Below are positions 1-64,000 of a DNA stretch of 64,000 bases, one piece after another. The notes below the pieces were generated by a model. It saw nothing but the letters and a program-made list of their open reading frames with translations, ran no database searches and had not been told where the DNA came from. Made by a program: the position numbers and the translations under genes. The stretch comes from Candidatus Poribacteria bacterium (GTDB lineage Bacteria > Poribacteria > WGA-4E > PCPOR2b). How positions within the stretch are numbered: the stretch's first letter is position 1; each line of letters opens with the position of its first letter. Location of the stretch: assembly GCA_965116925.1 (NCBI GenBank), contig OZ220744.1, positions 5,931,757-5,995,756 on the forward strand, read 5' to 3'.

Positions 1-24
1 GATGAGCGTGGGTTATTCTCCCCT

Positions 25-858
25 ATGGCTAAGACCTTCACAACCGAGGTTGCCTTCGACTCCGATGACCTCGGTTCCCTTGTCGCTCCCGACGGGGTTC
101 GTGGCAGACGTTTCGACCACGGAGCACCCGGTGCCATGACGGGGAGGGTGCTGCACAGGTTAACCGACATGAACCACGACGGTATCGCCGATCTCTCGAT
201 CTTCTCGTTGCGAGCAGGGAAAAGTGGTTTTCTAGGGCAGACCTCCGAACTATGGAATATGCACTCCACCTACGAGGTACACTTCGGTAGGCAGACACCC
301 GGCGGCACTGTGTTCGAGACGGAAGTCGGCACCATGATCCGGTCGGACGGCATCCCGTTTGAGATAGGCGCGCGCGACTTGGACTACGACGGTCAGGTTG
401 ATGTGATGTGTGCGGTTATCGACCCGGGCATCTTCAAAATTATCGGTATGTTGGCGAGGGGGATCGCGACGGATTCTGCGTTGCTGGATCTCAATCTCTA
501 CCGCATGGAAGGAGGGGCATATCCCGACGAACGTGACGCCACCTACAAGATCAAGGCGTACACGCCCGGCGATTCGGGGAAGAAAGCCATGCACTTCCCA
601 GCGTTGCTATTTGGAGATGTAAACGGCGATGGACGCCCGGACCTGCTAGCGCAGAATGGGCAAAAAGAATTGCACGTCTTTGTCGGCGTGCCGGGGCCTA
701 ACCTGTTTGCCCGGAAGCCTCAAAAGGTAGAAGTAGTCATGCCCTACGAGGAATACACTTGGCTGGTAGACTTTAACAAGGACGGGCTGCAGGATCTCCT
801 CATGCACCATCCGTCCACCACCGAACCCCATCGGGTGACGATGCTGATCGCTCAATGA
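25..858 (+). CDS. FG-GAP/VCBS-like repeat protein (integrin-alpha-type beta-propeller repeats)
   Basis: Four DxNxDGxxD calcium-binding-like motifs (DMNHDGIADL, DLDYDGQVDV, DVNGDGRPDL, DFNKDGLQDL) spaced about 60 aa apart. ORF 25..858. Confidence 0.6.
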   Translation: MAKTFTTEVAFDSDDLGSLVAPDGVRGRRFDHGAPGAMTGRVLHRLTDMNHDGIADLSIFSLRAGKSGFLGQTSELWNMHSTYEVHFGRQTPGGTVFETEVGTMIRSDGIPFEIGARDLDYDGQVDVMCAVIDPGIFKIIGMLARGIATDSALLDLNLYRMEGGAYPDERDATYKIKAYTPGDSGKKAMHFPALLFGDVNGDGRPDLLAQNGQKELHVFVGVPGPNLFARKPQKVEVVMPYEEYTWLVDFNKDGLQDLLMHHPSTTEPHRVTMLIAQ

Positions 859-1128
859 GCGAAATTGGTGATTTATATCGTTGCGTTTCACATTGGTAGC
901 ACCGCAGTTAAGTGTGGTAGGCATCAAATGTCTGAAATTATGGGCAAAATCCGAGGCACACCCAAAAATGGCATACATCGGTAATACGCCTCGAAACCCC
1001 GTGTTCATTGAGGATTTCTCTGATGAATGCCTTGTTGCTGTATGAACGATTTTGCAAACTTGAGTGCCGATTTCACTACTCCACACTTTAGTGCAGACCT
1101 ACCTTCACATTTCAAAAAGGAGGAAAAC

Positions 1129-1690
1129 AGTGATACGTTCAATTTTTTGCTTTATGGCTACTCTCTTGGGAATAATCTTCAGTTTCTCAACTCAAGTGCA
1201 AGCAGCTGACCTTACCAGAAATTTCGGTATTGGACTTCAGGGAGCTGCGCCTGCATACGGCCTTGTTCAAGAGCAATCGGAGCCAATCCTTGGTGGAATC
1301 AGTTTTCGCTATAACGGACTGGCACCCATCTATTTCCAAACCGTTGGACATTTTGTTCTTGATGATCAGGATAGTGACCATATATTAGGTGCTGGCATTT
1401 CATACGCCATATTCGAGCACCAAAGTCAGTGGAATATAGCCCGACTTTATTTCGCATTGGAGGGTGGCGGGCGGTATCAAAAAAAACAAGAACTCAATCA
1501 AGAGACGCTCAAAACCACGACTCTCGGAGCTGGCCTCGCTTTTGGGGGTGAACTTGTGTTTTCACTGGAAGGGATTCCTCTCGGTTTGAACGTGAAAGTC
1601 GGTCAAGGATTTGGCAAGGAAACGGTTGATTCTCAATCCAAGGGTCGCGCCGGCGTTTATGTAGGAACAGGCATACACGCCTATTTTTAG
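1129..1690 (+). CDS. small outer-membrane beta-barrel protein (OmpA/OmpW/opacity-porin-like)
   Basis: AGGAGG lies 6 nt before the GTG at 1129. Signal peptide MIRSIFCFMATLLGIIFSFSTQVQA. Alternating hydrophobic beta-strand pattern and C-terminal aromatic (…GIHAYF). The 1064 ATG is a possible alternative start. Confidence 0.6.
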
Positions 1691-1930
1691 ACTCTCTTTT
1701 TGATTCATATAAAGAGAAAATGTGAGATATGAAGCGAAATCGTAGGGGCGGGGTTTCCCCGCCCGCAGTAGGGGTTAGGTCACCTAACCCCTACAAAGCC
1801 CGATTGCTGTTGCGCGCTTTCTTAACATCAGCCACTCATATTATCCTATAACGTCCACCTGTCAATTAAAATATCTTGCTTTTCCAAATTATTTTCTTTA
1901 TCATGGTACGGGGACAGAAAGGGTGAGGTA

Positions 1931-3034
1931 ATGATTCATAAACAAATCAGGGCAGTGCTAATCACGATTTTGGTATGCGCGTTACTTTCTCAGTCGAATG
2001 CGGCTTCCGCTGAAGTGAGTGAGGCAGGGCAGCTCTATGAGACTGCTTTCAGGCGAATAGTTGAGGGGGATTACGGTGAGGCGTACGATCGGCTCAACGA
2101 AGTCATTGACAGATACCCGGACACTGTCTACGCGCGGTTTGCGGAAGATCAGCGGCAGCGGTTGGAACAGATGAATCTGCCAAGCATTCGCCGCAAGAAA
2201 ATTGACCAGAGTGGTCGAATTGGGACTGTGGTGTTCAGCACCTTGTATTCGACATGGCTGGGAATTGGCACAGCGAGGCTTGCTGATGAAACAGACAACG
2301 CAAAAAGCATCGCTACCGGTATGATGATAGGGGCACCGGCGGGACTTTTGGCCTCTCTGGTTGCGACGCGAAATGCCAAATTGACCCGTGGACAGTCCGC
2401 TTTAATCAACTTCAGTGGTGCTTGGGGAACGTGGCAAGGATTGGGCTGGGCAATTCTAATTGACGAGGAGGATGGCGAAAAGCCGTTGATTGGCGGCGCA
2501 ATGATCGGTGGACTGTCGGGCATTCTGACGACCTCTATTCTCACAAGAAGAATTGATCCGAATTTAGGAGACATGGCGATAATCAATTACGGTGCACTTT
2601 GGAGCACATGGTTATCTTTGTGTGCAGGTCAAGTTGCCGGTGTTGAAGGTGGAGAGGAATTACTCGCTTGGACGCTCATTGGGGGGAATTTGGGTATGAC
2701 AGCAATGGCATTGGTTTCCCCAAACATTGACATTACGCCAGCACGGGCGAATTGGATTAATCTGGGAGGGGTTATCGGTACTACAGTTGCCAGCGGAATA
2801 GTGACGATAATTGCTGAAAGCAATATTAGTGAGGAGGCCGCATTTGGGGCCCTAATGGTTGGCGGCATTGCTGGGCTTATTACAGGCGTTTACAACACCC
2901 GTCATATCTCGCCTCCAGAAGCGAGTGAAGGGCTGAGTCGCCGGAATGATTCGACGCTATGGGATAGCCCTCCACACCAATTGCAGTTAAGTTCTAACGG
3001 TATACACACCAATTTCTTCAGCCTCCGATTTTGA
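1931..3034 (+). CDS. signal-peptide membrane protein with triplicated LINxGGxWGTW / glycine-zipper repeat (paralog 1)
   Basis: RBS GGGTGAGGT precedes the ATG. Signal peptide ...LLSQSNA. N-terminal helical region of about 90 aa, then three roughly 40-aa repeats (ALINFSGAWGTWQGLGW, MAIINYGALWSTWLSL, ANWINLGGVIGTTVASG) alternating with GxxxG-rich hydrophobic helices. C-terminal Phe. Confidence 0.55.
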   Translation: MIHKQIRAVLITILVCALLSQSNAASAEVSEAGQLYETAFRRIVEGDYGEAYDRLNEVIDRYPDTVYARFAEDQRQRLEQMNLPSIRRKKIDQSGRIGTVVFSTLYSTWLGIGTARLADETDNAKSIATGMMIGAPAGLLASLVATRNAKLTRGQSALINFSGAWGTWQGLGWAILIDEEDGEKPLIGGAMIGGLSGILTTSILTRRIDPNLGDMAIINYGALWSTWLSLCAGQVAGVEGGEELLAWTLIGGNLGMTAMALVSPNIDITPARANWINLGGVIGTTVASGIVTIIAESNISEEAAFGALMVGGIAGLITGVYNTRHISPPEASEGLSRRNDSTLWDSPPHQLQLSSNGIHTNFFSLRF

Positions 3035-3078
3035 TCGCGGATCCTTTCATTGAGTCAACAACTAGAAAGATTGAAACT

Positions 3079-4227
3079 ATGCCGAATCAATTCATCAAAA
3101 TTATTGTCGCAGTTCTTCTTTCCTTTTCCTCACCTCCTCTGTGGGCGGGTGAGATTGAATCAGAAGTCAAAGCACTGGAAGCACGATTGATCTATGAAGA
3201 AGCTGTTAAGCGGGTTGTCGATGGGGAATACGATGCAGCCCTCAGACGACTGGACTGGCTTAGTGCTTCCTATCCCGAAACAGCACATGGGCGATTGGCA
3301 ACGGATAAAAAGCAGGAAATTGCTATTTTGCTACAGCAACCCAAACCGATCAGCGGCATAAGCAGGGCGGGACTTGTTAGTTTCGGTACGCTCTTTACGA
3401 CATGGCTAGGTGTTGGCGCGCTGATACTTGCGGATGTAGAGGATCCGGTCCCTTACGGGCTTGTTCTGATTGCGGGGCCCGTAGGCGGATTAGCCGGCTC
3501 TTTAAGCCTCACGCGGAACATCGAACTGAGCGATGGGCAGGCTTCATTGATTAATCTTGGAGGCGTTTGGGGTATCTGGCAAGCGGTCGGAGCAGCTGCC
3601 CTTGCTGATGCCAGTGAAAAGCCGACTGTGTATGCTAGCATGGTGGGCGGTGCTCTTGGATTGGCGTTGGCTAGCAGTATTGTCAAAGGCAGAGACATCA
3701 GTCCCGGTGATGCAACGCTAATCAATTTCGGCGGGATCTGGGGAACATGGTTTTCGATTTGTGGGGCGATGGCTGCTCGCGACAGGAGCCGTGATAACAG
3801 CAAATTTGTTCTCGGCAGTGCAATGATGGGCGGCAATGTTGGACTATCAGCCATGGCGGCGTGGTCAACGAAACTGAATATGAGTCGTGCTCGCGCCCGT
3901 CTTATCAATATCGGAGGCATCGTAGGTACACTCTACGGTTTAGGCACAAGTATTCTGCTTGATATTGAGCCGGAGGACCGGAGTTTTTGGTCACTCATGG
4001 GAATCGGCGGTGTGGTTGGGTTGACAGCGGGTTCCTATTTTACCCGAAACTACGACGCTCCAGAGAGTTATTTCACAGAAAGTGGTGTGGGGTTACTGAA
4101 TCTTGAACCCGTTGAGAAGAGATGGGACCTATCTTTTCCATCGATTACTATTTCCCCTATCAGTAACAGAGATTCGCGGATTCCTGATGTTGAATTGCGG
4201 ACATCGTTGATTCAGGTTCAGTTCTAA
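3079..4227 (+). CDS. signal-peptide membrane protein with triplicated LINxGGxWGTW repeat (paralog 2 of 1931..3034)
   Basis: Same architecture as its neighbour (ASLINLGGVWGIWQAVG, ATLINFGGIWGTWFSIC, ARLINIGGIVGTLYGLG). Ends in Phe. The ORF opens at a TTG at 3031 overlapping the upstream stop. The ATG at 3079 (MPNQFIKIIVAVLL..., signal-like) is the likelier start. Confidence 0.55.
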   Translation: MPNQFIKIIVAVLLSFSSPPLWAGEIESEVKALEARLIYEEAVKRVVDGEYDAALRRLDWLSASYPETAHGRLATDKKQEIAILLQQPKPISGISRAGLVSFGTLFTTWLGVGALILADVEDPVPYGLVLIAGPVGGLAGSLSLTRNIELSDGQASLINLGGVWGIWQAVGAAALADASEKPTVYASMVGGALGLALASSIVKGRDISPGDATLINFGGIWGTWFSICGAMAARDRSRDNSKFVLGSAMMGGNVGLSAMAAWSTKLNMSRARARLINIGGIVGTLYGLGTSILLDIEPEDRSFWSLMGIGGVVGLTAGSYFTRNYDAPESYFTESGVGLLNLEPVEKRWDLSFPSITISPISNRDSRIPDVELRTSLIQVQF

Positions 4228-4265
4228 CAGCAGAGGTCGGAGAGGAGCACCGCAATACAGGCATA

Positions 4266-5486
4266 ATGAACAAGGTTGAGGGGGCACACTCCACAACAGA
4301 TCAGACGCATCCTAATTTTCCGGATAGGACTACCATCCGGGCGTACTATGTCGGTATGTTTCTCTACTGGGGCGCGCTATATGTCTACTCGCCGATTTTA
4401 TCCGTATATGCTCAGTCGTTGGGTGCCTCGTTCACGACAGTGGGAATGGTTGTCGGGGCATACGGCTTCGTACAGATGTGGCTGCGAATTCCGTTGGGTG
4501 TATGGTCAGATCGGTTGGGACGGCGCTTGCCCTTTCTTTACGCTGGGCACTTTTTCAACCTCGTCGGGTGTTTAGGGCTTGCGATGGCACCGACACCGAT
4601 GTACCTTGTGATCTTCCGTGGCGTGCTTGGTGTCAGTGCCGCCACATGGGTTGCGTTCACTGTGCTATTCGCTAGTTACTTCCCGCCGAATCAGAGTCCC
4701 AAGGCGATGGGTGTTGTTACGGCTATCAATGGCATCTCGCTTATTGTCGTCAATGGACTCGGCGGTCAAATCGCTCAGATGTGGGGGATGGGTGCTACGT
4801 TCTACGTTGGTGCGATTCTGGCGGCTATAGGTCTCATAGCAACCATACCTATTAAGGAACATCGGGCGACGCGTCAACCTCCTACATTTCGACAAATATG
4901 GCGTGTCATCACACACCCTGCCCTGATGCTCATTGCGATTATCACGGCACTCAATCACTACTCATTTTGGGCGACTACCTTTGGTTTTATTCCGCTCTAT
5001 GCGGAGAATCTGGGGGCAAGCAAATTGGTGCTCGGCATCATTGGGGTAGCGGCGCTGGTGCCCTATACGTTAACCGCTCCGATGAACCATCACTTTGCTG
5101 CTCGCTTGGGCGAAAACCGCGCTGTTTTTGTGGGAATTATGGTGATGGCGGCGACGATGCTTGTTGTCCCCTTAATCAACAATATCCCGCTGCTGGCAGT
5201 TTCCCAAGGCGCGAGCGGGTTTGGACGGGGGCTTGTGTACCCTTTGTTGATGGGACTGAGTATCCGAGAGATATCTGGTGAGGACCGGGCGACAGCAATG
5301 GGTGTGTTTCAAGCGGTGTATGCGATCGGTATGTTTTTGGGACCAATGACCGCTGGTGCCGTCGCCGATGTGGTAGGGCTTTCTGGGGCGTTCATCATTG
5401 CCGGCACGGTTTCAGTGATTGCAGCGATAGCAGCTTTAATCCTCTTGAGACGGACAAACGATCTCTCAAAACGTGGAGGGGCATAA
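4266..5486 (+). CDS. MFS transporter
   Basis: 406 aa with 12 predicted TM helices. MFS motif-like GxLxDRxGRR (SDRLGRRLP). Confidence 0.8.
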   Translation: MNKVEGAHSTTDQTHPNFPDRTTIRAYYVGMFLYWGALYVYSPILSVYAQSLGASFTTVGMVVGAYGFVQMWLRIPLGVWSDRLGRRLPFLYAGHFFNLVGCLGLAMAPTPMYLVIFRGVLGVSAATWVAFTVLFASYFPPNQSPKAMGVVTAINGISLIVVNGLGGQIAQMWGMGATFYVGAILAAIGLIATIPIKEHRATRQPPTFRQIWRVITHPALMLIAIITALNHYSFWATTFGFIPLYAENLGASKLVLGIIGVAALVPYTLTAPMNHHFAARLGENRAVFVGIMVMAATMLVVPLINNIPLLAVSQGASGFGRGLVYPLLMGLSIREISGEDRATAMGVFQAVYAIGMFLGPMTAGAVADVVGLSGAFIIAGTVSVIAAIAALILLRRTNDLSKRGGA

Positions 5487-5503
5487 GCTTCAATCAGCAC
5501 ACA

Positions 5504-6307
5504 TCACAGTTTTCCGTCCGCCCGCATTCGGGCTCCATAGGCTTCGATCTCGGTTTTTTCCTCTGGCGTGAGTGTATGGCGATCGGACAGTGCGGAGGCA
5601 ATCCGACTGAAGCGGGGCACGTTTCGCAAGCCCATGATAGTTAGACCCACTGACTCATGGCTGAGGACATAGCGATAGAATTGTTCTTCTGCCGGCGCGC
5701 CTGCGCCATCGAAGAGTTTATCGTTTCGTGACGCATTCATAATCACTACGCCGGTGTTATACTTGTGTGCCTCCGGAAACACGGTGCCCTCCGGCTCCTT
5801 CATGGCGCAATTGTACCAACATAACACAGTATCAAAAAATCCGGTCGCAACCGCCTGCCCGATCTGTTCCCAATCGTGACCCGTAACACCGATGAAGCGA
5901 ATTAGTCCTTCCTCGCGCGCTTTTTGAACCGCTTCCAGCGCGCCATCGGCTGCCAGCGCACGATTTCGTTCCTCTTCGGTGTTCAGATGGTGGAGTTGGT
6001 AGATGTCGATGTAATCTGTTCCCAATAGGCGCAGCGATGTTTCAAGATCCCGACGTGCCCCTGCGGCATCGCGCTGTTGAGTCTTGGTTGCTAGAATCAA
6101 TTCATGCCGCCGTCCTTGGATGGCATTTCCGATAACCCTTTCGTCGTCTCCATCCCGATACGCTCGGGCTGTATCCATATAATTGACGCCACAGTCTAAT
6201 GCGGTTCTATACCCATCAGCAGTTTCGCAATATGCACCGCCGGTGCCGAGTCGAGTTACGACCAATCCTGTTCGACCAAGAGTTGTTCGGGGAATCTGAT
6301 CTGCCAT
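5504..6307 (-). CDS. aldo/keto reductase family oxidoreductase
   Basis: AKR hallmarks: GLVVTRLGTGGA, YMDTARAYRDG, IDIYQLHH. 267 aa is short for the family. Confidence 0.75.
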   Translation of the reverse strand: MADQIPRTTLGRTGLVVTRLGTGGAYCETADGYRTALDCGVNYMDTARAYRDGDDERVIGNAIQGRRHELILATKTQQRDAAGARRDLETSLRLLGTDYIDIYQLHHLNTEEERNRALAADGALEAVQKAREEGLIRFIGVTGHDWEQIGQAVATGFFDTVLCWYNCAMKEPEGTVFPEAHKYNTGVVIMNASRNDKLFDGAGAPAEEQFYRYVLSHESVGLTIMGLRNVPRFSRIASALSDRHTLTPEEKTEIEAYGARMRADGKL

Positions 6308-6390
6308 GAGCGTACACCTCCGTGATTATCTTATCGTTCTAATCGCTATACACTTATTGACCTGCTGGAGTTGTGTCGGTTCATTAGTTC

Positions 6391-6655
6391 ATTATAGTAG
6401 ATTTTAGAATTAATGGGACACGCCTCCCCGGTAGGTGCGGTTTGATGAAGTTTAAGTATTTAAATCGGTAATCCCGATTTTCCTCGAAACATCCGGTAGG
6501 CGCGGTTTTATGAGATTTAAGTATTTAAATCGGTACTTCCGATTTCCCTCGAAACACACGGTAGGCGCGGTTTTCCCCCGCGCCGATGTCGCTAGCAAAT
6601 TACCGAACTGTTTTTTTAATTTTCATCCAACCGCACCTACCGGGGGGACGCAATT
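6391..6655. repeat. composite repeat region: partial MITE-like element (family B) with internal 2 x roughly 66-bp tandem repeat and CCGGTAGGYGCGGTT arms
   Basis: 6391-6443 is the reverse complement of the right end of the 8308-8416 element. The tandem units 6444-6509 and 6510-6575 each end in CCGGTAGGCGCGGTTT. The complementary arm AACCGCACCTACCGG lies at 6631-6647. Confidence 0.7.
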
Positions 6656-6826
6656 TTGAATGCACTATAATTATACCTGTTTGTGAGGGTGTGTCAATCC
6701 AAAAGGTAAGATTGGGGTTCAAGGAAATCTGCTTGACATGCCATCTATCAGTCGTTAAAATATATCAGATCCCAACATGTTTCGCAACGTCTGTTAAAAA
6801 TAACCGAGTACGAGGAGTTTCGCTAT

Positions 6827-7174
6827 ATGCCGACATACGAATATAAATGCCTGGATTGTGGCATCCAGTTTGAGCGGTTTCAAGGTATTACCGAAGATCC
6901 CATCCAGGAATGTCCCGAATGTTCAGGTCAGACCAAGCGGTTAATCGGTGCTGGTGCCGGGCTGATTTTTAAGGGTTCAGGCTTCTACATCACGGACTAT
7001 CGCAGTGAAGGATACAAAGAGAGCGCGAAAAAAGACAAAGATTCGTCATCGAGCAGTGGTGGGGATAGCAAAAGTGGCGAGAGCAAAAGCGGAGATAGTA
7101 AAAGCGGCGATTCTAAATCTAGCAAGACAGAGAGCAGTGATTCTTCCAAATCGACTTCAGATGCAAGTGCTTGA
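6827..7174 (+). CDS. FmdB-family zinc-ribbon protein with Ser/Lys-rich low-complexity tail
   Basis: MPTYEYKCLDCGIQFE...CPECSG gives a CxxC...CxxC zinc ribbon typical of the FmdB regulatory family. C-terminal (SKSGD)n tail. Confidence 0.7.
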   Translation: MPTYEYKCLDCGIQFERFQGITEDPIQECPECSGQTKRLIGAGAGLIFKGSGFYITDYRSEGYKESAKKDKDSSSSSGGDSKSGESKSGDSKSGDSKSSKTESSDSSKSTSDASA

Positions 7175-7306
7175 GAGATGGTTCATAAGTAATTTCGTAT
7201 TTCGTGGTGAACCATCCACCGGCACAATCAGCACCCTACGCATAGGCAACGCTCTCGCTATAGAGGATTGTCAGATGACCTTATCTATTAGCCGAAAGGG
7301 GAAAGC

Positions 7307-8272
7307 ATGGACCACACGCACCATCATCATGACCACGCGCATCACCACCATGATGAAAAGGAAGATGGGCATCAACATAGTCATCAGCATCGCCTACAGG
7401 GAAAATTTCGATTCGCAGTCCTATTGACAACCTTTGTGCTCGTGATCGAGGTAGTCGGGGGGATCCTGTCGAACAGTTTGGCATTGTTGAGCGATGCAGC
7501 ACATGTTTTCTCAGATTCTCTGTCGCTGATTATGAGTTGGCTGGCGATCTATTTGTCGACCCGCCCGGCAACTAGCTCACGCACCTATGGCTATCACCGG
7601 ACAGAGGTATTCGCTGCGTTCATCAACGGGGTTTCACTGATTGCGATCTCTAGCTGGATATTTTACGAAGCTGTCCACCGGTTTATCGAACCTGAACCCG
7701 TTAAGAGCAAAGAGATGCTCGTCGTGGCGATTATCGGATTTATCGCAAATATGCTCATTGTCTGGCTATTTCACGGTGAAGGGCATAAAAGCCTCAATGT
7801 GCGGAGTGCGGTACTTCATGTCATTGGAGATGCGCTCGCTTCCGTCGGCGTCATCGTAGGCGGGGCGATAATATATTGGACCAGTTGGTTCATTGTTGAT
7901 CCAATTCTGAGCTGCGGTATTGGTCTGGTGGTCTTGATTGGTGCGGTCAGGGTTACGAAAGAAGCAGTTCACATCTTGTTGGAAGGGTCTCCAAAACATG
8001 CGGATGCCCACAAAGTGGCGGCGTGCATCAGTGCTATCGATTCAGTTAAGGATGTCCATGACATGCACATTTGGTCTTTATGCTCTAATTATTTGGCGTT
8101 GAGCACGCATGTGTCGATCGCTGAGGACGCAAGCAAATCCTCACACGAATTACGGCAGGAGATTAACGACAAACTACAAGTGCAATTTGGTATTTTCCAC
8201 ACGACAATTCAGATTGAACAGCCCGGTTGTCCCCACGAGGGAAATCTGCTGTGTAACGCATCCCACCACTGA
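7307..8272 (+). CDS. cation diffusion facilitator (CDF) family metal efflux transporter, CzcD/ZitB-like
   Basis: His-rich N-terminus (HTHHHHDHAHHHHD). Six TM helices. CDF signature region (SDAAHVFSDS..., HVIGDALASVGVI). Confidence 0.8.
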   Translation: MDHTHHHHDHAHHHHDEKEDGHQHSHQHRLQGKFRFAVLLTTFVLVIEVVGGILSNSLALLSDAAHVFSDSLSLIMSWLAIYLSTRPATSSRTYGYHRTEVFAAFINGVSLIAISSWIFYEAVHRFIEPEPVKSKEMLVVAIIGFIANMLIVWLFHGEGHKSLNVRSAVLHVIGDALASVGVIVGGAIIYWTSWFIVDPILSCGIGLVVLIGAVRVTKEAVHILLEGSPKHADAHKVAACISAIDSVKDVHDMHIWSLCSNYLALSTHVSIAEDASKSSHELRQEINDKLQVQFGIFHTTIQIEQPGCPHEGNLLCNASHH

Positions 8273-8307
8273 GACGTGATGCGTAAACGATCCGGGGCTC
8301 ATTAATG

Positions 8308-8416
8308 AACTATAGTAAATTCAAAAAATAAAGAAACACTTGCGCCTCCCCGGTAGGTGCGGTTTGTAACCGCACCGGTTTGGCGTGTCCCATTAATTCT
8401 AAAATCTACTATAATG
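8308..8416. repeat. MITE-like element, family B (full copy)
   Basis: ACTATAGTAAATTCAAAAAATAAAGAAACACTTGCGCC + hairpin CCGGTAGGTGCGGTTTGTAACCGCACCGG + ...CATTAATTCTAAAATCTACTATAAT. Imperfect terminal inverted repeats TATAGTA...TACTATA. Near-identical copy at 40364-40476. Confidence 0.7.
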
Positions 8417-8439
8417 TACCAATGAACTCTTGAACAAAG

Positions 8440-9609
8440 TTAGTATGACCGAGGCAAGTCCAATACGTGAGTGGCGAGATAGGCGAGAACAAGGTTGTTA
8501 TTGACTGGTGCCACTTGATAGAGCCGCGTCTCCCGAAACTTGCGCTCCACATCGTATTCATCGACAAAGCCGTAGCCGCCGTGCGTGTCGAGGCAGATAT
8601 TGGCTGCCTGCCAACTCGCCTCAGAGGCGAGCAATTTTGCCATGTTCGCTTCTGCCCCACAGGAGGCGTTGGTATCGAAGAGCCAAGCGGCTTTGTAGCG
8701 GACCAGATCTGCTGCGACGGTCGCTGCATAAGCGCGGACAATGGGGAACTGCACGCCTTGGTTGCGACCAATCGGAGCCTCAAAGACCTCTCGTTCACGG
8801 GCATAGGTGCTCGCCCGATCAACAAACCAGTAGCCATCACCGATGGCTTCCGCTGCCAACAGGATGCGCTCGGCGTTCCAGCCGTCGATGACGTAGCGGA
8901 AGCCGCGTCCCTCCTCGCCAATCAAACTATCGAGCGGCAACCGTAGATCGCGGAACCAGACTTGGTAGGTTGCGTAGTTGAACATGGTGCGGACAGGCTG
9001 CACTTCTAATGCTCCTTTTTGCCGACGTGCATCGCGTAAATCGATCAGGAATAGGCTGAGTCCGTCCGTCCGCTTGTCGACGGATTCGCGGGGTGTTGTG
9101 CGTGCCAACAGGAGAAGTAGGTCTGATTGCTCGATGCGGCTAGTCCAGTTCTTGTGACCGTTGACGATGTATGCCGAGCCCTCACGCCGGGCAAGGGTGC
9201 GGATGCTGGGAGTATCAGAGCCTGCTTCCGCTTCGGTGACTGAAAATGCCTGTAACCGCAGCTCGCCGCTAGCGATAGATGGGAGCCAATGCTCCTTCTG
9301 TGCATCGCTGCCGTGGCGAAGTAACGCGCCCATGAGATACATCTGTGCATGAAACGCCGCCGAGTTTCCACCCGAACGATTGATCTCCTCCAACACAATG
9401 CTCGCCTCTGTCACACCCAAGCCAAGCCCGCCGTATTCTTCTGGAATCAGAATTGAAAGAAAGCCAGCTTCTGTGAGTGCCTTGACAAAGGCTTGTGGAT
9501 ACGCACGCTCACGGTCAGTTTCGCGCCAGTAAGTATCGGGGAATTGAGCGCAGAAGTCGCGGACGCGCTCTCGGAGGGCTTCGTGTTCAGGTGAGAGTCG
9601 AAAATCCAT
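8440..9609 (-). CDS. acyl-CoA dehydrogenase
   Basis: 389 aa. ACAD N-terminal, middle and C-terminal regions recognisable (YGGLG, ...TEAEAGSD..., ...LLASEASWQAANICLDTHGGYGF). Confidence 0.85.
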   Translation of the reverse strand: MDFRLSPEHEALRERVRDFCAQFPDTYWRETDRERAYPQAFVKALTEAGFLSILIPEEYGGLGLGVTEASIVLEEINRSGGNSAAFHAQMYLMGALLRHGSDAQKEHWLPSIASGELRLQAFSVTEAEAGSDTPSIRTLARREGSAYIVNGHKNWTSRIEQSDLLLLLARTTPRESVDKRTDGLSLFLIDLRDARRQKGALEVQPVRTMFNYATYQVWFRDLRLPLDSLIGEEGRGFRYVIDGWNAERILLAAEAIGDGYWFVDRASTYAREREVFEAPIGRNQGVQFPIVRAYAATVAADLVRYKAAWLFDTNASCGAEANMAKLLASEASWQAANICLDTHGGYGFVDEYDVERKFRETRLYQVAPVNNNLVLAYLATHVLDLPRSY

Positions 9610-9791
9610 CGTATATCCCTTTCTAGTCGGAGAACCGTCAACGTTCTGACAATTCTTGCGTTCCTAGTTTGTATCTTATCACACGCCTCGTGGGATTACA
9701 AGATAGATCTTGGCGGTTGTGCAACGCCTACGATGGTACTGTATACCGAACACGTAATGCGTAAAGAAGAGATATTACGTATTTTATTTTT

Positions 9792-9875
9792 GGTTCATAT
9801 CAAAAGCAAGTGCAAAATGCGAAGAGAAACCGAGTTTTTCCGAAAAAACTCGATTTCTTTGTACTATTTCTTAAC
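9792..9875. repeat. REP-like element family A, long form (GGTTCATATCAAAAG...GAAACCGAG-T6-loop-CTCGATTTC)
   Basis: Hairpin 9826-9857 with a 13-bp stem. The 5' extension GGTTCATATCAAAAGCAAGTGCAAAATGCGAAGA is shared with copies at 17171, 34892 and 36548. Confidence 0.75.
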
Positions 9876-9921
9876 GGCTTATGTTAAGAATTAGTGCAAA
9901 AGCATTGACTTACCTCAAAAA

Positions 9922-9950
9922 CCGTAGGCGGGGCATCTTGCCCCGCCGTC
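9922..9950. repeat. GC-rich hairpin, family C (CGTAGGCGGGGC...GCCCCGCCGTC)
   Basis: Palindrome related to the copies at 1741-1796, 33510-33528, 55823-55849 and 59535-59561. Confidence 0.6.
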
Positions 9951-10085
9951 AACGCGTTCATCGTAATTGCACTCCGTTTTTACATGAGCCTTCTTAACAT
10001 GAGCCAATTATGATAGTATCTATTGAATTGACGAACGGAGATGGGCTATAATTCAGGGAGAAAACCGGCGGGAGGGTTTCAAATT

Positions 10086-12575
10086 ATGTTCAAACTACGA
10101 TCCCCCAAATGGCTATTTTGCTTTATACTTGTGACATTGATGGTGGTGTGCTTGCAGTTCCTTCTTCCCCTGTCAGAGGGGCAATTGATACAATGGCCCC
10201 CAACGCCAGAGAGTCAATTGATACGATGGCCGCCTGTGATTTGGCCGACACTGACGGAGAACCTAATTGGTGAGGATGGAAGTAAGGTCATGATAGTGTA
10301 TCTACCACCAAGCTACGAGTTTACCGAAAAGCGCTACCCCGTCATCTATGTGCTACATGGGTTCGGCGGAGATTCAAATAGCCTAACCCGAAAAATGAAA
10401 TCAGCGATGGACCGTATGATTCTTAGCGAGGAAATTCAGGAAGTAATCGCTGTGTTTGTCGATGGATCGAATCGGTTTGGTGGGAGTCAGTATCTCAGTT
10501 CGCCAACGATCGGCGATTATGAAACGTACATCAGGAGGGATTTAGTTAATTTCATTGATAAGCAGTACCGAACAATACCCCATCGGGACAGTCGCGGCAT
10601 TACAGGGTTTTCGATGGGCGCGTACGGTTCAATGCACCTTTCGCTTAAATATCCAGAGGTATTTGGTGTGGCTGTTGCACAAGCAGGTACTTATAAATTT
10701 GACGATGATTTGATAAAGTCTTTTACGGAGAAGGGGGGCGTTGTCCTAACCCTCCTGGAACCGCTGAAACAGAAATCTGGGGACGAATTTTGGAACGCAC
10801 TGGAAGACTTAGCCAATTCGGATGCATTGCAGAAAGTTAGCCTACCGTTTCGGAGTGGTCTGGCGTATTTAGCGGGGGTTGCTTCCAATCCTGATAACCC
10901 TCCCTGCTATCTAGATTTGCCATACAGATTAAGAACAGGTGTGCCTCCGTGGGAGCGTGATGAGGCGGTTTGGGAACAGATTCTTGAGAATGACGTCATT
11001 CATGAATTAGATCGGTACTTGAACAGATTAAGGCAAAATCCACAACAACCGGTGCGGTTGAATGGGATTAAGTTGGTTCATGGTCTTGAAGACGAGAAGG
11101 CGTTGTTCAGACAGGCGGAATCATTGGATCAGAGGTTGACGGAGCTTGGCATTGACCATGAGTTTGTAGCACATGACGGTGGACACACATTCATCGCGGA
11201 GGAGTCACTGGAATTTATGGCGAAACATCTGGCATTTGAATCGCCGCCTATTACCCCTGATGGATCCGGCACAGCTACGGTTTCACCGTATGCTATTGCG
11301 GCGCATAGCATTGGCAATGAAATTGTAATTACCTATACCGCTGAGGGGATGATGCGCCGCGGTGCCCTTACGGTTCACATTCCGTCAGGTTGGACATTGC
11401 CGCAGGATGTTGCAGGGATTCCCGGATACACAACCGTTACCTCAACCGGCACTATCGGCGATATAACATTCGCCAACCAAAGGATTGGGGTCGATATTCA
11501 GACTTTGATGCCCGACGACACAATAACGCTTATCTATGGGAATGGTGGATATGATTCAGGAGTAACGGTGCCGGGGAATCAATTCTCAACCTTTATCATC
11601 AGTGTTGCCTCAACATCGGATGGGATTTTGACGCTGATTAAACAGAGTCCGGTTATTGATGTTTACCTAGATCCATGGGATGTGAATGGCGATGGGACTG
11701 TGGGGCTCCTTGATTTGATTGTCGTAGGGTCTGAATTGGGAAAGGTGATAGATGGGGTGGTTTTCGGTCAAAACCCGGACGTGAACCGAGATGGACTTGT
11801 GAACTTATTTGACCTTATTACTGTCGGGGCTCATTTTGGGGAGACTGTCGGCAGTCCAGCAGCACCTGAACATCCCTCTACCCCTATATCAGCGACAATC
11901 AAATTCGGGAATCCCCGGTTTTTGGAGAATCGTCTCCTGCTCGATCTGATGATTGAAACGGCTGTGCCCTTTGTGGGCTACCATATCCGGGTCGCGCCGG
12001 AGCGGCTTTTGAGAGTTGATCTGGACAGAAGTGAGAACGATGTATTCCGTTTAGAGGAGGTCGCTCAATCCGGAACGTTAGTGGGTACGAAACTGAGCGC
12101 GGGGCACCCGTGGCACGGTCGGGTACGGCTCGCCACGCTGGAATTGGAAGCGAATCGTTCGGGAGATGCAGTGCCTGTCCTAAACTCCAGGATTTCTGTG
12201 GAGGCAGCGCATCTCGTTTCTGTAGACGGACAGACCATCGGCGTTGGCGTGGAGCCATTTTTTATGAATCCGTTGCGCCCTCTCCAGACGGGAGTGTTCG
12301 CCAACTATCCCAATCCGTTCAACCCGGAGACGTGGATTCCCTTCCAACTGCACAAGGATGTGCATGTCCGCATCACTATTTATGATGTTTTGGGGCGTAA
12401 GGTTCGGAGATTTGATTTGGGTTATCTGCCCGCCGGTTACTACAAAACGCGCGAGCGCGCCGTGTATTGGGATGGTCGCAACGACGTGAACGAGCGGGTC
12501 GCCAGTGGGACTTACCTTTACCGCTTGGAAGCGGGTGATTTTGTTGGGGCGCGCCGGATGGTAGTCTTAAAATAA
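10086..12575 (+). CDS. secreted multidomain protein: putative esterase (alpha/beta hydrolase, PF00756-like) + dockerin-type repeats + T9SS-type C-terminal sorting domain
   Basis: GGGAGGG RBS 8 nt before the ATG at 10086. The ORF opens at 10041. TM/signal segment. YPVIYVLHGFGGDSNS and GFSMGAYGSMHL (esterase Ser motif GxSxG). Two DxNxDGxxxxxDL dockerin repeats (DVNGDGTVGLLDLIVVG, DVNRDGLVNLFDLITVG). C-terminus NYPNPFNPETWIPF...ITIYDVLGRKVRRF...YWDGRNDVNERVASGTYLYRLEAGDF...VVLK matches the Por/T9SS tail pattern. Confidence 0.7.
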   Translation: MFKLRSPKWLFCFILVTLMVVCLQFLLPLSEGQLIQWPPTPESQLIRWPPVIWPTLTENLIGEDGSKVMIVYLPPSYEFTEKRYPVIYVLHGFGGDSNSLTRKMKSAMDRMILSEEIQEVIAVFVDGSNRFGGSQYLSSPTIGDYETYIRRDLVNFIDKQYRTIPHRDSRGITGFSMGAYGSMHLSLKYPEVFGVAVAQAGTYKFDDDLIKSFTEKGGVVLTLLEPLKQKSGDEFWNALEDLANSDALQKVSLPFRSGLAYLAGVASNPDNPPCYLDLPYRLRTGVPPWERDEAVWEQILENDVIHELDRYLNRLRQNPQQPVRLNGIKLVHGLEDEKALFRQAESLDQRLTELGIDHEFVAHDGGHTFIAEESLEFMAKHLAFESPPITPDGSGTATVSPYAIAAHSIGNEIVITYTAEGMMRRGALTVHIPSGWTLPQDVAGIPGYTTVTSTGTIGDITFANQRIGVDIQTLMPDDTITLIYGNGGYDSGVTVPGNQFSTFIISVASTSDGILTLIKQSPVIDVYLDPWDVNGDGTVGLLDLIVVGSELGKVIDGVVFGQNPDVNRDGLVNLFDLITVGAHFGETVGSPAAPEHPSTPISATIKFGNPRFLENRLLLDLMIETAVPFVGYHIRVAPERLLRVDLDRSENDVFRLEEVAQSGTLVGTKLSAGHPWHGRVRLATLELEANRSGDAVPVLNSRISVEAAHLVSVDGQTIGVGVEPFFMNPLRPLQTGVFANYPNPFNPETWIPFQLHKDVHVRITIYDVLGRKVRRFDLGYLPAGYYKTRERAVYWDGRNDVNERVASGTYLYRLEAGDFVGARRMVVLK

Positions 12576-12630
12576 TGCGAGTTGTGACGGTGCGATATAA
12601 CTACCGCCCCGGTATTGGCTTGAAACGGCT

Positions 12631-12647
12631 TATCTGACAAATTTTGT
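12631..12647. terminator. putative bidirectional terminator hairpin between convergent genes
   Basis: Inverted repeat CTGACAAA T TTTGTCAG with an 8-bp stem lies between the + gene ending at 12575 and the - gene ending at 12647. Prediction only. Confidence 0.4.
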
Positions 12648-13777
12648 CAGTCTTGAGCTTCCGTTGTACTCAAAACTAATGGTGTTTTCGCCAACTCTGC
12701 GTCTAATATGCGAATATCCGCCGTTACCTTCTGTTCAGCGAGCCACGCTTCTCTGCGTTCCTGTAGTGCTTGCCCGATAAGTTTGTCCTGAATTTCTTGG
12801 CTGACTTCTGGATATGTTTTCTGGCGAGGCAGTTCTTTTTTAAGCAGTTTGGCGATGAGATAACCTTCAGGTGTGGGGATGGGTTGGATAACTTCGTTAA
12901 TTTCTAAGCTAGCTATTACTAACTGAGCCTCCGCATCGATTGGAAGTGTCTGCGGTTCTGGAACAATCTGAAGAATCGGATTATTGGGATAAGTTTCCTG
13001 AATTTCCTGAAAGGTTGCACCCTCTTTCAACTGGGCAGTGATTGTCTCGGCAAGGGCCTTGGCTTTGGCTTGCAGATCTGCTGGGTCGCTAGGTTTTGAA
13101 CGGACCAAGACATGCTGAAATTGAATCTGTGCGGGTTCAATAAATTCTGATCGATGTAGTTCAAAATATTGGGGAGCCTCTTGATTGATTTGTTCGTCGT
13201 CAATACTGTTGCGAAATTGGCGGATGGTTAGTGCGTTCACAATTAAGCCATTCCTCACTCGCTCTTCTACTTCTTGATATTCCAATCCCATCCGCTTCAG
13301 ATCAACCAAGTACGATGCCTCGCTGCTATACACGGATTTCAGTGCTTGAATTTCTGCATCCACCTTTTTCCCCCAGCTCCAAAGCAGCATTCCGATATCG
13401 TCCGCCTGCTGTAACATCAGTTTCTGCTCGATGAGCGTTTCTAAAACTGATCGTTTAACTGTATTCGGGGGATTCTTAATTTCTTGAAAAGTTGGCTGGT
13501 TGTCTTGTTCACGTAGGATTAGCGGATTATTGATAACGGCGATAATGATTAGTTCGGTCTCCAGTTCGTGTCGCGTGATTGGCTGATCGTTGACGACGGC
13601 GATCACATAATCGAGGGTTCTCTCCTTGCTGAATCCGTTTGATGGGCTAGCGATAAGAGCGAGGCAGAGCACAATATAGCATGTGATGTGTAATGTGTAA
13701 AACGGAGAACACAATACGTCAGTGTGCTTCCCATCTTTCTTTCTTTGATTCTCGGCTGAGCGTCCAAGCCTTTCCAT
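12647..13777 (-). CDS. SurA/PrsA-like peptidyl-prolyl cis-trans isomerase (parvulin domain)
   Basis: N-terminal signal-anchor. SurA-N-like region (YVIAVVNDQPITRHELE). PpiC-type PPIase region (FQHVLVRS...GYLIAKL). Confidence 0.65.
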   Translation of the reverse strand: MERLGRSAENQRKKDGKHTDVLCSPFYTLHITCYIVLCLALIASPSNGFSKERTLDYVIAVVNDQPITRHELETELIIIAVINNPLILREQDNQPTFQEIKNPPNTVKRSVLETLIEQKLMLQQADDIGMLLWSWGKKVDAEIQALKSVYSSEASYLVDLKRMGLEYQEVEERVRNGLIVNALTIRQFRNSIDDEQINQEAPQYFELHRSEFIEPAQIQFQHVLVRSKPSDPADLQAKAKALAETITAQLKEGATFQEIQETYPNNPILQIVPEPQTLPIDAEAQLVIASLEINEVIQPIPTPEGYLIAKLLKKELPRQKTYPEVSQEIQDKLIGQALQERREAWLAEQKVTADIRILDAELAKTPLVLSTTEAQD

Positions 13778-13960
13778 CTCCGTCCCCCTGCCCGTATTTG
13801 ATTCTAACGGATGTTGTCATTCCTCTGACAGCAATTCGATAGTAGAATTATATTCGTTCAATATCTGCCTGTCAATTAGAAGTTTTCACGGTTGATAGAA
13901 TCAACTGGCTATGCTATCATATAGTGTAACGATTTCGGTTGGAAAGAGAGGTGGAAGATT

Positions 13961-16357
13961 GTGAAAAACGCGGATCAGCCTATTTCAAGAGAACTGTTGG
14001 AGACGTTGGATACAATTCAGCAGCGTGTACTGTGGTTGGCAACGCTCATCATTCACTACGCGAATAACCTGCGTCCCAATCCAGATCAGACAAAGGTCGG
14101 CGGGCACCAAGCGTCGTCTGCCTCGATGGTTTCAATCATGACGGCACTTTACTTCCATTTTCTTCAAGCTGGAGATCGTGTCTCGGTCAAACCACACGCT
14201 TCGCCGGTTTTTCATGCAATCCACTACCTGCTGGGTCAACTGCCTCGAAAATACCTGACCATGTTTCGATCGTTTGGGGGGCTGCAGGCGTACCCGAGTC
14301 GAACGAAAGATCCGGATGCAGTCGACTTTTCGACCGGCTCTGTGGGTCTGGGAGCGGTCGCGCCGGCTTTTGGCGCGTTAGCGCATCGGTATGCGTTGTC
14401 CCACTTCGGTCATGTGAGCTCGCGTCGTTTCGTGGGGGTCATCGGTGACGCTGAGTTGGATGAGGGCAATGTGTGGGAGGCGATCCTAGATCAAGCGCTC
14501 ACCGGTATAGATAACCTGTTGTGGATTGTTGACCTCAATCGCCAAAGCCTTGATCGAGTTGTGCCGGGCATTCGTGCGCGTCAACTTCAACGTCTATTTG
14601 AGGAGAGCGGTTGGCAGGTGCTTGAAGCGAAGTACGGTCGACAGCTTGAGGAACTCTTTGAACGACCGGGTGGACCCGCCTTGCGTCAGCGAATCGACGA
14701 AATGAGCAATGAGGAGTATCAGGCACTGATTCGTCTCCCCGGTGAAGAACTTCGCTCTCGGATTGTTGATTGTGGGGGAGTTGATAACGCTGAAATCACA
14801 TCAGTGATCCAGGACATCCCAGATGAGACGCTGCCATCGGTGTTAAGTAACTTAGGTGGACACGATTTAGAGGAATTGCTCGCTGTACTGTCGCAGGCTG
14901 AAGCGGAACCTGAACGACCTACGATTATCTTTGCCTACACGATTAAAGGCTGGGGCACACCTATCGCTGGGCACCCGCTGAACCATTCGATGCTCCTGAA
15001 TGAGGAGCAGATAGCCGATTTGCGGGAACGTTTGGGTGTACCCCCTAGTGACGATTGGGAGCGATTTGATCCGGGATCGCCCCCCGGTCAACTATGTCTT
15101 GAAGTTGCCGATCGACTTTTTCCACCCAATCCTGAGCCACCGGTAACCCTGTCCGCCGATGATGTACCGATAGCGCTCTCTCTGCCAACTCAAGGGTTCT
15201 TGAGTACGCAACAGTCTCTGGGGCGGCTGCTGATGCGTCTGACCCGCGTGCCGAAGTTGGCGGATCGGATTGTCACGACGTCGCCGGATGTATCGGTGTC
15301 CACTAACCTGTCTGGGTGGATTATTAAGACGGGTGTGTTTACGCCGCAGGAATTGCCTGACTATGAGACCGAAGCGAACCAACTCCGAAGTTGGCGGCAC
15401 GGACCGAGTGGGCAGCATATCGAGTTGGGGATTTCGGAGATGAATCTCTTTACGTTGCTGGGGATGCTCGGCTTGTCTGCTGAATTGTGTGGACAACATG
15501 TCATTCCTATTGGCACAGTCTACGATCCGTTTGTGTGCCGCGGGCTTGAAGCACTCATTTATGCCCAATATTCAGGGGCGAAGTTTATTTTCGCCGGGAC
15601 ACCGTCGGGGATCACACTGTCGCCGGAGGGCGGGGCGCACCAATCCACTGTTACGCCGTCACTCGGTGCGGAGATTCCTCGACTCAATGCCTACGAACCG
15701 TGTTTTGCACAGGAGTTAGAGTGGATATTGTTGGACGCGCTCCGCCAGTGCTGTGACCGGGAGGGGGGACGCTCGACCTATCTGCGACTGTCCACCAAGC
15801 TGATTGATCAGCGGCTGCTCACGCCGGCGTTGGAGCGTCTCGGAGAAGATGAATTGCAGCGTCAGGTGCTGGCTGGCGGATACCGGTTGGTGGATTGGCG
15901 CAATGCGGATCCGGTTGTGCCAAGAGAGCGGTTGGTTCATATTGCGACAACCGGGGTCATGGTTCCAGAAGCGGTTGAGGCTGCGGACATACTTCGCGAG
16001 CAGCGGATCGCTGCCAATGTGCTGAATATGACGAGTCCGCGGCGACTATTTGAGGCGTGGCAGACGATGCAAAAGCACTCCGGACACTTGCAAAGCGGAG
16101 GAGAGGTCCCCACTCCATTTGACTGGCTGGTTCCAACCAACGAGAGACATGCACCGATTGTCACGGTTCACGATGGTGCCTCCCACGCATTATCTTGGTT
16201 GGGAAGTGTCTACGGGGAGTTGGTTATCCCGCTCGGTGTGGATGAATTTGGTCAATCGGGCGATCGCGCTGAACTTTACCGCCACTTCGGAATTGACGCC
16301 GAGGGTATCGCTGCGGCGGCGTTAGCGGCGTTAAGTCGCTGTGGCATATCTGTCTGA
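13961..16357 (+). CDS. homodimeric-type 2-oxoacid (pyruvate) dehydrogenase E1 component, AceE-like
   Basis: GTG start. VGGHQASSASMVSIMTALYFHFLQAGDRVSVKPHASPVFHAIHYLLGQL aligns with the AceE [23 protein letters not shown]...FQGHASPGVYA region. 798 aa, transketolase-like. Confidence 0.7.
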   Translation: MKNADQPISRELLETLDTIQQRVLWLATLIIHYANNLRPNPDQTKVGGHQASSASMVSIMTALYFHFLQAGDRVSVKPHASPVFHAIHYLLGQLPRKYLTMFRSFGGLQAYPSRTKDPDAVDFSTGSVGLGAVAPAFGALAHRYALSHFGHVSSRRFVGVIGDAELDEGNVWEAILDQALTGIDNLLWIVDLNRQSLDRVVPGIRARQLQRLFEESGWQVLEAKYGRQLEELFERPGGPALRQRIDEMSNEEYQALIRLPGEELRSRIVDCGGVDNAEITSVIQDIPDETLPSVLSNLGGHDLEELLAVLSQAEAEPERPTIIFAYTIKGWGTPIAGHPLNHSMLLNEEQIADLRERLGVPPSDDWERFDPGSPPGQLCLEVADRLFPPNPEPPVTLSADDVPIALSLPTQGFLSTQQSLGRLLMRLTRVPKLADRIVTTSPDVSVSTNLSGWIIKTGVFTPQELPDYETEANQLRSWRHGPSGQHIELGISEMNLFTLLGMLGLSAELCGQHVIPIGTVYDPFVCRGLEALIYAQYSGAKFIFAGTPSGITLSPEGGAHQSTVTPSLGAEIPRLNAYEPCFAQELEWILLDALRQCCDREGGRSTYLRLSTKLIDQRLLTPALERLGEDELQRQVLAGGYRLVDWRNADPVVPRERLVHIATTGVMVPEAVEAADILREQRIAANVLNMTSPRRLFEAWQTMQKHSGHLQSGGEVPTPFDWLVPTNERHAPIVTVHDGASHALSWLGSVYGELVIPLGVDEFGQSGDRAELYRHFGIDAEGIAAAALAALSRCGISV

Positions 16358-16359
16358 TG

Positions 16360-17094
16360 CTACTGTATCGTTAGTGAAACGGTGTTGGATTCAAGTGTTG
16401 CCAAGCCCCGGAACGAATCCAAGAGGAGATAGGTCCCATCTAGTTGGGCTGCCTCCTCGCTCCGCAAACCTTCAATCTCTCGCTCTAAATTGCGGATCAT
16501 CCGTTCCTTCATGTCGTCTGGCATGACAGTGTCTGCTTGTACTATCCGAATTTCGTTCTTTATCTCAAGAACCTCTGGCGGTTCAGGAGAAAAGATCTCC
16601 CGATAGACTTTCAACTCCATAAGCACCTGCAATGTATAATCGCCGGGTCCTAGTTTGTAGTGGGACTTCAGGTCTTTCAAACTTGCCTTTCGTGTCTCTC
16701 CCGCCTTGAGTTCGGTCCCTTGGATGCAACTCACCACCCTGTCCTCCCACATCACGGTTTTGGTTTTCGCCGGGAATGTGATCGGCGGTTTCGGGGGGAT
16801 AACTTGCCCCAAACTGTTTTTGACCACCAATTTGGTGAACGCTCCCCTGCTTGCAACGGAGGCATACGGCACGAGTAGATTGAATTTTCCCATCTGAATC
16901 GTCATGTCAAGGGGGATCGGTTCGTTGAGACCGTAGCTCGATTTTGCTGATGATAGATGCAGATCCCCAAGGGATGCTGGGGCCGCTGGTTCTACGGGTG
17001 TGGGTGTCGGTTCGGTTTTTCCGGTCGTTCCGCTCAGGCAACCTGTGGCGTAAAGACTCCATAGGGTTAGGCATATTAGAAGTTGGGTTTTCAT
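16360..17094 (-). CDS. hypothetical lipoprotein
   Basis: Lipobox LYATGC after an N-terminal hydrophobic segment. No recognisable catalytic motif. Confidence 0.5.
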   Translation of the reverse strand: MKTQLLICLTLWSLYATGCLSGTTGKTEPTPTPVEPAAPASLGDLHLSSAKSSYGLNEPIPLDMTIQMGKFNLLVPYASVASRGAFTKLVVKNSLGQVIPPKPPITFPAKTKTVMWEDRVVSCIQGTELKAGETRKASLKDLKSHYKLGPGDYTLQVLMELKVYREIFSPEPPEVLEIKNEIRIVQADTVMPDDMKERMIRNLEREIEGLRSEEAAQLDGTYLLLDSFRGLATLESNTVSLTIQ

Positions 17095-17170
17095 GGTATC
17101 CTCCTGTTAGCTGGGGTTAGCAGAAAAACATCCACGAATCCACGCGAATCTTCGCGAATGATATTTTTCT

Positions 17171-17252
17171 AGTTCATATCAAAAGAAAGTGCAAAATGCG
17201 AAGAGAAACCGAGTTTTTTCTTCAAAACTCGGTTTCTTTGCACTATTCCTTA
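17171..17252. repeat. REP-like element family A, long form
   Basis: Hairpin GAAACCGAGTTTTTTCTTCAAAACTCGGTTTC at 17205-17236. Lies between the lipoprotein gene and the CRISPR trailer. Confidence 0.75.
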
Positions 17253-17284
17253 ACATGAGCCTTTTTCTTTTAGGCTCCCTTTCA

Positions 17285-17479
17285 TCAAAGTAATGGCTCC
17301 GACAAATCGGGTTGCTCTACAGAGGTTGATGGTGAAATGTCCGCGCTTTCTAAATCTGCGAGCAGGCACTTAAGGATTTCTTCCATCGACTGCACAGATT
17401 TCAACATTGCTTTAAGCGTGTCAAGGATCTCGCGCTTTTCCCTACCTATGTAATTATAGATGCCTTTTACTGCGGACAT
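17285..17479 (-). CDS. small hypothetical protein (64 aa) immediately distal to the CRISPR array trailer
   Basis: GGGAGG lies 4 nt upstream of the ATG. Same strand as array transcription. Predicted helical, acidic C-terminus. No recognisable family. Confidence 0.35.
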   Translation of the reverse strand: MSAVKGIYNYIGREKREILDTLKAMLKSVQSMEEILKCLLADLESADISPSTSVEQPDLSEPLL

Positions 17480-17509
17480 TTTGCCTCCCTAAATTCCTTC
17501 AATTCCCTT

Positions 17510-20500
17510 CTTGCAGTCTCCTTTTCATCTGGTCAAGGATTGTAACTCTGGTGCTGATAATGATGCTCCTGTTGATGCTTACTTTCAGTCCCCTTTTCAT
17601 CGGGGCAAGGATTGTAACGATTGTGCACCGACTGCGGGAAACACGCCCCAACGCACTTTCAGTCCCCTTTTCATCGGGGCAAGGGTTGTAACCTATCCCC
17701 CTCAATTCTTCGGGAGGCACGGCTGGGCTTTCAGTCCCCTTTTCATCGGGGCAAGGGTTGTAACATTGAAAGGTTACGTGGGACACTGGCACGTGATGAA
17801 CTTTCAGTCCCCTTTTCATCGGGGCAAGGGTTGTAACATATACATCTTCTAATCGTAAGAATTTCGAGTTTACCTTTCAGTCCCCTTTTCATCGGGGCAA
17901 GGGTTGTAACATTGAAAGGTTACGTGGGACACTGGCACGTGATGAACTTTCAGTCCCCTTTTCATCGGGGCAAGGATTGTAACCAAGTCCTCAATCTTCT
18001 TCAGGTGGATTATTGCGTTTGCTTTCAGTCCCCTTTTCATCGGGGCAAGGATTGTAACTAGGTTCTATATTCCCCACAGGTGAGACGATTCAACCCTTTC
18101 AGTCCCCTTTTCATCGGGGCAAGGATTGTAACACGCACGCTGCCACTCATCAGCTCATGGTGCATCCCCTTTCAGTCCCCTTTTCATCAGGGCAAGGATT
18201 GTAACGCCGATTTTGGCACGGATCAACGCAAAATCGCCTCCTTTCAGTCCCCTTTTCATCGGGGCAAGGATTGTAACCATCGTTGGGCGTGGTATAATCG
18301 ACTACAGTTTGCATCTTTCAGTCCCCTTTTCATCGGGGCAAGGATTGTAACGCCGATTTTGGCACGGATCAACGCAAAATCGCCTCCTTTCAGTCCCCTT
18401 TTCATCGGGGCAAGGATTGTAACGCCTCACGAATAAAGAAACCTGTCTTTGCTGTGTTCTTTCAGTCCCCTTTTCATCGGGGCAAGGATTGTAACACGCG
18501 CAGACGGGACACCGCGCCGGGTACTGTTGACTGCTTTCAGTCCCCTTTTCATCGGGGCAAGGATTGTAACCTTCACAAGAGACCTTGTGATAGCCGATGA
18601 AGACCTTTCAGTCCCCTTTTCATCGGGGCAAGGATTGTAACCGGAGTCCCCCATCGTCTATCCCCCAACGGCTTCGCTTTCAGTCCCCTTTTCATCGGGG
18701 CAAGGATTGTAACCATGATGATGGCGATTGCATTTCTCACGCAATGCCTGACTTTCAGTCCCCTTTTCATCGGGGCAAGGATTGTAACCATTTAAGCGGA
18801 AATGTCACTACACGCCCTTTTCACCTTTCAGTCCCCTTTTCATCGGGGCAAGGATTGTAACCCTTGACATCGTTTTCCGTAGGCTGCATCAGGATTCTTT
18901 CAGTCCCCTTTTCATCGGGGCAAGGATTGTAACAAGAAGTCTCTATCCTTGACCGTCCCCGTATCGTTGCTTTCAGTCCCCTTTTCATCGGGGCAAGGAT
19001 TGTAACATCATACAGATACATATCTCCCCCAGCCCGTTTACTTTCAGTCCCCTTTTCATCGGGGCAAGGATTGTAACCTCACTCAATGCCGGACGGGTGG
19101 CCGTCTCAAGAGCATTCTTTCAGTCCCCTTTTCATCGGGGCAAGGATTGTAACAAGGCTACCGAGAATCCGACCCGACGATGAGGTGATGCTTTCAGTCC
19201 CCTTTTCATCGGGGCAAGGATTGTAACCTGCAACGCTGCAACGTAAAGTTGACAGTTTGGAACTTTCAGTCCCCTTTTCATCGGGGCAAGGATTGTAACC
19301 ATGCGATGGGCAGGGCTGATACCCCTGTTGCGTGGTCTTTCAGTCCCCTTTTCATCGGGGCAAGGATTGTAACACCAACGATTCAGTGGAACGCCACTGG
19401 ATAGCGTTCTTTCAGTCCCCTTTTCATCGGGGCAAGGATTGTAACACAGCTACATCACCAGCAGCAGTATTATTACAGATGCCTTTCAGTCCCCTTTTCA
19501 TCGGGGCAAGGATTGTAACGACAAATATAAAACCCAAAGGGTAAAGGGCCGTTAGTCTTTCAGTCCCCTTTTCATCGGGGCAAGGATTGTAACGACACCA
19601 GTAAACAAGCGGAGGCATTCCCGGACTATTCTTTCAGTCCCCTTTTCATCGGGGCAAGGATTGTAACGACAACATCGCAGCAGGCAAAAAGTTTGTGCTG
19701 GACTTTCAGTCCCCTTTTCATCGGGGCAAGGATTGTAACTACACCAGTCTATCGGCAGTACAACTTCAAAGGGACTTTCAGTCCCCTTTTCATCGGGGCA
19801 AGGATTGTAACTGATAGATTTTGAAATAGGTAGGCGCGACTGCACGGTCTTTCAGTCCCCTTTTCATCGGGGCAAGGATTGTAACCAAGCCAATCTACAA
19901 GCACATTGACCATTTACAAGCTTTCAGTCCCCTTTTCATCGGGGCAAGGATTGTAACGCAGCTAGGGAAAACTATGACGGCTTTGTGTTTGCTCTTTCAG
20001 TCCCCTTTTCATCGGGGCAAGGATTGTAACGTCATTTGCGGAGATTGTGAATTTGACCGGGAACCAGCTTTCAGTCCCCTTTTCATCGGGGCAAGGATTG
20101 TAACGACCATTAGGGGTGTCCTTCTCTTTCATGATGTATGCTTTCAGTCCCCTTTTCATCGGGGCAAGGATTGTAACCTTGAAACTACAGTTGAGATGGT
20201 TTCTCCTTGCCTGCCTTTCAGTCCCCTTTTCATCGGGGCAAGGATTGTAACCTATTCTCCTTCCTCGCTGGTGTCCTCTACGGTGCTTTCAGTCCCCTTT
20301 TCATCGGGGCAAGGATTGTAACGTTTCTGATTAAGCGGGTGGTGTGCCCTGTTTTGCCTTTCAGTCCCCTTTTCATCGGGGCAAGGATTGTAACTGTGTA
20401 ACTTCTGGTCCGAGCGGTGGCATCTCGATCACTCTTTCAGTCCCCTTTTCATCGGGGCAAGGATTGTAACAGTATTAGATCCTATAACAGGTGCTGTGAT

Positions 20501-21873
20501 AATTGCTTTCAGTCCCCTTTTCATCGGGGCAAGGATTGTAACAGAGTTTAGCGAATAGCGTTATTAACCCCAAAGTGCCTTTCAGTCCCCTTTTCATCGG
20601 GGCAAGGATTGTAACCTATAAATACCGCCCGCAACATTATATCTATCACCACCCTTTCAGTCCCCTTTTCATCGGGGCAAGGATTGTAACATAACTTATT
20701 CGCAGATAATCAACGATAGATCAGGCTTTCAGTCCCCTTTTCATCGGGGCAAGGATTGTAACCAGCGAACAGCAGTAGAAACACATCTAACAGGCGGTCT
20801 TTCAGTCCCCTTTTCATCGGGGCAAGGATTGTAACTACGGAAGCAAAGAAGTATATCGGCTTGGATGAAGCTTTCAGTCCCCTTTTCATCGGGGCAAGGA
20901 TTGTAACTGCTTGGACGTAACTTGGACGGGACGGCGGTGGGATCTTTCAGTCCCCTTTTCATCGGGGCAAGGATTGTAACCTTTTGGACGGCAGATGCGA
21001 CGCTGCCGTACACAAGCTTTCAGTCCCCTTTTCATCGGGGCAAGGATTGTAACCAGCAGGGCGTGTGTTGTATGAGCCATTCGAGTTCTTTCTTTCAGTC
21101 CCCTTTTCATCGGGGCAAGGATTGTAACCACCGTGATTAGTCTGAATCCTCTACCGTATCAAACAGCTTTCAGTCCCCTTTTCATCGGGGCAAGGATTGT
21201 AACTATCAATATCATGGTGTTTTCTCCCGTCTTGGTATCCTTTCAGTCCCCTTTTCATCGGGGCAAGGATTGTAACGTCAAATGTTCCGAACATACGCAT
21301 AGCAGATATTGATCTTTCAGTCCCCTTTTCATCGGGGCAAGGATTGTAACTGAGCCGTCCGTCGGGGGACACTACCTGCCTAAGACTGCTTTCAGTCCCC
21401 TTTTCATCGGGGCAAGGATTGTAACCAACAATTCGACTTTAGAGGTGAACGCTCGGAACAGTCTTTCAGTCCCCTTTTCATCGGGGCAAGGATTGTAACA
21501 TGGGTAGTGGCACGACGGCTGTGGCTGCTAAGGAATTCTTTCAGTCCCCTTTTCATCGGGGCAAGGATTGTAACACATGAACAGACAAGCGCAGCAGCAG
21601 CCACACTCGCATCTTTCAGTCCCCTTTTCATCGGGGCAAGGATTGTAACCGCTCCGATGGATACAGGATACGGGCAGAGGTGGACTTTCAGTCCCCTTTT
21701 CATCGGGGCAAGGATTGTAACACGGGCGGGCTGTGGATTGGGCTAAATGACCTGTGGGCATCTTTCAGTCCCCTTTTCATCGGGGCAAGGATTGTAACAT
21801 AATATGTATTACAAAGGCAAAGCACTAAAACGTAGGCTTTCAGTCCCCTTTTCATCGGGGCAAGGATTGTAAC
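17510..21873 (-). CRISPR. CRISPR array, 60 repeats / 59 spacers, 37-bp repeat CTTTCAGTCCCCTTTTCATCGGGGCAAGGATTGTAAC (+ strand as given; crRNA likely from - strand: GTTACAATCCTTGCCCCGATGAAAAGGGGACTGAAAG)
   Basis: Repeat starts: 17510 (degenerate, 4 mismatches), 17582, 17656, 17728, 17801, 17874, 17947, 18022 ... 21762, 21837. Spacers 34-40 bp. Repeats at 17656-17910 carry a GGGTTGTAAC variant and 18169 carries CAGGGC. Degenerate repeat at the low-coordinate end and AT-rich leader plus cas genes at the high end give a minus-strand orientation. Confidence 0.97.
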
Positions 21874-22274
21874 CGACTATGGGCAGCACTCATAAATCGC
21901 TCCAAAATATAGAAAATATCTATGTTTTTGAAGCATTCTCTGTATCATGGCATGAAACGCCTCTGTGTTCAAGAAAAAAGTGTATATCTTCAGCGTGTCT
22001 TGTGTTCATCAGTATCGGTGGGATTCGGATCGTTATTTTCGCAAATCCCCGTTGTCAGTGTCATGCTATCTGTTTGGCTATGGAGACCAGAGACAGTCAG
22101 TCGCAAATCGATCTTCCTACAGATTTGGGTAGGTACAAGACCTACCCCTACAGTCTTCGTTTTGATTAAGACGGTGTAAACTCTGCTTTGAGTAGGCACA
22201 AAGCCTGACCCTACAGTATCTTCTTTTTCGCAAATTGCCCCGTCTTTTCCGCAGAAACTTGGTTTGCGAAATTC
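21874..22274 (-). promoter_or_regulatory. CRISPR leader (AT-rich, between cas4 stop and first repeat)
   Basis: About 400 bp of AT-rich non-coding sequence abutting the newest-end repeat (21837-21873). Contains two roughly 30-bp imperfect direct repeats (22125-22155, 22180-22212). Confidence 0.7.
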
Positions 22275-22847
22275 TCATAATACATCGGCACAGAATCGAC
22301 GAAATTCACACTCGACGCATTTGCCGCGCTGTGGTGTCGGTGGAGGCATCCACTCCTCTGATAGCATACGCCGTATCTGTTTGATAGCGTCGAGAGTCCT
22401 GCGCCTAAGTGTCTCTGAAATCGGAACTGGTGTGATGCGCCCTGTAGGGATCCGATAGATGAACCCTTGAGACACCGATTGACCGAGACACTCCTCCACC
22501 ATCAGCGCGTAGGCTGTCAACTGATACTTCGCGTTCAGATTCAACCGTTGGGTCGTGTCCTTAAACTCGACTGGAAACGCGCCATCTTCGGTCTCAATAA
22601 GCAGGTCGAGCACACCGCTCAGTCCGAGGGACTCGGCGTATAGTGAGATGTGGAACTGACGGCTACCAGCCTCCAGTCCGTAGCGGGAGAGGGTTCGCCG
22701 TCGCTCTAAGACGCTTAGGATTTCGTGTTGGACCGCGCCGATTTGCATCGGGTGCGTCGTTGGGCGGGTCACGGGGGTGTAGTAGGTGTGGTAGACCACC
22801 CGTGGACAGTAGAAGTATTGTTTGATGTCGCTGACCCGTATGTTCAT
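22275..22847 (-). CDS. cas4: Cas4 (RecB-like nuclease with C-terminal 4-Cys Fe-S cluster)
   Basis: N-terminal YFYCPRVVY. C-terminal CVECEFRRFC. Start overlaps the cas2 stop by 4 bp. Confidence 0.85.
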   Translation of the reverse strand: MNIRVSDIKQYFYCPRVVYHTYYTPVTRPTTHPMQIGAVQHEILSVLERRRTLSRYGLEAGSRQFHISLYAESLGLSGVLDLLIETEDGAFPVEFKDTTQRLNLNAKYQLTAYALMVEECLGQSVSQGFIYRIPTGRITPVPISETLRRRTLDAIKQIRRMLSEEWMPPPTPQRGKCVECEFRRFCADVL

Positions 22848-23095
22848 TTTCCATTCTCCTCAATGACGGTTCGTTTGTCGTAGTCTTTTGCACACACGCT
22901 AAGGATCTCGATCTTCCCTTCCGCTTTGCCGAGTTGTTCGGTCAGTTTCTCCTCCAATGCGCGCCGCCGGGTTGTGTTGATGTCACCGAGGAATGCGCTG
23001 TACTGGATGCGTTTTAAGCCGTAGTCGAGGCAGACATCGGCAATCTTTTTGCGGATGCGGTCTTTCACGATGTCGTAGATGACGTAGGTGTGCAT
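22844..23095 (-). CDS. cas2: Cas2
   Basis: 83 aa. MHTYVIYDIVKDRIRKKIADVCLDYGLKRIQYSAF is typical Cas2 (VapD-like fold, conserved Asp near the N-terminus). Confidence 0.85.
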   Translation of the reverse strand: MHTYVIYDIVKDRIRKKIADVCLDYGLKRIQYSAFLGDINTTRRRALEEKLTEQLGKAEGKIEILSVCAKDYDKRTVIEENGK

Positions 23096-23102
23096 GAATT
23101 AT

Positions 23103-23134
23103 AGAAACCGAGTTTTTTCTTGAAAACTCGGTTT
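23103..23134. repeat. REP-like hairpin family A (3' flank of RAYT gene)
   Basis: GAAACCGAGTTTTTTCTTGAAAACTCGGTTTC between the cas2 start and the transposase stop. Confidence 0.8.
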
Positions 23135-23143
23135 CTCTGTCCC

Positions 23144-23710
23144 CTAATCTAACATCAAGTGCTCTATAAACTCCCTATTGGTCTCAGAATACGCACAGAC
23201 GAATTTAGTATAAGCTTGGCGCGAAGGAAGTTGAGACAGTACGATATCAGGTTTGGATAAAGTTCCGTTACGCAAACCGATGTAGTCCTGATAGCTAGAA
23301 AATGTCCAACTTTCTGGATTACTGGCTATCCCCGCCAATACTGGATTTAGGTGAATATAGCGTGAAAGATGTAGAAGATATTCGTTTTTGTCTACTAACT
23401 TTGCCTTAAAGACACCTTGGAAAACTGGTCCCACGCGGTCTTGTTGCCGATTCACAGCTTTGGTGTAGGATACGGTGAATGGTTGCATAATTTTCGTGCT
23501 CAGGTTGTCATCTTTCAGGTAAGCGAGAATGTGGTAATGATTCGGCATAAGACAATAGGCGACAATTTCAATTAAATCAGGAAGGCAGTAGTGGCGTAAG
23601 CGTTTTATAAAGTATCCCCAGTTTTCCTTATCAAAGAAGATGGGTTGACGGTTTACGCCGCGGTTGTATAAATGGTAATAATGTCCTGCTCTAAATTGAA
23701 CGTCTCGCAT
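23144..23710 (-). CDS. Y1 HUH transposase, IS200-like / REP-associated tyrosine transposase (RAYT)-like
   Basis: HUH motif LMPNHYHIL. C-terminal Tyr motif RYIHLNPV. 188 aa, longer than IS200 TnpA. Flanked on both sides by family A hairpins. Confidence 0.75.
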   Translation of the reverse strand: MRDVQFRAGHYYHLYNRGVNRQPIFFDKENWGYFIKRLRHYCLPDLIEIVAYCLMPNHYHILAYLKDDNLSTKIMQPFTVSYTKAVNRQQDRVGPVFQGVFKAKLVDKNEYLLHLSRYIHLNPVLAGIASNPESWTFSSYQDYIGLRNGTLSKPDIVLSQLPSRQAYTKFVCAYSETNREFIEHLMLD

Positions 23711-23932
23711 CTATGGTGTCTCCCAGAAACCGAGTTTTTTCTTCAAAACTCGGTTTCTATCGGTTTCTAAATGTGTTGTACCTTAAATCGGTAATTTGGT
23801 ATCTATGGTGCGTCCGAGAAACTGCTCGCCTGCAACCTTCCACACACGCTCCCATGAAAATTGGGAGTTTCGTATCTATGACGTGTCCAAGAAACTAAGT
23901 TTTGAAGAAAAAACTGAGTTTCTAAACTTTTT
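23711..23932. repeat. REP cluster upstream of RAYT gene: 3 x roughly 80-bp direct repeats each ending in a family A hairpin
   Basis: TATCTATGGTGYSTCCSAGAAAC repeated at 23709, 23790 and 23866. Hairpins at 23726-23757 and 23891-23922. Confidence 0.7.
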
Positions 23933-25040
23933 ACCATGTGGCGGTGAAGGGGTGATAGTCTCGTTCGCGGCGTAGGTGCATGGCGAGGTGACGCGCTTGG
24001 AGCTGGATGATGTTGCAGAGTTTTTGCGCTTTTCGCTCGAATCGTTCGGTTTCTTGAAGTCTCGCCAGTACGCGATCGGCAAGGGCGCGTCGGGTCGCTT
24101 GGCTGAGGCGGCGTTGTGTTGGGGTTTCGGTCTCCGCATCGGGTTTCGAGGATTGGTGCACGGCTTTGGCGGCGTCGCTGTCGGGGTCTTCCCACTCGAC
24201 TTTGAATCGTTTGTTGATCATCGCGAACACGACCCGATCCACGACGGGTTGGCGGAACTCTTCGATGAAGTCTAGCACCAGTGAGGGTTTGCCGGGGCGA
24301 TCGACGTGCAGGAATCCGGCAAACGGTTCTAGCCCTGCCAGTGTGAGCGCGCTCCAGACTTGTGAGTAGAGTATGCCGTAGCCGTAGTTGAGCAGTGCGT
24401 TCACGTCGTCGGTTGCGCCTTGATGGTTGCGAGTGGTGAAGCGTCCGGCGGGCAGCAGGCGTTGGACGCATTCCCAGTAGAGGGCACCGGCGCGTCCTTC
24501 AAGGTTCAGTAGTGTGCTACGTGCATTGTCGATTGGCGGTTCGCTGACTGCAGCAACGGTTGGGGATTGAACGTCCTGGATTTCGTCAATCAGTCCTTCG
24601 ATCTTTGTGAGTCGTTCCATCAGTTCGGCGTATTTTTTGGGTGCCTGTTTTTTGCGGTATTTGCCGAAGTAGCGAACGAGGTTGATCTGGTTCTTCAGCT
24701 TGCCAGTAGCAAACTGTTTGGCGATCTCTAGGCCGCGCTCGTCGTGGTAGGCGGCGAGTTGTTCGCGCCTTGAGATCACGGTCGCTGTCAGGGACGGGCT
24801 GTTGAGTTTCGCATACGGTTTGCCGTTGAAGCTGAGGAATGCGATTTCGATGCCGCGCTCGGTACAGGCTTCAATGAGATCTGAGGACATGCTGACGCCA
24901 CGTGAGGTGATGACGATTTGATCGAGGTCCATCAGGGGGTGTTCCTCTTTTTCGCGGTCTTTGTCTCGGTATCGGACGCTGACGCGCTCGGAGCGTTTGC
25001 CGAGGTATGTGCCGTAGTCGGAGATGATGAGTTGTTCCAT
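23931..25040 (-). CDS. cas1: Cas1 integrase
   Basis: MEQLIISDYGTYLGKRSERVSV is a typical Cas1 N-terminus. Conserved acidic and His residues present. SD-like AAGGAAA upstream of the 25040 ATG. The ORF opens at 25094. Confidence 0.85.
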   Translation of the reverse strand: MEQLIISDYGTYLGKRSERVSVRYRDKDREKEEHPLMDLDQIVITSRGVSMSSDLIEACTERGIEIAFLSFNGKPYAKLNSPSLTATVISRREQLAAYHDERGLEIAKQFATGKLKNQINLVRYFGKYRKKQAPKKYAELMERLTKIEGLIDEIQDVQSPTVAAVSEPPIDNARSTLLNLEGRAGALYWECVQRLLPAGRFTTRNHQGATDDVNALLNYGYGILYSQVWSALTLAGLEPFAGFLHVDRPGKPSLVLDFIEEFRQPVVDRVVFAMINKRFKVEWEDPDSDAAKAVHQSSKPDAETETPTQRRLSQATRRALADRVLARLQETERFERKAQKLCNIIQLQARHLAMHLRRERDYHPFTATW

Positions 25041-25343
25041 TTTTCTGTTTCCTTTCGATCCGCTGCTTGCGTCGGTCTTGAATTTCGGGTACACTTTAAT
25101 AACCTAATAGGACTTACGCAGTTGATATAAATATCGCCGCTGCCTTCGTGGCGCGGTGCCTGCTCTTGAAGAAATTGGGGGTTCCCAGTCTGCAATAGTG
25201 GGTACAGGTTGCCTAACCTGTACGGGGTGTGCGATGTTTGCCAGCGAAGTGCGTAACTCCTACCTAAGTTGCTATTCGTTGAAAGTCCACCGTTTTTTAT
25301 CAGGGCAGAACCTCCCCGACCATCTGGTAGGTCCTTTGTCTTT

Positions 25344-25409
25344 CGCTCCAGAGGAGCGATATGTCTATAGAACCACAATAGGGTGGATACCCGCGCTCCA
25401 GAGGAGCGC
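25344..25409. repeat. palindromic repeat family D (CGCTCCAGAGGAGCG x2)
   Basis: Two tandem units (25344-25358, 25393-25409). Inverted copy at 55743-55807. Confidence 0.65.
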
Positions 25410-25565
25410 AATGTGTATAGCCAGGGCCAAGCTGCCGATAAATTGAAGTCCTAAGAACGGATTGGCGAAGTCGGAGCCGAGCGGGTTTTATAACTAGCAA
25501 CTTGCGTTTTAACAAGGAACGCAGATCTGCGTTCCCTACCCCCGGTTGTAAGCGATTATGGGAGA

Positions 25566-25865
25566 TTGACTCAGGTGGTTCTTATGTGCCAACGTTGCAA
25601 TACCTACAAATATCTTGAGCCCCGCCCAAAGAACTGGCGAAACCAGCTCTGGATTAAGGGCAGAAATATGACGGTTTGGCATCTGATCGCTGCGATGCGT
25701 ACTGAACATGAGACGCTTGAACAAACCGCTGAAAACTTTGGTTTGCCGCTGGAGGCTGTCGTCGAAGCGATGCACTACTATGCACTTCACAAGGATATTG
25801 TCGAAGCGGATGTTGAAGCGGAGAAGCAGATCCTCGTTGAAGAATTCAGAGTTGCCTATTGTTAG
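25566..25865 (+). CDS. DUF433-like small protein (HTH-like fold, often TA-associated), antisense to the cas operon
   Basis: NQLWIKGRNMTVWHLIAAMRTEHETLEQTAENFGLPLEAVVEAMHYY fits the DUF433 consensus (K/R-G-T/N-R-I/M-xV...G...E..A..Y). Real start may be the internal M at 25584. Confidence 0.5.
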   Translation: MTQVVLMCQRCNTYKYLEPRPKNWRNQLWIKGRNMTVWHLIAAMRTEHETLEQTAENFGLPLEAVVEAMHYYALHKDIVEADVEAEKQILVEEFRVAYC

Positions 25866-25908
25866 CGAAAATTAACTCCTTAGCCAGTCCCTTTAACAAT
25901 GGTGGATA

Positions 25909-28266
25909 TTAATCAAATGTCAATCCCACCTCCGAGTTATATTTGGCGGTAACGCGATAAGGTTCTCGTCCATTTCTCAGAATTTGGTCACTGTTTTTGA
26001 GTGCGTGAAACCTTCCCCAACTGATTGGGACTAACAGTTCTCCGGCGCGAATTGGTTCTTCCTCGTTCAGAGTTTTGTATTCATTATAGAGAGAAGCCGG
26101 TAGGACCTCAAGTCCATCAAACGCCCTGTAAAATGCTTCCTCAAGTCCCTCGTCTGCTGCAAAAGGACGCATTGGTCGTATGCACATTCTATCAAAGTTT
26201 GCGGCGGCGTTTTCGTATTTCTCCCGCCAACGAACTTCAACTTCGCCACTGTAGATTTCATCCAACCAAGCACCGATACTGCCCTCATCAATTGGCTGTT
26301 CATGTTCGCGTTCAAGAATAGAAAGGGTGCGTTGTACCAGTTCGGGATCATAAATCTTTTGTCCATCGTCAGGTTGACGAAAGACATGAACAGGCGCGAG
26401 ACCTTTCTGTAGTCTACGACGGTTGATACGACCAAAACGTTGTACTAGTGCCTCCAGCGGTGCCGGCTCTGTGTAGATTGTATCCAAATCAATATCAAGA
26501 CTGACCTCAACCGCCTGTGTTGCAACGAGGACAATAGGTTGACGTTTCTCGCTCGTTGCTCCCGTTGCATCCCGAATCAGTTTTTCTTTCGCAGAACGGT
26601 CACGCATATTGAAACGACCGTGTAAAAGTTCCGTTCGGATATTCACCTGATTCAGTTGGTCACTAATTTGGTTATATGCTTCTTGTGTGCGATCAACGAG
26701 ATTGCACACAACCAACACCGATTTTCCCGCCTCTGCGTCGTTGACCACATTTGACAACCCGGAATCAGTCAATAATTCGCCGTCGTGCAGCATCAGTCGA
26801 TGACGGATAAATTCTTGGAACAACGCTGAATCAGCTTCAATTTTAGCTGGGGTGTCTAAGGCTTCAGATAACCAACCTTGAATCAGCGTTGGGAAGGTTG
26901 CTGACATGATGAAGAAACGGGCGTTGAAATTCACTCTCAGGTACTCGATGGTTTTGAGGATCATCGCCAATCGCGTGACTTCGTAGGCGTGAATCTCGTC
27001 AAATATAAACGCCGCATTATGATAATCGGTGAGCAACGCCTCGTAACCTTTGAGGCGATACATCCCTTTAAGCATTTGATACGGACTAAATACACGGACC
27101 GGCGGATAATTAAGCCGTGATAGATTCCGCGCCCATGTTGCGGTACGAGCTGCTGCTCTTGGATGATAATCTCTTTCTAAGAGAGCCCGATAAAGTGCTA
27201 GCAGACCACGGCCATGTTGCAAACCAACGTGTGGGAAGATTTCTTCTAGGCGACCTTGCATTGCATTCATACTGGCTTGATAGGGGAGTGTATAAAAGAG
27301 TCGAGGCAATCCACCGACACTTGATGACTGGCGTGCTGCCCACAGTAGAGCGGCTTCTGTTTTCCCACTACCGGTTGGTGCTACTAAGAGTGCTGAACCA
27401 TCAACTGTTTCGGCTAGTGATTGGTGTCCAAAGAGACTTTCCGTCGATAGGTTACGGCTTGTTAAAATCGTATCTGCGTCAAACTCGGCAACCGGTATCG
27501 GTCCAGCGTGAGCGGAGGCACTGTGGTCTGCATTGATGATATAGCCGCGAACAGTGATTCCTAGCACGATTGCATCAAGTGTGCCTCTCCTCTCTAAATT
27601 TCGGTTGAGTGTCCGGTAAACCTTCAGCCAGTGCCGGGTTCGTTCAACGCCGTATTGTTGGACAGCTTCAATCGCGATATGCTTCTCTTGCAGCTGAGGC
27701 GTTGAGATGCCAAAATTTGCTAACCCAAGTTCATCCCGCCACGCGATACCACATTCTGACAACCAACGCCACAATCCGCCCAAGGTTTTCTCTGAGAGGG
27801 AGGCAAGTTGAGGTCTCAAAGGGTCATCGTCCTCCCAATCAGGGATAGGGTAAATTCGCTGAATTTCCTCGAAATCTCGATGGTGTGAGACAATGCTGGC
27901 AACAAGCCATCGCTGCTCTTCCGTTGACAGATCATCAATCACCCAATCCACAAACGCAAGCGAAAACACTTCGTGACGGTGCCCCCATCCTCCCCCATTA
28001 CAACGGAGTTGCATTTGAAAGCCTGCTATTGCCTTGCCAAAATCGTGAAGGAATGCTGACCAGAAAAGGATGTGCCATAAACGTGGTACGTTGAGTTGCG
28101 TTGGAAGATTGGGGCGTAATTGGATGAATTCTGCCAATCGTGATAACACATACCATGTGTGCTGGGCTAATGTTTCCGGTTGACCGCCTTCACCCAATTC
28201 CGCACTTTTTGCCCACACATTGTTTAACCAATCGGGATATGGGACGTTTTCAATTGAAGGTTGCAT
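25909..28266 (-). CDS. cas3: Cas3 (N-terminal HD nuclease + DExH helicase)
   Basis: HD motif (FLHDFGKA). Walker A LLVAPTGSGKTEAALLWA. DExH box FIFDEIHAYE. Helicase C-terminal region. GGGAGA SD before the ATG at 28266. The ORF opens at 28359. Confidence 0.9.
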   Translation of the reverse strand: MQPSIENVPYPDWLNNVWAKSAELGEGGQPETLAQHTWYVLSRLAEFIQLRPNLPTQLNVPRLWHILFWSAFLHDFGKAIAGFQMQLRCNGGGWGHRHEVFSLAFVDWVIDDLSTEEQRWLVASIVSHHRDFEEIQRIYPIPDWEDDDPLRPQLASLSEKTLGGLWRWLSECGIAWRDELGLANFGISTPQLQEKHIAIEAVQQYGVERTRHWLKVYRTLNRNLERRGTLDAIVLGITVRGYIINADHSASAHAGPIPVAEFDADTILTSRNLSTESLFGHQSLAETVDGSALLVAPTGSGKTEAALLWAARQSSSVGGLPRLFYTLPYQASMNAMQGRLEEIFPHVGLQHGRGLLALYRALLERDYHPRAAARTATWARNLSRLNYPPVRVFSPYQMLKGMYRLKGYEALLTDYHNAAFIFDEIHAYEVTRLAMILKTIEYLRVNFNARFFIMSATFPTLIQGWLSEALDTPAKIEADSALFQEFIRHRLMLHDGELLTDSGLSNVVNDAEAGKSVLVVCNLVDRTQEAYNQISDQLNQVNIRTELLHGRFNMRDRSAKEKLIRDATGATSEKRQPIVLVATQAVEVSLDIDLDTIYTEPAPLEALVQRFGRINRRRLQKGLAPVHVFRQPDDGQKIYDPELVQRTLSILEREHEQPIDEGSIGAWLDEIYSGEVEVRWREKYENAAANFDRMCIRPMRPFAADEGLEEAFYRAFDGLEVLPASLYNEYKTLNEEEPIRAGELLVPISWGRFHALKNSDQILRNGREPYRVTAKYNSEVGLTFD

Positions 28267-28975
28267 CGTTATCTCCCACAAAGCTATGGAAAACCAAACC
28301 GAGATAGTTGCCTTGATATTCAGGCGTTGAAAGGTCAATCCAATATTTGCCCTTCCCATTTGAAAGGGAAACTCGATCGGTGAGTACCGTGTACTGTGAA
28401 AATGTTGGACGTCGGTTTTGACTGTAATCCAAATAGCGAGGCATTAGAACCGATACACCGCGCCCAATTCGGGGCCCCATCTCATGCGGCATAATCGTAT
28501 GTTCAAAGTAGGCAGCCTCGTTCTGCTGCAATTCAATAACGTTGACTGCTGTGTAGGTGAACAGGTCCTGCGATCTGCCCAACGAAACCGCATAGCGCGG
28601 ACTTCGGAATGCTGACTCCCATTCCGGACGGTTGATGTAGAGCGTGAGACGCGGCTGAAAGATTAACTCCCGTTCAAAGGGATTCACCCTGCCCTCAAGT
28701 GCGTTAGGAATTTGAGTGCCCGGCAACTTGCTACGGCTAGAACTGGATGGCGTCAATACAATGATGTGTTCAATATCCCGAACGTGCCCTTGATGGGTGA
28801 AATGGTAAGCGAATTGAACCCCACTTGGATCGAACCATTCCCCCAACGCACTACAGATATGCCCGTAAATGGTTGCCGGGGGCGGCATCTGAAAGCTGGG
28901 GTGAATCTGTTGCATAAAGTGAGGATAGCGGAAAGAAGTGGTAAGTCCTTCCGCAACGACTTTGAGGACTTTCAT
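28250..28975 (-). CDS. cas5: Cas5
   Basis: MKVLKVVAEGLTTSFRYPHF...PPPATIYGHICSALG is the Cas5 N-terminal pattern. GGGAGG lies 5 nt before the ATG at 28975. The ORF opens at 29053 but that extension runs through a REP hairpin. Confidence 0.8.
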   Translation of the reverse strand: MKVLKVVAEGLTTSFRYPHFMQQIHPSFQMPPPATIYGHICSALGEWFDPSGVQFAYHFTHQGHVRDIEHIIVLTPSSSSRSKLPGTQIPNALEGRVNPFERELIFQPRLTLYINRPEWESAFRSPRYAVSLGRSQDLFTYTAVNVIELQQNEAAYFEHTIMPHEMGPRIGRGVSVLMPRYLDYSQNRRPTFSQYTVLTDRVSLSNGKGKYWIDLSTPEYQGNYLGLVFHSFVGDNDATFN

Positions 28976-28999
28976 AGAGACCTCCCAATTTAAGGATGA

Positions 29000-29030
29000 G
29001 AAACCGAGCTTTTCCAAAAAACTCGGTTTC
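29000..29030. repeat. REP-like hairpin family A in the 65-bp cas7-cas5 intergenic spacer
   Basis: GAGAAACCGAGCTTTTCCAAAAAACTCGGTTTC. Confidence 0.8.
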
Positions 29031-29040
29031 TTCTCCGTTA

Positions 29041-30129
29041 TCAATCCAACCAATTCGCATTTTCTGATTTTTGTAAATCTTCAGCGAAAGCCTTAAATGC
29101 GTCCCGTGGATGATTTACCCTTATGTTTGCCCCACAACTTGCCAAACCGGGGGGATCGCTTAATGCCTCCTCAAACTTAGCTCGTTCTTGGTCGAGATAA
29201 CCTTTAGTCCAACCGACATAAATATCCGAGAGAATATCGTCCTTGAAAACCGTCAGTGTCTCGGCAAGTGCATCAATCTTCAGCTCCGGTTCATCCCGCT
29301 GATTTGGTCCGATGACATGACCGAAAATGTGATTGCCTCCTTTGGTCACCGCCAAGATTGTCAACGCCGGACTCACATCTGTGTAATGTAGCGATTGTTT
29401 CGCGCCACCTTCGAGGTGTGCGAGTCCGTCCAAAAGCGTACTGATACGTTGAACGCGTGCTTCGTATGGGAGTCGGTAGGATTTTTCATCTTCGAGGTGT
29501 TCAAGATCCTGTGTTTGTGCCAGTCCAATCCGCACGTCATCAAGGTTTCGGTAGCCTGTTTTATTTCGGTAGGAGAATGTGCCCACGGCATGTAAATCGA
29601 GCGATAGAAGCCCTTTGAGGGTTGCACGATAGAATTGGTGTTCATGAGGTACAGGGTCACCTTCATGACGTGACATTGTGCCAAAATCCTCGGTAACATT
29701 TGTTGGCGCGATGGAAACCAATGTACTCACGCGAAATGGCGATACACGAGTAACCGTATCCGTGGTTTCAGTTTCGTTTGCCCGCGATTCATCTGCTTCC
29801 CGCTTCTCTTTAGCAGATGTCCTTTTAGACGGCGCACGCATATAACCGAAAAGATCGTCGTCCCACCACTCAATTGGATTGGCGTCGGTATAAGCAACTT
29901 TTTCCTCTCGGTAGATTGGAGCGGGAGCCCAACCTTGTCCACCATTTTCAAGGGTTGTACGCAGCCAATAACGAAATGACTGCGCTGATACATAGGGATA
30001 AGCACCCTGCTTCGTGCGAATCATCTTGACTCCCACGGTGTTATCGGTGCGAGCACCAGGAATGCTTCCGAGATTATTAAGTGCAGATGCCGGTGCATCA
30101 ATAAGCATCAAACCTGTTGCAAATGCCAT
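29041..30129 (-). CDS. cas7: Cas7 (type I backbone subunit)
   Basis: IDAPASALNNLGSIPGARTDN...YVSAQSFRYWLRTTL is the Cas7/DevR-Csa2-type signature (ALN + S-x-Q/G-S-x-R). 362 aa. Confidence 0.8.
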   Translation of the reverse strand: MAFATGLMLIDAPASALNNLGSIPGARTDNTVGVKMIRTKQGAYPYVSAQSFRYWLRTTLENGGQGWAPAPIYREEKVAYTDANPIEWWDDDLFGYMRAPSKRTSAKEKREADESRANETETTDTVTRVSPFRVSTLVSIAPTNVTEDFGTMSRHEGDPVPHEHQFYRATLKGLLSLDLHAVGTFSYRNKTGYRNLDDVRIGLAQTQDLEHLEDEKSYRLPYEARVQRISTLLDGLAHLEGGAKQSLHYTDVSPALTILAVTKGGNHIFGHVIGPNQRDEPELKIDALAETLTVFKDDILSDIYVGWTKGYLDQERAKFEEALSDPPGLASCGANIRVNHPRDAFKAFAEDLQKSENANWLD

Positions 30130-30162
30130 GATATAAACCTCCTTGCAATTTGTGATAATTCG

Positions 30163-30528
30163 TTAGCTGTTTTCATCCTCGTTCTCTTGAGCGGTTTCTT
30201 CAACCAGATCAGGATTTTCGCCCAACCAGCCTTTCTCATGTAACTGTTCAACCATCCGGATGAACACCAAGTCACGCGCCAGCCACCAGTCTGGACGTTC
30301 TAATCCGTACCCCTCTTCAAAAACTTCAATATATGGGTCAAGTTTGATAATCGGTGGATTACCACGGTTGACATGCTCCAGATTGGCACGGATTAGTAAT
30401 CTACGTACGTCACTGGACCTACGTTGATGAAAAAAATCACGGAAGAAACGACGATCATTCTGACTACTGACATAATTCGCCAGTTGGTCGCCCATCTTGC
30501 GAATCTCCTCAATTCGTTCCTTTTCCAT
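30163..30528 (-). CDS. cas11: putative Cas11 small subunit from internal in-frame start within cas8
   Basis: In-frame ATG (MEKERIEE...) 121 codons before the cas8 stop. Preceded by UUUUUUAAGGAGGGuauuucacAUG, a canonical SD 9 nt upstream. Confidence 0.45.
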   Translation of the reverse strand: MEKERIEEIRKMGDQLANYVSSQNDRRFFRDFFHQRRSSDVRRLLIRANLEHVNRGNPPIIKLDPYIEVFEEGYGLERPDWWLARDLVFIRMVEQLHEKGWLGENPDLVEETAQENEDENS

Positions 30529-31659
30529 GTGAAATACCCTCCTTAAAAAAGATGCGATGATATTCCATGACACCAAATTCATCTCGTGTGTTAGTCCGTA
30601 GTTTCCCCGTGGGTCACCTTGGTTGACGCGACCGTAGCGGGACCGGCGACGCAAAAAGTAGGTCCGTAAAAATGCCTTTGCTCTGTCCGGCAAAAGAAAC
30701 AAACCATCGTACAATCCTAAGACATCTTCATAAAGCCAATTTCGACGCGGTTGGAATGGCTTATTATCTTTTTTTCGTTTATTTTGGGGTTCAGTCTCCC
30801 ATGCACGATTGACGATTCCATTCCATTGTGTACGGTAATCTGCGCTCTGCATTTCACGCAGAAATCCAATAATTTGAAGCGGTAAGTGATAGATGTCCAA
30901 ACCGACGCCCTGCCCGCTGTTTGTCAGGTGATATGCTGTGAGTGAGAAAGGCTCCTCATCTTGAAGCTCCTCCCGCTGTCTAATATCACCTTGAAGGAGT
31001 GTGTTAATTAGCAGTGTGCCGCGAGAGTTATGTGGTTCCTCTATTTTCTTGCTGCCTGCTGCTTGGGCGAGAGCAATTGCTCTCTGATTTCCTTCTAGAA
31101 ACGATCGGGCAAAATATAGCATAAGGTCTGGATTATCTGAATGCACCGCAAGCAGGCGTCCTGCGGACTTTGCACATCCAAGTGGAAATGCCTGAATAGC
31201 GAGCAGTGCTTCACCTGAAACGGGTAAGCCTGCCTCACCATAGGCGTGGAAGTTGATAACATTTTCACCGGTGAGCAGTGGGATGTGTTGGCGAAAAGCG
31301 CGTCCCTGTGGCAGGGTCTCTTTTTCTCCAAATGCGATATTAACGGCTGGCTTGCCTGTGAAAACACACACCTCATCATCAAGCAGGGGGGTATCATCGC
31401 TATAATTCCGCAGTACACGGGTTGCATACGCTGAACGCTTTTCGGGCGTTTTATTGTATGCTGGTTGCGTAAAGCCTGAATTTGGAAAAGCGACTGTCAA
31501 AAACGACTTGAGTGGGTCTCGGACGTATTCACGAGTGATATAGTCCGCAACTTCGTCAAGGTCAGTTTCTGTCAATTCATCAGGGTTTCGCTTGTCCACA
31601 AAAGCGGTAATTGTTGCAATTCCCACATCAACAAGTGGGTGTCCTGTGTATTTGAGCAT
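30163..31659 (-). CDS. cas8: Cas8 large subunit (I-B-like Cas8b candidate)
   Basis: 498 aa between cas6 and cas7, the position of the type I large subunit. No HD or polymerase motifs. N-terminal MLKYTGHPLVDVG. Family assignment is by size and position. Confidence 0.65.
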   Translation of the reverse strand: MLKYTGHPLVDVGIATITAFVDKRNPDELTETDLDEVADYITREYVRDPLKSFLTVAFPNSGFTQPAYNKTPEKRSAYATRVLRNYSDDTPLLDDEVCVFTGKPAVNIAFGEKETLPQGRAFRQHIPLLTGENVINFHAYGEAGLPVSGEALLAIQAFPLGCAKSAGRLLAVHSDNPDLMLYFARSFLEGNQRAIALAQAAGSKKIEEPHNSRGTLLINTLLQGDIRQREELQDEEPFSLTAYHLTNSGQGVGLDIYHLPLQIIGFLREMQSADYRTQWNGIVNRAWETEPQNKRKKDNKPFQPRRNWLYEDVLGLYDGLFLLPDRAKAFLRTYFLRRRSRYGRVNQGDPRGNYGLTHEMNLVSWNIIASFLRRVFHMEKERIEEIRKMGDQLANYVSSQNDRRFFRDFFHQRRSSDVRRLLIRANLEHVNRGNPPIIKLDPYIEVFEEGYGLERPDWWLARDLVFIRMVEQLHEKGWLGENPDLVEETAQENEDENS

Positions 31660-31947
31660 TCTACTTTAGTCTCCTTTCTTTTAAAACGGTAATTATATCC
31701 CCGATTCCCGTCAGAACATGTCGGTGATCGGAAAATAGTGTAATTTTTTAAGGATCTACCACATTTTTTTTTTCCTTCTCTTATCCATTCGATACTTCCC
31801 CAGGTCAAATGTTATCAGCCTAAACACTGTAGGCAACGATTTTCTTACATTGCAAAACGGCACCAATTCTAATAAAATAGATACGTGACGATATGGGACA
31901 CTATATTTTATAGCTGCCTATCCAATATCAGAGGAGTGTACCGTCCT

Positions 31948-32193
31948 ATGAAAGTGATCGAGTATATCGCAGAAGTATTACCCAACGGTTCTCTCGCACT
32001 GCCTGACGACATCCGAAAAGCGTTGGGATCGCAAACGCAAGTCAAAGTGACGTTAGCAGTGGAAACACCTTCGACCCCTGACCTCCAGAAGGGTTGGCAA
32101 ATTTTCAAAGATCTTGGAAAAGATGCGGTTGCTGGGAAGCTGTCCAACACTTCGATAAATCATGACGAATACCTCTACGGTACACGGAAATGA
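31948..32193 (+). CDS. DUF104-like antitoxin-family small protein, antisense between cas8 and cas6
   Basis: MKVIEYIAEVLPNGSLALPDDIRKALGSQTQVKVTLAVE fits the DUF104 pattern (M..i.a.yenGvl.P.e.l.l.eg..v.v.i). The ORF opens at 31885. No adjacent toxin gene. Confidence 0.4.
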   Translation: MKVIEYIAEVLPNGSLALPDDIRKALGSQTQVKVTLAVETPSTPDLQKGWQIFKDLGKDAVAGKLSNTSINHDEYLYGTRK

Positions 32194-32263
32194 GCACCTC
32201 CTCTTTATAGGTCGGGTTTTCATACTCGATACCTATCAGAAATAACCCAATAAACGACACACA

Positions 32264-32331
32264 TGTCGCCCCTCTGGGGCTTTAGGATATGGAATTTCGG
32301 AATTGCTATACACATATCGCCCCGCTGGGGC
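32264..32331. repeat. palindromic repeat family E (TGTCGCCCCKCTGGGGC) x2 in the cas8-cas6 gap
   Basis: 32264-32280 and 32316-32331. Related copies at 34613-34679 and (reverse complement) 59894-59967. Confidence 0.65.
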
Positions 32332-32480
32332 TTTGGAGGCGGAGCAAGTTGAAAATCCCGATCGTATCGGGGATACCCGACCTACGCATATCGGGAGTTG
32401 ACTTTTATCACGCTGCACGTAACTAGCAGCTTACGTTAAAATAGCGATCACAAGGGTTGTCCTTACCTTATCTCTAGGCT

Positions 32481-33419
32481 TTATTCAATCCGATATTTCC
32501 CCAACCCAAACGTTGCGTTTTTGCCGACGTGCAGAAACCTGCCCAACGCCGCGAATGGCATGAACGCCGCCAAATCGCCGTTATAGGTTACACACCCAAC
32601 CAGTCCTCCGAGCTGCATCTTCTGATTCTGTCGTGAGGAGTAGCGTGTCCAGTCCTTCCATCGCAGGCTGCTCTGGACGGTTTGGATCGTTTCCGCCTGT
32701 GCGATGAGTCCCTTGAAATCGAGATCCAACGATTCGCCACAGTGGAAATATGCCAACGCCGAGATTCGCCCGATCAGTCGTCGCCAGAAGAGGTGGAACG
32801 GGAGTTGATCCGTTATTTGCCCCTTATGTGTGATCCGCGTGGGGGTGAGCAGGTGCACGGTCAACTGGTCGGTCGGTAGTGATGCTGCTTCGCCCTGAAT
32901 CTCGTCGAAGCTGAGTGTGTTATTAAGGTTCTGTATCATCTGGGTTTCGCCATCGTAGACTGATTCGCCGTCCTCGGTCTGGACGTGGGTCAGTTGGAAC
33001 CGTCCGCGTCCCTTGCCGATGCCGATCTCGCCTAGTTCGCGGAAGCTAACCAGAAAATAGGGGAGGTAGTCGATGGCGCGTCCGATCAGGGTCAGACGGA
33101 ACACAAACGATTCTCCTCGCCGGTATTCGCCTCGTGTACTTAGGGGGTCGATCACGAAGGGTCTAGGCACGTCCCCATACGTCCTTAATTGTTGCGCGCC
33201 CTCGAATGGGGCGGTCTCGAAGATGTAGGGGTATGGGCACACGGCTTTGAGTGTGCAATCTCGGCAGTCAATTGGTCCTTGGGTACAGACCATCTTTCGG
33301 AAGGCGTGTCCGAATCCGCCGCGGAGTGTGGAACCGGCGTAGGGTGGCATCACAATTTTTGAGAGCGCGGTTAGGATTATATGGTAGCGTGCGATTCGGA
33401 AGTTCTGTAGTGGGTTCAT
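32481..33419 (-). CDS. cas6: Cas6 pre-crRNA endoribonuclease
   Basis: C-terminal glycine-rich loop GKNATFGLGKYRIE. N-terminal Cys cluster (CTQGPIDCRDCTLKAVC). 312 aa RAMP-like protein. Confidence 0.75.
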   Translation of the reverse strand: MNPLQNFRIARYHIILTALSKIVMPPYAGSTLRGGFGHAFRKMVCTQGPIDCRDCTLKAVCPYPYIFETAPFEGAQQLRTYGDVPRPFVIDPLSTRGEYRRGESFVFRLTLIGRAIDYLPYFLVSFRELGEIGIGKGRGRFQLTHVQTEDGESVYDGETQMIQNLNNTLSFDEIQGEAASLPTDQLTVHLLTPTRITHKGQITDQLPFHLFWRRLIGRISALAYFHCGESLDLDFKGLIAQAETIQTVQSSLRWKDWTRYSSRQNQKMQLGGLVGCVTYNGDLAAFMPFAALGRFLHVGKNATFGLGKYRIE

Positions 33420-33487
33420 TGGTGTTTCCTTTTCTCATATAGCCCGCTTTTCATCGCGGTATGTAAGGGATGATGAGGAAAGCCTCA

Positions 33488-33537
33488 GAAACCGAGTTTT
33501 TCGGAAATGGGCGGGGAAACCCCGCCCCTACGGTTTC
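33488..33537. repeat. compound REP: family A stem enclosing a family C GC hairpin (GGGCGGGGAAACCCCGCCC)
   Basis: AGAAACCGAGTTTTTCGGAAATGGGCGGGGAAACCCCGCCCCTACGGTTTCT between the WYL gene and cas6. Confidence 0.7.
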
Positions 33538-33589
33538 TGGGTATAATCGGGAGTCATTATACCATCCGAGAGTGCAATATATACGCACT

Positions 33590-34561
33590 TTACTTTTTAT
33601 TGTAAATTTGCTGCATTTTTTTAATTTCCGCCTTGATCTCATGGCGGAGGCTTTCGGGTTCAACGACTTCTGCATGTGATCCGTAGCCCATCACCCACCG
33701 CTTCACTTCGCCCAACCCACCGACTCTCAGACGGAGTATCAGTTCACCGGAAGGCAGCTCCTCGATCTGTTGGCTGGGGTGCCATTCGCGTTCCCTGATC
33801 CAGCGTGCCTGATATTCGTCAAATTTGATGACGATATTTTCGGGTTCTGTCGCCCGTTCAGCGAGAAACCCAGCCTCTAAGTAGGCATTGAGTGAAAAAT
33901 CCGGGGGGACTTGGAAAGAGGATAGTAGGTGTTTATACGCTTTGATGCGGCTGGTGAGAAAGTCCCGGGGTTCGCGTCGGGTATGACAATAGGCGATTAA
34001 ATACCAATCACCCTGAATGTTATGGAGATGGTATGGATCAACAATGCGTGTGCTTGTTTGACCGCTACTCGCTGAATAGTACTCTATTTCAATTGAGTAT
34101 CTTGAAAGGATAGCCTCGTTGAGTTCAAGCAGTAATTCTGGATCAACTATCGCTCTGCCGCCGCCTGTGAAGGTAAACGCAGCGGTTTTCCTTTGTGCAT
34201 CGTAGCTTACACTCTCTGGCAGATGTTGTTTTATCTTATCGAGTGCGAGTCGAAGCGGCGTTTCAAAAGGAGTGCCCAGATACCGTCTAAATAATTCTTC
34301 TCCCAGAAAAAAAGCGGTAATTTCTTCGCTTGTCAGCATTATTGCAGGAAGGAAATAGGTGGGATCCGTGTAGTACCAACCGTTTCTGGTTCTGTCATAT
34401 TTGATAGGCGCGCCAAAGCGGTTTATCAGAAATTTCCTATCTTCGTAGGCGATTCGGGTGCTGCGGAGTTCAAAGTGTGCCTGGACTGTATGGGCGTTTG
34501 GATACCTTTCTCTTTGAATCTGATCATCAATCCAGTAAATTCTTTCCAGCTTGGTAGACAT
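33590..34561 (-). CDS. WYL-domain transcriptional regulator (wHTH + WYL + C-terminal WCX), CRISPR-associated by position
   Basis: N-terminal HTH (LERIYWIDDQIQRERYPNAHTVQAHFELSTRIAYEDRKFL). WYL region (IEIEYYSASSGQTSTRIVDPYHLHNIQGDWYLIAYCHTRREPRDF). Directly upstream of cas6 on the same strand. Confidence 0.75.
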   Translation of the reverse strand: MSTKLERIYWIDDQIQRERYPNAHTVQAHFELRSTRIAYEDRKFLINRFGAPIKYDRTRNGWYYTDPTYFLPAIMLTSEEITAFFLGEELFRRYLGTPFETPLRLALDKIKQHLPESVSYDAQRKTAAFTFTGGGRAIVDPELLLELNEAILSRYSIEIEYYSASSGQTSTRIVDPYHLHNIQGDWYLIAYCHTRREPRDFLTSRIKAYKHLLSSFQVPPDFSLNAYLEAGFLAERATEPENIVIKFDEYQARWIREREWHPSQQIEELPSGELILRLRVGGLGEVKRWVMGYGSHAEVVEPESLRHEIKAEIKKMQQIYNKK

Positions 34562-34891
34562 TTGGTGTGATTTCCTTTCGCCTTAGTAGGGATTTACTCA
34601 TGATATACACATGGTGCCCCACTGGGGCTAAAAAACTTGGGATGTCCTTGGTGCTATACACATATCACACCTCTGGGGCTATGTTGTTTCATTGGTGTTG
34701 GGTTTTACTGTCGTTCAACCCAACCTACGAGAATTACTGTTATATACAAAAAGGTTACGGCATACGGAGTATGCCTACTACTTTGTAAGATCGGGATTCC
34801 ATGTCTTAAAAGATACAGGATAGACCAACCATAGTGCAAATTTAAAAATGGCAGTTTGAAACTAATAGTTTGACTCTGCAAAAAATAACTT

Positions 34892-34960
34892 GGTTCATAT
34901 AAAAAGAAGGTGTAAAGCGTGAAGAGAAACCGAGTTTTTTCTTCAAAACTCGGTTTCTGT
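34892..34960. repeat. REP-like element family A, long form
   Basis: GGTTCATATAAAAAGAAGGTGTAAAGCGTGAAGA followed by the hairpin 34926-34957. Confidence 0.75.
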
Positions 34961-35023
34961 GTTGGAGATTGTTTGAAACGGTTCGGTGGGAGGCGAAATT
35001 ACTGAGAGAGGTAAGGGTGGGTA

Positions 35024-35536
35024 TTAAGCGTTGCTCCAATCATATTCGTGAACGACCTGCTCTCCCGTACCAATTTCGTTGAGTTCGAGAAGGTTGCCAT
35101 CCGGATCATAAAAGAAAAGCACATGCCATTCACCTTCACCGGCGAAACGGACGGGTGGCGAGACAAATTCTACGCCCGCCGCCTTCAACCGTTCATAGGT
35201 GGCTGGGACATCTTCGACGGCAAAGCAGATATGTGCACTCGGTACGTGGTTGATGGGGTAGCGTTGGGCAGGGCTGGTGGGATTGAGCCATTGGATAAGA
35301 TCCAGTGTGAAGCCCGGTCCTTCATTTCGGGTGTGGCCATGGATCCCATCGGGTGCACGGAGCCGGTATTCGCGCATGTGTACCTTGGGGATTGCAACCA
35401 TTTCGGAGATTGGACCGTCGTTGTGTTCTTCAGGGGAGACAACTTCTAGCCCCAGTAAGTCGCGATAGAAGTGGAGTGACTTCTCCAGATCGCTGACCAT
35501 GACTGCAACGTGGTCGATTTTAATCGTAGCATTCAT
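35024..35536 (-). CDS. VOC (glyoxalase/bleomycin-resistance/dioxygenase) family protein
   Basis: IDHVAVMVSDLEKSLHFYRDLLGLEVV is the glyoxalase-I fold signature. Two betaalphabetabetabeta modules. Confidence 0.75.
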   Translation of the reverse strand: MNATIKIDHVAVMVSDLEKSLHFYRDLLGLEVVSPEEHNDGPISEMVAIPKVHMREYRLRAPDGIHGHTRNEGPGFTLDLIQWLNPTSPAQRYPINHVPSAHICFAVEDVPATYERLKAAGVEFVSPPVRFAGEGEWHVLFFYDPDGNLLELNEIGTGEQVVHEYDWSNA

Positions 35537-35769
35537 AGGGTTGTTCCTTTCTAATCTGTGTTTAGATTTCTTGTCTCTAGTAGATACGCAAAAGTGAGTC
35601 TGAGTCTACAGGTTTAACTGACTGATTAACGCATCCGTAATTAGCAGTTCAATCGGTGAGTTATCCACAATTACCTGGCAAAATCTAACAAAATCTAACA
35701 CTTTTGACAAAAATTCTGTCAAATCCCGGTTGTAGGAAACGACGATACACCCTAACGACTCAGATTAGA

Positions 35770-36516
35770 CTATTTCGTCGTATATCCACCGTCGACTGTC
35801 ATCACGGAGCCTGTGACATATGACGACTCATCGCTTGCCAAGAATAGGGCGGCGGAGGCGACTTCTATCGGTTCTGCAAAACGACCAAACAGATTCGCCT
35901 TGCGATACGGTGCGAGATGTTCCTCTGGGATGTTTGCTGCCATCGGTGTGTTCATAGATCCGGGACAGATTGCGTTGCCCCGGATATGTTCTTCGGCATG
36001 GTCACACGCCATGGCTCTGACTAGTCCGATGATGCCGTGCTTAGAGGCATTGTAGGACGCCTGATTTGGCTGTCCGACGAGACCTGAAATGGACGAGATA
36101 CAGATAATGCTCCCACCTCCCTGACGGCGCATCCGTGGGATAGCAGCCCTTGAACACAGGAAGGTGCCTTTGAGGTTCACCCCCAGCACGTAATCCCACT
36201 CCTCTTCGGTGGTGTCGGGGACGTTCTTCTCAACCTGTACCCCTGCATTATTGACTAAGACATCGACGCCGCCGTAGGTATCAACGGCTGCAGCAATCAT
36301 GCGCTCTGCGTCGTCCCCCTTGGAAACATCCGCCCGGACAAAAATCGCGTCGCCGCCTTCCTTGCGGATAGCGTCCACTGTTTCCTCTCCAGCCTCCCTG
36401 TTGATGTCGGGAACGACAATTTTGGCACCTTCGCGGCTGAATAGCAGCCCCATCGCTTGACCTAACCCCATACCTGAGCCGGTAATGACGGCAACTTTAT
36501 CCTTCAGTCGTGACAT
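35770..36516 (-). CDS. SDR family NAD(P)-dependent oxidoreductase
   Basis: TGSGMGLGQA (Gly-rich NAD(P) site). NNAG. Catalytic S...YNASK. Confidence 0.85.
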   Translation of the reverse strand: MSRLKDKVAVITGSGMGLGQAMGLLFSREGAKIVVPDINREAGEETVDAIRKEGGDAIFVRADVSKGDDAERMIAAAVDTYGGVDVLVNNAGVQVEKNVPDTTEEEWDYVLGVNLKGTFLCSRAAIPRMRRQGGGSIICISSISGLVGQPNQASYNASKHGIIGLVRAMACDHAEEHIRGNAICPGSMNTPMAANIPEEHLAPYRKANLFGRFAEPIEVASAALFLASDESSYVTGSVMTVDGGYTTK

Positions 36517-36547
36517 CGGCTTCTACCTCCTCTCTGTTCAAAAATAG

Positions 36548-36611
36548 TTCATGTAAAAGGAAAGTGTGAATTACGAAGAGAAACCGAGTTTTGAAGAAAA
36601 AACTCGGTTTC
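36548..36611. repeat. REP-like element family A, long form
   Basis: GTTCATGTAAAAGGAAAGTGTGAATTACGAAGA followed by the hairpin GAAACCGAGTTTTGAAGAAAAAACTCGGTTTC. Confidence 0.75.
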
Positions 36612-36622
36612 TGTTTCATGAT

Positions 36623-38167
36623 TTAGAAGTTTGGGAACGTCAAGGGTTGGTCGGTGAAGACCTTTCCATCGGTTGTTGAGACCTCCTCCACGATTGGCTT
36701 GAAGCCCATCCCATCTAGCACATCGCGTTGGATGTCAATTCCCGGCGCAACTTCCTTTAGCTCGACGCCACGATTTGTCAGTTGGAAGGTCGCGCGCTCG
36801 GTAACGTACAACACCTCCTGCCCTGTTTCGCGGGCGTATCTGCCGCTGAAGGTAATCTGCTCAACCTGTTCGACGAACTTGGGGATCGTACCTTCCTTAA
36901 CGACCTTGACCCCCCCATCTTGAATCTCGACCTCTGACTTCACGGCAAGGGTGCCGCAGAAGACCACCTTCTTCGCATTCTGGGAGATGTCGATGAAACC
37001 GCCGCAGCCGGGGATGCGACTGCCAAATTTGCTGACGTTCACGTTGCCGTGCCCGTCTACTTGGGCGTGCGAGAGGAACGCAATGTCGATCCCGCCGCCC
37101 TGATATGAGTCGAACTGATAGGGCTGATCCAATATTACCATCGGATAGTACATCGCACCGGAATCGAGTCCGCCTGCGGGAATACCGCCCAAGCTGCCCT
37201 GTTCGATGCTGAGGGTGATCTGATCCTCGATCCCGCTCTCTTCGGCGATCATCCCGACACCGAAGGGCATACCGAATCCGAGGTTCACAACAGCATTCGG
37301 ACGTAGTTCCAACGCCGCCCGTTTGACAATGACTTTGCGCTCATCGAGCGAGAGCCTCCCCATACTCAGATCGCCTTCGCGAGCCTCGCCGCACAGTGCT
37401 GGATCAAAGTCGATCTGGTAGGTCTGTTTCTGATCTGGGGCAAGCACAAGGGCATCGACAAGGGTGCCGGGTATCTTGACCATACGGGGATCGATGCCAC
37501 GTTTTCCAACCATGCGCTTAACCTGTGCGATGACCTTTCCCCCGGAGTTCCGAGCGGCTTGTGCATCCGAAAGCATTTCAAAGTAGGCTGCCTCATCCTC
37601 CATTGAAATATTCCCATCGGGATCGGCGGTGGTGCCGCGGATGAAGGCGACATTGACGGGGAAGCTGTGGTACATAAGATACTCCTTGCCCCGCAATGTG
37701 ACCACTTCGACCAGATCTTCTGTTGCGCGTGTGTTGAGTTTGCCGCCTTCGATTCGGGGGTCTGCAAATGTGTGCAAGCCGACATGGGTAATGTATCCGG
37801 GCGCACCGGCAGCGATGCTCCGCATCAAGCACGACAATGCACCCTGCGGGAGGTTGTACGCCTCAGTTTTGTTTTCGATAGCGAGTTTTGCCATCGGTGG
37901 TGACATCCCCCAATGTCCGCCGATGTCCCGTTTAATTAGGCGTGGATCGGCGAGGTGTCCCAAGCCGAGTTGCCCCTGATCTCCCATCCCGCTGATGTGA
38001 ACAACGGTCAGGTCGCGCGGCTGAAGCGTTGACCGGAATCGTTTCCCCAACGCCTCAATAAGTTTTTCGGGGATGGCGTGTCCTGCGCCGCTTCCCCCGA
38101 TAACGAGGGTATCCCCACTTTGTACCATCTGCACAGCTTCTTCTGCGGTGATAATCGGTTTTATCAT
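36623..38167 (-). CDS. acyl-CoA:acetate/3-ketoacid CoA-transferase (fused alpha-beta, YdiF-like)
   Basis: 514 aa. N-terminus MIKPIITAEEAVQMVQSGDTLVIGG (CoA-transferase family I). SENG-like glutamate region. Confidence 0.7.
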   Translation of the reverse strand: MIKPIITAEEAVQMVQSGDTLVIGGSGAGHAIPEKLIEALGKRFRSTLQPRDLTVVHISGMGDQGQLGLGHLADPRLIKRDIGGHWGMSPPMAKLAIENKTEAYNLPQGALSCLMRSIAAGAPGYITHVGLHTFADPRIEGGKLNTRATEDLVEVVTLRGKEYLMYHSFPVNVAFIRGTTADPDGNISMEDEAAYFEMLSDAQAARNSGGKVIAQVKRMVGKRGIDPRMVKIPGTLVDALVLAPDQKQTYQIDFDPALCGEAREGDLSMGRLSLDERKVIVKRAALELRPNAVVNLGFGMPFGVGMIAEESGIEDQITLSIEQGSLGGIPAGGLDSGAMYYPMVILDQPYQFDSYQGGGIDIAFLSHAQVDGHGNVNVSKFGSRIPGCGGFIDISQNAKKVVFCGTLAVKSEVEIQDGGVKVVKEGTIPKFVEQVEQITFSGRYARETGQEVLYVTERATFQLTNRGVELKEVAPGIDIQRDVLDGMGFKPIVEEVSTTDGKVFTDQPLTFPNF

Positions 38168-38221
38168 TTATTGACTCCTGATAGCCAGGGTTAATCAAAA
38201 TTTTCTATCGTTTGCTTGCTA

Positions 38222-40324
38222 TTATGCTTCTATACAGTGTATGACCGCAACCTCCCAAGGTTCGACTGTGATTTGGAACGCATCATCTGTAATCGGCACA
38301 TCACGATGAGCCAATAGGTCATGAGCATGGGCTGTTTTCCATTTGGGACGCAGGGTGACATGTACCTGTCGTGGTTCGAGGTTGAAGGCGAACAACAGCC
38401 GCCCTCCACGACGTGATTTTCGCACAATCGTTACCGCGCGATCTCCTTCGACAGATACCGTGGGGTGTACTCCAAATTCATCCGCCAGTCCAAGAACTAG
38501 GTCAGGCTGTCCCACATCGCCGAATCCTGCCGATAGCGTAAAGCCGAACCATGTGAAACGTCGATCCGCTGTCTGCACGGCTACGGTGTCACCGCCTAAA
38601 GATGCGATTGATTGAGTGTCGTTGTATGGTTCTAGGATAGCATATCCGCACGGTGTCTGAATAGTCGTTTGCCCATAAGGGGTTTCGACGATATTCCGTC
38701 CACATTCGATGTCGTACGGTGTTACTGCTGAGAAGTCCGCTACCCGCACGCCGAAACGCTCGGCGAACCCTTCCGGTGGACGGTAGCTGGACTGCCCATC
38801 GGCGGAATACATGCCGAAACTTCCCTCCGCCATGAAATGCGTTTCTGGGCTCTCTTGCAATGTTCGTTCGATCCGTGCCTGTGTTTCTCCACTCATCAGT
38901 GTAACATTCGGCAGAAACAGGAGCCGGTATCCCGACCAGTCCATCCGTGGTGTAATAACCTCCGCAGGGATGCCGTGGCTCCAAAGCGTCCGGTACACGC
39001 CACGCAGATCCGCTAAGAAGCGATCAGATTCATCGTTATAGCTGAAAAGTTCCTGCGATTCGGGGTGGTACACGATGCCTACGTCGGCGCGTGGACATTC
39101 CAGAGGTAGGTGTTCGGCGAGTCCTTCAATCTGCGCTATTGCACCCGCTGCCGCATCGAAACGGGATGTCGGTTCACCGTCTAGTGCTACCAGGTTATAG
39201 CCGGGAGACTCGAAACTGAGATATTCAGGGCGATATTGCCAGAACATCGTCCCCGCAGCACCGCACGCTAAGGTCATCCAGAGCAGCGTGGTTAGTTCTC
39301 GCGGGTCGGATTGCTTTTTCCACGTTACCCCGCCCCTCGACATACCTGCGTAGATCTCTTCATTCCACCAGCGTCCGTTGCGTCCGGCACTCCGTGACCA
39401 GTCGAAACTGAACGCTCGATCTGCAATTTGATAAGGGTCATCCGATGTGAGCAGATTGTTAGATGACATCGACATCCCCCAGCTGTCCACAATCCGCGCA
39501 CATCGCTCATCCCATGGACGTGGCGACCAGCCGCCGTGTGATCTCACCTCATGATGGGGGTCAATCTCCTCGACTTCGTCCACCATCCACTGCAAGTGGT
39601 TTGCTAAGTTTTCGTAGTGAAATTCGCGGTAGAGCAGCATCTCGACGACGTTCTGATCAGATCGTGGCGGTTCCACATCTTCCCAGCGGCGGTAGCGGCG
39701 TGAGAAACGGGTGTTGAGCGAATCCAGTGTGAATCGCTCGCGCAGCCACGCTTTGTACTTCGCAATTGTGTTTTCACAGTAACACGGGTAACCATCGCCA
39801 TCCCGGTGCCAGACCGATGCCAGATTCACTCCATCCCAGAGCCCCCAGATTAACAGGTTGGATCGATCTTTATAGCGATGGACTACGTGGCGCAACAGGC
39901 CGCCGCCGTACTCGCGCCAAGCGGGATGGTCGTAGCAGTGGATCATCGCACCTTGGGGATAAGCGGGGCCCGCGTCGGGCTCTGCCCGTTGCCCGCGGTG
40001 GTTGACAATCCGCATATCGGGATGCTCGCGGGTCAGCCACTCCGGACACGCGCCATGTGTCCCTAACACGATGTCGAGCCAGACGGACAATCCGTGTTTT
40101 TCTGCCAAGTCGAACATGTAGTCGAAGTCATCCAATTCGTAGATGCCGGGACGCGGTTCCATCCAGTTCCAATAGGTAAAGCTGCGTACCACCCGAAAGC
40201 CTGCCGCGTTTAACCGGGCGAAGTCTGCGTCCCAGCAGTCGAGCTTGGGCGTAGGTGCACGGTAGTATTCTACCCCGACGGGAAATGGAGTTTTCGGATG
40301 TTCAAAACGTTTTGTGATGGGCAT
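38222..40324 (-). CDS. glycoside hydrolase family 42 beta-galactosidase-like
   Basis: 700 aa. GH42 N-terminal TIM-barrel pattern (VGVEYYRAPTP...DADFARLNAAGFRVVRSF.W..MEPRPGIYELDDFDYMFDLAEKHGLSVWLDI...PEWL). Confidence 0.7.
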   Translation of the reverse strand: MPITKRFEHPKTPFPVGVEYYRAPTPKLDCWDADFARLNAAGFRVVRSFTYWNWMEPRPGIYELDDFDYMFDLAEKHGLSVWLDIVLGTHGACPEWLTREHPDMRIVNHRGQRAEPDAGPAYPQGAMIHCYDHPAWREYGGGLLRHVVHRYKDRSNLLIWGLWDGVNLASVWHRDGDGYPCYCENTIAKYKAWLRERFTLDSLNTRFSRRYRRWEDVEPPRSDQNVVEMLLYREFHYENLANHLQWMVDEVEEIDPHHEVRSHGGWSPRPWDERCARIVDSWGMSMSSNNLLTSDDPYQIADRAFSFDWSRSAGRNGRWWNEEIYAGMSRGGVTWKKQSDPRELTTLLWMTLACGAAGTMFWQYRPEYLSFESPGYNLVALDGEPTSRFDAAAGAIAQIEGLAEHLPLECPRADVGIVYHPESQELFSYNDESDRFLADLRGVYRTLWSHGIPAEVITPRMDWSGYRLLFLPNVTLMSGETQARIERTLQESPETHFMAEGSFGMYSADGQSSYRPPEGFAERFGVRVADFSAVTPYDIECGRNIVETPYGQTTIQTPCGYAILEPYNDTQSIASLGGDTVAVQTADRRFTWFGFTLSAGFGDVGQPDLVLGLADEFGVHPTVSVEGDRAVTIVRKSRRGGRLLFAFNLEPRQVHVTLRPKWKTAHAHDLLAHRDVPITDDAFQITVEPWEVAVIHCIEA

Positions 40325-40363
40325 TTGGTATCTCCTCTGTACAACCGATGATGTGAATATAAG

Positions 40364-40476
40364 TACTATAGTGAATTCAAAAAATAAAGAAACACTTGCG
40401 CCACCCCTGTTTGGTAGGCGCTGTTTATAACTGCGCCGATTTGGAGTGTCTCATTAATTCTAAGGTCCACTATAAT
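40364..40476. repeat. MITE-like element, family B (full copy)
   Basis: ACTATAGTGAATTCAAAAAATAAAGAAACACTTGCGCC...CATTAATTCTAAGGTCCACTATAAT. Near-identical ends to 8308-8416 with a diverged central hairpin. Confidence 0.7.
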
Positions 40477-40645
40477 TGGGGTTACAGGACCGGCTATTTG
40501 TGCTGTTGACGGGGATTTGAATCTCTGCTATACTGAGCGAGATCAACGGTCGAGAATCTGCGCCGTCCATCGTTGCATTCGCATATTCAAACGGATGGAT
40601 CCGGCGTCAATTTTAGCACGCTACACCCTTTAGGAGGAAGACATT

Positions 40646-41311
40646 ATGAGACTCATCCTCGTCGGCTGTGAATACGCCGGTAAGACAACGTTAGCCAATG
40701 AAATTGTGAAATGGATTGACAGCACACTGGGTGGTGCTCGCGGTTTCCATGACCATTTTACCATCCCTTCTAATGAATTAACAGTGGAAGATCAAGATCA
40801 ATTTGCCGCGCTGAGTCCGCGGCTCAAGGAGATGTTCCAGCGTTATATCATTGAGTATCACCTTCAGCCCGCATTTTATGCGGATCCGGACCACAATATG
40901 ACCGGTTTTCATATTGAGGAAGCGGTCTACGCGCCGTTGTATTACGGCTACGGTGGCAAAGGTGAATACGCGGAGCGCACGACGTTAGCGCGGGCGGTGG
41001 AGAAAACGATTATGGAGGAAGCACCCGACACAGTGCTCATCCTACTGACAGCGTCAGCGGAGGTCATTACACAACGGATGCGCGAAAATCCACAACCGCG
41101 CGGTGTCCTACAGGAGAAGGATATCGAGTATGTCCTGCAACGATTCGAGGAGGAGTACCAAGCCTCGCTGATCCGTAGAAAATTTACTCTCGATACCACA
41201 ACGGCGACTGTGGAGGAAACACTCGCTGAATTTGCCGAGCAGATTGAGTTGTACCTGTCGGATACGGACCGCCTGCGCATGTTAGCGCATCAGGCTTTAC
41301 ACGGGAAATGA
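40646..41311 (+). CDS. P-loop NTPase (AAA_28/NadR-kinase-like small ATPase)
   Basis: Walker A GCEYAGKTTL at residues 7-16. About 220 aa. Stop overlaps the next start by 4 bp. Confidence 0.55.
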   Translation: MRLILVGCEYAGKTTLANEIVKWIDSTLGGARGFHDHFTIPSNELTVEDQDQFAALSPRLKEMFQRYIIEYHLQPAFYADPDHNMTGFHIEEAVYAPLYYGYGGKGEYAERTTLARAVEKTIMEEAPDTVLILLTASAEVITQRMRENPQPRGVLQEKDIEYVLQRFEEEYQASLIRRKFTLDTTTATVEETLAEFAEQIELYLSDTDRLRMLAHQALHGK

Positions 41312-42201
41312 GTTTAAAAGGAAAATCTATGAAACGTCTGGCTTATACAATCGTTGCGGCAGGTGTAGTTTTCTTGTGCATTGCTGCTTGGGCGCAAATG
41401 GATTTCGCAAGGATTAAAATTAAAACGACCCACGTTGCCGGTAACATCTATATGCTGGAGGGGGCTGGGGGGAATATCGGTGCGTCGGTGGGACCGGACG
41501 GGATTCTGCTTGTTGACGATCAGTTTGCACCGTTGGCAGAAAAGATTCGGAACGCACTCAAAGAATTGGGTGAGGGACAGTTAAAGTTTCTGATCAACAC
41601 CCACTTTCACGGTGATCACACCGGCGGCAACGTCGTCTTCGGAAATGAGGTGCCTATCATCTCTCACGCCAATGTCCGAAAACGCCTACAGATAGAATCC
41701 TCTCCCAAAGAAGCCTTGCCGGTTGTCACATTCGATGATTCGTTGTCTATCCACTTCAACGGTGAGGAGATCCGTGTTATTCACTTCCCGAATAGCCATA
41801 CGGATGGCGACAGTGTCATTTTCTTCACCGGATCGAACGTGGTGCATATGGGAGATCTCTTCTTCTCCGGGCGATTTCCGTATGTTGATTTGAGCAACGG
41901 CGGAGATGTGAAGGGATTAATAAAGCATATTGAGAAACTCTTAGTCGAACTCCCGCCAGACGTAAAACTGATTCCGGGACACGGTCCACTATCGGATGTT
42001 GATGATCTCAGGACTTATCACCAGACGCTTGTAGCGACAACGGAGATAATTCGGGATCAGATAGAAGCAGGAAAAAGTTTGGAAGAAATTAAAGCGGCGG
42101 GACTTCCCAAAAAGTGGCGTTCGTGGGGAGCCGGTTTCATTTCGACGGGGCGATGGATTGAAATTGTCCACCGGAGTCTAGCGAAAACAGATGACATTTA
42201 A
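41308..42201 (+). CDS. MBL-fold metallo-hydrolase, secreted
   Basis: Signal peptide. HFHGDHTGG (HxHxDH zinc motif). Confidence 0.8.
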   Translation: MSLKGKSMKRLAYTIVAAGVVFLCIAAWAQMDFARIKIKTTHVAGNIYMLEGAGGNIGASVGPDGILLVDDQFAPLAEKIRNALKELGEGQLKFLINTHFHGDHTGGNVVFGNEVPIISHANVRKRLQIESSPKEALPVVTFDDSLSIHFNGEEIRVIHFPNSHTDGDSVIFFTGSNVVHMGDLFFSGRFPYVDLSNGGDVKGLIKHIEKLLVELPPDVKLIPGHGPLSDVDDLRTYHQTLVATTEIIRDQIEAGKSLEEIKAAGLPKKWRSWGAGFISTGRWIEIVHRSLAKTDDI

Positions 42202-42285
42202 TACAAAACCGCAGATCCCATAGAACCTTGTAGGGAATGCCCCATCGACATAGTTCTATGAAATCTGCGGTTCTTTGTAGTAGCT

Positions 42286-43677
42286 CTACAGGTTGTAGCC
42301 TCGTTCGTTGTGTAGTGCGAGGTCTAATCCTTCTTGTTCATCGTTGTATCTGACACGTAAACCAATCGCCCTATCAACAGCCTTGAGAATAATAAAGGAA
42401 ACAATTCCGCTCCAAAGTATGGTTACGATGAGACTGACAAACTGACTCCAAAGTTGTAAACCAATACTTTTGTCCATTCCCATTCCACCTAATCCTTCTG
42501 CGGCGAATATGCCGGTCATCAAGCATCCAACGATACCACCGATGCCGTGTACGCCAAAGGCATCAAGCGAATCGTCATATCCGAGCTTATGCTTGAGACT
42601 GGTTGCACCCCAGAAGCAGATCACACCTGAAGCGAGTCCGATAACCAATGCGCCCATCGGTCCAACGCTGCCGGAGGCTGGTGTAATTGCCACAAGCCCT
42701 GCGACAGCACCGGTGACGATACCTAGCACGCTCGGCTTTTTGTACTTTATCCACTCAATAAACATCCAAGCCAATGCGGCGGTGCCTGTGGAGATTTGTG
42801 TGACTAGCATCGCCATTCCTGCTGCACCATCAGCTGCCAAAGCACTACCGGCATTAAAACCGAACCAGCCGACCCAGAGCATAGAAGCACCAATGACTGT
42901 TAAGGTCAAGTTATGGGGTGGCATGGGGGTCTCAGGATAGCCGTAGCGTTTGCCAATCATTAGGGCAGCGACAAGCGCCGCAACACCTGCGTTGACGTGC
43001 ACCACAGTCCCACCGGCAAAATCGAGTGCGCCCAAAATATCTCCAAAGTATGAACCATCCCCAGCCCACGCCATGTGGCAGATTGGCGCGTACACAATTA
43101 TAGACCAGATCCCCATGAACCAGAGCATAGCGGAGAATTTCATTCGTTCCGCAAAGGCACCCGCGATCAGGGCGGGGGTGATGATGGCAAAGGTCATCTG
43201 GAAGCAGATAAACACTGTTTCCGGGATAGTGCCTGATAAACTATCCGCGTTCACACCCTGGAGGAAAACCTTGCCAAGCCCTCCAACGAATGAGTGGCCA
43301 TTGGTTACTTTTGACATCATACCGGTTGTATCAAAGGCAATACTATAGCCAATCACAATCCATATAACGGTAATCAGCCCGGTCAGCGTAAAACACTGCA
43401 TCAATAGCGATAGCACATTTTTGGCACGCACCAGGCCGCCATAGAACAGGGCAAGACCGGGAATGGTCATGAACAGAACCAGTGCTGTTGCTGTGAGCAG
43501 CCAAGCGGTATCACCCGAATCAAGCGCGTCTTCAGCGAGAGCAAGTTTCGGGAGAGCTAAGAACATCAGTACAAACAGCATTCCCAGAACAGTTCTGGGT
43601 TTACCGTATCTTAAAAGCCTTATAGGTTTTACTATATGTTTCTGAAACCTAAACACACTCTGTGGTTGTTGGTGCAT
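42286..43677 (-). CDS. amt: ammonium transporter (Amt family)
   Basis: Amt signature regions and 11-12 TM helices. GGAGGT lies 5 nt before the MHQQ start at 43677. The ORF opens at 43689. Confidence 0.85.
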   Translation of the reverse strand: MHQQPQSVFRFQKHIVKPIRLLRYGKPRTVLGMLFVLMFLALPKLALAEDALDSGDTAWLLTATALVLFMTIPGLALFYGGLVRAKNVLSLLMQCFTLTGLITVIWIVIGYSIAFDTTGMMSKVTNGHSFVGGLGKVFLQGVNADSLSGTIPETVFICFQMTFAIITPALIAGAFAERMKFSAMLWFMGIWSIIVYAPICHMAWAGDGSYFGDILGALDFAGGTVVHVNAGVAALVAALMIGKRYGYPETPMPPHNLTLTVIGASMLWVGWFGFNAGSALAADGAAGMAMLVTQISTGTAALAWMFIEWIKYKKPSVLGIVTGAVAGLVAITPASGSVGPMGALVIGLASGVICFWGATSLKHKLGYDDSLDAFGVHGIGGIVGCLMTGIFAAEGLGGMGMDKSIGLQLWSQFVSLIVTILWSGIVSFIILKAVDRAIGLRVRYNDEQEGLDLALHNERGYNL

Positions 43678-43922
43678 TTTTACCTCCATTTAGGTTTAGA
43701 CGACCACTAACTGCCCCGATCAGATCGGGATTTCGCTACGCTCAGCTTGAAAATTGTTTCAAACTCCTTGTCAGGCAGTATAACACCCTCGGTTTCAAAA
43801 GTAAACAGAAATTTTTCGATTTTATTCAAATGGATGCCTTTGTCCACAAGGAGGAATTGATAAATTGATTGTATCTTGATAAGCATTCAGATGTAGCTTT
43901 TACCTGAACGCCTATCGATTTT

Positions 43923-45290
43923 CTAGTTAATAGAAGATATTGTAAAGTCTGGATACGCACTGGCACCGTGCTCACCATAATCCAACCCTTCTAACTCCTC
44001 TTCTTCGCTAGCGCGCAATCCAACAATCCTTTTGATACCATAAAACAGGATAAAACCTGCTACCATACACCACGCAAAAACGGCAACAACTCCAATGAAT
44101 TGGGCACCGAAGAACTTGAATGCTGCACCTTTATCCGCTGCATAGAGGATTCCTTGCTCGGTATGGAATAGCCCAAGCAGAAGCGTTCCCAAAGCACCGC
44201 AAACGCCGTGTACAGAAATCGCGCCAACTGGATCATCAATTCTCAGGCTTTCAATTATCAGGACCGAGAATACGACCACAATACCTGCAATTGCGCCAAT
44301 GATTACTGCTGCCACTGGTGTAACAAACGCGCACGGTGCGGTAATCGCAACGAGGCCGGCGAGTGCGCCGTTGAGTGCCATACCAGCATCGGGCTTCTTG
44401 AGTTTGAACCAAGCGGTTATCATGGCTAGAATTGCGCCTGCTGCGGCAGCAAGGTTTGTCGTTACAGCAATTAATGCAATAGGTTTTGCATCAGCTGCCA
44501 TCTGGCTACCCGGATTAAATCCGAACCAGCCGAGCCATAGGATAAAGACACCGAGTGCTGCCAACGGTAGGTTATGTCCGGGAATCGGACGGGGAGTTCC
44601 GTTTGCGTCATACTTACCGGTGCGAGCACCGAGTACGATCGCGCCTGCTAAAGCGAGCCAACCACCCGTTGAGTGGACAACCGTTGAGCCTGCAAAATCC
44701 AACATTCCCATACTCGACAGCCAACCGCCTCCCCAGATCCAGTGCCCGACGATTGGGTAGATTAAACCGGTGATGAAAACGCTGTAAATCAGATAGCTTC
44801 TGAACTTTGTGCGTTCAGCCATCGCACCAGAGACGATTGTCGCTGCGGTGGCGGCAAAAACCAGCTGGAACAACCATGCAGCGAGCGTTGGGACGGAACT
44901 CCATTCCAGGGCGCTGAAACCTTTTGTTTCTCCGGAGACGAACCATCCACTTAATCCCATGAAGCCGTTGCCATCGCCAAACATAATTGCGAATCCGATC
45001 GCCCAGTAAGCGATAGCCCCCATTGAGAAATCCATTAGGTTTTTCATCAGGATATTGACGGCGTTTTTCGCGCGGGTAAATCCCGCCTCAACCATGGAGA
45101 AGCCTGCTTGCATAAAGAAAACCAGAAAGGCAGCGACCAATACCCAGATGGTATCAGCAATATATTTTGAGGTTTCGATCTTTTCACCTTCAACGAAGCC
45201 GTCTAGGGCGAAAGCGTTCATACCTAGACATAGCGTCAAAATCAGAACAATTCCTGCAATTCTGTAATCATTCAGAAAGATTTTTTTCAT
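43923..45290 (-). CDS. amt: ammonium transporter (Amt family), second copy
   Basis: Paralog of the upstream gene. GGAGA SD before MKKIFLN at 45290. The ORF opens at 45314. Confidence 0.85.
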   Translation of the reverse strand: MKKIFLNDYRIAGIVLILTLCLGMNAFALDGFVEGEKIETSKYIADTIWVLVAAFLVFFMQAGFSMVEAGFTRAKNAVNILMKNLMDFSMGAIAYWAIGFAIMFGDGNGFMGLSGWFVSGETKGFSALEWSSVPTLAAWLFQLVFAATAATIVSGAMAERTKFRSYLIYSVFITGLIYPIVGHWIWGGGWLSSMGMLDFAGSTVVHSTGGWLALAGAIVLGARTGKYDANGTPRPIPGHNLPLAALGVFILWLGWFGFNPGSQMAADAKPIALIAVTTNLAAAAGAILAMITAWFKLKKPDAGMALNGALAGLVAITAPCAFVTPVAAVIIGAIAGIVVVFSVLIIESLRIDDPVGAISVHGVCGALGTLLLGLFHTEQGILYAADKGAAFKFFGAQFIGVVAVFAWCMVAGFILFYGIKRIVGLRASEEEELEGLDYGEHGASAYPDFTISSIN

Positions 45291-45724
45291 TTTTGTCTCC
45301 TTATTAAGAGGCACCCGCGTCGGCGTATTGTAAATTATCCGTAAAGCGGAGGAAAGATTAACGAGAGGTTGTAGCCGCTTGGATCGTTTATCTTTCCGAT
45401 GCCAAAGACTAAATCTTTATGCTAATGACCGTAGGCAAGAAAGATGCCAGTGGTTAATGAGGATATTTTTTCTAGCGGCGCAAACAGTTGAAAGACAGAG
45501 ACAACGGCGTTATGACAGGATTTTTTGAAATGATTGGCTGTGTAATGTTCCTCCCAAAGTGCTAATACATTTTTTAGCAATCTGCTGAAAATTTAGGCAG
45601 CGAATCACCTGAATTTCAGGCAAATGCATCTGATGCTAATCTTGTCTGCTTGATCTTGACTTTACATTGTATGGGTGCTTTAGGTATAATTGATTGACGC
45701 AGTTGGTTCATCAACTTCTTAGCA

Positions 45725-47018
45725 GTGGAAGCCCCGTCCTTTAGGACGGGGAGGAAACTGCGCCTCCTTTTTTGATAGATTCAAAACATTGATTATGAAA
45801 AAGACTTATGAATACAGAGCCTATCCAACAGTCAAGCAATCGAATAAATTAGTCGCATGGCTTGAAATCCTTCGCAACTTGTATAATCAAGCACTTGCAT
45901 GGCGTAAGCAAACCTACGAACAGACCGGTCAGTCCGTTAAGAAATCAACCCAAGAAAAAGCCTTAACGCCGTTTCGCCAAGAATCAGACACAGTCGCATC
46001 GCTTCATATTGATGTTTTGCAGGATACGATTGACCGATTAGACAAAGCCTATCAATCGTTTTTTCGCCGTGGTAAGAATAGCGACAAGACCGGCTTCCCA
46101 CGCTTCAAAGGTGCCGGGCGGTATCGGTCAATGACGTTTAAGCACTTGGCGAAACAGTTAATACGCGATATTCGCAAGCGGACAGCGCGAGTCGTCGTGC
46201 CGAAAATCGGTCATGTTAAAATCCATTACCACCGGCCGTTGCCCGACGGGAAAATTAAGACATTGACGGTACGGCGTAAAGCAAGTGGGTGGTATGTATG
46301 TATAGTCGTTGAGATTGCAGACCCTGTTGAGATTCCCGTTGAAACCACAATCGGGATAGACGTAGGACTGAAATCCTTCCTGACCACCTCAGATGGTGAT
46401 AAAGTCGCCAACCCTCGGCACTTCCGTCGGTCAGAAAAGAGACTTGGTAAAGCACAACGGATATTGTCCCGTCGTGACAAAGGCAGTGTCCGCTATGAGA
46501 AACAACGGGGGCATGTTGCCAAGATACATGAACATATCGGCAATCAACGTCGTGATTTTCAGGGTAAGACCGCTCATTGGTTGTTTTGCCAATGCGAAGA
46601 GGTCGCTGTTGAAGACCTGAAAATCAAGAACATGGTAAAGAATAAGCATCTATCTAAGAGCATATCTGACGCTGGCTGGGGTAGCTTTCGATTAAGACTT
46701 CAGAGCAAAGCTGCAAACGCTGGCTTGACGTTGACGAAAGTTGACCCCAAGCACACCAGTCAGAAATGCTCAGGTTGTGATGCGGTTGTACCCAAATCGT
46801 TATCAGAACGTGTCCATGACTGTCCCCATTGTGGGCGGGTATTAGACCGGGACCATAACGCTGCGATAAATATTAAAAAGGCTGCTGTAGCCTTGCGTGA
46901 AGGTGTGTCGGTGGTGAACGACCCCGAAACCCCCTGTTTGGGGACAGAAGCGCGGAACTCAATAAGACCCATTGGACGGACAAACAAGACCCGTCCTTTA
47001 GGGCGGGGTAACTGACTC
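45725..47018 (+). mobile_element. IS605-family TnpB-only element (IS1341-like) with subterminal hairpins
   Basis: Left hairpin CCCCGTCCTTTAGGACGGGG at 45732-45751. Right hairpin CCCGTCCTTTAGGGCGGGG at 46990-47008 overlaps the last tnpB codons. No tnpA. Confidence 0.7.
45789..47015 (+). CDS. tnpB: TnpB (OrfB, RuvC-like + zinc finger; RNA-guided nuclease family)
   Basis: RuvC-I IGIDVGLKSF. Zinc finger CSGCDAVVPKSLSERVHDCPHCG. RuvC-III DRDHNAAINI. 408 aa. Confidence 0.85.
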   Translation: MIMKKTYEYRAYPTVKQSNKLVAWLEILRNLYNQALAWRKQTYEQTGQSVKKSTQEKALTPFRQESDTVASLHIDVLQDTIDRLDKAYQSFFRRGKNSDKTGFPRFKGAGRYRSMTFKHLAKQLIRDIRKRTARVVVPKIGHVKIHYHRPLPDGKIKTLTVRRKASGWYVCIVVEIADPVEIPVETTIGIDVGLKSFLTTSDGDKVANPRHFRRSEKRLGKAQRILSRRDKGSVRYEKQRGHVAKIHEHIGNQRRDFQGKTAHWLFCQCEEVAVEDLKIKNMVKNKHLSKSISDAGWGSFRLRLQSKAANAGLTLTKVDPKHTSQKCSGCDAVVPKSLSERVHDCPHCGRVLDRDHNAAINIKKAAVALREGVSVVNDPETPCLGTEARNSIRPIGRTNKTRPLGRGN

Positions 47019-47029
47019 TAGGAGGGATC

Positions 47030-48019
47030 ATGAATCAGTTGGTAAAAGTTGGTTTTGTTGGAACAGGCGGCATCGCAAATAGCCATCTCCGTAACCTTGC
47101 AGAGATGGAAAATGTGCGTATCGCAGCCCTTTGTGATATTGATGAAGCACGCGTAAACGCAGCAGTCGAAACCTACGGCGGACAGGCGTATACAGATTAC
47201 CACAAGATGTTTGATGGGGTGGATCTGGATGCTGTCTATTTCTGTCTGCCTCCTTTCGCGCACTCTGACGCAGAGATAATCGCAGCAGAGAGAGGATTTC
47301 ACCTGCTTGTGCAGAAGCCGGTTGTGCTAGAACTTGAGACCGGGCTCCGCATTATGGAAACGATTGAGAAATCAGGTGTGATCTCCTGTGTGGGCTATCA
47401 AGGGCGGTACAGCAATGTTGCAACCGCTGCGCGCGATTTTCTCAAGGATAAAACCATCGGCATGGTGGCTTGCCATCGCTGGGGAGGTGTCCCTGGGGGA
47501 CCGAACCATTGGTGGCGTATGATGGAGAAATCGGGTGGGATGCTTCATGAGCAGGCGACTCACCAGCTCGATATGATTCGGTACACCGCCGGTGAAATTG
47601 TCGAGGTCTATAAGATTGATGCCATGCAGATTAATGTTGATCAGGAGAACCATACAATCCCTGATGCGGAGGTGGTCACGCTTCAGTTTGAGAGCGGAGC
47701 AGTTGGCTACATCTCGACCAGTTCTGCATTGATTAATGGTGGTGGGGGTACGCACACCGATTTTATCGTCGAGGGGCACTACACTGTTCAGCTCGGTTGG
47801 GGTGAGGTGCGAATTGTTCCCGAAGATGCGGCAACCATTGAAGTATCTGATGAACAACCCTTCTCAATTGATGAAGCGTTTATCCAAGCGATTCAGACGG
47901 GCAATCAATCGGTTATCCGGTCCTCCTATACGGATGGACTTAAATCAGCAGCGATATCAATTGCTGCGAACCAGTCATCGCGTGAGGGCAGACCGGTGCG
48001 TGTGCCGACGATCTCGTAG
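47030..48019 (+). CDS. Gfo/Idh/MocA family oxidoreductase
   Basis: VGFVGTGGIANSH Rossmann N-terminus. Family-typical EKP motif region (LVQKP). Confidence 0.8.
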   Translation: MNQLVKVGFVGTGGIANSHLRNLAEMENVRIAALCDIDEARVNAAVETYGGQAYTDYHKMFDGVDLDAVYFCLPPFAHSDAEIIAAERGFHLLVQKPVVLELETGLRIMETIEKSGVISCVGYQGRYSNVATAARDFLKDKTIGMVACHRWGGVPGGPNHWWRMMEKSGGMLHEQATHQLDMIRYTAGEIVEVYKIDAMQINVDQENHTIPDAEVVTLQFESGAVGYISTSSALINGGGGTHTDFIVEGHYTVQLGWGEVRIVPEDAATIEVSDEQPFSIDEAFIQAIQTGNQSVIRSSYTDGLKSAAISIAANQSSREGRPVRVPTIS

Positions 48020-48061
48020 GAAAAAAATTGTATAGGGAAAATGTAATAACGGAGGTAACGG

Positions 48062-48904
48062 ATGATTATTGATACACATACACATTTCTATGATCCAACA
48101 CGGTCCGAAGGTGTGCCTTGGCCTGATCCTGATGATGATGTGCTTTATCGCCCTGTGTACCCGGAGCACCACAAGGCACTTGCGATCCCTGAAGGTGTGA
48201 CGGGGACTGTTGTTGTTGAGGCGAGCACATGGGTTGAGGATAATCAGTGGATACTTGACCTTGCGGAAAATGAACCGTTTATCGTTGGATTCGTTGGGAA
48301 TTTGGACATAGGTTCGCCGGATTTTGAGAGTAACCTTGAACGCTATGCTGCGAATCCACTTTTCCGAGGTGTACGGCTTCGCGGGGTGGATATCGGAGAG
48401 GTTGTGAGTGGTGGGAATCTGGCGAACATTGAGATGTTTGCTGCGAAGGATTTATCGGTAGATCTTTTATCGTCGCCAGATGCTTTACCGAGTGTCGCCG
48501 CACTGGCAGCACAAATCCCCGAACTACGTATTGTCATTAACCATGTCGCCGGTGTGTCTATTGATGGAAAGGCACCAGATGCGGCGTGGGTTGAAGGGAT
48601 GCAGATGGCGGCGGCAAACCCGCATGTCTACTGTAAGGTTTCAGGGTTGGTGGAGAATACGAAAGACACACCTTCACCTACTGATGTGGCGTACTATGCG
48701 CCGACAGTGGATGTGTTGTGGGATGCGTTTGGAACGCATCGGTTGGTCTACGGAAGCAATTGGCCCGTATCGGAACGTTTTGCCGACTATGCGACGGTGC
48801 AACGAATCGTATCCCAATACTTCAATGCGAAGGGAGTCGTCGCTACTGAGAAGTATTTTTGGAGGAATGCCACGGCGGCATACAAGTGGTTGGATCGGGG
48901 ATGA
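48062..48904 (+). CDS. amidohydrolase-2 family (TIM-barrel metal-dependent hydrolase)
   Basis: MIIDTHTHFYDP is the His-x-His metal site at the N-terminus. Confidence 0.7.
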   Translation: MIIDTHTHFYDPTRSEGVPWPDPDDDVLYRPVYPEHHKALAIPEGVTGTVVVEASTWVEDNQWILDLAENEPFIVGFVGNLDIGSPDFESNLERYAANPLFRGVRLRGVDIGEVVSGGNLANIEMFAAKDLSVDLLSSPDALPSVAALAAQIPELRIVINHVAGVSIDGKAPDAAWVEGMQMAAANPHVYCKVSGLVENTKDTPSPTDVAYYAPTVDVLWDAFGTHRLVYGSNWPVSERFADYATVQRIVSQYFNAKGVVATEKYFWRNATAAYKWLDRG

Positions 48905-48965
48905 CTTGAAGCGGCATTGTGATCCTGCTCTATCGGTAGGATGTTGAAGGTGCAAAACTCAAAGA

Positions 48966-48997
48966 GAAACCGAGTTTTTTCGGAAAAACTCGGTTTC
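48966..48997. repeat. REP-like hairpin family A
   Basis: GAAACCGAGTTTTTTCGGAAAAACTCGGTTTC. Confidence 0.8.
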
Positions 48998-49030
48998 TGT
49001 TACACAATTTCTTCACATAAGCCAAGACAT

Positions 49031-49990
49031 TTACCCTGCGTTAAGAACTTCCCGTATACCTGCAACGATGTTGTCCCGATCCGGGAATACGTGGTCTTCG
49101 AGCCCGGGACTATACGGTATCGGTACATGCAGTGCACAGACGCGCTTGGGCGGTGCTTTCAGTTTTGCAAAGGTCTCGCTATCCTCAGTGACTACGGTTA
49201 TAATCTCTGCTGACGCGCCTGCGGTGGGACCTGCCTCGTCGGCGATGACCAGTCTGCCTGTTTTCTGCACGGAAGCGCGAATTGCTGCCTCATCCAGAGG
49301 TACGAGAGAGCGTGGATCGATAACCTCGACGGAAACGCCCTCTTTTTCAAGCGTTTCGGCTGCGGCAAGCCCTTCGTGCACGAGCCAAGCCAGTGCCACC
49401 AATGTTACATCGCTACCCTCCCGTTTAACGTCGGCGACCCCTAGTGGCACCGTGTAATCTTCTTCAGGCACCTCGCCCTCAACGCCCATGAGCCTGTTCG
49501 ATTCAAACGAGATAACGGGATTGTCGTCACGGATGGCGGATTTGAGTAGCCCCTTCATATCGTAGGGGGTTGACGGTAATATCATCTTCAATCCTGCTAG
49601 GTTCATAAACATTGAATAAGGACTTTGGGAGTGTTGGGCGGCGACCCGTCTGCCACCTCCGACCGAAGCGCGAAATGTGATAGGAAACTTCGCTTGGCCC
49701 CCAAACATGTAGTGAATTTTCGCCGCCTGATTCACGATCTGATCCATGGCGACGAAGGAAAAGGTTATCATGCCCCAGTTGATGATCGGTCGATAACCTG
49801 ACCCCGCTGCGCCGATGGCGATACCTGTAAAAGCACCCTCGGCGATTGGGGTAGCACGCACCCGTTCGGAGCCGAATTCATTGACCAGTTCGTCTGCAGC
49901 ACTAGTTGCGAGGTGAAATGTGGTTGAATCTCGCTGCATCTCCTCGATGAGTGCATCTGTTCCGGCTTGTGCATAAGATATTTTTGGCAT
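49031..49990 (-). CDS. 2-oxoacid (pyruvate/acetoin) dehydrogenase E1 beta subunit
   Basis: Transketolase-like pyrimidine-binding and C-terminal domains (PIAEGAFTGIAIGAAGSGYRPI..., FMNLAGLKMILPSTPYD). Confidence 0.8.
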   Translation of the reverse strand: MPKISYAQAGTDALIEEMQRDSTTFHLATSAADELVNEFGSERVRATPIAEGAFTGIAIGAAGSGYRPIINWGMITFSFVAMDQIVNQAAKIHYMFGGQAKFPITFRASVGGGRRVAAQHSQSPYSMFMNLAGLKMILPSTPYDMKGLLKSAIRDDNPVISFESNRLMGVEGEVPEEDYTVPLGVADVKREGSDVTLVALAWLVHEGLAAAETLEKEGVSVEVIDPRSLVPLDEAAIRASVQKTGRLVIADEAGPTAGASAEIITVVTEDSETFAKLKAPPKRVCALHVPIPYSPGLEDHVFPDRDNIVAGIREVLNAG

Positions 49991-50032
49991 AATAGGTTGC
50001 CCCCATAATTTTCGATTGGGAGTGAAAAGATT

Positions 50033-50467
50033 TCAGGGAAGAAAACGACTTTCCTCGTCGGGAGTTGGGATTCGACAGGCATCTCTCCGTCCGAACCATC
50101 GGTATCGATTTCGAGCGACGGTTCGATAAACGAAATCCCGAACACTTCGTGGGACAAGGCGCAGCAGGCTCAAGAGCCACCATACCCCTCCCAAACGGCG
50201 ATATACCTCCAGAAAAGCATCTGATTCCTCGCGAATTCCCCGCTCGTCTAAATAGAACATAGACCACTCTTGAGGTGCCTCGGAGAGCGGTGGTAACATC
50301 TGCTTGGCGGTTTCCCCTTGAATTGGCGCGAACCTGAAAACCCCTTTATTGTCAATCCTCAGGATCAGATCCACAAATCGGTTGCACATACCGCATACAC
50401 CGTCAAAGAAGATGATAGGTGGTTTCTGTGCAATACCCCTTATTATCTTATCTGTTTCTGAATTCAT
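50033..50467 (-). CDS. thiol-disulfide oxidoreductase, DCC family (DUF393)
   Basis: FDGVCGMCN is the DCC motif near the N-terminus. Confidence 0.75.
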   Translation of the reverse strand: MNSETDKIIRGIAQKPPIIFFDGVCGMCNRFVDLILRIDNKGVFRFAPIQGETAKQMLPPLSEAPQEWSMFYLDERGIREESDAFLEVYRRLGGVWWLLSLLRLVPRSVRDFVYRTVARNRYRWFGRRDACRIPTPDEESRFLP

Positions 50468-50479
50468 GGTGGAAATGAG

Positions 50480-51448
50480 TTAGGACTCAGCAAAAATGTC
50501 TTCGACCGCCGCTTCCGGTTTCGGAAATGGGCTTTCCTCGGAAAATTTGACCGCGTCCTCAATTGCCTTGAGGATTTCAGCGTCCATTTCTTGCCACGCT
50601 TCTTTAGTCAGAATTCCTTGATTCATCAGATTCGCCGCAAAGCGGCCGATTGGGTCTCGCTGTCGCCACTCTTCGATCTCTTCCTTCGGACGTGGGTCCT
50701 CTTGCCCCGGTCTTTCGGTATGTCCGCGCCAGCGATAGGTCTTGCATTCGATGAGGGTGGGACCTTGACCTGCACGCGCACGGTTGACAGCGGCTTCGGC
50801 GGCTTCATAGACAGCCATCACATCGTTGCCATCGACAACTACCCCCGGAATACCGTAGCCGGCGGCACGGGCTGCCACATCGCTGAGAGCCAAGGTGTCT
50901 GCTGCGATGGTGCCGGCGGAATAGAGATTGTTCTCACAGACGTAGAGCATCGGTAGCTTCCACGTTGCGGCGATGTTGATGGACTCGTGGAAGGGACCTG
51001 CGTTTGAGGCACCGTCCCCAAAGAAAGAAACGGCGACTCGTCCCTTGCCTTCGAGTTGGGCAGCGAGTCCGGCACCGGTTACGATGGGAATACCACCTGC
51101 GACAATGCCATTGGCTCCCAACATACCGATGCTGAAATCGGCGATGTGCATAGAGCCACCTTTGCCTTTGCAGTAGCCGGTTTGTCTGCCGTAAAGTTCA
51201 GCCATCATCCGATTCAGATCTGCACCCTTGGCGAGACAATGCCCATGACCGCGGTGGGTGCTGATGATTTGGTCATCCGCATTCAAAGCTGCACACACAC
51301 CGACGGCGACCGCTTCCTCACCGATGTAGCAGTGCACGACGCCATAGATGGCACCCGCCTGATAATCATCTGATGCCCGTTCCTCGAAGCGACGGATGGT
51401 CTGCATCGAGCGTAACATCTCAATCTGTTTCTCTGTTGTGAGCGTCAT
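50480..51448 (-). CDS. 2-oxoacid dehydrogenase E1 alpha subunit (ThDP-binding)
   Basis: GDGASNAG...NN ThDP motif (FFGDGASNAGPFHESINIAATWKLPMLYVCENN). YRWRGH. Confidence 0.85.
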   Translation of the reverse strand: MTLTTEKQIEMLRSMQTIRRFEERASDDYQAGAIYGVVHCYIGEEAVAVGVCAALNADDQIISTHRGHGHCLAKGADLNRMMAELYGRQTGYCKGKGGSMHIADFSIGMLGANGIVAGGIPIVTGAGLAAQLEGKGRVAVSFFGDGASNAGPFHESINIAATWKLPMLYVCENNLYSAGTIAADTLALSDVAARAAGYGIPGVVVDGNDVMAVYEAAEAAVNRARAGQGPTLIECKTYRWRGHTERPGQEDPRPKEEIEEWRQRDPIGRFAANLMNQGILTKEAWQEMDAEILKAIEDAVKFSEESPFPKPEAAVEDIFAES

Positions 51449-51481
51449 GTTTGTTTCCTCCCGAAAATCTCACCTATCGCT

Positions 51482-52024
51482 TCAAGTTTCAGCCCTTGCC
51501 CGTCGAAACAGCACTGTGCGGGCTAACACAAGGACAGCAATCGCGAGCGCAACGACAGGACCGAACCAAGCACTTTCTTTTGGCACGGTCAATATAAAAA
51601 TATAAATAAATCCGAGCAGATACCACAGCCTATCCAACCTTCCTTGCACCAACCGAGCTGCAAGGTACGCACAAGCAAGCGTAGTAAACGCAATCCATAT
51701 CCATGAAAATAGCCACGGTGTCCATCCATAGAAAGGGAGGCTAATGAGCGCGTAACCTGTCCACCCTGTTGGAAATAGATCAAAGGCGTGGTGGACGGCA
51801 AAACCGATGCTAACACCCATCGCAAACGCATATAATCCGAAGCCAATCCTCAACGCCAGCAACAATAGTATGAGGGGAATCAACGGGCTGTGCGTGACGA
51901 TGGAGCGGTGAAGTAGCAAATTGATGTGTTGGTCGATATCTGGCATGCCGATGCCGCAGTGTAGTCCCACTAGGACGAATACCGGGGCTATCAGAGTAAC
52001 GAAGAATCTGCCCATCGCCTGCAT
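51482..52024 (-). CDS. membrane-bound metal-dependent hydrolase family protein (YdjM-like)
   Basis: Polytopic. Conserved His-rich segments (HRSIVTHSP, HHAFD). Confidence 0.45.
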   Translation of the reverse strand: MQAMGRFFVTLIAPVFVLVGLHCGIGMPDIDQHINLLLHRSIVTHSPLIPLILLLLALRIGFGLYAFAMGVSIGFAVHHAFDLFPTGWTGYALISLPFYGWTPWLFSWIWIAFTTLACAYLAARLVQGRLDRLWYLLGFIYIFILTVPKESAWFGPVVALAIAVLVLARTVLFRRARAET

Positions 52025-52038
52025 GTTTAGCTCTCCTA

Positions 52039-53769
52039 CTATGCGGGTCTATCGCCCTTTTGTACTGGTGCGGTTCGACTATCAACGCCGGGCAACATTT
52101 TTGCTGGATCGCGGGTCACAATCACGTCAATGATGGTAGGTATATCACGCGCAGCGATGCCTTCGGCAAACGCTGCGCCTAGCTTAGATGGCTCCGATAC
52201 ACGAATACTGTGGCACCCAAGTTCGCGAGCTACATTTGCATAATGGGTTTCACTCAGGTCACTCGATTGATAGCGTCCACCGTACAGACTGTGCTGAAGG
52301 GCTTTGACGTAGCCGGAGGCGGCGTTGTTCACGATGGCAAGGGTAAAACCGAGTCCTAAGCGTCGTGCTGTTTCAAGTTCTCCGAGCATCATGTTGAATC
52401 CAGCATCGCCGGTAAGCCCAACCACCGGTGAATCTGGAGCAGCAAGCTGTGCACCGATAACCCCCGGTAGACCGTAGCCGATCGAGGCAAACCCCCGATT
52501 TGCGATGTAGGAACGCCCCGCACGAGTTGAGTCATAGAGTAATCCGGTCCAATGAGCGGCAAATCCACCATCAACAACAAGAATCCCATCATCGGGCATG
52601 ACGCCTTGCAGTTCGCGAACCAATCGCGCCATGTGAATCGGACGCTCCTCGGAGGCATAGCGGGGTTCTGCTTCTACCCGCCAAGCTGCCATCCGTTCTG
52701 CTAACTCCGCTAGGTAGGATGCGTGTTGGGCCTGTAAGGCTTCGGCGTCGTCAGCGAGGCTAGCGTGAAGATCGATAAGCCCTTCAGCGGCATCCCCCCA
52801 GAGGGCGACTTCTGTGGGTGTCGTGCGTCCGATCTCCTCCGCTACGATATCGAGATGGATGAACGGGACACCTCGCGGCATCAGGGCGTAGCGTTTGGTG
52901 GCAATCTCGCCCATCTTGCAACCGACTGCGAGGATGCAATCTGAGGATTCGATCAGGTCATTGGCAATCCGTGACCAGCGACCAAATAAGCCCACACTCA
53001 ACGGATGTGTACACGGAATGGCACCCTTCCCGCTCAATGTCTGAGCGACTGGGACGCTGAAATCTTCGGCGAACTTGAGTAGCACTTCATAGGCTCCTGA
53101 GAGATGGATACCACCCCCCGCGAGTATAATTGGTCGCTTAGAACGGCGGAACTGCGCTGCGGCGCGAGCAACCGCTTCACGGCCCGGACGGGGACGTTGA
53201 GCAGGGATACAGATAGTTTTTGGATCGATATAGAAATCGTCTATCGGATAGTCAAATTCCCCGTGTGCTACATCTTCGGGGACATCGAGAACAACGGGTC
53301 CTGGTCGCCCGGAGGTCGCGATGGCGTAGGCACGGCGCACCAGTTCGGGGATGCGAAGGCCATCTTCGATCCGGATTAACGCCTTGACCGATGGGGCGAG
53401 GATCTCGGATTGACGCGCCTCCTGCGTCATGTTTTTCCAAGAATGGGCACGGTTGCTGTTGCCAACGATAACGACGAGGGGCACCCCTGCGTTTAACGAC
53501 TCGACGAGTCCTGTCACTAGGTTTGTGGCTCCCGGACCGAGCGTCGCATCGCAGATGCCGGGGCGTCCGGTCACGCGTGCCCATGCGTCAGCGGCGAATA
53601 CGCCGGATCGCTCATCGTTGATGAGTGTATGTTGAAGCCCTAGTTCACGCACTGCATCGTAGAAGGGCAGTAGTTGGAACCCAGCCATACCGAACATCGG
53701 GGCGGGGTTATGGTTCTTGAGCATTTCGGCGAGTGCTTGCCCGCCGTTCATCTGTCGAAATGAAGACAT
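52039..53769 (-). CDS. thiamine-diphosphate-dependent enzyme, acetolactate-synthase-large-subunit-like
   Basis: N-terminal Pyr domain (GGQALAEMLKNH...GMAGFQLLPFYDA). C-terminal GDAGF...NN ThDP-binding motif (GLTGDAGFNMMLGELETARRLGLGFTLAIVNNAASG). The ORF opens at 53787. Confidence 0.75.
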   Translation of the reverse strand: MSSFRQMNGGQALAEMLKNHNPAPMFGMAGFQLLPFYDAVRELGLQHTLINDERSGVFAADAWARVTGRPGICDATLGPGATNLVTGLVESLNAGVPLVVIVGNSNRAHSWKNMTQEARQSEILAPSVKALIRIEDGLRIPELVRRAYAIATSGRPGPVVLDVPEDVAHGEFDYPIDDFYIDPKTICIPAQRPRPGREAVARAAAQFRRSKRPIILAGGGIHLSGAYEVLLKFAEDFSVPVAQTLSGKGAIPCTHPLSVGLFGRWSRIANDLIESSDCILAVGCKMGEIATKRYALMPRGVPFIHLDIVAEEIGRTTPTEVALWGDAAEGLIDLHASLADDAEALQAQHASYLAELAERMAAWRVEAEPRYASEERPIHMARLVRELQGVMPDDGILVVDGGFAAHWTGLLYDSTRAGRSYIANRGFASIGYGLPGVIGAQLAAPDSPVVGLTGDAGFNMMLGELETARRLGLGFTLAIVNNAASGYVKALQHSLYGGRYQSSDLSETHYANVARELGCHSIRVSEPSKLGAAFAEGIAARDIPTIIDVIVTRDPAKMLPGVDSRTAPVQKGDRPA

Positions 53770-53787
53770 AGATCTCCACCCCCTCAA

Positions 53788-54606
53788 TTACGAAGTGAGC
53801 AATTCTACAAAGGTTGGCACTGTTATGCCAACGGTGACGTCACATTTAGCAGCTTGTTTGTTAATGTATGAGACGATCCCATTTTCCCATGCGGAACACG
53901 CATCGCCGATACGGGCGGTCATGGCGTCGACTGTGACCGCCGGTGTAGAGTTCTGATCAAGGATTTCGAGACGTTGAATTCCAGCCATATCTATCCCAAC
54001 GCCGGCATCGTTGAACACCGCCCCTCGCGCCTGCACTGCAAGTCCATAGCCGGGTCGTCCGGCAAGTCTCCCGCCGTGCGAACCCGTAATGATGATTGCG
54101 TCGCTATCGTTGGGCTCGACGAGTGATGCAGAGTCACAGGCGATTACCCTCACTGGGCCTTCGCGTAGAAGTTTGCGTGTTTCCAGGTAGGCAGGTGCAT
54201 CGCCTTCAAACACTTTACCACGCTGCATGGCTTCTGCCACCTCTTGGCAAGTTTCGCCCACGGCACAGCCGAGAGTTTTAGCGGTTGCATTGCAGTGGCT
54301 GATCTGTCCGCGTGTGAGCATGTCAGCACCGTCTCCAATACGTGCTGATGTATGGGCAACCGTTGCGGCTGCCATCCCTAGCCGCTGTAGATAATCGAGT
54401 GCTCCGATGCCTGCATTATCTAGCCCGATTCCTGCGTCATTGAAAATCACACCGCGTAAGCCTGCGAGTGCTGCCAAGTATCCGCAGTAGCTGCCTCCGT
54501 GGGAGCCGGCAACGAGCACGGTTCCCCGAAATTGGGGACCGAGTTTGGTAATGCTATCGGTGAGTTGAATGGTCTTGATGTCGTTGGGATTCAAAGCAAC
54601 TTGCAT
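53788..54606 (-). CDS. hypothetical protein with internal tandem duplication (2 x roughly 130 aa)
   Basis: The pattern GSHGG-x-AG-RG-V/A-I/V-FNDAGxGxDxAGI...ATV...ARIGD occurs at residues 34-100 and 174-240. Abuts the ThDP enzyme gene. Confidence 0.4.
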   Translation of the reverse strand: MQVALNPNDIKTIQLTDSITKLGPQFRGTVLVAGSHGGSYCGYLAALAGLRGVIFNDAGIGLDNAGIGALDYLQRLGMAAATVAHTSARIGDGADMLTRGQISHCNATAKTLGCAVGETCQEVAEAMQRGKVFEGDAPAYLETRKLLREGPVRVIACDSASLVEPNDSDAIIITGSHGGRLAGRPGYGLAVQARGAVFNDAGVGIDMAGIQRLEILDQNSTPAVTVDAMTARIGDACSAWENGIVSYINKQAAKCDVTVGITVPTFVELLTS

Positions 54607-54667
54607 CGGATTTCTCTTTCTAGCAGTTGAGATTCATACCTTAGCACTATACTTGAACCTTTTCAGT

Positions 54668-55450
54668 TCAATACAATACATCCTCAATTGCTCTATGGAG
54701 TTTCCAATCGCCCTTTTCTTTGGCAAATTTTAACGCCTTATATAAATCCTCCCTCCCTCGCGGGCGGGCCAACTCATCCTTCGCTAAACTCCGATAGAAA
54801 TAGGCACGAGCATTGTTTGGGTCAAGTTGGATAGCAGTGCCATAATCGGCAATCCCGGCGAAATGTTGTCTTAATTTAACCTTCGCTAAACCTCGGTAGT
54901 TGTAGTAATCGGCATAATCAGGCTCAAGGCTTATCGCCTTGTCAAAATCGACAATCGCATCAGTATAGTGTCCGAAGTCATATTTCACCCTACCCCGATT
55001 ACAGTAGGCATAGGCAGCATTGGGCTCAAGACTTATCAGCATGTCATAATCGGCAATCGCAGCGGTATGTTGTTCTAACTTGTATTTTATCCAACCTCGA
55101 TCATTGTAGACATAGGTGGCATTGGGCTCAAGGCTTATTGCCATGTCATAATCGACAATCGCAGCAGTGTGTAGTCCTAATACATCCTTTGCCTTACCCC
55201 GATAGTAGTAGGATTTAGCATCAGCCGGGTTGAGTTTTATCGCTATATCATATTCGATTATGGCTTCAAAGTATTCACCTTTATCCGCTTTTGCTTTTCC
55301 CCTATCAACATATTTCTGGCTATCATCACCGTTGTTACCACTTGTCTGTATTTTACCACTTTGGGTACGCGAGGTGTCGGAAAGTATTCCGAAAATTATC
55401 AATCCTATAAATCCTAGGAGACAGGCAATTCCAATTAAACGTTCTTTCAT
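54668..55450 (-). CDS. TPR-repeat protein with N-terminal signal/TM segment
   Basis: Six to seven 34-aa TPR units (A.YYYRGKAK..., AYCNRGRVKYD...). Confidence 0.75.
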   Translation of the reverse strand: MKERLIGIACLLGFIGLIIFGILSDTSRTQSGKIQTSGNNGDDSQKYVDRGKAKADKGEYFEAIIEYDIAIKLNPADAKSYYYRGKAKDVLGLHTAAIVDYDMAISLEPNATYVYNDRGWIKYKLEQHTAAIADYDMLISLEPNAAYAYCNRGRVKYDFGHYTDAIVDFDKAISLEPDYADYYNYRGLAKVKLRQHFAGIADYGTAIQLDPNNARAYFYRSLAKDELARPRGREDLYKALKFAKEKGDWKLHRAIEDVLY

Positions 55451-55742
55451 TACACCTTGCTCTTTTCTATTTTGCTCAGTGAAGCCCTCAACTCCCCTTT
55501 CAATGAGCTAAATCTTGTCTAATCTAACGCAAGTTGCTAGTTGATAACCAAACGTCAGAAACCGACACAATAGTCGGGAATTGAAATTCTCTCCTACTAA
55601 AAACATACGGTAGGATTCGTCCCCTCCGAATCGTGACTCTGACTGTTGACGCATATCGTAGGGAACAACGATCGTTGTTCCCTACAACTCGTTAGGTGTA
55701 ACAACACTGCTAAGTTTTGGTGATTTGCTCTACTATACACAT

Positions 55743-55807
55743 TGCGCTCCGCTGGAGCGCGGACCTTGAGACAATCGCCGTTCTATAGACATATCGCTCT
55801 TCTGGAA
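55743..55807. repeat. palindromic repeat family D (inverted copy of 25344-25409)
   Basis: GCGCTCCGCTGGAGCGC ... CTATAGACATATCGCTCTTCTGGAACG. The 63-aa ORF 55710..55901 is derived from this repeat. Confidence 0.65.
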
Positions 55808-55922
55808 CGAAGATTGAACACTTGACGGGCGGGGCAACTCCGCCCCTACGAGAAAACTGATGGATTTTCAATAGATGATAGCTTGGATTAGTATAGCACA
55901 TTGATAGAAATTTTCAACATAT

Positions 55923-57173
55923 TTATCCGACAGATTGTCGCCGTTGTAGGCGGAGATGTATCAGGAAACTGAGTGTGCCGATGACAGTCAGGCTCGCGCC
56001 AGTTAGGAAAAGACTGCGGTAGCCGAGTGTTTCGATGATGTAGCCGCCTCCCAACGCCATGGCTGAGAAACTCAAGCCCGATGCCATCTCACCGGCACCG
56101 GACATCGTCCCTCGGCGGGTTGGTGACACCACCTCCATGGTGTAAACGAGGAAGGTCGGATACCGGATCGAGGTCAACGCAAGCACTCCGATGAAACCGA
56201 GTCCAGCAGCACTCCAGTGAGAGATAAGGATTAACGGCAACATACTGATTGCGGTTCCTAGCGATGCCCACGCAGCAGTGCGACCATAGCCCCATCGTCT
56301 CGTCAGCAGGGGTACAATCAAGGCTGTTGGGATAGAGAGCAGCCTACCTGTGGCGGATAACACACCGATGTGAACTGTGGAGATGTGTAGACCGGCATCC
56401 ATGTAGACGTTAAAGAAGATGAAGAGCGTGCCCACACCGGTTACGACGAGGAGCCGAACTAACGTCAGGAATGCAATCAACCGGAGGGGAGAACTCTCTT
56501 TGGCCTGTCTTTCTGTTATGGGTTGAACGTGAGGCTCACGGGTTGCTACGATTGCTATAACCGTAGGAATTAACAATAGGCTGGCAAGTAACAACGAGTA
56601 TCGGTACGGCGCGGCCTGATCGAGCGAAACGCCAAGATATATGGCACAAACTCCCGGCAGGAAACCACCGACTAGACTTCCAACAAATCCAGCCAGCGAC
56701 CAGAGTGCTGCTTGCACTGAAAAGACATGGCTGCGCTCATTCTGTCGGGTGACTTTCATCACAAACGGTGCAGTGTTTGCAAAGTACATGGCAAAACCGA
56801 TGAATGCGAAGCACCAAGTAATGAGCAACCACACAGCTTGCCAGTTTCCTGTGCGTAATTCGGCAAAGGGTAGGAATCCGCAGCCTATCATGAGTAGAGT
56901 CAACCCTGTAATCATCATACGACGATTGCCTAAGCGTCCGCTGAGGGTTCCGGCAGGCAGGCAAAAGAGGGCAAAGAGCAGCATCCCGCTTCCGTTAACC
57001 AAGCCAACAAATTCGGGTCCATATCCTAGGCGCAGTAGGTACAGGTTGAATAGAACGGTATAGATGCCACCATCGACGGTTAGTCCGATTAACATCGTAG
57101 TGATGAGGTACAGGCGCACATCGCGGTTGAAATCACGCAGGACGTGGAGATAGGTGGGAGTTGCTCTGTTCAT
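55923..57173 (-). CDS. MFS transporter
   Basis: 416 aa with 12 TM helices. GRLGNRRMM-type loop motif. Confidence 0.8.
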   Translation of the reverse strand: MNRATPTYLHVLRDFNRDVRLYLITTMLIGLTVDGGIYTVLFNLYLLRLGYGPEFVGLVNGSGMLLFALFCLPAGTLSGRLGNRRMMITGLTLLMIGCGFLPFAELRTGNWQAVWLLITWCFAFIGFAMYFANTAPFVMKVTRQNERSHVFSVQAALWSLAGFVGSLVGGFLPGVCAIYLGVSLDQAAPYRYSLLLASLLLIPTVIAIVATREPHVQPITERQAKESSPLRLIAFLTLVRLLVVTGVGTLFIFFNVYMDAGLHISTVHIGVLSATGRLLSIPTALIVPLLTRRWGYGRTAAWASLGTAISMLPLILISHWSAAGLGFIGVLALTSIRYPTFLVYTMEVVSPTRRGTMSGAGEMASGLSFSAMALGGGYIIETLGYRSLFLTGASLTVIGTLSFLIHLRLQRRQSVG

Positions 57174-57188
57174 GCTGTTGGACGTGAC

Positions 57189-58226
57189 CTATGCCCTCTC
57201 GACCAACTGGCGTGTGGCATCCACCACGTAGGTTACATCATCGCGTGTGATGTGACGATGGACAACTAGACGCGCACTAGCAGGAGGGCGCGGGTTCGCG
57301 AGGATACCGCAGGTCCTCCATTTCTCAATAAGCGATTCAGAACGCCACCCTAGTTCCTCGACGTTTACCATGGCGAAGTTAGTAGGTGTGGGAGGGCGTT
57401 GGATTTTTAGCCCTTCAATTGACTCCAATCCTGTACAGAGTAGGCGGGCGTTTTCATGGTCTTCCGCCAGTCGATCCACCATCTTCTCCAATGCGACAAT
57501 ACCCGCTGCCGCGATAATACCCGCTTGACGCATACCGCCGCCCATGCGTTTGCGTACAGCATCGGCTTCGTCAATAAAGACATGGCTACCACACAGTAAC
57601 GATCCTACCGGCGCACTCAACCCTTTTGATACGCAGAACATCACCGAGTCAATGTGCCGGGTATAATCTTTTACACCTATCCCATGTGCCACCACTGCAT
57701 TAAAGAGTCGAGCACCGTCCATGTGGATTTTCAATCCGTGCGTTCTCGCTGCTGTGGAAACCGCTTCTACCTCTGCGGGCGTCCATGCGGATCCGCCGCT
57801 GCCGTTGTGGGTGTTCTCAATACACAGTAGGCTCGGTTGGGAGACGTCCTCCGAATTGATGATCTCGTCCAACTGTTCGGGTTGAATTACTCCGAACTCC
57901 GCCTGCATCGGATGGGGTTTCACTCCATGGAGGACGGCAAATTCGCCCCGCGCTCCGGCGAACAGATGAGCGCGTTCCTCGAAAAAGACATCGCCCCCCG
58001 AACGGGTGTGAGCGAATAACGCACATGCGTTGCCCATGGTGCCGCTAGGCACATAAAGCCCCGCCTCCATTCCGAGTGTTTCTGCAGCCAGTTCTTGGAG
58101 TTTATTGACGGTGGTATCCTCTCCGTAACCGTCATCTCCGAGGGCTGCCTCCATCATGGCTTCCTTCATTTCTTGTGTCGGCAGGGTAACGGTGTCACTT
58201 CTCAGGTCTACTGTTCTTTCTGGCAT
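57189..58226 (-). CDS. ltaE: low-specificity L-threonine aldolase (PLP, beta-eliminating lyase family)
   Basis: DLRSDTVTLPT...MKEAM... is the LtaE N-terminal signature. PLP lysine region (...FCVSKGLSAPVGS). Confidence 0.75.
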   Translation of the reverse strand: MPERTVDLRSDTVTLPTQEMKEAMMEAALGDDGYGEDTTVNKLQELAAETLGMEAGLYVPSGTMGNACALFAHTRSGGDVFFEERAHLFAGARGEFAVLHGVKPHPMQAEFGVIQPEQLDEIINSEDVSQPSLLCIENTHNGSGGSAWTPAEVEAVSTAARTHGLKIHMDGARLFNAVVAHGIGVKDYTRHIDSVMFCVSKGLSAPVGSLLCGSHVFIDEADAVRKRMGGGMRQAGIIAAAGIVALEKMVDRLAEDHENARLLCTGLESIEGLKIQRPPTPTNFAMVNVEELGWRSESLIEKWRTCGILANPRPPASARLVVHRHITRDDVTYVVDATRQLVERA

Positions 58227-58268
58227 TCTCTTTTCTTTCTGTATCCATCAAAGGGCGAGTGTGCCTCG

Positions 58269-59405
58269 CTAATGAGGATCAACCCTAAAGTGTTTTACCA
58301 CATCTTCATTCAACTCAAATCCCAGTCCCGGACGGTCAGGCACTTCGATAAAGCCGTCTGCATCAACCTCCATTGTCGGGGTTAGCAGCTCGGAGATGAT
58401 TGGCGAATCTGGAAATGCGATGGGCGTCTCAAAATACGGCATATTCGGGAGTACCGCAGCGAGATGGATTTCTGCCGCCACTCCGACGACATGGCACCAC
58501 GCGTGGGGTACACAAATCAGTCCCCTTCGATAAGCGGCTTCCGCAATCCGTGCAATTTCTCGAATTCCGCCTGAACGGACTGAACTGGGCTGCACCACAT
58601 CCACCCGTCCTTTCTCCATAATATCCTCAAACTCAAATCGTGTGGTGAAACCCCAATCGCCTACCGCAATGCGGGTATCTACCGCATCTGCCAACCGGGC
58701 ATAGCCGGCGAGATTGTCCGCTGGGAGGGGTGCCTCAATAAAGTACGGGCGATATTCTTCAATCGCACGGATCGAGGCGATGGCTTGTCCGACCTCGTAC
58801 CAGCAGTTCTGCACATCAATCAGGATTTCTCTGTCCTCACCGATGGTTTCACGGACGGCTCCCACAATTTCGGCATCGCGCTGTGTGCTGACATGTCCGA
58901 AACCGCCGGGCCACTCCTCTAACTTCATTGCATGAAAGTTCCGTTCCTTTGCCAATGTAAAACGTTCGACAATCTCCTCTACATCCTCACCCGGCGGGTA
59001 GACGGTCGCATAGGGCATCACCTTCTTTTTAATTTCGCCGGCTTCCCGCACGGTGCAGCAGGCGTGCCAGATCAGTTCACAGACCGGCTTGCCGAGTGCT
59101 TTGCCTGTAATATCCCAGAGTGCGGTCTCCACCGCTCCAATGGCAGCAATGGTGACGCCACGTCTCCCGAATAAGCCTGTGGCGGAGTACATTTTTTGCC
59201 ACAAGCGTTCAACTTGCAGCGGGTCTTCGCCGCCCAGAAGTCCTTGTAAGCCGCCGTCGGTGCGGATGATAGCATCAATCACCAGTGATGGGGATTCCGC
59301 CTGCCCAATCCCGGTGATACCTTCATCGGTATGCACGCGTACTAAGGTTTCGTCCGCTTTACCCGGATCTGTCAACGCAATGGTTTCTATTTCTGTGATT
59401 TTCAT
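58269..59405 (-). CDS. enolase-superfamily enzyme (mandelate racemase / muconate lactonizing / sugar-acid dehydratase-like)
   Basis: MKITEIETIAL...  capping domain. TIM-barrel metal ligands (D...E...D pattern). 378 aa. Confidence 0.75.
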   Translation of the reverse strand: MKITEIETIALTDPGKADETLVRVHTDEGITGIGQAESPSLVIDAIIRTDGGLQGLLGGEDPLQVERLWQKMYSATGLFGRRGVTIAAIGAVETALWDITGKALGKPVCELIWHACCTVREAGEIKKKVMPYATVYPPGEDVEEIVERFTLAKERNFHAMKLEEWPGGFGHVSTQRDAEIVGAVRETIGEDREILIDVQNCWYEVGQAIASIRAIEEYRPYFIEAPLPADNLAGYARLADAVDTRIAVGDWGFTTRFEFEDIMEKGRVDVVQPSSVRSGGIREIARIAEAAYRRGLICVPHAWCHVVGVAAEIHLAAVLPNMPYFETPIAFPDSPIISELLTPTMEVDADGFIEVPDRPGLGFELNEDVVKHFRVDPH

Positions 59406-59662
59406 TTTAGTTTAGCCTCTTATCTCTCGCTAGGAATGCCGTTCGATGGCGGATTATAGCACGTTTTCTGACGCTGAATCAAGTGGATGTTGCCTGACTA
59501 GAAGTTCTCTATGAAACAGTGAAGATGGAATCATTTACGGGCGAGGTCACCTCGCCCCTACGATTGATGCAGAACCTACCCTCGATCTTATCGGGACCCG
59601 CGTTGATTTCCGTAGGGATTGGGTTGCCCAACCCGTTGGCACCGTGCTGTAATTTGCATAAC

Positions 59663-59713
59663 GGTTACGGCATACGGCGTATGCCTACTACTATCTTAAC
59701 GCAAGTTGCTAGT
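59663..59713. repeat. palindromic repeat families F (GGTTACGGCATACGGCGTATGCCTACTAC) and G (AACGCAAGTTGCTAGTT)
   Basis: Family F copy also at 34752-34780. Family G also at 55525-55541, 25492-25508 (reverse complement) and in variant form at 59971-59992. Confidence 0.6.
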
Positions 59714-59807
59714 TGTATGTGACGCAGTAAAAGTCAGCTCCCAATATCCGTAGGTCGGGCATCATGGGTTTTAAGAAATTAAACGGGTAATTCTATATTT
59801 TCCCAGA

Positions 59808-59837
59808 CCCGGTAGGTGCGGTTTCCAACCGCACCGG
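59808..59837. repeat. family B core hairpin (CCCGGTAGGTGCGGTTTCCAACCGCACCGG)
   Basis: Same arms as 8349-8378. Upstream 59765-59807 resembles the 66-bp tandem unit at 6444-6575. Confidence 0.65.
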
Positions 59838-59893
59838 ACATCGCTCGGAAATTACCCAATTAATAAATTAATCTTCATCTTGCCCGACTCATA

Positions 59894-59967
59894 GCCCCAG
59901 CGGGGCGACATGTGTAAAGAAAATAGGATAAAACCAGCCTTAAAGCCCCAGCGGGGCGACATGTATG
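59894..59967. repeat. palindromic repeat family E, two units (GCCCCAGCGGGGCGACATGT)
   Basis: Reverse complement of the units at 32264-32331. Confidence 0.65.
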
Positions 59968-59996
59968 TGGTATCGTAACGCAACTAGCAACTTAGG

Positions 59997-61364
59997 TTAT
60001 CTTAGAAAAAATTGAGGGAGCAGTTCTTTTGACGCGAGGAGCAGCTCGTCGAGCATCGCTTCCGCTTTATCGGGCAGGATTGCCATTTCATCGATCAGCA
60101 ACGCCTGAAGTGCGAGGTTACGATCTCCCTTGACTGCAGCATCAGCGACCAGTTCGTGCCACACGAACCGTTTCTCCAGAATCCCTTTGAGCACCGGCGG
60201 CACCTCACCCATCTGTATTGCGCGCACGCCTCCAGAGTCCGTTACGCCCTCCAACTCGACTTCAGCCGTTGCGGGAAGGTTAGCGATTGCGCCTTGGTTG
60301 GCGACGTTGACGATATAAATCTCACGACGACCATTTGCAATGGCACCGATGAGGCTTGCGATGCCTTCGCCGGTGATCGAGTCGTCCTGCACGTCGGGCA
60401 ATTGGATCTCGTCCAGAAGCCCCTGATACTCCTTAAAGAATTCGGCACGAACTTCCGGTTCGGCAGGTGCTGCGGTCGGTTTGCCGGTTTCGTAGCCGTG
60501 TCCCAGAAGGCTCTCGTACATGCCGTAAGGTAAATTCTTCGGCCCGCCCTGCACCTGTGTCAAAAACGGGTAAAACTCTATAATGTGATCGTCGGACGGA
60601 TAAACGATATGATACCCGTAAATTTGTGATAACCTTGCACTGAGGACTCGCCCTTTCGGTGCTTGACGTTCGGCGACACGCCGCATCAATTCTGGATACA
60701 GGTCCTCTCCCTTGTGTAGAACGCGGGTGAACCAAAAATAATGATTCGTTCCGACCCACATGCAATCCAGTTCTGTAGGCGACACACCCAGAATCTCTGC
60801 CGCATACACGATCCCTGCTTGTACCCCGTGGCAGATGCCGATGACGTTCACGTCGGTATACTTGTGCATCGCGCGTAGTAGCGTTGCCATGGGGTTTGAA
60901 TGGTTAAACATGATAGCCTTGGGGCAACGCTTCTCCATCTCTTGACAGATGTTGATATAAGCGGGGATTGACCGTAGCGCCATCATCATCCCTGCCGGTC
61001 CGCAGGTGTCACCGATAACTTGAGAAATACCGTATTTCTCTGGGATGCGGATATCGGCGTTGTGGAAATATGAGTTGTAAACATTCCGCGTGATTTCGGC
61101 ACCGCTTCCGCCAATCGAAGAGATAGCGAAATCTGCACCATCAACGGCATCAACAAGGTCAATCGTCGAACGAATTTTGAATCTCGTTCCTGCGATTTCG
61201 GCTAAACGCCTTCCCATTGCCGCCATTCTTTCAACCTTTTCGCTGTCGATGTCGTAGAGGACGAGTTCCGAATCGCCCAGATCTTGACTCAACAGCAAAT
61301 CTGGTATTGCGCGGCGGAAATAGAGACTTCCACCGCCGAGACATACGATCTTTTTAGCTGGCAC
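59997..61364 (-). CDS. glycoside hydrolase family 4 (NAD/Mn-dependent 6-phospho-/alpha-glycosidase)
   Basis: N-terminal Rossmann KIVCLGGGS. GH4 catalytic Cys region (GICHG). 455 aa. Confidence 0.8.
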   Translation of the reverse strand: MPAKKIVCLGGGSLYFRRAIPDLLLSQDLGDSELVLYDIDSEKVERMAAMGRRLAEIAGTRFKIRSTIDLVDAVDGADFAISSIGGSGAEITRNVYNSYFHNADIRIPEKYGISQVIGDTCGPAGMMMALRSIPAYINICQEMEKRCPKAIMFNHSNPMATLLRAMHKYTDVNVIGICHGVQAGIVYAAEILGVSPTELDCMWVGTNHYFWFTRVLHKGEDLYPELMRRVAERQAPKGRVLSARLSQIYGYHIVYPSDDHIIEFYPFLTQVQGGPKNLPYGMYESLLGHGYETGKPTAAPAEPEVRAEFFKEYQGLLDEIQLPDVQDDSITGEGIASLIGAIANGRREIYIVNVANQGAIANLPATAEVELEGVTDSGGVRAIQMGEVPPVLKGILEKRFVWHELVADAAVKGDRNLALQALLIDEMAILPDKAEAMLDELLLASKELLPQFFLR

Positions 61365-61620
61365 AACAATACCTCCGTGGTGATAATGAATTAAGATTTT
61401 GGGCTGATTCTTTTGGCATGACTTTGGTTTGAATGGTCAGAAAATCGTCAACGGGATTTTGAACCAGCCCGGAATTTGTACGCATTTTATGATAGTTTTC
61501 AAAGGTTGTCAATACGAAGGATTCGGTTTTGATGTTGAGTTTTGACGGCTCCGGTTGTATAATTTACACAAGGATCGACGCAAGTTTAACCGAACTCGTT
61601 TTCAAGGAGGAATCACACCG

Positions 61621-62781
61621 ATGAAAAATCGAGTGGGAGCATTTTTAGCGAATCGATTGCCTCTCAAAGATGTGGAAGATCACATCAAAAAGCCGCTGCC
61701 GAGGCATATCAACTGGCTTTTCTCTCTGGGAAGTATGGCAGCCTTTTTGCTGATTCTTCAAGCAGTTACTGGGGCGTTTTTAGCGTTTTACTATTCGCCC
61801 TCACCTGACCACGCTTATAACGCTGTGAATTATATCAGCAAGGAGGTGGCTTTCGGCGGTTTTGTGCGCGGATTGCACCATTGGGGTGCCAGTGCGATGG
61901 TGATTGTTGTGTTTTTGCACCTACTGCGCGTTGTCGCTTACGCCTCCTATAAACCGCCGAGGGAGATGACGTGGGTCACCGGGGTCTTGATGTTCCTGAT
62001 CGTGTTGGGATTCGGTTTCACAGGTTATCTGCTGCCGTGGGATCAAAAGGCGTATTGGGCAACGGTGGTCGGCGTTAAAATTGCCGGCACTGCCCCTGTC
62101 ATCGGGGAATTTGTTGGGAAGGTGCTCCGTGGCGGGGAGGAGGTCGGTGCTGTTACCCTGACTCGGTTTTATGCGCTGCACACAATCTGGCTACCGTGGA
62201 TCGCTTTTGGGTTGGTTGGTGTGCATCTGTTTTTTGTGCGCTATTACGGTTCAGCGGGAACCCCCAAGAACGCTCCCGAAGATATGCGGTCGGGCAAACC
62301 GTTTTATCCGGATCAGCTCTTTGAGGATGCGGTCGCGATCTTGATCCTGTTCATCATCCTTGCCACGATGGCGATCTTTATCCCTGTGCCTCTCGAAGAG
62401 CTTGCTGACCCGACCGATGCTAGCTATGATCCGCGTCCGGAGTGGTATTTTCTGTTTTTGTTCCAGTTGCTCAAGTATTTTGAGGGACCTCTTGAGGTGG
62501 TTGGTACGTTTGTTATTCCTACGGTTGGGTTTATCCTGCTCCTTCTCCTTCCATTTTTGGATAGGAAAGAGGAGCGGACTTCCTTGCTGAAACGTCCTGT
62601 CGCGCTTGCGGTTACTTGTGTGTCTGTTGTGTTGATTGTGCTGCTTACCGTTCTTGGTGCGATTGCGCCTAGATTGGAGCCTGCTCCTGAGGAAACACCT
62701 GTGACTGAGGGGGCGGTGCCAACTCAAGAAGAGACTCAGGAGAAAAAGGAAGAGGCGGTTTTTGATTTTGGTTTGGATTAG
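61621..62781 (+). CDS. cytochrome b (bc-complex cytochrome b / b6-like)
   Basis: AGGAGG lies 7 nt before the ATG at 61621. His ligands in helices B and D (GLHHWGAS, FYALHT). PEW-like region (LPWDQ). The ORF opens at 61555. Confidence 0.75.
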   Translation: MKNRVGAFLANRLPLKDVEDHIKKPLPRHINWLFSLGSMAAFLLILQAVTGAFLAFYYSPSPDHAYNAVNYISKEVAFGGFVRGLHHWGASAMVIVVFLHLLRVVAYASYKPPREMTWVTGVLMFLIVLGFGFTGYLLPWDQKAYWATVVGVKIAGTAPVIGEFVGKVLRGGEEVGAVTLTRFYALHTIWLPWIAFGLVGVHLFFVRYYGSAGTPKNAPEDMRSGKPFYPDQLFEDAVAILILFIILATMAIFIPVPLEELADPTDASYDPRPEWYFLFLFQLLKYFEGPLEVVGTFVIPTVGFILLLLLPFLDRKEERTSLLKRPVALAVTCVSVVLIVLLTVLGAIAPRLEPAPEETPVTEGAVPTQEETQEKKEEAVFDFGLD

Positions 62782-62890
62782 GAATTGTCTGAATCAGGAT
62801 TTTTAGGATAGAAGGATAAACAGGATAAGGTAGGGCGACGTCCAAAGATTTTGGGAATGCCCTAACTTTGTTGCCGATAGTACATTAGAA

Positions 62891-63673
62891 GACTATAACA
62901 AGGCAATAGAACTTAACTCGCATTTTGTCGAGCCCTATTACAATCGCGGCGTCGCTTATCACGAAAGACACCAGTATGATCTTGCCATTAAGGATTATAC
63001 CATGGCAGTAGACTTGAAACCAGACCTTGCTGAAGCCTATACCAATCGCGGTATCGCTTACAACAACACAGGCGATTACGTCCGCGCCATTGAAGATCTT
63101 AACAAGGCGATAGGACTGAGCCCAGACCTTGCTGAAGCCTATTACAATCGCGGCAATGCTTACTACGAAAGACGGGAATTTGCTCAAAGTATCAAAGACT
63201 ATAGCAAGGCGATAGAACTGAAACCACAGCTTGCCGAAGCTTATTACAATCGTGGCGAGGCGTGGTTACATCTAGAAGAATGGGAAAAAGCCGAATCGGA
63301 TCTAGCAGATGCCAAGAGCATGGGGATAAATATCATAACTGCATTTGATTACCTCTATGAAAGCGTTGCGGACTTTGAGCAGAGTAATGGTGTTAAGCTA
63401 CCGAAAAACATTGCCGCAATGCTAACACCTCAAGTAATTGCCATGCGAAGAGGGGATTTACAACAGCGAATAATTAAGTTAATCGAGCAACTCCCGGCAG
63501 ATAAATTGCAAATGGTCATTGACTATCTGATAGATCTTCAAGACGAAGAAGAATGGGAGGCAACTCATGAATTGGCGGGCGATCCGGAAATTGCCAAGAA
63601 TTTAGAACGTGCAGAAGCAGATATGAAAGCGGGAAGGCTAAAGCGTTGGAATGATGTTAGACGGGACGTTTAA
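62891..63673 (+). CDS. TPR-repeat protein, possibly 5'-truncated, with DUF2281-like antitoxin-type C-terminal region
   Basis: TPR units continue in frame upstream of the only ATG (63002) back to 62834 with no start codon. C-terminal RIIKLIEQLPADKLQMVIDYLIDLQDEE resembles DUF2281. Confidence 0.4.
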   Translation, partial: DYNKAIELNSHFVEPYYNRGVAYHERHQYDLAIKDYTMAVDLKPDLAEAYTNRGIAYNNTGDYVRAIEDLNKAIGLSPDLAEAYYNRGNAYYERREFAQSIKDYSKAIELKPQLAEAYYNRGEAWLHLEEWEKAESDLADAKSMGINIITAFDYLYESVADFEQSNGVKLPKNIAAMLTPQVIAMRRGDLQQRIIKLIEQLPADKLQMVIDYLIDLQDEEEWEATHELAGDPEIAKNLERAEADMKAGRLKRWNDVRRDV

Positions 63674-63763
63674 TGTACAACTCACCGATGACGCAGAGAA
63701 GCATTACAACACGCTTGACGCCAACATGACGCGACGAGTGAGCCGAGCGATTAATCTCCTATA
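63674..63763 (+). pseudogene. remnant of RelE/ParE-family toxin N-terminus
   Basis: VQLTDDAEKHYNTLDANMTRRVSRAINLL* resembles the first 30 aa of RelE/ParE toxins and then terminates. Follows the antitoxin-like region. Confidence 0.3.
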
Positions 63764-64000
63764 GATGCGGCAAATTAAATCCGTAATAATCTGCGATTCA
63801 GACGATCTTTCTATTCATCGTTTCGATCTCTCAGTTCTTTAATACCATCTTGTATTTTGCATATCCCACCTTTAGTCCAATCCTATTGATAACCTTGGTC
63901 TATCTGTGCTCCAATAGTCCCCGCTTAATCCTTGACATGCCTCTTTGTAATGTTCTATACTGTCTGACCGAAAAGGAGGCTGTAATGTGGTGCGACAGAC

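Follow-up and report, generated by a model that had tools for sequence, protein, structure and literature searches.

The window analyzed here, a 64-kb stretch of the chromosome of a sponge-symbiont Candidatus Poribacteria, carries at positions 17510–34561 a complete and ordinary type I-B CRISPR–Cas immune locus. Read on the minus strand, which holds all of its genes and the array, the locus runs in the order WYL regulator, cas6, cas8b, cas7, cas5, cas3, cas1, Y1 transposase, cas2, cas4, leader and array, and the open reading frames of all ten genes are intact. Taken together, the evidence makes it highly probable that this is a complete I-B system with the lineage-ancestral cas1-cas2-cas4 order, and that the transposase, a REP-associated tyrosine transposase (RAYT), is a long-resident passenger. 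An earlier sequence-only reading of this DNA had proposed a complete type I-B locus, which the gene content, profile matches and array bear out. The gene coordinates and the cas3_HD match likewise uphold its effector order (cas6-cas8-cas7-cas5-cas3, with the HD domain N-terminal in Cas3), and it gave the order cas1-(transposase)-cas2-cas4-leader-array correctly.

At the upstream end, we observe a gene (33590–34561) for a WYL/WCX-domain protein (Pfam WYL, E = 4e-21; WCX, E = 8e-23), a putative transcriptional regulator of the locus. It matches the PADLOC profile for CRISPR-associated WYL proteins at E = 4e-40 and occupies the same place in the sister loci L022, L025, L029 and L031; it lies within the interval covered by the sequence-only reading, where it went unmentioned. 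The gene for the pre-crRNA endoribonuclease, cas6 (32481–33419), matches PADLOC Cas6 PDLC01477 over its full length (E = 4e-110) as well as Pfam CRISPR_Cas6, and its product is 78–92% identical to Cas6 of the sister loci regardless of the effector type found there. The large subunit encoded by cas8b (30163–31659) is of the Cst1 type, matching PADLOC Cas8b PDLC01387 across residues 1–492 (E = 1e-195), scoring 39.9 bits against NCBIfam TIGR01908 (Cas8b1/Cst1, cut-off 19.4) and sharing 44% identity over its full length with the Herpetosiphon Cst1 protein Haur_5076. Cas7 (29041–30129) is of the Cst2/DevR type (TIGR02585, 185 bits, cut-off 72.75; PADLOC Cas7b, E = 4e-55), and Cas5 (28250–28975, with the start codon taken from the gene call) is a Cas5t/Cas5b protein (TIGR01895, 104.2 bits, cut-off 96.7; PADLOC Cas5b, E = 5e-55). 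A single open reading frame, cas3 (25909–28266), encodes a helicase and, fused to its N-terminal side, an HD nuclease, with cas3_HD at residues 64–283 (76 bits) and cas3_core at residues 324–683 (236 bits); its best PADLOC match is Cas3b (E = 1e-189).

Subtype I-B is firmly supported by these profile matches, with Cas8b, Cas7 and Cas5 above their curated cut-offs and Cas3b as the best match of Cas3. Among the NCBIfam and PADLOC models, only those for I-B or for type I in general score against Cas8, Cas7 and Cas5, and the I-C, I-D and I-G models give no score for any of the three, a comparison that the I-B call survives. Cas3, Cas1, Cas2 and Cas4 are also matched by models of other subtypes, an I-B model ranking first for Cas3, Cas1 and Cas2. 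The end-to-end Cas8b match and the identity to Cst1 overturn two suggestions made from the DNA letters, that cas8 has no recognizable motifs and that the system could be a divergent I-B variant. Judged by the profiles, the effector proteins fit existing I-B models over their full length, and the locus is no divergent variant.

The array (17510–21873) comprises 60 repeats of 37 nt, reading CTTTCAGTCCCCTTTTCATCGGGGCAAGGATTGTAAC on the plus strand and GTTACAATCCTTGCCCCGATGAAAAGGGGACTGAAAG on the minus strand, and 59 spacers of 34–40 nt. The earlier reading had the repeat and spacer counts, the strand and the repeat end right; its description of the array as large does not hold here, where a sister-locus array reaches at least 110 repeats. 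The repeats are uniform, and degeneration is confined to the end far from cas4: the terminal copy at 17510 has four mismatches, repeats 3–6 have one A>G change and repeat 10 has one G>A change. Numbered from that end, spacers 4 and 6 are identical, as are spacers 10 and 12, leaving 57 unique spacers of the 59. At the other end lies a 401-nt leader (21874–22274). An alignment of 17 leaders shows that it is conserved, with a promoter-like −35/−10 site (TTGAAC-N18-ATGATA, 21972–21942) located 68 nt ahead of the first repeat, and it also contains the GATTTGCGA motif twice. We count the position of the degenerate repeats together with the conserved leader in favor of the array and its minus-strand orientation. 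The repeat has a predicted 4-bp stem and an 8-nt 3′ end (...GAAAG), and the stem covaries from CCCC/GGGG to CCGC/GCGG in L018 and L028. Across 20 sister arrays, none of about 670 spacers is held in common, which, with the intact cas open reading frames, we count as a sign of activity over evolutionary time. A protospacer search with the window spacers matched no target in the databases searched.

From the family membership of these components, we infer how the system would operate. The conserved leader promoter would drive minus-strand transcription of the array, and Cas6 would cut at the 3′ base of the CCCC/GGGG stem to leave an 8-nt 5′ handle, ACUGAAAG. Cas8b, Cas7 and Cas5 would form the Cascade complex on the crRNA, matched DNA would be degraded by the HD nuclease and helicase of Cas3, and new spacers would be put in at the leader end by Cas1, Cas2 and Cas4. 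Transcription is probably regulated by the upstream WYL/WCX protein.

The adaptation genes adjoin the array and consist of cas1 (23931–25040; TIGR00287, 242 bits; PADLOC Cas1b, E = 5e-89), cas2 (22844–23095; TIGR01573, 51.5 bits; PADLOC Cas2b, E = 3e-26) and cas4 (22275–22847; TIGR00372, 125.6 bits; PADLOC Cas4, E = 1e-41), the last encoding a PD-(D/E)XK nuclease with a C-terminal cysteine cluster. The textbook order of these genes is cas4-cas1-cas2; the order in the window, labeled "non-canonical" earlier, is the norm within this lineage. All 21 Poribacteria genome loci whose sequence continues beyond cas1 show it, as do the annotated Herpetosiphon and Deinococcus loci, and we read cas1-cas2-cas4 as a clade trait and, judging from the comparison of loci, as the arrangement ancestral to this lineage of adaptation modules. 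In Rubrobacter, only cas2-cas4 is visible, at the start of the record. Type II-B adaptation modules also use the cas1-cas2-cas4 order. The likeness extends to a type II model as the best PADLOC match of the window Cas4 and to type II Cas1 as the third-best match of Cas1, but the window locus has neither cas9 nor a tracrRNA and uses a class 1 effector, Cascade together with Cas3.

The closest I-B lineage is that of Cst1/Cst2(DevR)/Cas5t, exemplified by Haur_5075–5083 on plasmid pHAU01 of Herpetosiphon aurantiacus. The two loci share Cas8b/Cst1 (at the 44% identity given above), a DevR-type Cas7, Cas5, a Cas3 with HD and helicase domains, a long Cas6 (33% identity) and a regulator gene upstream, and in both the array comes after cas1-cas2-cas4. 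They differ in the place of cas6, which comes first in Poribacteria and between cas3 and cas1 in Herpetosiphon, in the small opposite-strand genes that the window locus carries in its cas6/cas8 and cas3/cas1 gaps (one of them weakly antitoxin-like, DUF433), and in the RAYT with REP hairpins that separates cas1 from cas2.

In sister Poribacteria genomes, cas6, the adaptation genes and the repeat stay the same, but the effector cassette may be I-A-like, I-B or I-D. Three of these loci, representing I-D v1, I-D v2 and the I-A-like type, are placed at the same chromosomal site by their downstream flank. Compared with the window, the I-D and I-A-like loci are alike in Cas6 (78–92% identity), the cas1-cas2-cas4 module, the leader and the 3′ half of the repeat, and in L011, L013 and L014 also in the downstream flank. 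The difference lies in the block between cas6 and cas1, which encodes Cas3′/Cas3″/Cas10d/Csc2/Csc1, Cas10d/Cas11d/Cas7d/Cas5d/Cas3d or Cas3/Cas8a/Cas7/Cas5a.

The "transposase" noted earlier between cas1 and cas2 is indeed present, and sequence comparison identifies it more specifically as a RAYT bracketed by cognate 32-nt REP hairpins. The gene (23144–23710, Pfam Y1_Tnp, 34.7 bits, cut-off 23) is inserted at the cas1/cas2 junction and co-oriented with the operon; we looked for a separate promoter and identified none, and the RAYT is probably expressed from the cas operon. Its product scores 71.5 bits against NCBIfam REP_Tyr_transpos NF047646 (E = 6e-20), below the curated cut-off of 80. The HUH motif and catalytic tyrosine (H58, Y59, H60 and Y118) do not vary across 16 homologues; in Escherichia coli TnpA-REP (4ER8) they line up with PEHMH and YIYINP. 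That protein was the sole meaningful match in a family-profile search of the PDB (E = 1.2e-4), and phmmer with the RAYT protein gave no PDB match; the similarity is thus remote, detected by the family profile only. As in RAYT/REP (REPIN) systems such as that of E. coli, there is a HUH motif, the tyrosine sits in a YIHxNP-like motif, REP hairpins bracket the gene and further copies are dispersed in intergenic DNA. The window family differs in lying inside operons (in Poribacteria, the cas operon), co-oriented and with gaps of about 30–70 nt.

One REP hairpin lies immediately upstream of the RAYT gene (23726–23757; fold −17.6 kcal/mol, z = −6.8) and one immediately downstream (23104–23135), 8 nt before the cas2 ATG, and every RAYT-bearing locus has one hairpin per side. 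A REP-like hairpin just past the cas1 stop codon (23891–23922) is inverted relative to the next, the RAYT-less locus L002 has a hairpin at the matching site, and another REP-like hairpin occupies the cas7/cas5 gap (29000–29030). The whole window contains nine REP hairpins, seven of them exact pattern matches, compared with none in shuffled sequences. The RAYT itself is present once in the window and once in each 21-kb RAYT-bearing locus examined.

Could the RAYT be a co-opted adaptation accessory, its HUH nuclease cutting or joining single-stranded DNA for prespacers, or RAYT and REP elements driving exchange of effector cassettes? A RAYT occupies the cas1/cas2 junction in 12 Poribacteria loci and, in two more, the WYL/cas6 junction, a second position within this locus; it co-occurs with all five effector-cassette types, its linkage to the adaptation genes holding whichever cassette is present. 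Pairwise identities among the RAYT proteins rise and fall with those among Cas1, Cas2 and Cas4 (r = 0.81–0.93), and the RAYT dN/dS of 0.07–0.12, similar to that of the Cas proteins, indicates strong purifying selection; the co-orientation and the promoter search point the same way. Such selection, however, is expected of any domesticated RAYT, and PMC5581495 describes these transposases as domesticated and present in single copy. No RAYT is present in about half of the sister loci, among them the closest relative, L011 (Cas1 96% identical, 56 repeats), and the arrays of these loci stay large and fully turned over. Their cas1/cas2 gap is 9–32 nt in four loci and 80–290 nt with zero to two REP hairpins in eight. 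None of 80 more distant metagenomic homologues (41–66% identity) has a cas neighbor, closer homologues (66–76% identity) lie inside unrelated operons, and REP flanks with dispersed REP copies are the ordinary RAYT picture. We consider co-option very unlikely on this balance and read the RAYT, from its distribution among loci, as a long-resident passenger. Its entry into the cas1/cas2 junction would predate the divergence of the sampled Poribacteria species, and it would since have been inherited with the locus, repeatedly lost and dispensable for CRISPR function.

It is very improbable that the locus is instead decaying or silenced, with a polar effect of REP-RAYT-REP on cas2 and cas4 that has switched adaptation off and left the array a fossil. 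Such an effect might be read from the 13–15-bp hairpin before the cas2 ATG, where there is no obvious ribosome-binding site, from the spacers without a database match and from the two duplicated spacers. The hairpin, however, is not followed by a T-run and so is no intrinsic terminator, none of the ten genes is disrupted, dN/dS for Cas2 and Cas4 is 0.04–0.12 in RAYT-bearing lineages, and the arrays of RAYT-bearing loci match those of RAYT-less loci in length and have no spacers in common. The cyanobacterial-looking repeat, and the I-D cassettes of sister loci that have cas6, repeat and adaptation genes in common with the window, might suggest an I-D or hybrid effector module. This is scarcely credible: Cas10d, Csc1 and Csc2 are absent, the window contains no counterparts of the L011 I-D proteins, and I-D and other subtype models match Cas3 much more weakly than Cas3b does, so an I-D effector is ruled out.

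What counts against the passenger reading is the long residence of the RAYT under selection in the cas operon, which is more persistent than would be expected of a random passenger. Should the RAYT and REP hairpins, improbably, be a functional part of the Poribacteria CRISPR locus, the HUH nuclease could supply single-stranded DNA to Cas1-Cas2-Cas4, or REP/RAYT recombination at module junctions could let I-A-like, I-B and I-D cassettes change places behind one frame of cas6, repeat and adaptation genes.

Every long open reading frame between 22275 and 34561 lies on the minus strand, and we assigned ten genes there from NCBIfam, Pfam and PADLOC profiles, with the start codons of cas5, cas3 and cas1 taken from public gene calls on the same contig. 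A WYL/WCX protein (33590–34561; Pfam WYL and WCX, PADLOC CRISPR-associated WYL) precedes cas6 (32481–33419; PADLOC E = 4e-110), cas8b (30163–31659), cas7 (29041–30129; Cst2/DevR, 185 bits, cut-off 72.75), cas5 (28250–28975; Cas5b/Cas5t, 104.2 bits, cut-off 96.7) and cas3 (25909–28266; HD domain and helicase core, Cas3b E = 1e-189). These are followed by cas1 (23931–25040; TIGR00287, 242 bits), a Y1/HUH transposase (23144–23710; Pfam Y1_Tnp and NCBIfam REP_Tyr_transpos), cas2 (22844–23095; TIGR01573, 51.5 bits) and cas4 (22275–22847; TIGR00372, 125.6 bits). Together with the array recovered by repeat finders, the ten genes bear out the sequence-only reading that this is a genuine CRISPR-Cas locus, and its subtype, I-B, was also correct: Cas8b, Cas7 and Cas5 match I-B profiles above their cut-offs. 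Matches to I-C, I-D or I-G models, which that reading had named as grounds for abandoning the subtype, did not appear, since the effector profiles of those subtypes gave no score against Cas8, Cas7 or Cas5 of the window. Its description of cas8 as lacking recognizable motifs was mistaken. The PADLOC Cas8b profile covers residues 1–492 (E = 1e-195), NCBIfam Cas8b1/Cst1 scores 39.9 bits (cut-off 19.4), and the protein is 44% identical over its full length to the annotated Cst1 of Herpetosiphon aurantiacus. Models of other subtypes also match Cas3, Cas1, Cas2 and Cas4, more weakly; I-B models rank first for Cas3, Cas1 and Cas2, and for Cas4 the top match is a Cas4 model of type II. Two small open reading frames lie on the opposite, plus strand, one in the cas3–cas1 gap (25566–25865) with a weak, sub-cut-off match to the antitoxin-like DUF433, and one in the cas6–cas8 gap (31948–32193) with zero family matches.

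A Cas1-seeded scan in which each species was represented by a single genome yielded, besides one unrelated match, 23 loci from Candidatus Poribacteria MAGs (Cas1 identity 82–96%), and the ten window proteins were compared with the scanned loci by tblastn. The order cas1-cas2-cas4, which had been singled out as non-canonical, is confirmed but is not peculiar to the window: it recurs in all 21 sister loci that reach past cas1. Among annotated plasmids, chosen as the closest Cas4 relatives, that of H. aurantiacus reads regulator-Cst1-DevR-Cas5-Cas3-Cas6-like-Cas1-Cas2-Cas4-array, with the same adaptation order as the window, as does cas1-cas2-cas4 on that of Deinococcus gobiensis; the record of the Rubrobacter radiotolerans plasmid opens with cas2-cas4. 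The non-canonical order therefore characterizes a lineage of adaptation modules found in several phyla. At the cas3–cas1 junction, three relatives (compared loci L002, L115 and L125) carry DUF5615 or BrnT/BrnA toxin–antitoxin pairs. In another, L030, the cas1 match (10001–11130) is split into two overlapping pieces, residues 1–177 and 154–369, which hints at a frameshift or at duplication within the gene.

Tandem Repeats Finder, a repeat finder and a fuzzy regular expression agree on a single array at 17510–21873, composed of 60 copies of a 37-nt repeat whose minus-strand sequence is GTTACAATCCTTGCCCCGATGAAAAGGGGACTGAAAG. The sequence-only reading had the count right and called the array large; its size is ordinary for the lineage because sister arrays, which lie 3′ of cas4 in every locus compared by tblastn, reach at least 110 repeats (L026). 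Degenerate repeats are confined to the end distal to cas4, where the copy at 17510 departs from consensus at four positions; repeats 3–6 share a single A>G variant and repeat 10 has one G>A. The 59 spacers, 34–40 nt in length, include 57 unique sequences, with spacer 4 identical to 6 (17765–17800 and 17911–17946) and 10 to 12 (18206–18240 and 18352–18386) when numbered from the 17510 end, so that an A-B-A pattern occurs twice. Spacer duplication within arrays is common in the lineage (also L026, L011, L014 and L030) and extends in L026 to a block of 24 repeat–spacer units, which suggests recombination between repeats. Between loci, the 3′ half of the repeat (CCCGATNAAAAGGGGACTGAAAG) is near-invariant and the 5′ third variable. 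Folding predicts a 4-bp stem, and this is supported by a compensatory change in L018 and L028, where CCGC/GCGG takes the place of CCCC/GGGG. Judging from the repeat and leader features and by analogy with known type I-B systems, the array would be transcribed from the minus strand, and Cas6 cleavage would leave a ACUGAAAG handle.

The 401 nt from cas4 to repeat 1 can be aligned across 17 loci, and this leader contains a conserved −35/−10-like pair and two GATTTGCGA motifs. The pair in the window is TTGAAC-N18-ATGATA (21972–21942), with 68 nt between its end and repeat 1. Two 31-nt direct repeats (22124–22154 and 22187–22217), 81% alike and 63 nt apart, each hold a small palindrome, GGGTAGGT..ACCTACCC, and could be a protein-binding site. 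Over the whole window, we found no CRISPR-DR or other Rfam family at gathering thresholds and no tRNA genes; two unrelated short tandem repeats occur at 6427–6574 (65-nt unit, 2.3 copies) and 54921–55168 (102-nt unit, 2.4 copies). Target searches with the spacers came back empty. The 57 unique spacers had no match, and thus no protospacer, in 50,697 phage records (blastn, word size 11, E ≤ 0.1), and the 26–28 nt cores of four spacers (the two newest and the two duplicated) had no exact match in IMG/VR. The self-target search covered the 64-kb window, where no spacer matched outside the array with up to seven mismatches, and hence no self-target lies within it.

The transposase, of 188 aa and on record from a metagenome-assembled contig of 6.6 Mb, scores 34.7 bits against Pfam Y1_Tnp (cut-off 23) and 71.5 bits (E = 6e-20) against NCBIfam REP_Tyr_transpos, under the cut-off of 80 for that model. 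Searched against the PDB, a 16-member family profile had Escherichia coli TnpA-REP (4ER8) as its sole relevant match (E = 1.2e-4), in an alignment that pairs the HUH and YIHLNP motifs; phmmer with the single protein found no match among PDB sequences, so that TnpA-REP was reached by the family profile only. Residues H58, Y59, H60 and Y118 are unvarying among homologues of this REP-associated tyrosine transposase (RAYT). On both sides of the gene lies a palindrome, GAAACCGAGTTTT-N6-AAAACTCGGTTTC, with a perfect 13-bp stem and a 6-nt loop (−17.6 kcal/mol, z = −6.8). The exact pattern occurs seven times in the window versus none in 100 shuffles, and nine times once small deviations are permitted. 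These REP-like copies, ~32 nt each, fall only in intergenic gaps: at 9826, 17205 (just past the far end of the array), 23104, 23726, 23891, 29000 (between cas7 and cas5), 34926 (upstream of the WYL gene), 36580 and 48966. By sequence pattern, flanking and dispersed palindromes of this kind mark a RAYT accompanied by its own REP family. The copies at 17205 and 34926 flank the entire CRISPR-Cas locus. A promoter-like hexamer pair within the REP before cas2 (23126–23098) was rejected, as only 2 nt separate the end of its −10 element from the ATG, and such pairs are no more numerous than in shuffles.

A REP-RAYT-REP unit occupies the cas1–cas2 gap in 12 loci (the window, L014, L016, L017, L025, L026, L029–L032 and the additional metagenomic contigs L115 and L125), and in L022 and L126 the RAYT lies at the WYL–cas6 junction instead. 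Twelve loci have no RAYT; their cas1–cas2 gap is 9–32 nt and hairpin-free in four (L011, L015, L020 and L027), and 80–290 nt with zero to two REP hairpins in the other eight. In L002, this otherwise empty site holds a run of heptamer repeats (CATTACG/CATTACT) after a REP hairpin (20350–20480). Pairwise identities from multiple alignments correlate between the RAYT and Cas1, Cas2 and Cas4 at r = 0.81, 0.93 and 0.81, respectively, with r = 0.94 for Cas1 and Cas4. The dN/dS of the RAYT, 0.07–0.12, falls inside the range of the Cas proteins (0.03–0.12), at comparable dS. In a neighbour-joining tree of Cas1, Cas2 and Cas4, RAYT-bearing loci occur in both deep clades, mixed with RAYT-less ones. Read most simply, these data point to a single old insertion that was then inherited along with the locus, moved locally in one sub-lineage and was lost several times.

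That the RAYT, kept so long in this operon, has a functional role in the CRISPR machinery seems very improbable to us, and the evidence against such a role is stronger than that for it. The nearest relative, L011 (Cas1 96% identical), has no RAYT yet carries 56 repeats. Some 670 spacers from 20 arrays include none in common, and therefore arrays turn over with or without a RAYT. A metagenome scan, which returned homologues at 41–66% identity only and serves as a background rate, gave 80 homologues, none of them with cas1, cas2 or cas4 within 4 kb. Homologues at 66–76% identity are flanked by unrelated gene pairs: ABC transporter genes; a caspase-nSTAND gene with an ATPase; an SNF2/PLD helicase with an MmeI-type methyltransferase; a Wzy-type gene with an unknown gene; and plsY with a lipid kinase gene. 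Each of these copies is co-oriented with its neighbours, across gaps of ~30–70 nt and, in one case, 184 nt. The family habitually sits in operons, in Poribacteria the operon happens to be that of the cas genes, and we read the window transposase as a RAYT passenger, if an unusually persistent one. Homologues outside Poribacteria (L003, L005–L010, L116–L124 and L127) always share the orientation of their two flanking genes, which look like members of one operon; two of the contexts, those with the caspase-nSTAND gene and with the SNF2/PLD helicase, resemble defence operons. Literature searches turned up no account of a RAYT–cas operon link or of the cas architecture of Poribacteria; the one sponge paper containing both terms concerns another organism.

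The RAYT co-occurs with five different effector cassettes at the cas6–cas1 interval (two I-B, two I-D and one I-A-like), and therefore travels with the adaptation genes and not with the effector. The I-B cassette of the window recurs by tblastn in L012, L022, L025, L027, L029 and L031, and PADLOC identifies a second, with a different Cas8b profile, in L017. PADLOC also identifies both I-D cassettes, one in L011 (Cas3′, Cas3″, Cas10d fused to Cas11d, Csc2 and Cas5d) and one in L026 (Cas10d, separate Cas11d, Cas7d, Cas5d and Cas3d), and the I-A-like cassette in L013 (Cas3, Cas8a, Cas7 and Cas5a). L115 is placed with L011 on two of four tblastn markers and a weak Pfam Csc2 match, and a match in ORF size only places L014, L019, L020, L024 and L030 with L026, and L016, L018 and L028 with L013. 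The loci contrasted with the window over 25041–32480 were L011, L013, L014, L016–L021, L024, L026, L028, L030 and L115.

Despite their differing cassettes, the sister loci have in common cas6, cas1-cas2-cas4, the leader and the 3′ half of the repeat. By blastn, the window and L011 are homologous through cas6 (33458–32478, 88%), where homology breaks; it returns exactly at the start of cas1 (25040–23911, 92%), runs on across cas2, cas4 and the array, and reappears in the flank beyond the array (17148–15774, 91%). The downstream flank of the window is also present in L013 and L014, and thus the cassettes of L011, L013 and L014 were swapped in place. Differing cassettes behind one frame of Cas6, repeat and adaptation genes also explain the cyanobacterial look of the repeat.

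The locus itself adds a further member to the known I-B systems, from an uncultivated phylum of sponge symbionts; of greater interest is a by-product of the analysis, the exchange of cassettes among the sister genomes. A domesticated-type RAYT kept in a CRISPR adaptation operon across species provides a natural presence/absence series for the question whether the RAYT influences spacer uptake. At least five cassettes of three subtypes stand behind the same Cas6, repeat and Cas1-Cas2-Cas4, with three alternatives at the chromosomal site of the window, and the in-place cassettes offer a clean natural example of effector-module exchange. The varied cassettes behind a shared frame imply that Cascades of different types are served by a single crRNA design.

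Follow-up and report, generated by a model that had tools for sequence, protein, structure and literature searches.

A REP/RAYT unit between cas1 and cas2 in the type I-B CRISPR-Cas adaptation module of a Poribacteria-like genome

REPs damp downstream expression in E. coli operons, and RAYTs are reportedly recognized through a flanking 16-mer criterion from work by Bertels and colleagues in 2017. IS200-type TnpA carries DH[VI]H and Y[IV]ENQ, and the motifs NHYH and Y---NP seen here are of the class-2 type (PMC6006769). The 5' GTAG/CGTC tag, recognized by RAYTs of groups 2 and 3, defines REP superfamilies and does not accompany every RAYT partner (PMC3733652). Literature searches that paired RAYTs with CRISPR or with cas1, and Poribacteria with REPs, found nothing relevant. 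The locus examined here, in a 64-kb window (the whole stretch of DNA that was analysed), is a RAYT/REP unit of known type in an unusual place, a cas adaptation module.

The gene at 23144-23710 on the reverse strand encodes a RAYT-type Y1 HUH transposase of 188 aa, with the HUH motif at H57-Y58-H59 in PNHYHIL and the catalytic tyrosine at Y117 in RYIHLNP, which confirms the protein and the two motifs (PNHYHIL and YIHLNP) named in the original prediction. The profile search proposed there returned Pfam Y1_Tnp at 34.7 bits, above its cut-off of 23, and a sole NCBIfam match, REP_Tyr_transpos (NF047646; 71.5 bits, E 6e-20), which stays below the equivalog cut-off of 80; no IS200 model was among the NCBIfam matches of the protein. 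By sequence and by fold, the best PDB match was TnpA-REP (4ER8). With an AlphaFold model of the protein (pLDDT 79) as query, 4ER8 was the top Foldseek match (E 3e-8 over 154 columns) and the TnpA structures of IS200, IS608 and ISDra2 followed at about 5e-5, with IS200/IS608 scoring about 1000-fold worse than 4ER8. The motifs are of the class-2 type (NHYH, FQG, and Y---NP as YIHLNP), the HUH and tyrosine residues were invariant in 38 homologues, and the protein ends in a C-terminal three-helix tail. The exact protein was found at one locus on the 6.6-Mb source contig and in one copy in the window; OZ252032.1 had one RAYT locus among the matches listed, and P0013, P0016 and P0021 each kept a single context from sample to sample. 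As part of the explanation given below, the protein is probably a class-2 Y1 HUH ssDNA endonuclease/transferase.

A palindrome of 34 nt, AGAAACCGAGTTTT-N6-AAAACTCGGTTTCT, with a perfect 14-bp stem and a 6-nt loop, brackets the RAYT gene, as had been claimed. The 3' hairpin (23103-23136; -13.8 kcal/mol, z = -6.6) lies 7 nt past the RAYT stop and 7 nt before the cas2 ATG, and was found at the same place in L002, L003, L005, L006, L101 and L182. The 5' hairpin (23725-23758; -13.9 kcal/mol, z = -5.9), 14 nt upstream of the RAYT ATG, is conserved in relatives, and palindromes at both ends of the gene were seen in the window and in L002-L006, L101 and L182. A degenerate copy (23890-23923; -7.7 kcal/mol, z = -3.1; all three hairpins were folded as ssDNA) lies 7 nt after the cas1 stop with AAAGTTT as its left flank, and the flank TGGTAAAAAGTTT directly followed by a hairpin recurs at the solo-REP site of L099. 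The segment at 23759-23889 (reverse strand) contains two decayed partial duplicates of the hairpin, the RBS and the initial ~10 codons of the RAYT; a stray half-site also lies there, at 23759-23768. The three 80-bp direct repeats that had been described here were confirmed, in a looser form: the units are spaced at 92 and 73 nt and share a 39-nt core that is 69-79% identical. These direct-repeat units, each composed of hairpin, RBS and the start of the RAYT, are decayed partial duplicates of the 5' end of the cassette, and units homologous to the window's duplicates were found in L002 (2 x 82 nt) and L182.

The palindrome is dispersed well beyond the gene. In the window there are 9 full hairpins and one disrupted copy where ~1 would be expected, in agreement with the at least ten occurrences first reported, and the half-site GAAACCGAGTTTT has 21 matches compared to 1.8 expected, a count that none of 100 shuffles reached. 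Gene-less copies number at least 7, about 8, and include solo hairpins at 9825-9858, 17204-17237, 34925-34958, 36579-36612 and 48965-48998, one in the cas7-cas5 gap (28999-29031), and one between the WYL gene and cas6 that is broken by a nested GC-rich palindrome (33487-33538). Once the CRISPR array is set aside, no 16-mers of the window are commoner than those of the hairpin (7 occurrences), so that at the scale of the window the palindrome is both present on the two sides of the RAYT and over-represented in extragenic DNA. Loci of the poribacterial clade carry 0.08-0.4 REPs per kb, whereas other loci, 1.18 Mb in total, have 0.017 per kb. At its foot the hairpin reads AGAAAC...GTTTCT, with neither GTAG nor CGTC adjacent. 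Loop orientation was considered as a marker of REP orientation and was rejected, as it flips freely between orthologous copies. A search of the whole 64-kb window against Rfam gave no match.

The surrounding genes form a type I-B locus, confirmed by TIGR01908, TIGR02585, TIGR01895, TIGR01587 and TIGR01596 above their cut-offs, with Cas6 weak (the parts tested were Cas8b/Cst1, Cas7/Cst2-DevR, Cas5t, Cas3, Cas6, cas1-cas2-cas4 and the array). All on the reverse strand are cas1 (23931-25094; Pfam Cas_Cas1 253 bits, TIGR00287 242 bits; started by gene callers at ~25040, giving 369 aa), cas2 (22844-23095; Pfam CRISPR_Cas2 60 bits), cas4 (22275-22847; TIGR00372 125.6 bits) and an array of 60 copies of a 37-nt repeat (17514-21877; crRNA sense GTTACAATCCTTGCCCCGATGAAAAGGGGACTGAAAG) with its leader on the cas4 side. 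A promoter-like TTTTCA-17-TATAAT, a consensus match only, arises from the 3' hairpin together with its flank (23098-23126, reverse strand) and ends 4 nt before the cas2 ATG; the corresponding motif GGTTTCTATAATT(C/T)ATG recurs in L002, L003 and at the L099 solo-REP site. The RAYT itself has an RBS, GGGAGA, read from the sequence at 23719-23724 (reverse strand) directly after the 5' hairpin, and the region GGGAGACACCATAG-ATG is kept in L001 (the window), L003 and L006. A promoter scan found no promoter-like site upstream of the gene.

Sister genomes show this junction in several states. The order cas1-REP-RAYT-REP-cas2-cas4 was found in seven relatives, and an empty site in L097/L098, in which the cas1 TAA and the cas2 ATG are separated by 8 nt. 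At L099/L100 the sequence reads TGGTAAAAAGTTT, one hairpin, then ATAATTTATG, with flanks as at the occupied sites. These empty and solo-REP sites identify the RAYT as an insertion, and they bear out the earlier view that it splits the cas1-cas2 pair. The cas2 product of L099 is 100% identical in amino acids to that of the RAYT-bearing L006 (dS 0.10), which indicates that L099 lost its RAYT; cas1, cas2 and cas4 are intact there and the array is kept. In L004 the REP-RAYT-REP unit instead lies between the WYL gene and cas6, at exactly the site that a solo hairpin occupies in the window, and the flanks there are homologous (as covered, the L004 locus ends in cas3), and its RAYT nests within the cas1-cas2 RAYT clade in an NJ tree. 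The gene is interrupted in L182. NJ trees of the RAYT and of Cas1 fit a history with a single gain, a single loss and a single move. RAYTs inside cas loci form one clade (the window, L002-L006, L101 and L182; 8 of 8 members). That all eight CRISPR-located RAYTs belong to a single clade also means that their stability could reflect a function at the locus as well as tolerance.

In the closer pairs, the dS of the RAYT is close to that of the flanking cas1, cas2 and cas4 (for L001-L003, 0.52 versus 0.50, 0.51 and 0.53), from which the insertion appears old. In the deepest pairs (L001-L005 and L001-L101) the RAYT dS is clearly below that of cas1. The dN/dS (omega) of the RAYT, at 0.07-0.19, is no higher than the omega of the cas genes. 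The dS values and the two NJ trees point to a RAYT that has mostly been inherited vertically at a stable locus. The RAYT-bearing adaptation module stands beside I-B effectors in the window, L003 and L101 and beside I-D Csc2/Csc1 in L002 and L005. The arrays of the window (59 spacers), L002 (16), L005 (43), L006 (35) and L101 (7) use the same repeat and yet have 0 spacers in common, which suggests that adaptation still works with the insert present. No spacer matched the RAYT, the REPs or their neighbours as self-targets in searches against the masked window and all loci.

Outside this clade, the closest RAYTs (72-76% identity) reside in an ABC-transporter operon, a Wzy polysaccharide locus and an SNF2-methyltransferase operon, in each case co-directional and palindrome-bracketed. 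L086, L088 and L092 hold a RAYT at sites other than cas1-cas2, and in L088 both flanks carry CCAGG/CCTGG stems. About 15 more distant homologues have lineage-specific palindromes on both sides; in L007-L009, L012, L015-L020 and L027 these are 31-39 nt long, mostly ~33, and the same or nearly the same on the two sides. From this co-variation of palindrome with protein lineage, we infer that the bracketing and scattered 34-nt palindromes would be the substrates of the RAYT. Among the matches listed, no cas1, cas2 or cas4 was found near the ~160 homologues of at most 66% identity, nor near L007-L096 and L102-L181, and in a scan of JGI metagenomes none of the matches listed exceeded 66% identity or had a cas context. 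The association with cas genes is thus confined to one clade, where an accessory cas gene would recur across the family and in independent lineages. With a crude ORF caller, neighbour orientation at 62 loci was (+,+) in 28 and (-,-) in 8, numbers that are indicative only.

We consider it highly probable that a REP/RAYT system, or REPtron, belonging to a Poribacteria-like genome entered the type I-B adaptation module once and was inherited with it. That it is a RAYT with its REPs and not an IS200, as the original prediction held, follows from the sole NCBIfam match to REP_Tyr_transpos, the best match to 4ER8, the class-2 motifs, the dispersed palindrome, the single locus at which the exact protein was found, and the empty and solo-REP sites in sister genomes. 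An autonomous IS200-type element that had recently hopped into the cas1-cas2 spacer, with the palindromes as its left and right ends, would be in keeping with the Y1_Tnp domain, the size of about 660 bp, the hairpins near both ends, the absence from some relatives, and the different sites occupied in L004 and in L086, L088 and L092. Such an origin is nevertheless very unlikely, given that NCBIfam gives no IS200 model match, the fold is closer to TnpA-REP, and the motifs are NHYH/YIHLNP and not DH[VI]H/Y[IV]ENQ (PMC6006769). In addition, both ends are one and the same perfect palindrome with about 8 further gene-less copies in the window, the exact protein occupies one locus of the 6.6-Mb contig, and the insertion is old, since in the closer pairs its dS equals the dS of the cas genes next to it. 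It is harder still to believe that the palindromes have nothing to do with the protein, as plain intergenic terminators or RNA-stability hairpins that bracket the gene by coincidence in a hairpin-rich genome; copies do occur elsewhere among the cas genes (29000) and in numerous intergenic regions, but the chance that both ends of a gene lie no more than 50 nt from a copy, given 10 copies in 64 kb, is estimated at ~2e-4, the bracketing recurs in every relative, and the palindrome changes along with the protein lineage in the ~15 distant homologues. A terminator scan of the window also left the REP hairpins unflagged, as no T-run follows them.

The remaining alternative is that the RAYT was recruited as an accessory adaptation gene, a working part of the CRISPR system that processes ssDNA for Cas1-Cas2-Cas4 (feeding or trimming prespacers) or sets the dosage of Cas1 versus Cas2/Cas4 through the REPs. 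The gene is kept in cas loci in 8 of 8 clade members, always on the cas strand and with an omega as low as that of cas genes; its sole relocation did not leave the cas locus and put it just behind the putative cas promoter; and the adaptation module that bears it is paired with at least two effector types (I-B and I-D). Even so, this recruitment is very unlikely. The sister clade (72-76% identity) sits in unrelated operons with the same hairpin bracketing, the ~160 homologues of at most 66% identity among the matches listed have no cas1, cas2 or cas4 nearby, and L099 keeps intact cas1, cas2, cas4 and array without the RAYT. Moreover, L182 has an interrupted copy, the palindromes are dispersed and not CRISPR-specific, and the eight cases amount to one evolutionary event and one move. 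The same observations on the nearest RAYTs outside the clade and on L099 weigh against both functional ideas first raised for this locus, an uncoupling of cas1 from cas2/cas4 and a crosstalk between REPs and CRISPR; these found no support, and the RAYT-bearing arrays have wholly different spacer sets. A CRISPR function of the RAYT is unsupported, and its place in the CRISPR locus is best accounted for by tolerance and hitch-hiking.

Comparison with the relatives shows that the RAYT and its palindromes entered the 8-nt cas1-cas2 junction of a cas1-cas2-cas4 module once and were then inherited with the adaptation module under purifying selection. Expression would most likely come through read-through from the cas transcript, as the gene has an RBS, lacks a detectable promoter and shares the strand of cas1 and cas2, and, by analogy with E. 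coli operons, the flanking hairpins may damp expression of cas2 and cas4. The cassette acts as a unit delimited by REPs, in which exchange between the flanking palindromes excises the RAYT and leaves one palindrome behind (as in L099), and a lone palindrome elsewhere could take up the cassette (as at the WYL-cas6 site of L004). Such exchange could be ssDNA cleavage and joining catalysed by the RAYT, or ordinary recombination between the 34-nt repeats. The RAYT is a passenger of long standing, inherited with the locus and open to loss or relocation at the repeats. The solo-REP and REP-RAYT-REP states at two sites further suggest that the RAYT genes in this family may be mobile as cassettes that lack a promoter, are bounded by REPs and insert into operons, co-directionally, where a REP already stands, and this mobility is likelier, though weaker as novelty, than a RAYT that works as part of CRISPR.

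These data document a REP/RAYT system in Poribacteria (sponge symbiont), with relatives in Chloroflexota, cyanobacteria and Planctomycetota, and a clean co-variation of protein lineage with a palindrome of ~33-34 nt, in a RAYT branch that, by motifs, was previously reported to be REP-less. They provide a natural series of empty site, solo REP, REP-RAYT-REP and relocated cassette, in which the RAYT gene itself is lost and moved at REPs. On present evidence they reveal no new CRISPR mechanism; they do show that, over a long stretch of evolution, a 0.8-kb insert with flanking hairpins has been tolerated between the cas1 and cas2 genes of a type I adaptation operon.

Among known systems, the E. 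coli REPtron with TnpA-REP (Bertels group 2, Quentin subclass 2.2, 4ER8) resembles this unit in having a Y1 HUH enzyme, apparently single-copy here as well, with one catalytic tyrosine in Y---NP, a gene bracketed by palindromes that are also dispersed in intergenic DNA, and a locus that some related genomes have and others lack (PMC6006769 for E. coli). The E. coli protein differs in its identity of ~20%, its length (165 aa compared to 188 aa here, with the C-terminal three-helix tail) and its motifs (DHLH and YIHYNP compared to NHYH and YIHLNP). Its REPs differ as well, since the stem here is a perfect 14 bp, A/T-rich and starting AGAAAC, with neither the GTAG guide tetranucleotide nor a bulge, and the poribacterial RAYT is nested co-directionally within an operon. 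Running against the REPtron reading are the missed NCBIfam cut-off, the REPs without GTAG/CGTC, and motifs like those of subclass 2.1, which is reported not to be REP-associated. That subclass of TnpA-Y1 (Quentin et al. 2018; Bertels group 1, 'TIRYT') matches the present protein, by motifs alone, in its NH[YF]H, FQ and Y[IV]HLNP signature (PMC6006769), but its members are described as having a greater length (a median of 238 aa), a tail of HTH or DnaA-like type, and no adjacent REP-like sequences (PMC6006769), in contrast to the 188 aa and REP bracketing found here. IS200 (IS200/IS605, TnpA-only) shares the Y1 HUH fold, a size of ~0.7 kb, hairpins near both ends and the lack of terminal inverted repeats and target duplication; it belongs to another motif class, whereas the poribacterial unit is apparently single-copy, is old and inherited with its neighbours, and has end hairpins that exactly match one another as well as many solo copies. 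Finally, integron gene cassettes (attC) bear a resemblance only, as a promoter-less ORF with a folded palindrome that lies co-directionally behind a host promoter and as alternative states of site alone versus site-ORF-site, but the unit described here has neither an integron integrase nor attI, and its cassette encodes its own Y1 HUH enzyme and not a tyrosine recombinase.

The CRISPR-Cas locus of the window lies on the minus strand, with cas1 (23931-25094), the 188-aa RAYT ORF (23144-23710), cas2 (22844-23095), cas4 (22275-22847) and a CRISPR array of 60 repeats (17514-21877). It is type I-B, as cas3, cas5t, cas7/Cst2-DevR, cas8b/Cst1 and cas6 are found upstream, along with a WYL-domain gene. 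GC content is 52-61% in cas1, cas2 and cas4 (22200-25100), 40-44% in the RAYT cassette and ~47% in the effector genes; the difference between adaptation module and insert points to separate compositional histories. In the array, two spacers are doubled (17765 = 17911 and 18206 = 18352; 17765-17946, 18206-18387), which indicates internal duplications of repeat-spacer units.

The REP is a 34-nt perfect palindrome (AGAAACCGAGTTTT-N6-AAAACTCGGTTTCT) with three sites near the RAYT: 23103-23136, with 7 nt to the RAYT stop on one side and 7 nt to the cas2 ATG on the other; 23725-23758, 14 nt before the RAYT ATG; and a degenerate copy at 23890-23923, 7 nt past the cas1 stop. The same palindrome thus stands on both sides of the gene, as the original prediction held. 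Folded as single-stranded DNA, both intact copies reach about -14 kcal/mol (z near -6). The window has 21 half-sites where 1.8 would be expected, making up nine full hairpins and one disrupted, in agreement with the predicted count of at least 10, and REP hairpin 16-mers are the commonest in the window once the CRISPR array is set aside. Three 80-bp direct repeats had also been proposed; three units do exist, each made up of hairpin, RBS and the start of the RAYT (~10 codons), with homologous units in the related loci L002 and L182, but their spacings are 92 and 73 nt and the two upstream units have decayed. Four further REP copies (9790-9875, 17170-17255, 34890-34975, 36545-36630) have in common an additional left arm (GTTCATATCAAAAGnAAGTGCAAAATGCGAAGA, ~35 nt) along with a right arm (TTTGCACTATT), and are a longer composite element around the hairpin.

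The protein matches Pfam Y1_Tnp (34.7 bits) and carries the predicted HUH and Tyr motifs (PNHYHIL and RYIHLNP); HUH and Tyr do not vary among 38 homologues of 63-93% identity. Its sole NCBIfam match is REP_Tyr_transpos, at 71.5 bits, under the equivalog cut-off of 80, and no IS200 model was matched in this profile search. E. coli TnpA-REP (4ER8) is the sole PDB sequence match and also the best Foldseek match of the AlphaFold model (pLDDT 79, pTM 0.78), the predicted fold aligning over 154 columns at E 3e-8, compared with about 5e-5 to 1e-4 over 105-135 columns for the TnpA of IS200, IS608 and ISDra2. The predicted identity of a RAYT with REPs was therefore upheld, and an IS200 identity was rejected on the missing model match and a fold nearer to 4ER8. 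In the classification of Quentin et al. 2018 (PMC6006769), class 1 IS200 TnpA is marked by DH[VI]H and Y[IV]ENQ, Y---NP is common to every class 2 (RAYT-type) protein, and subclass 2.1 (Bertels group 1), reported without REPs, has NH[YF]H, FQ and Y[IV]HLNP; read by motif alone, the window protein would fit subclass 2.1.

The database record of this exact protein sequence places it at a single site within a 6.6-Mb ENA contig, and the nearest species-representative genome among the matches listed is the Candidatus Poribacteria MAG OZ252032.1 (RAYT 89% identical). The order cas1-RAYT-cas2-cas4 recurs in the related loci L003 (RAYT 91% to the window), L006 (89%), L005 (79%; effector type I-D Csc2), L101 (72%) and L182 (68%, an interrupted alignment). 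L002 (92%) has a split cas1, with cas2 and cas4 found by tblastn, and in L004 (81%) the RAYT is found in the WYL-cas6 gap. REPs stand at both RAYT ends in all of these loci. In L182 (6247-6960, 1356-4424), an insertion of ~150 nt breaks the RAYT, and cas5 and cas3 are each two ORFs, reflecting either whole-locus decay or long-read indel errors. Adjoining the PDH-E1/transketolase gene (window locus L001/L003, L002 and RAYT-less L099), one cas1-cas2-cas4 module with the 37-nt repeat occurs with three effector modules (I-B Cst1/Cst2/Cas5t; I-D Csc2/Csc1; Cas3-592aa-DevR-236aa), which suggests effector-module swapping at a fixed chromosomal site.

Relatives without a RAYT bore out the predicted insertion. 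In L097/L098 (Cas1 85% identical), 8 nt separate the cas1 TAA from the cas2 ATG and the hairpin is absent. In L099/L100 (Cas1 ~90%), a single hairpin is flanked by TGGTAAAAAGTTT and ATAATTTATG, which match exactly the outer flanks seen in the window and L003, where the site is occupied. L099 has lost its RAYT and retained one palindrome, since at the amino-acid level it matches RAYT-bearing L006 completely in cas2 (100%, dS 0.10) and at 98% in cas4, and groups with it in the Cas1 tree. The WYL-cas6 gap of the window holds a solo hairpin (33487-33538) whose flanks are homologous to those of the L004 REP-RAYT-REP, and as the L004 RAYT nests within the cas1-cas2 clade, sister to L005 in the RAYT tree, it has relocated to another REP site of the same locus. 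These states are most simply explained by a single gain, a single loss and a single move.

The solo hairpin is broken by a nested GC-rich palindrome, GGGGCGGGG-N3-CCCCGCCC, found within the REP loop in two genomes (window 33497-33527, L003 5942-5965), that perhaps belongs to another family of small repeats, one that targets REP. In the cas6 leader (5'-UTR; 33420-33486, minus; L004 6720-6795), a CRISPR-repeat-like hairpin, CCGCGATGAAAAGCGG, preceded by TTACAT and kept in L004, differs from CCCCGATGAAAAGGGG of the CRISPR repeat by one compensatory base-pair change and could be a Cas6 binding or autoregulation site. Directly past the WYL stop, a palindrome, GTGCGTATATATTGCAC, followed by TATAAT (~33555-33595, minus; L004 5910-5950) and conserved in L004, may act as operator and promoter for the cas operon; in L004, the RAYT cassette separates it from cas6.

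In a sister clade (72-76% identity), the operons that house RAYTs are unrelated: the gene separates an ABC ATPase from its permease in L086, a 566-aa gene from a Wzy_C gene in L088, and an SNF2/PLD helicase from an MmeI-type methyltransferase in L092. All three RAYT genes are co-directional, with gaps of 55-180 nt and AGAAACC...GGTTTCT palindromes on both sides, those of L088 having a compensatory stem, CCAGG/CCTGG, at both flanks. Three REP-like hairpins also lie in frame within the uninterrupted 1158-aa helicase ORF of L092 (5968-5999, 6418-6448, 7359-7390; translated ETKFFRKNSVS, ETEFLGETQFL and QKPSFSGETRFL), recalling the Rickettsia palindromic elements found within coding genes. No cas1, cas2 or cas4 was found near ~160 more distant homologues among the matches listed, and the CRISPR link appears confined to the window clade. 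About 15 of these homologues (Anaerolineae, Chloroflexota, Leptolyngbyaceae and Pirellulaceae) carry flanking palindromes of 31-39 nt (mostly ~33 nt) that are lineage-specific yet the same or nearly so on both gene sides, a co-variation with protein lineage that, judged from sequence, is the pattern a RAYT with a cognate REP should give. Neighbour orientation, crudely surveyed, was 28 (+,+) vs 8 (-,-).

The RAYT is under purifying selection: pairwise NG86 estimates gave omega of 0.07-0.19, beside 0.05-0.14 for cas1, 0.03-0.17 for cas2 and 0.04-0.12 for cas4. In closer pairs, RAYT dS is near that of the neighbouring cas genes (L001-L003, 0.52 vs cas1 0.50, cas2 0.51, cas4 0.53; L001-L002, 0.33 vs cas2 0.47, cas4 0.35), and in the deepest pairs, with dS nearing saturation, clearly below cas1 (0.68 vs 1.43, L001-L005; 1.25 vs 2.12, L001-L101). 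An identical 37-nt CRISPR repeat is common to all these loci, and no spacers were common to the RAYT-bearing arrays (59, 16, 43, 35 and 7 spacers compared), with 8/10 common to L099 and L100 as positive control; spacer turnover thus went on with the insert present, possibly with Cas1-Cas2 supplied in trans. L097 and L098, with identical Cas1, have arrays of 15 and 24 repeats and no common spacer (18-mer test), implying that arrays either turn over very fast or are replaced.

E. coli TnpA-REP acts on its palindromes as single-stranded DNA (PMC3479197), and by analogy the RAYT would do likewise. Its transcription probably reads through from the cas promoter, as the gene has an RBS, lies on the strand of the cas genes and showed no promoter-like site in a promoter scan. 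Loss and relocation would have come about through exchange between palindromes, whether RAYT-catalysed or by ordinary recombination between 34-nt repeats. More speculatively, the hairpins might reduce cas2/cas4 expression relative to cas1, or a TTTTCA-17-TATAAT match, made by the 3' hairpin and flank, might drive cas2. On present evidence the RAYT is not a cas gene, and a CRISPR-related role is highly improbable.

Our literature search turned up no report of REPs in Poribacteria and none that connects RAYTs with cas operons. The insert resembles a REP/RAYT unit (REPtron) in how it works and qualifies as one by most of the criteria tested; the kind is known, the location unusual and well documented. 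Compared with the E. coli REPtron, its protein is of a different motif class with a C-terminal helical tail, its REP is a perfect A/T-rich palindrome with no GTAG tag, and its gene is nested within an operon.
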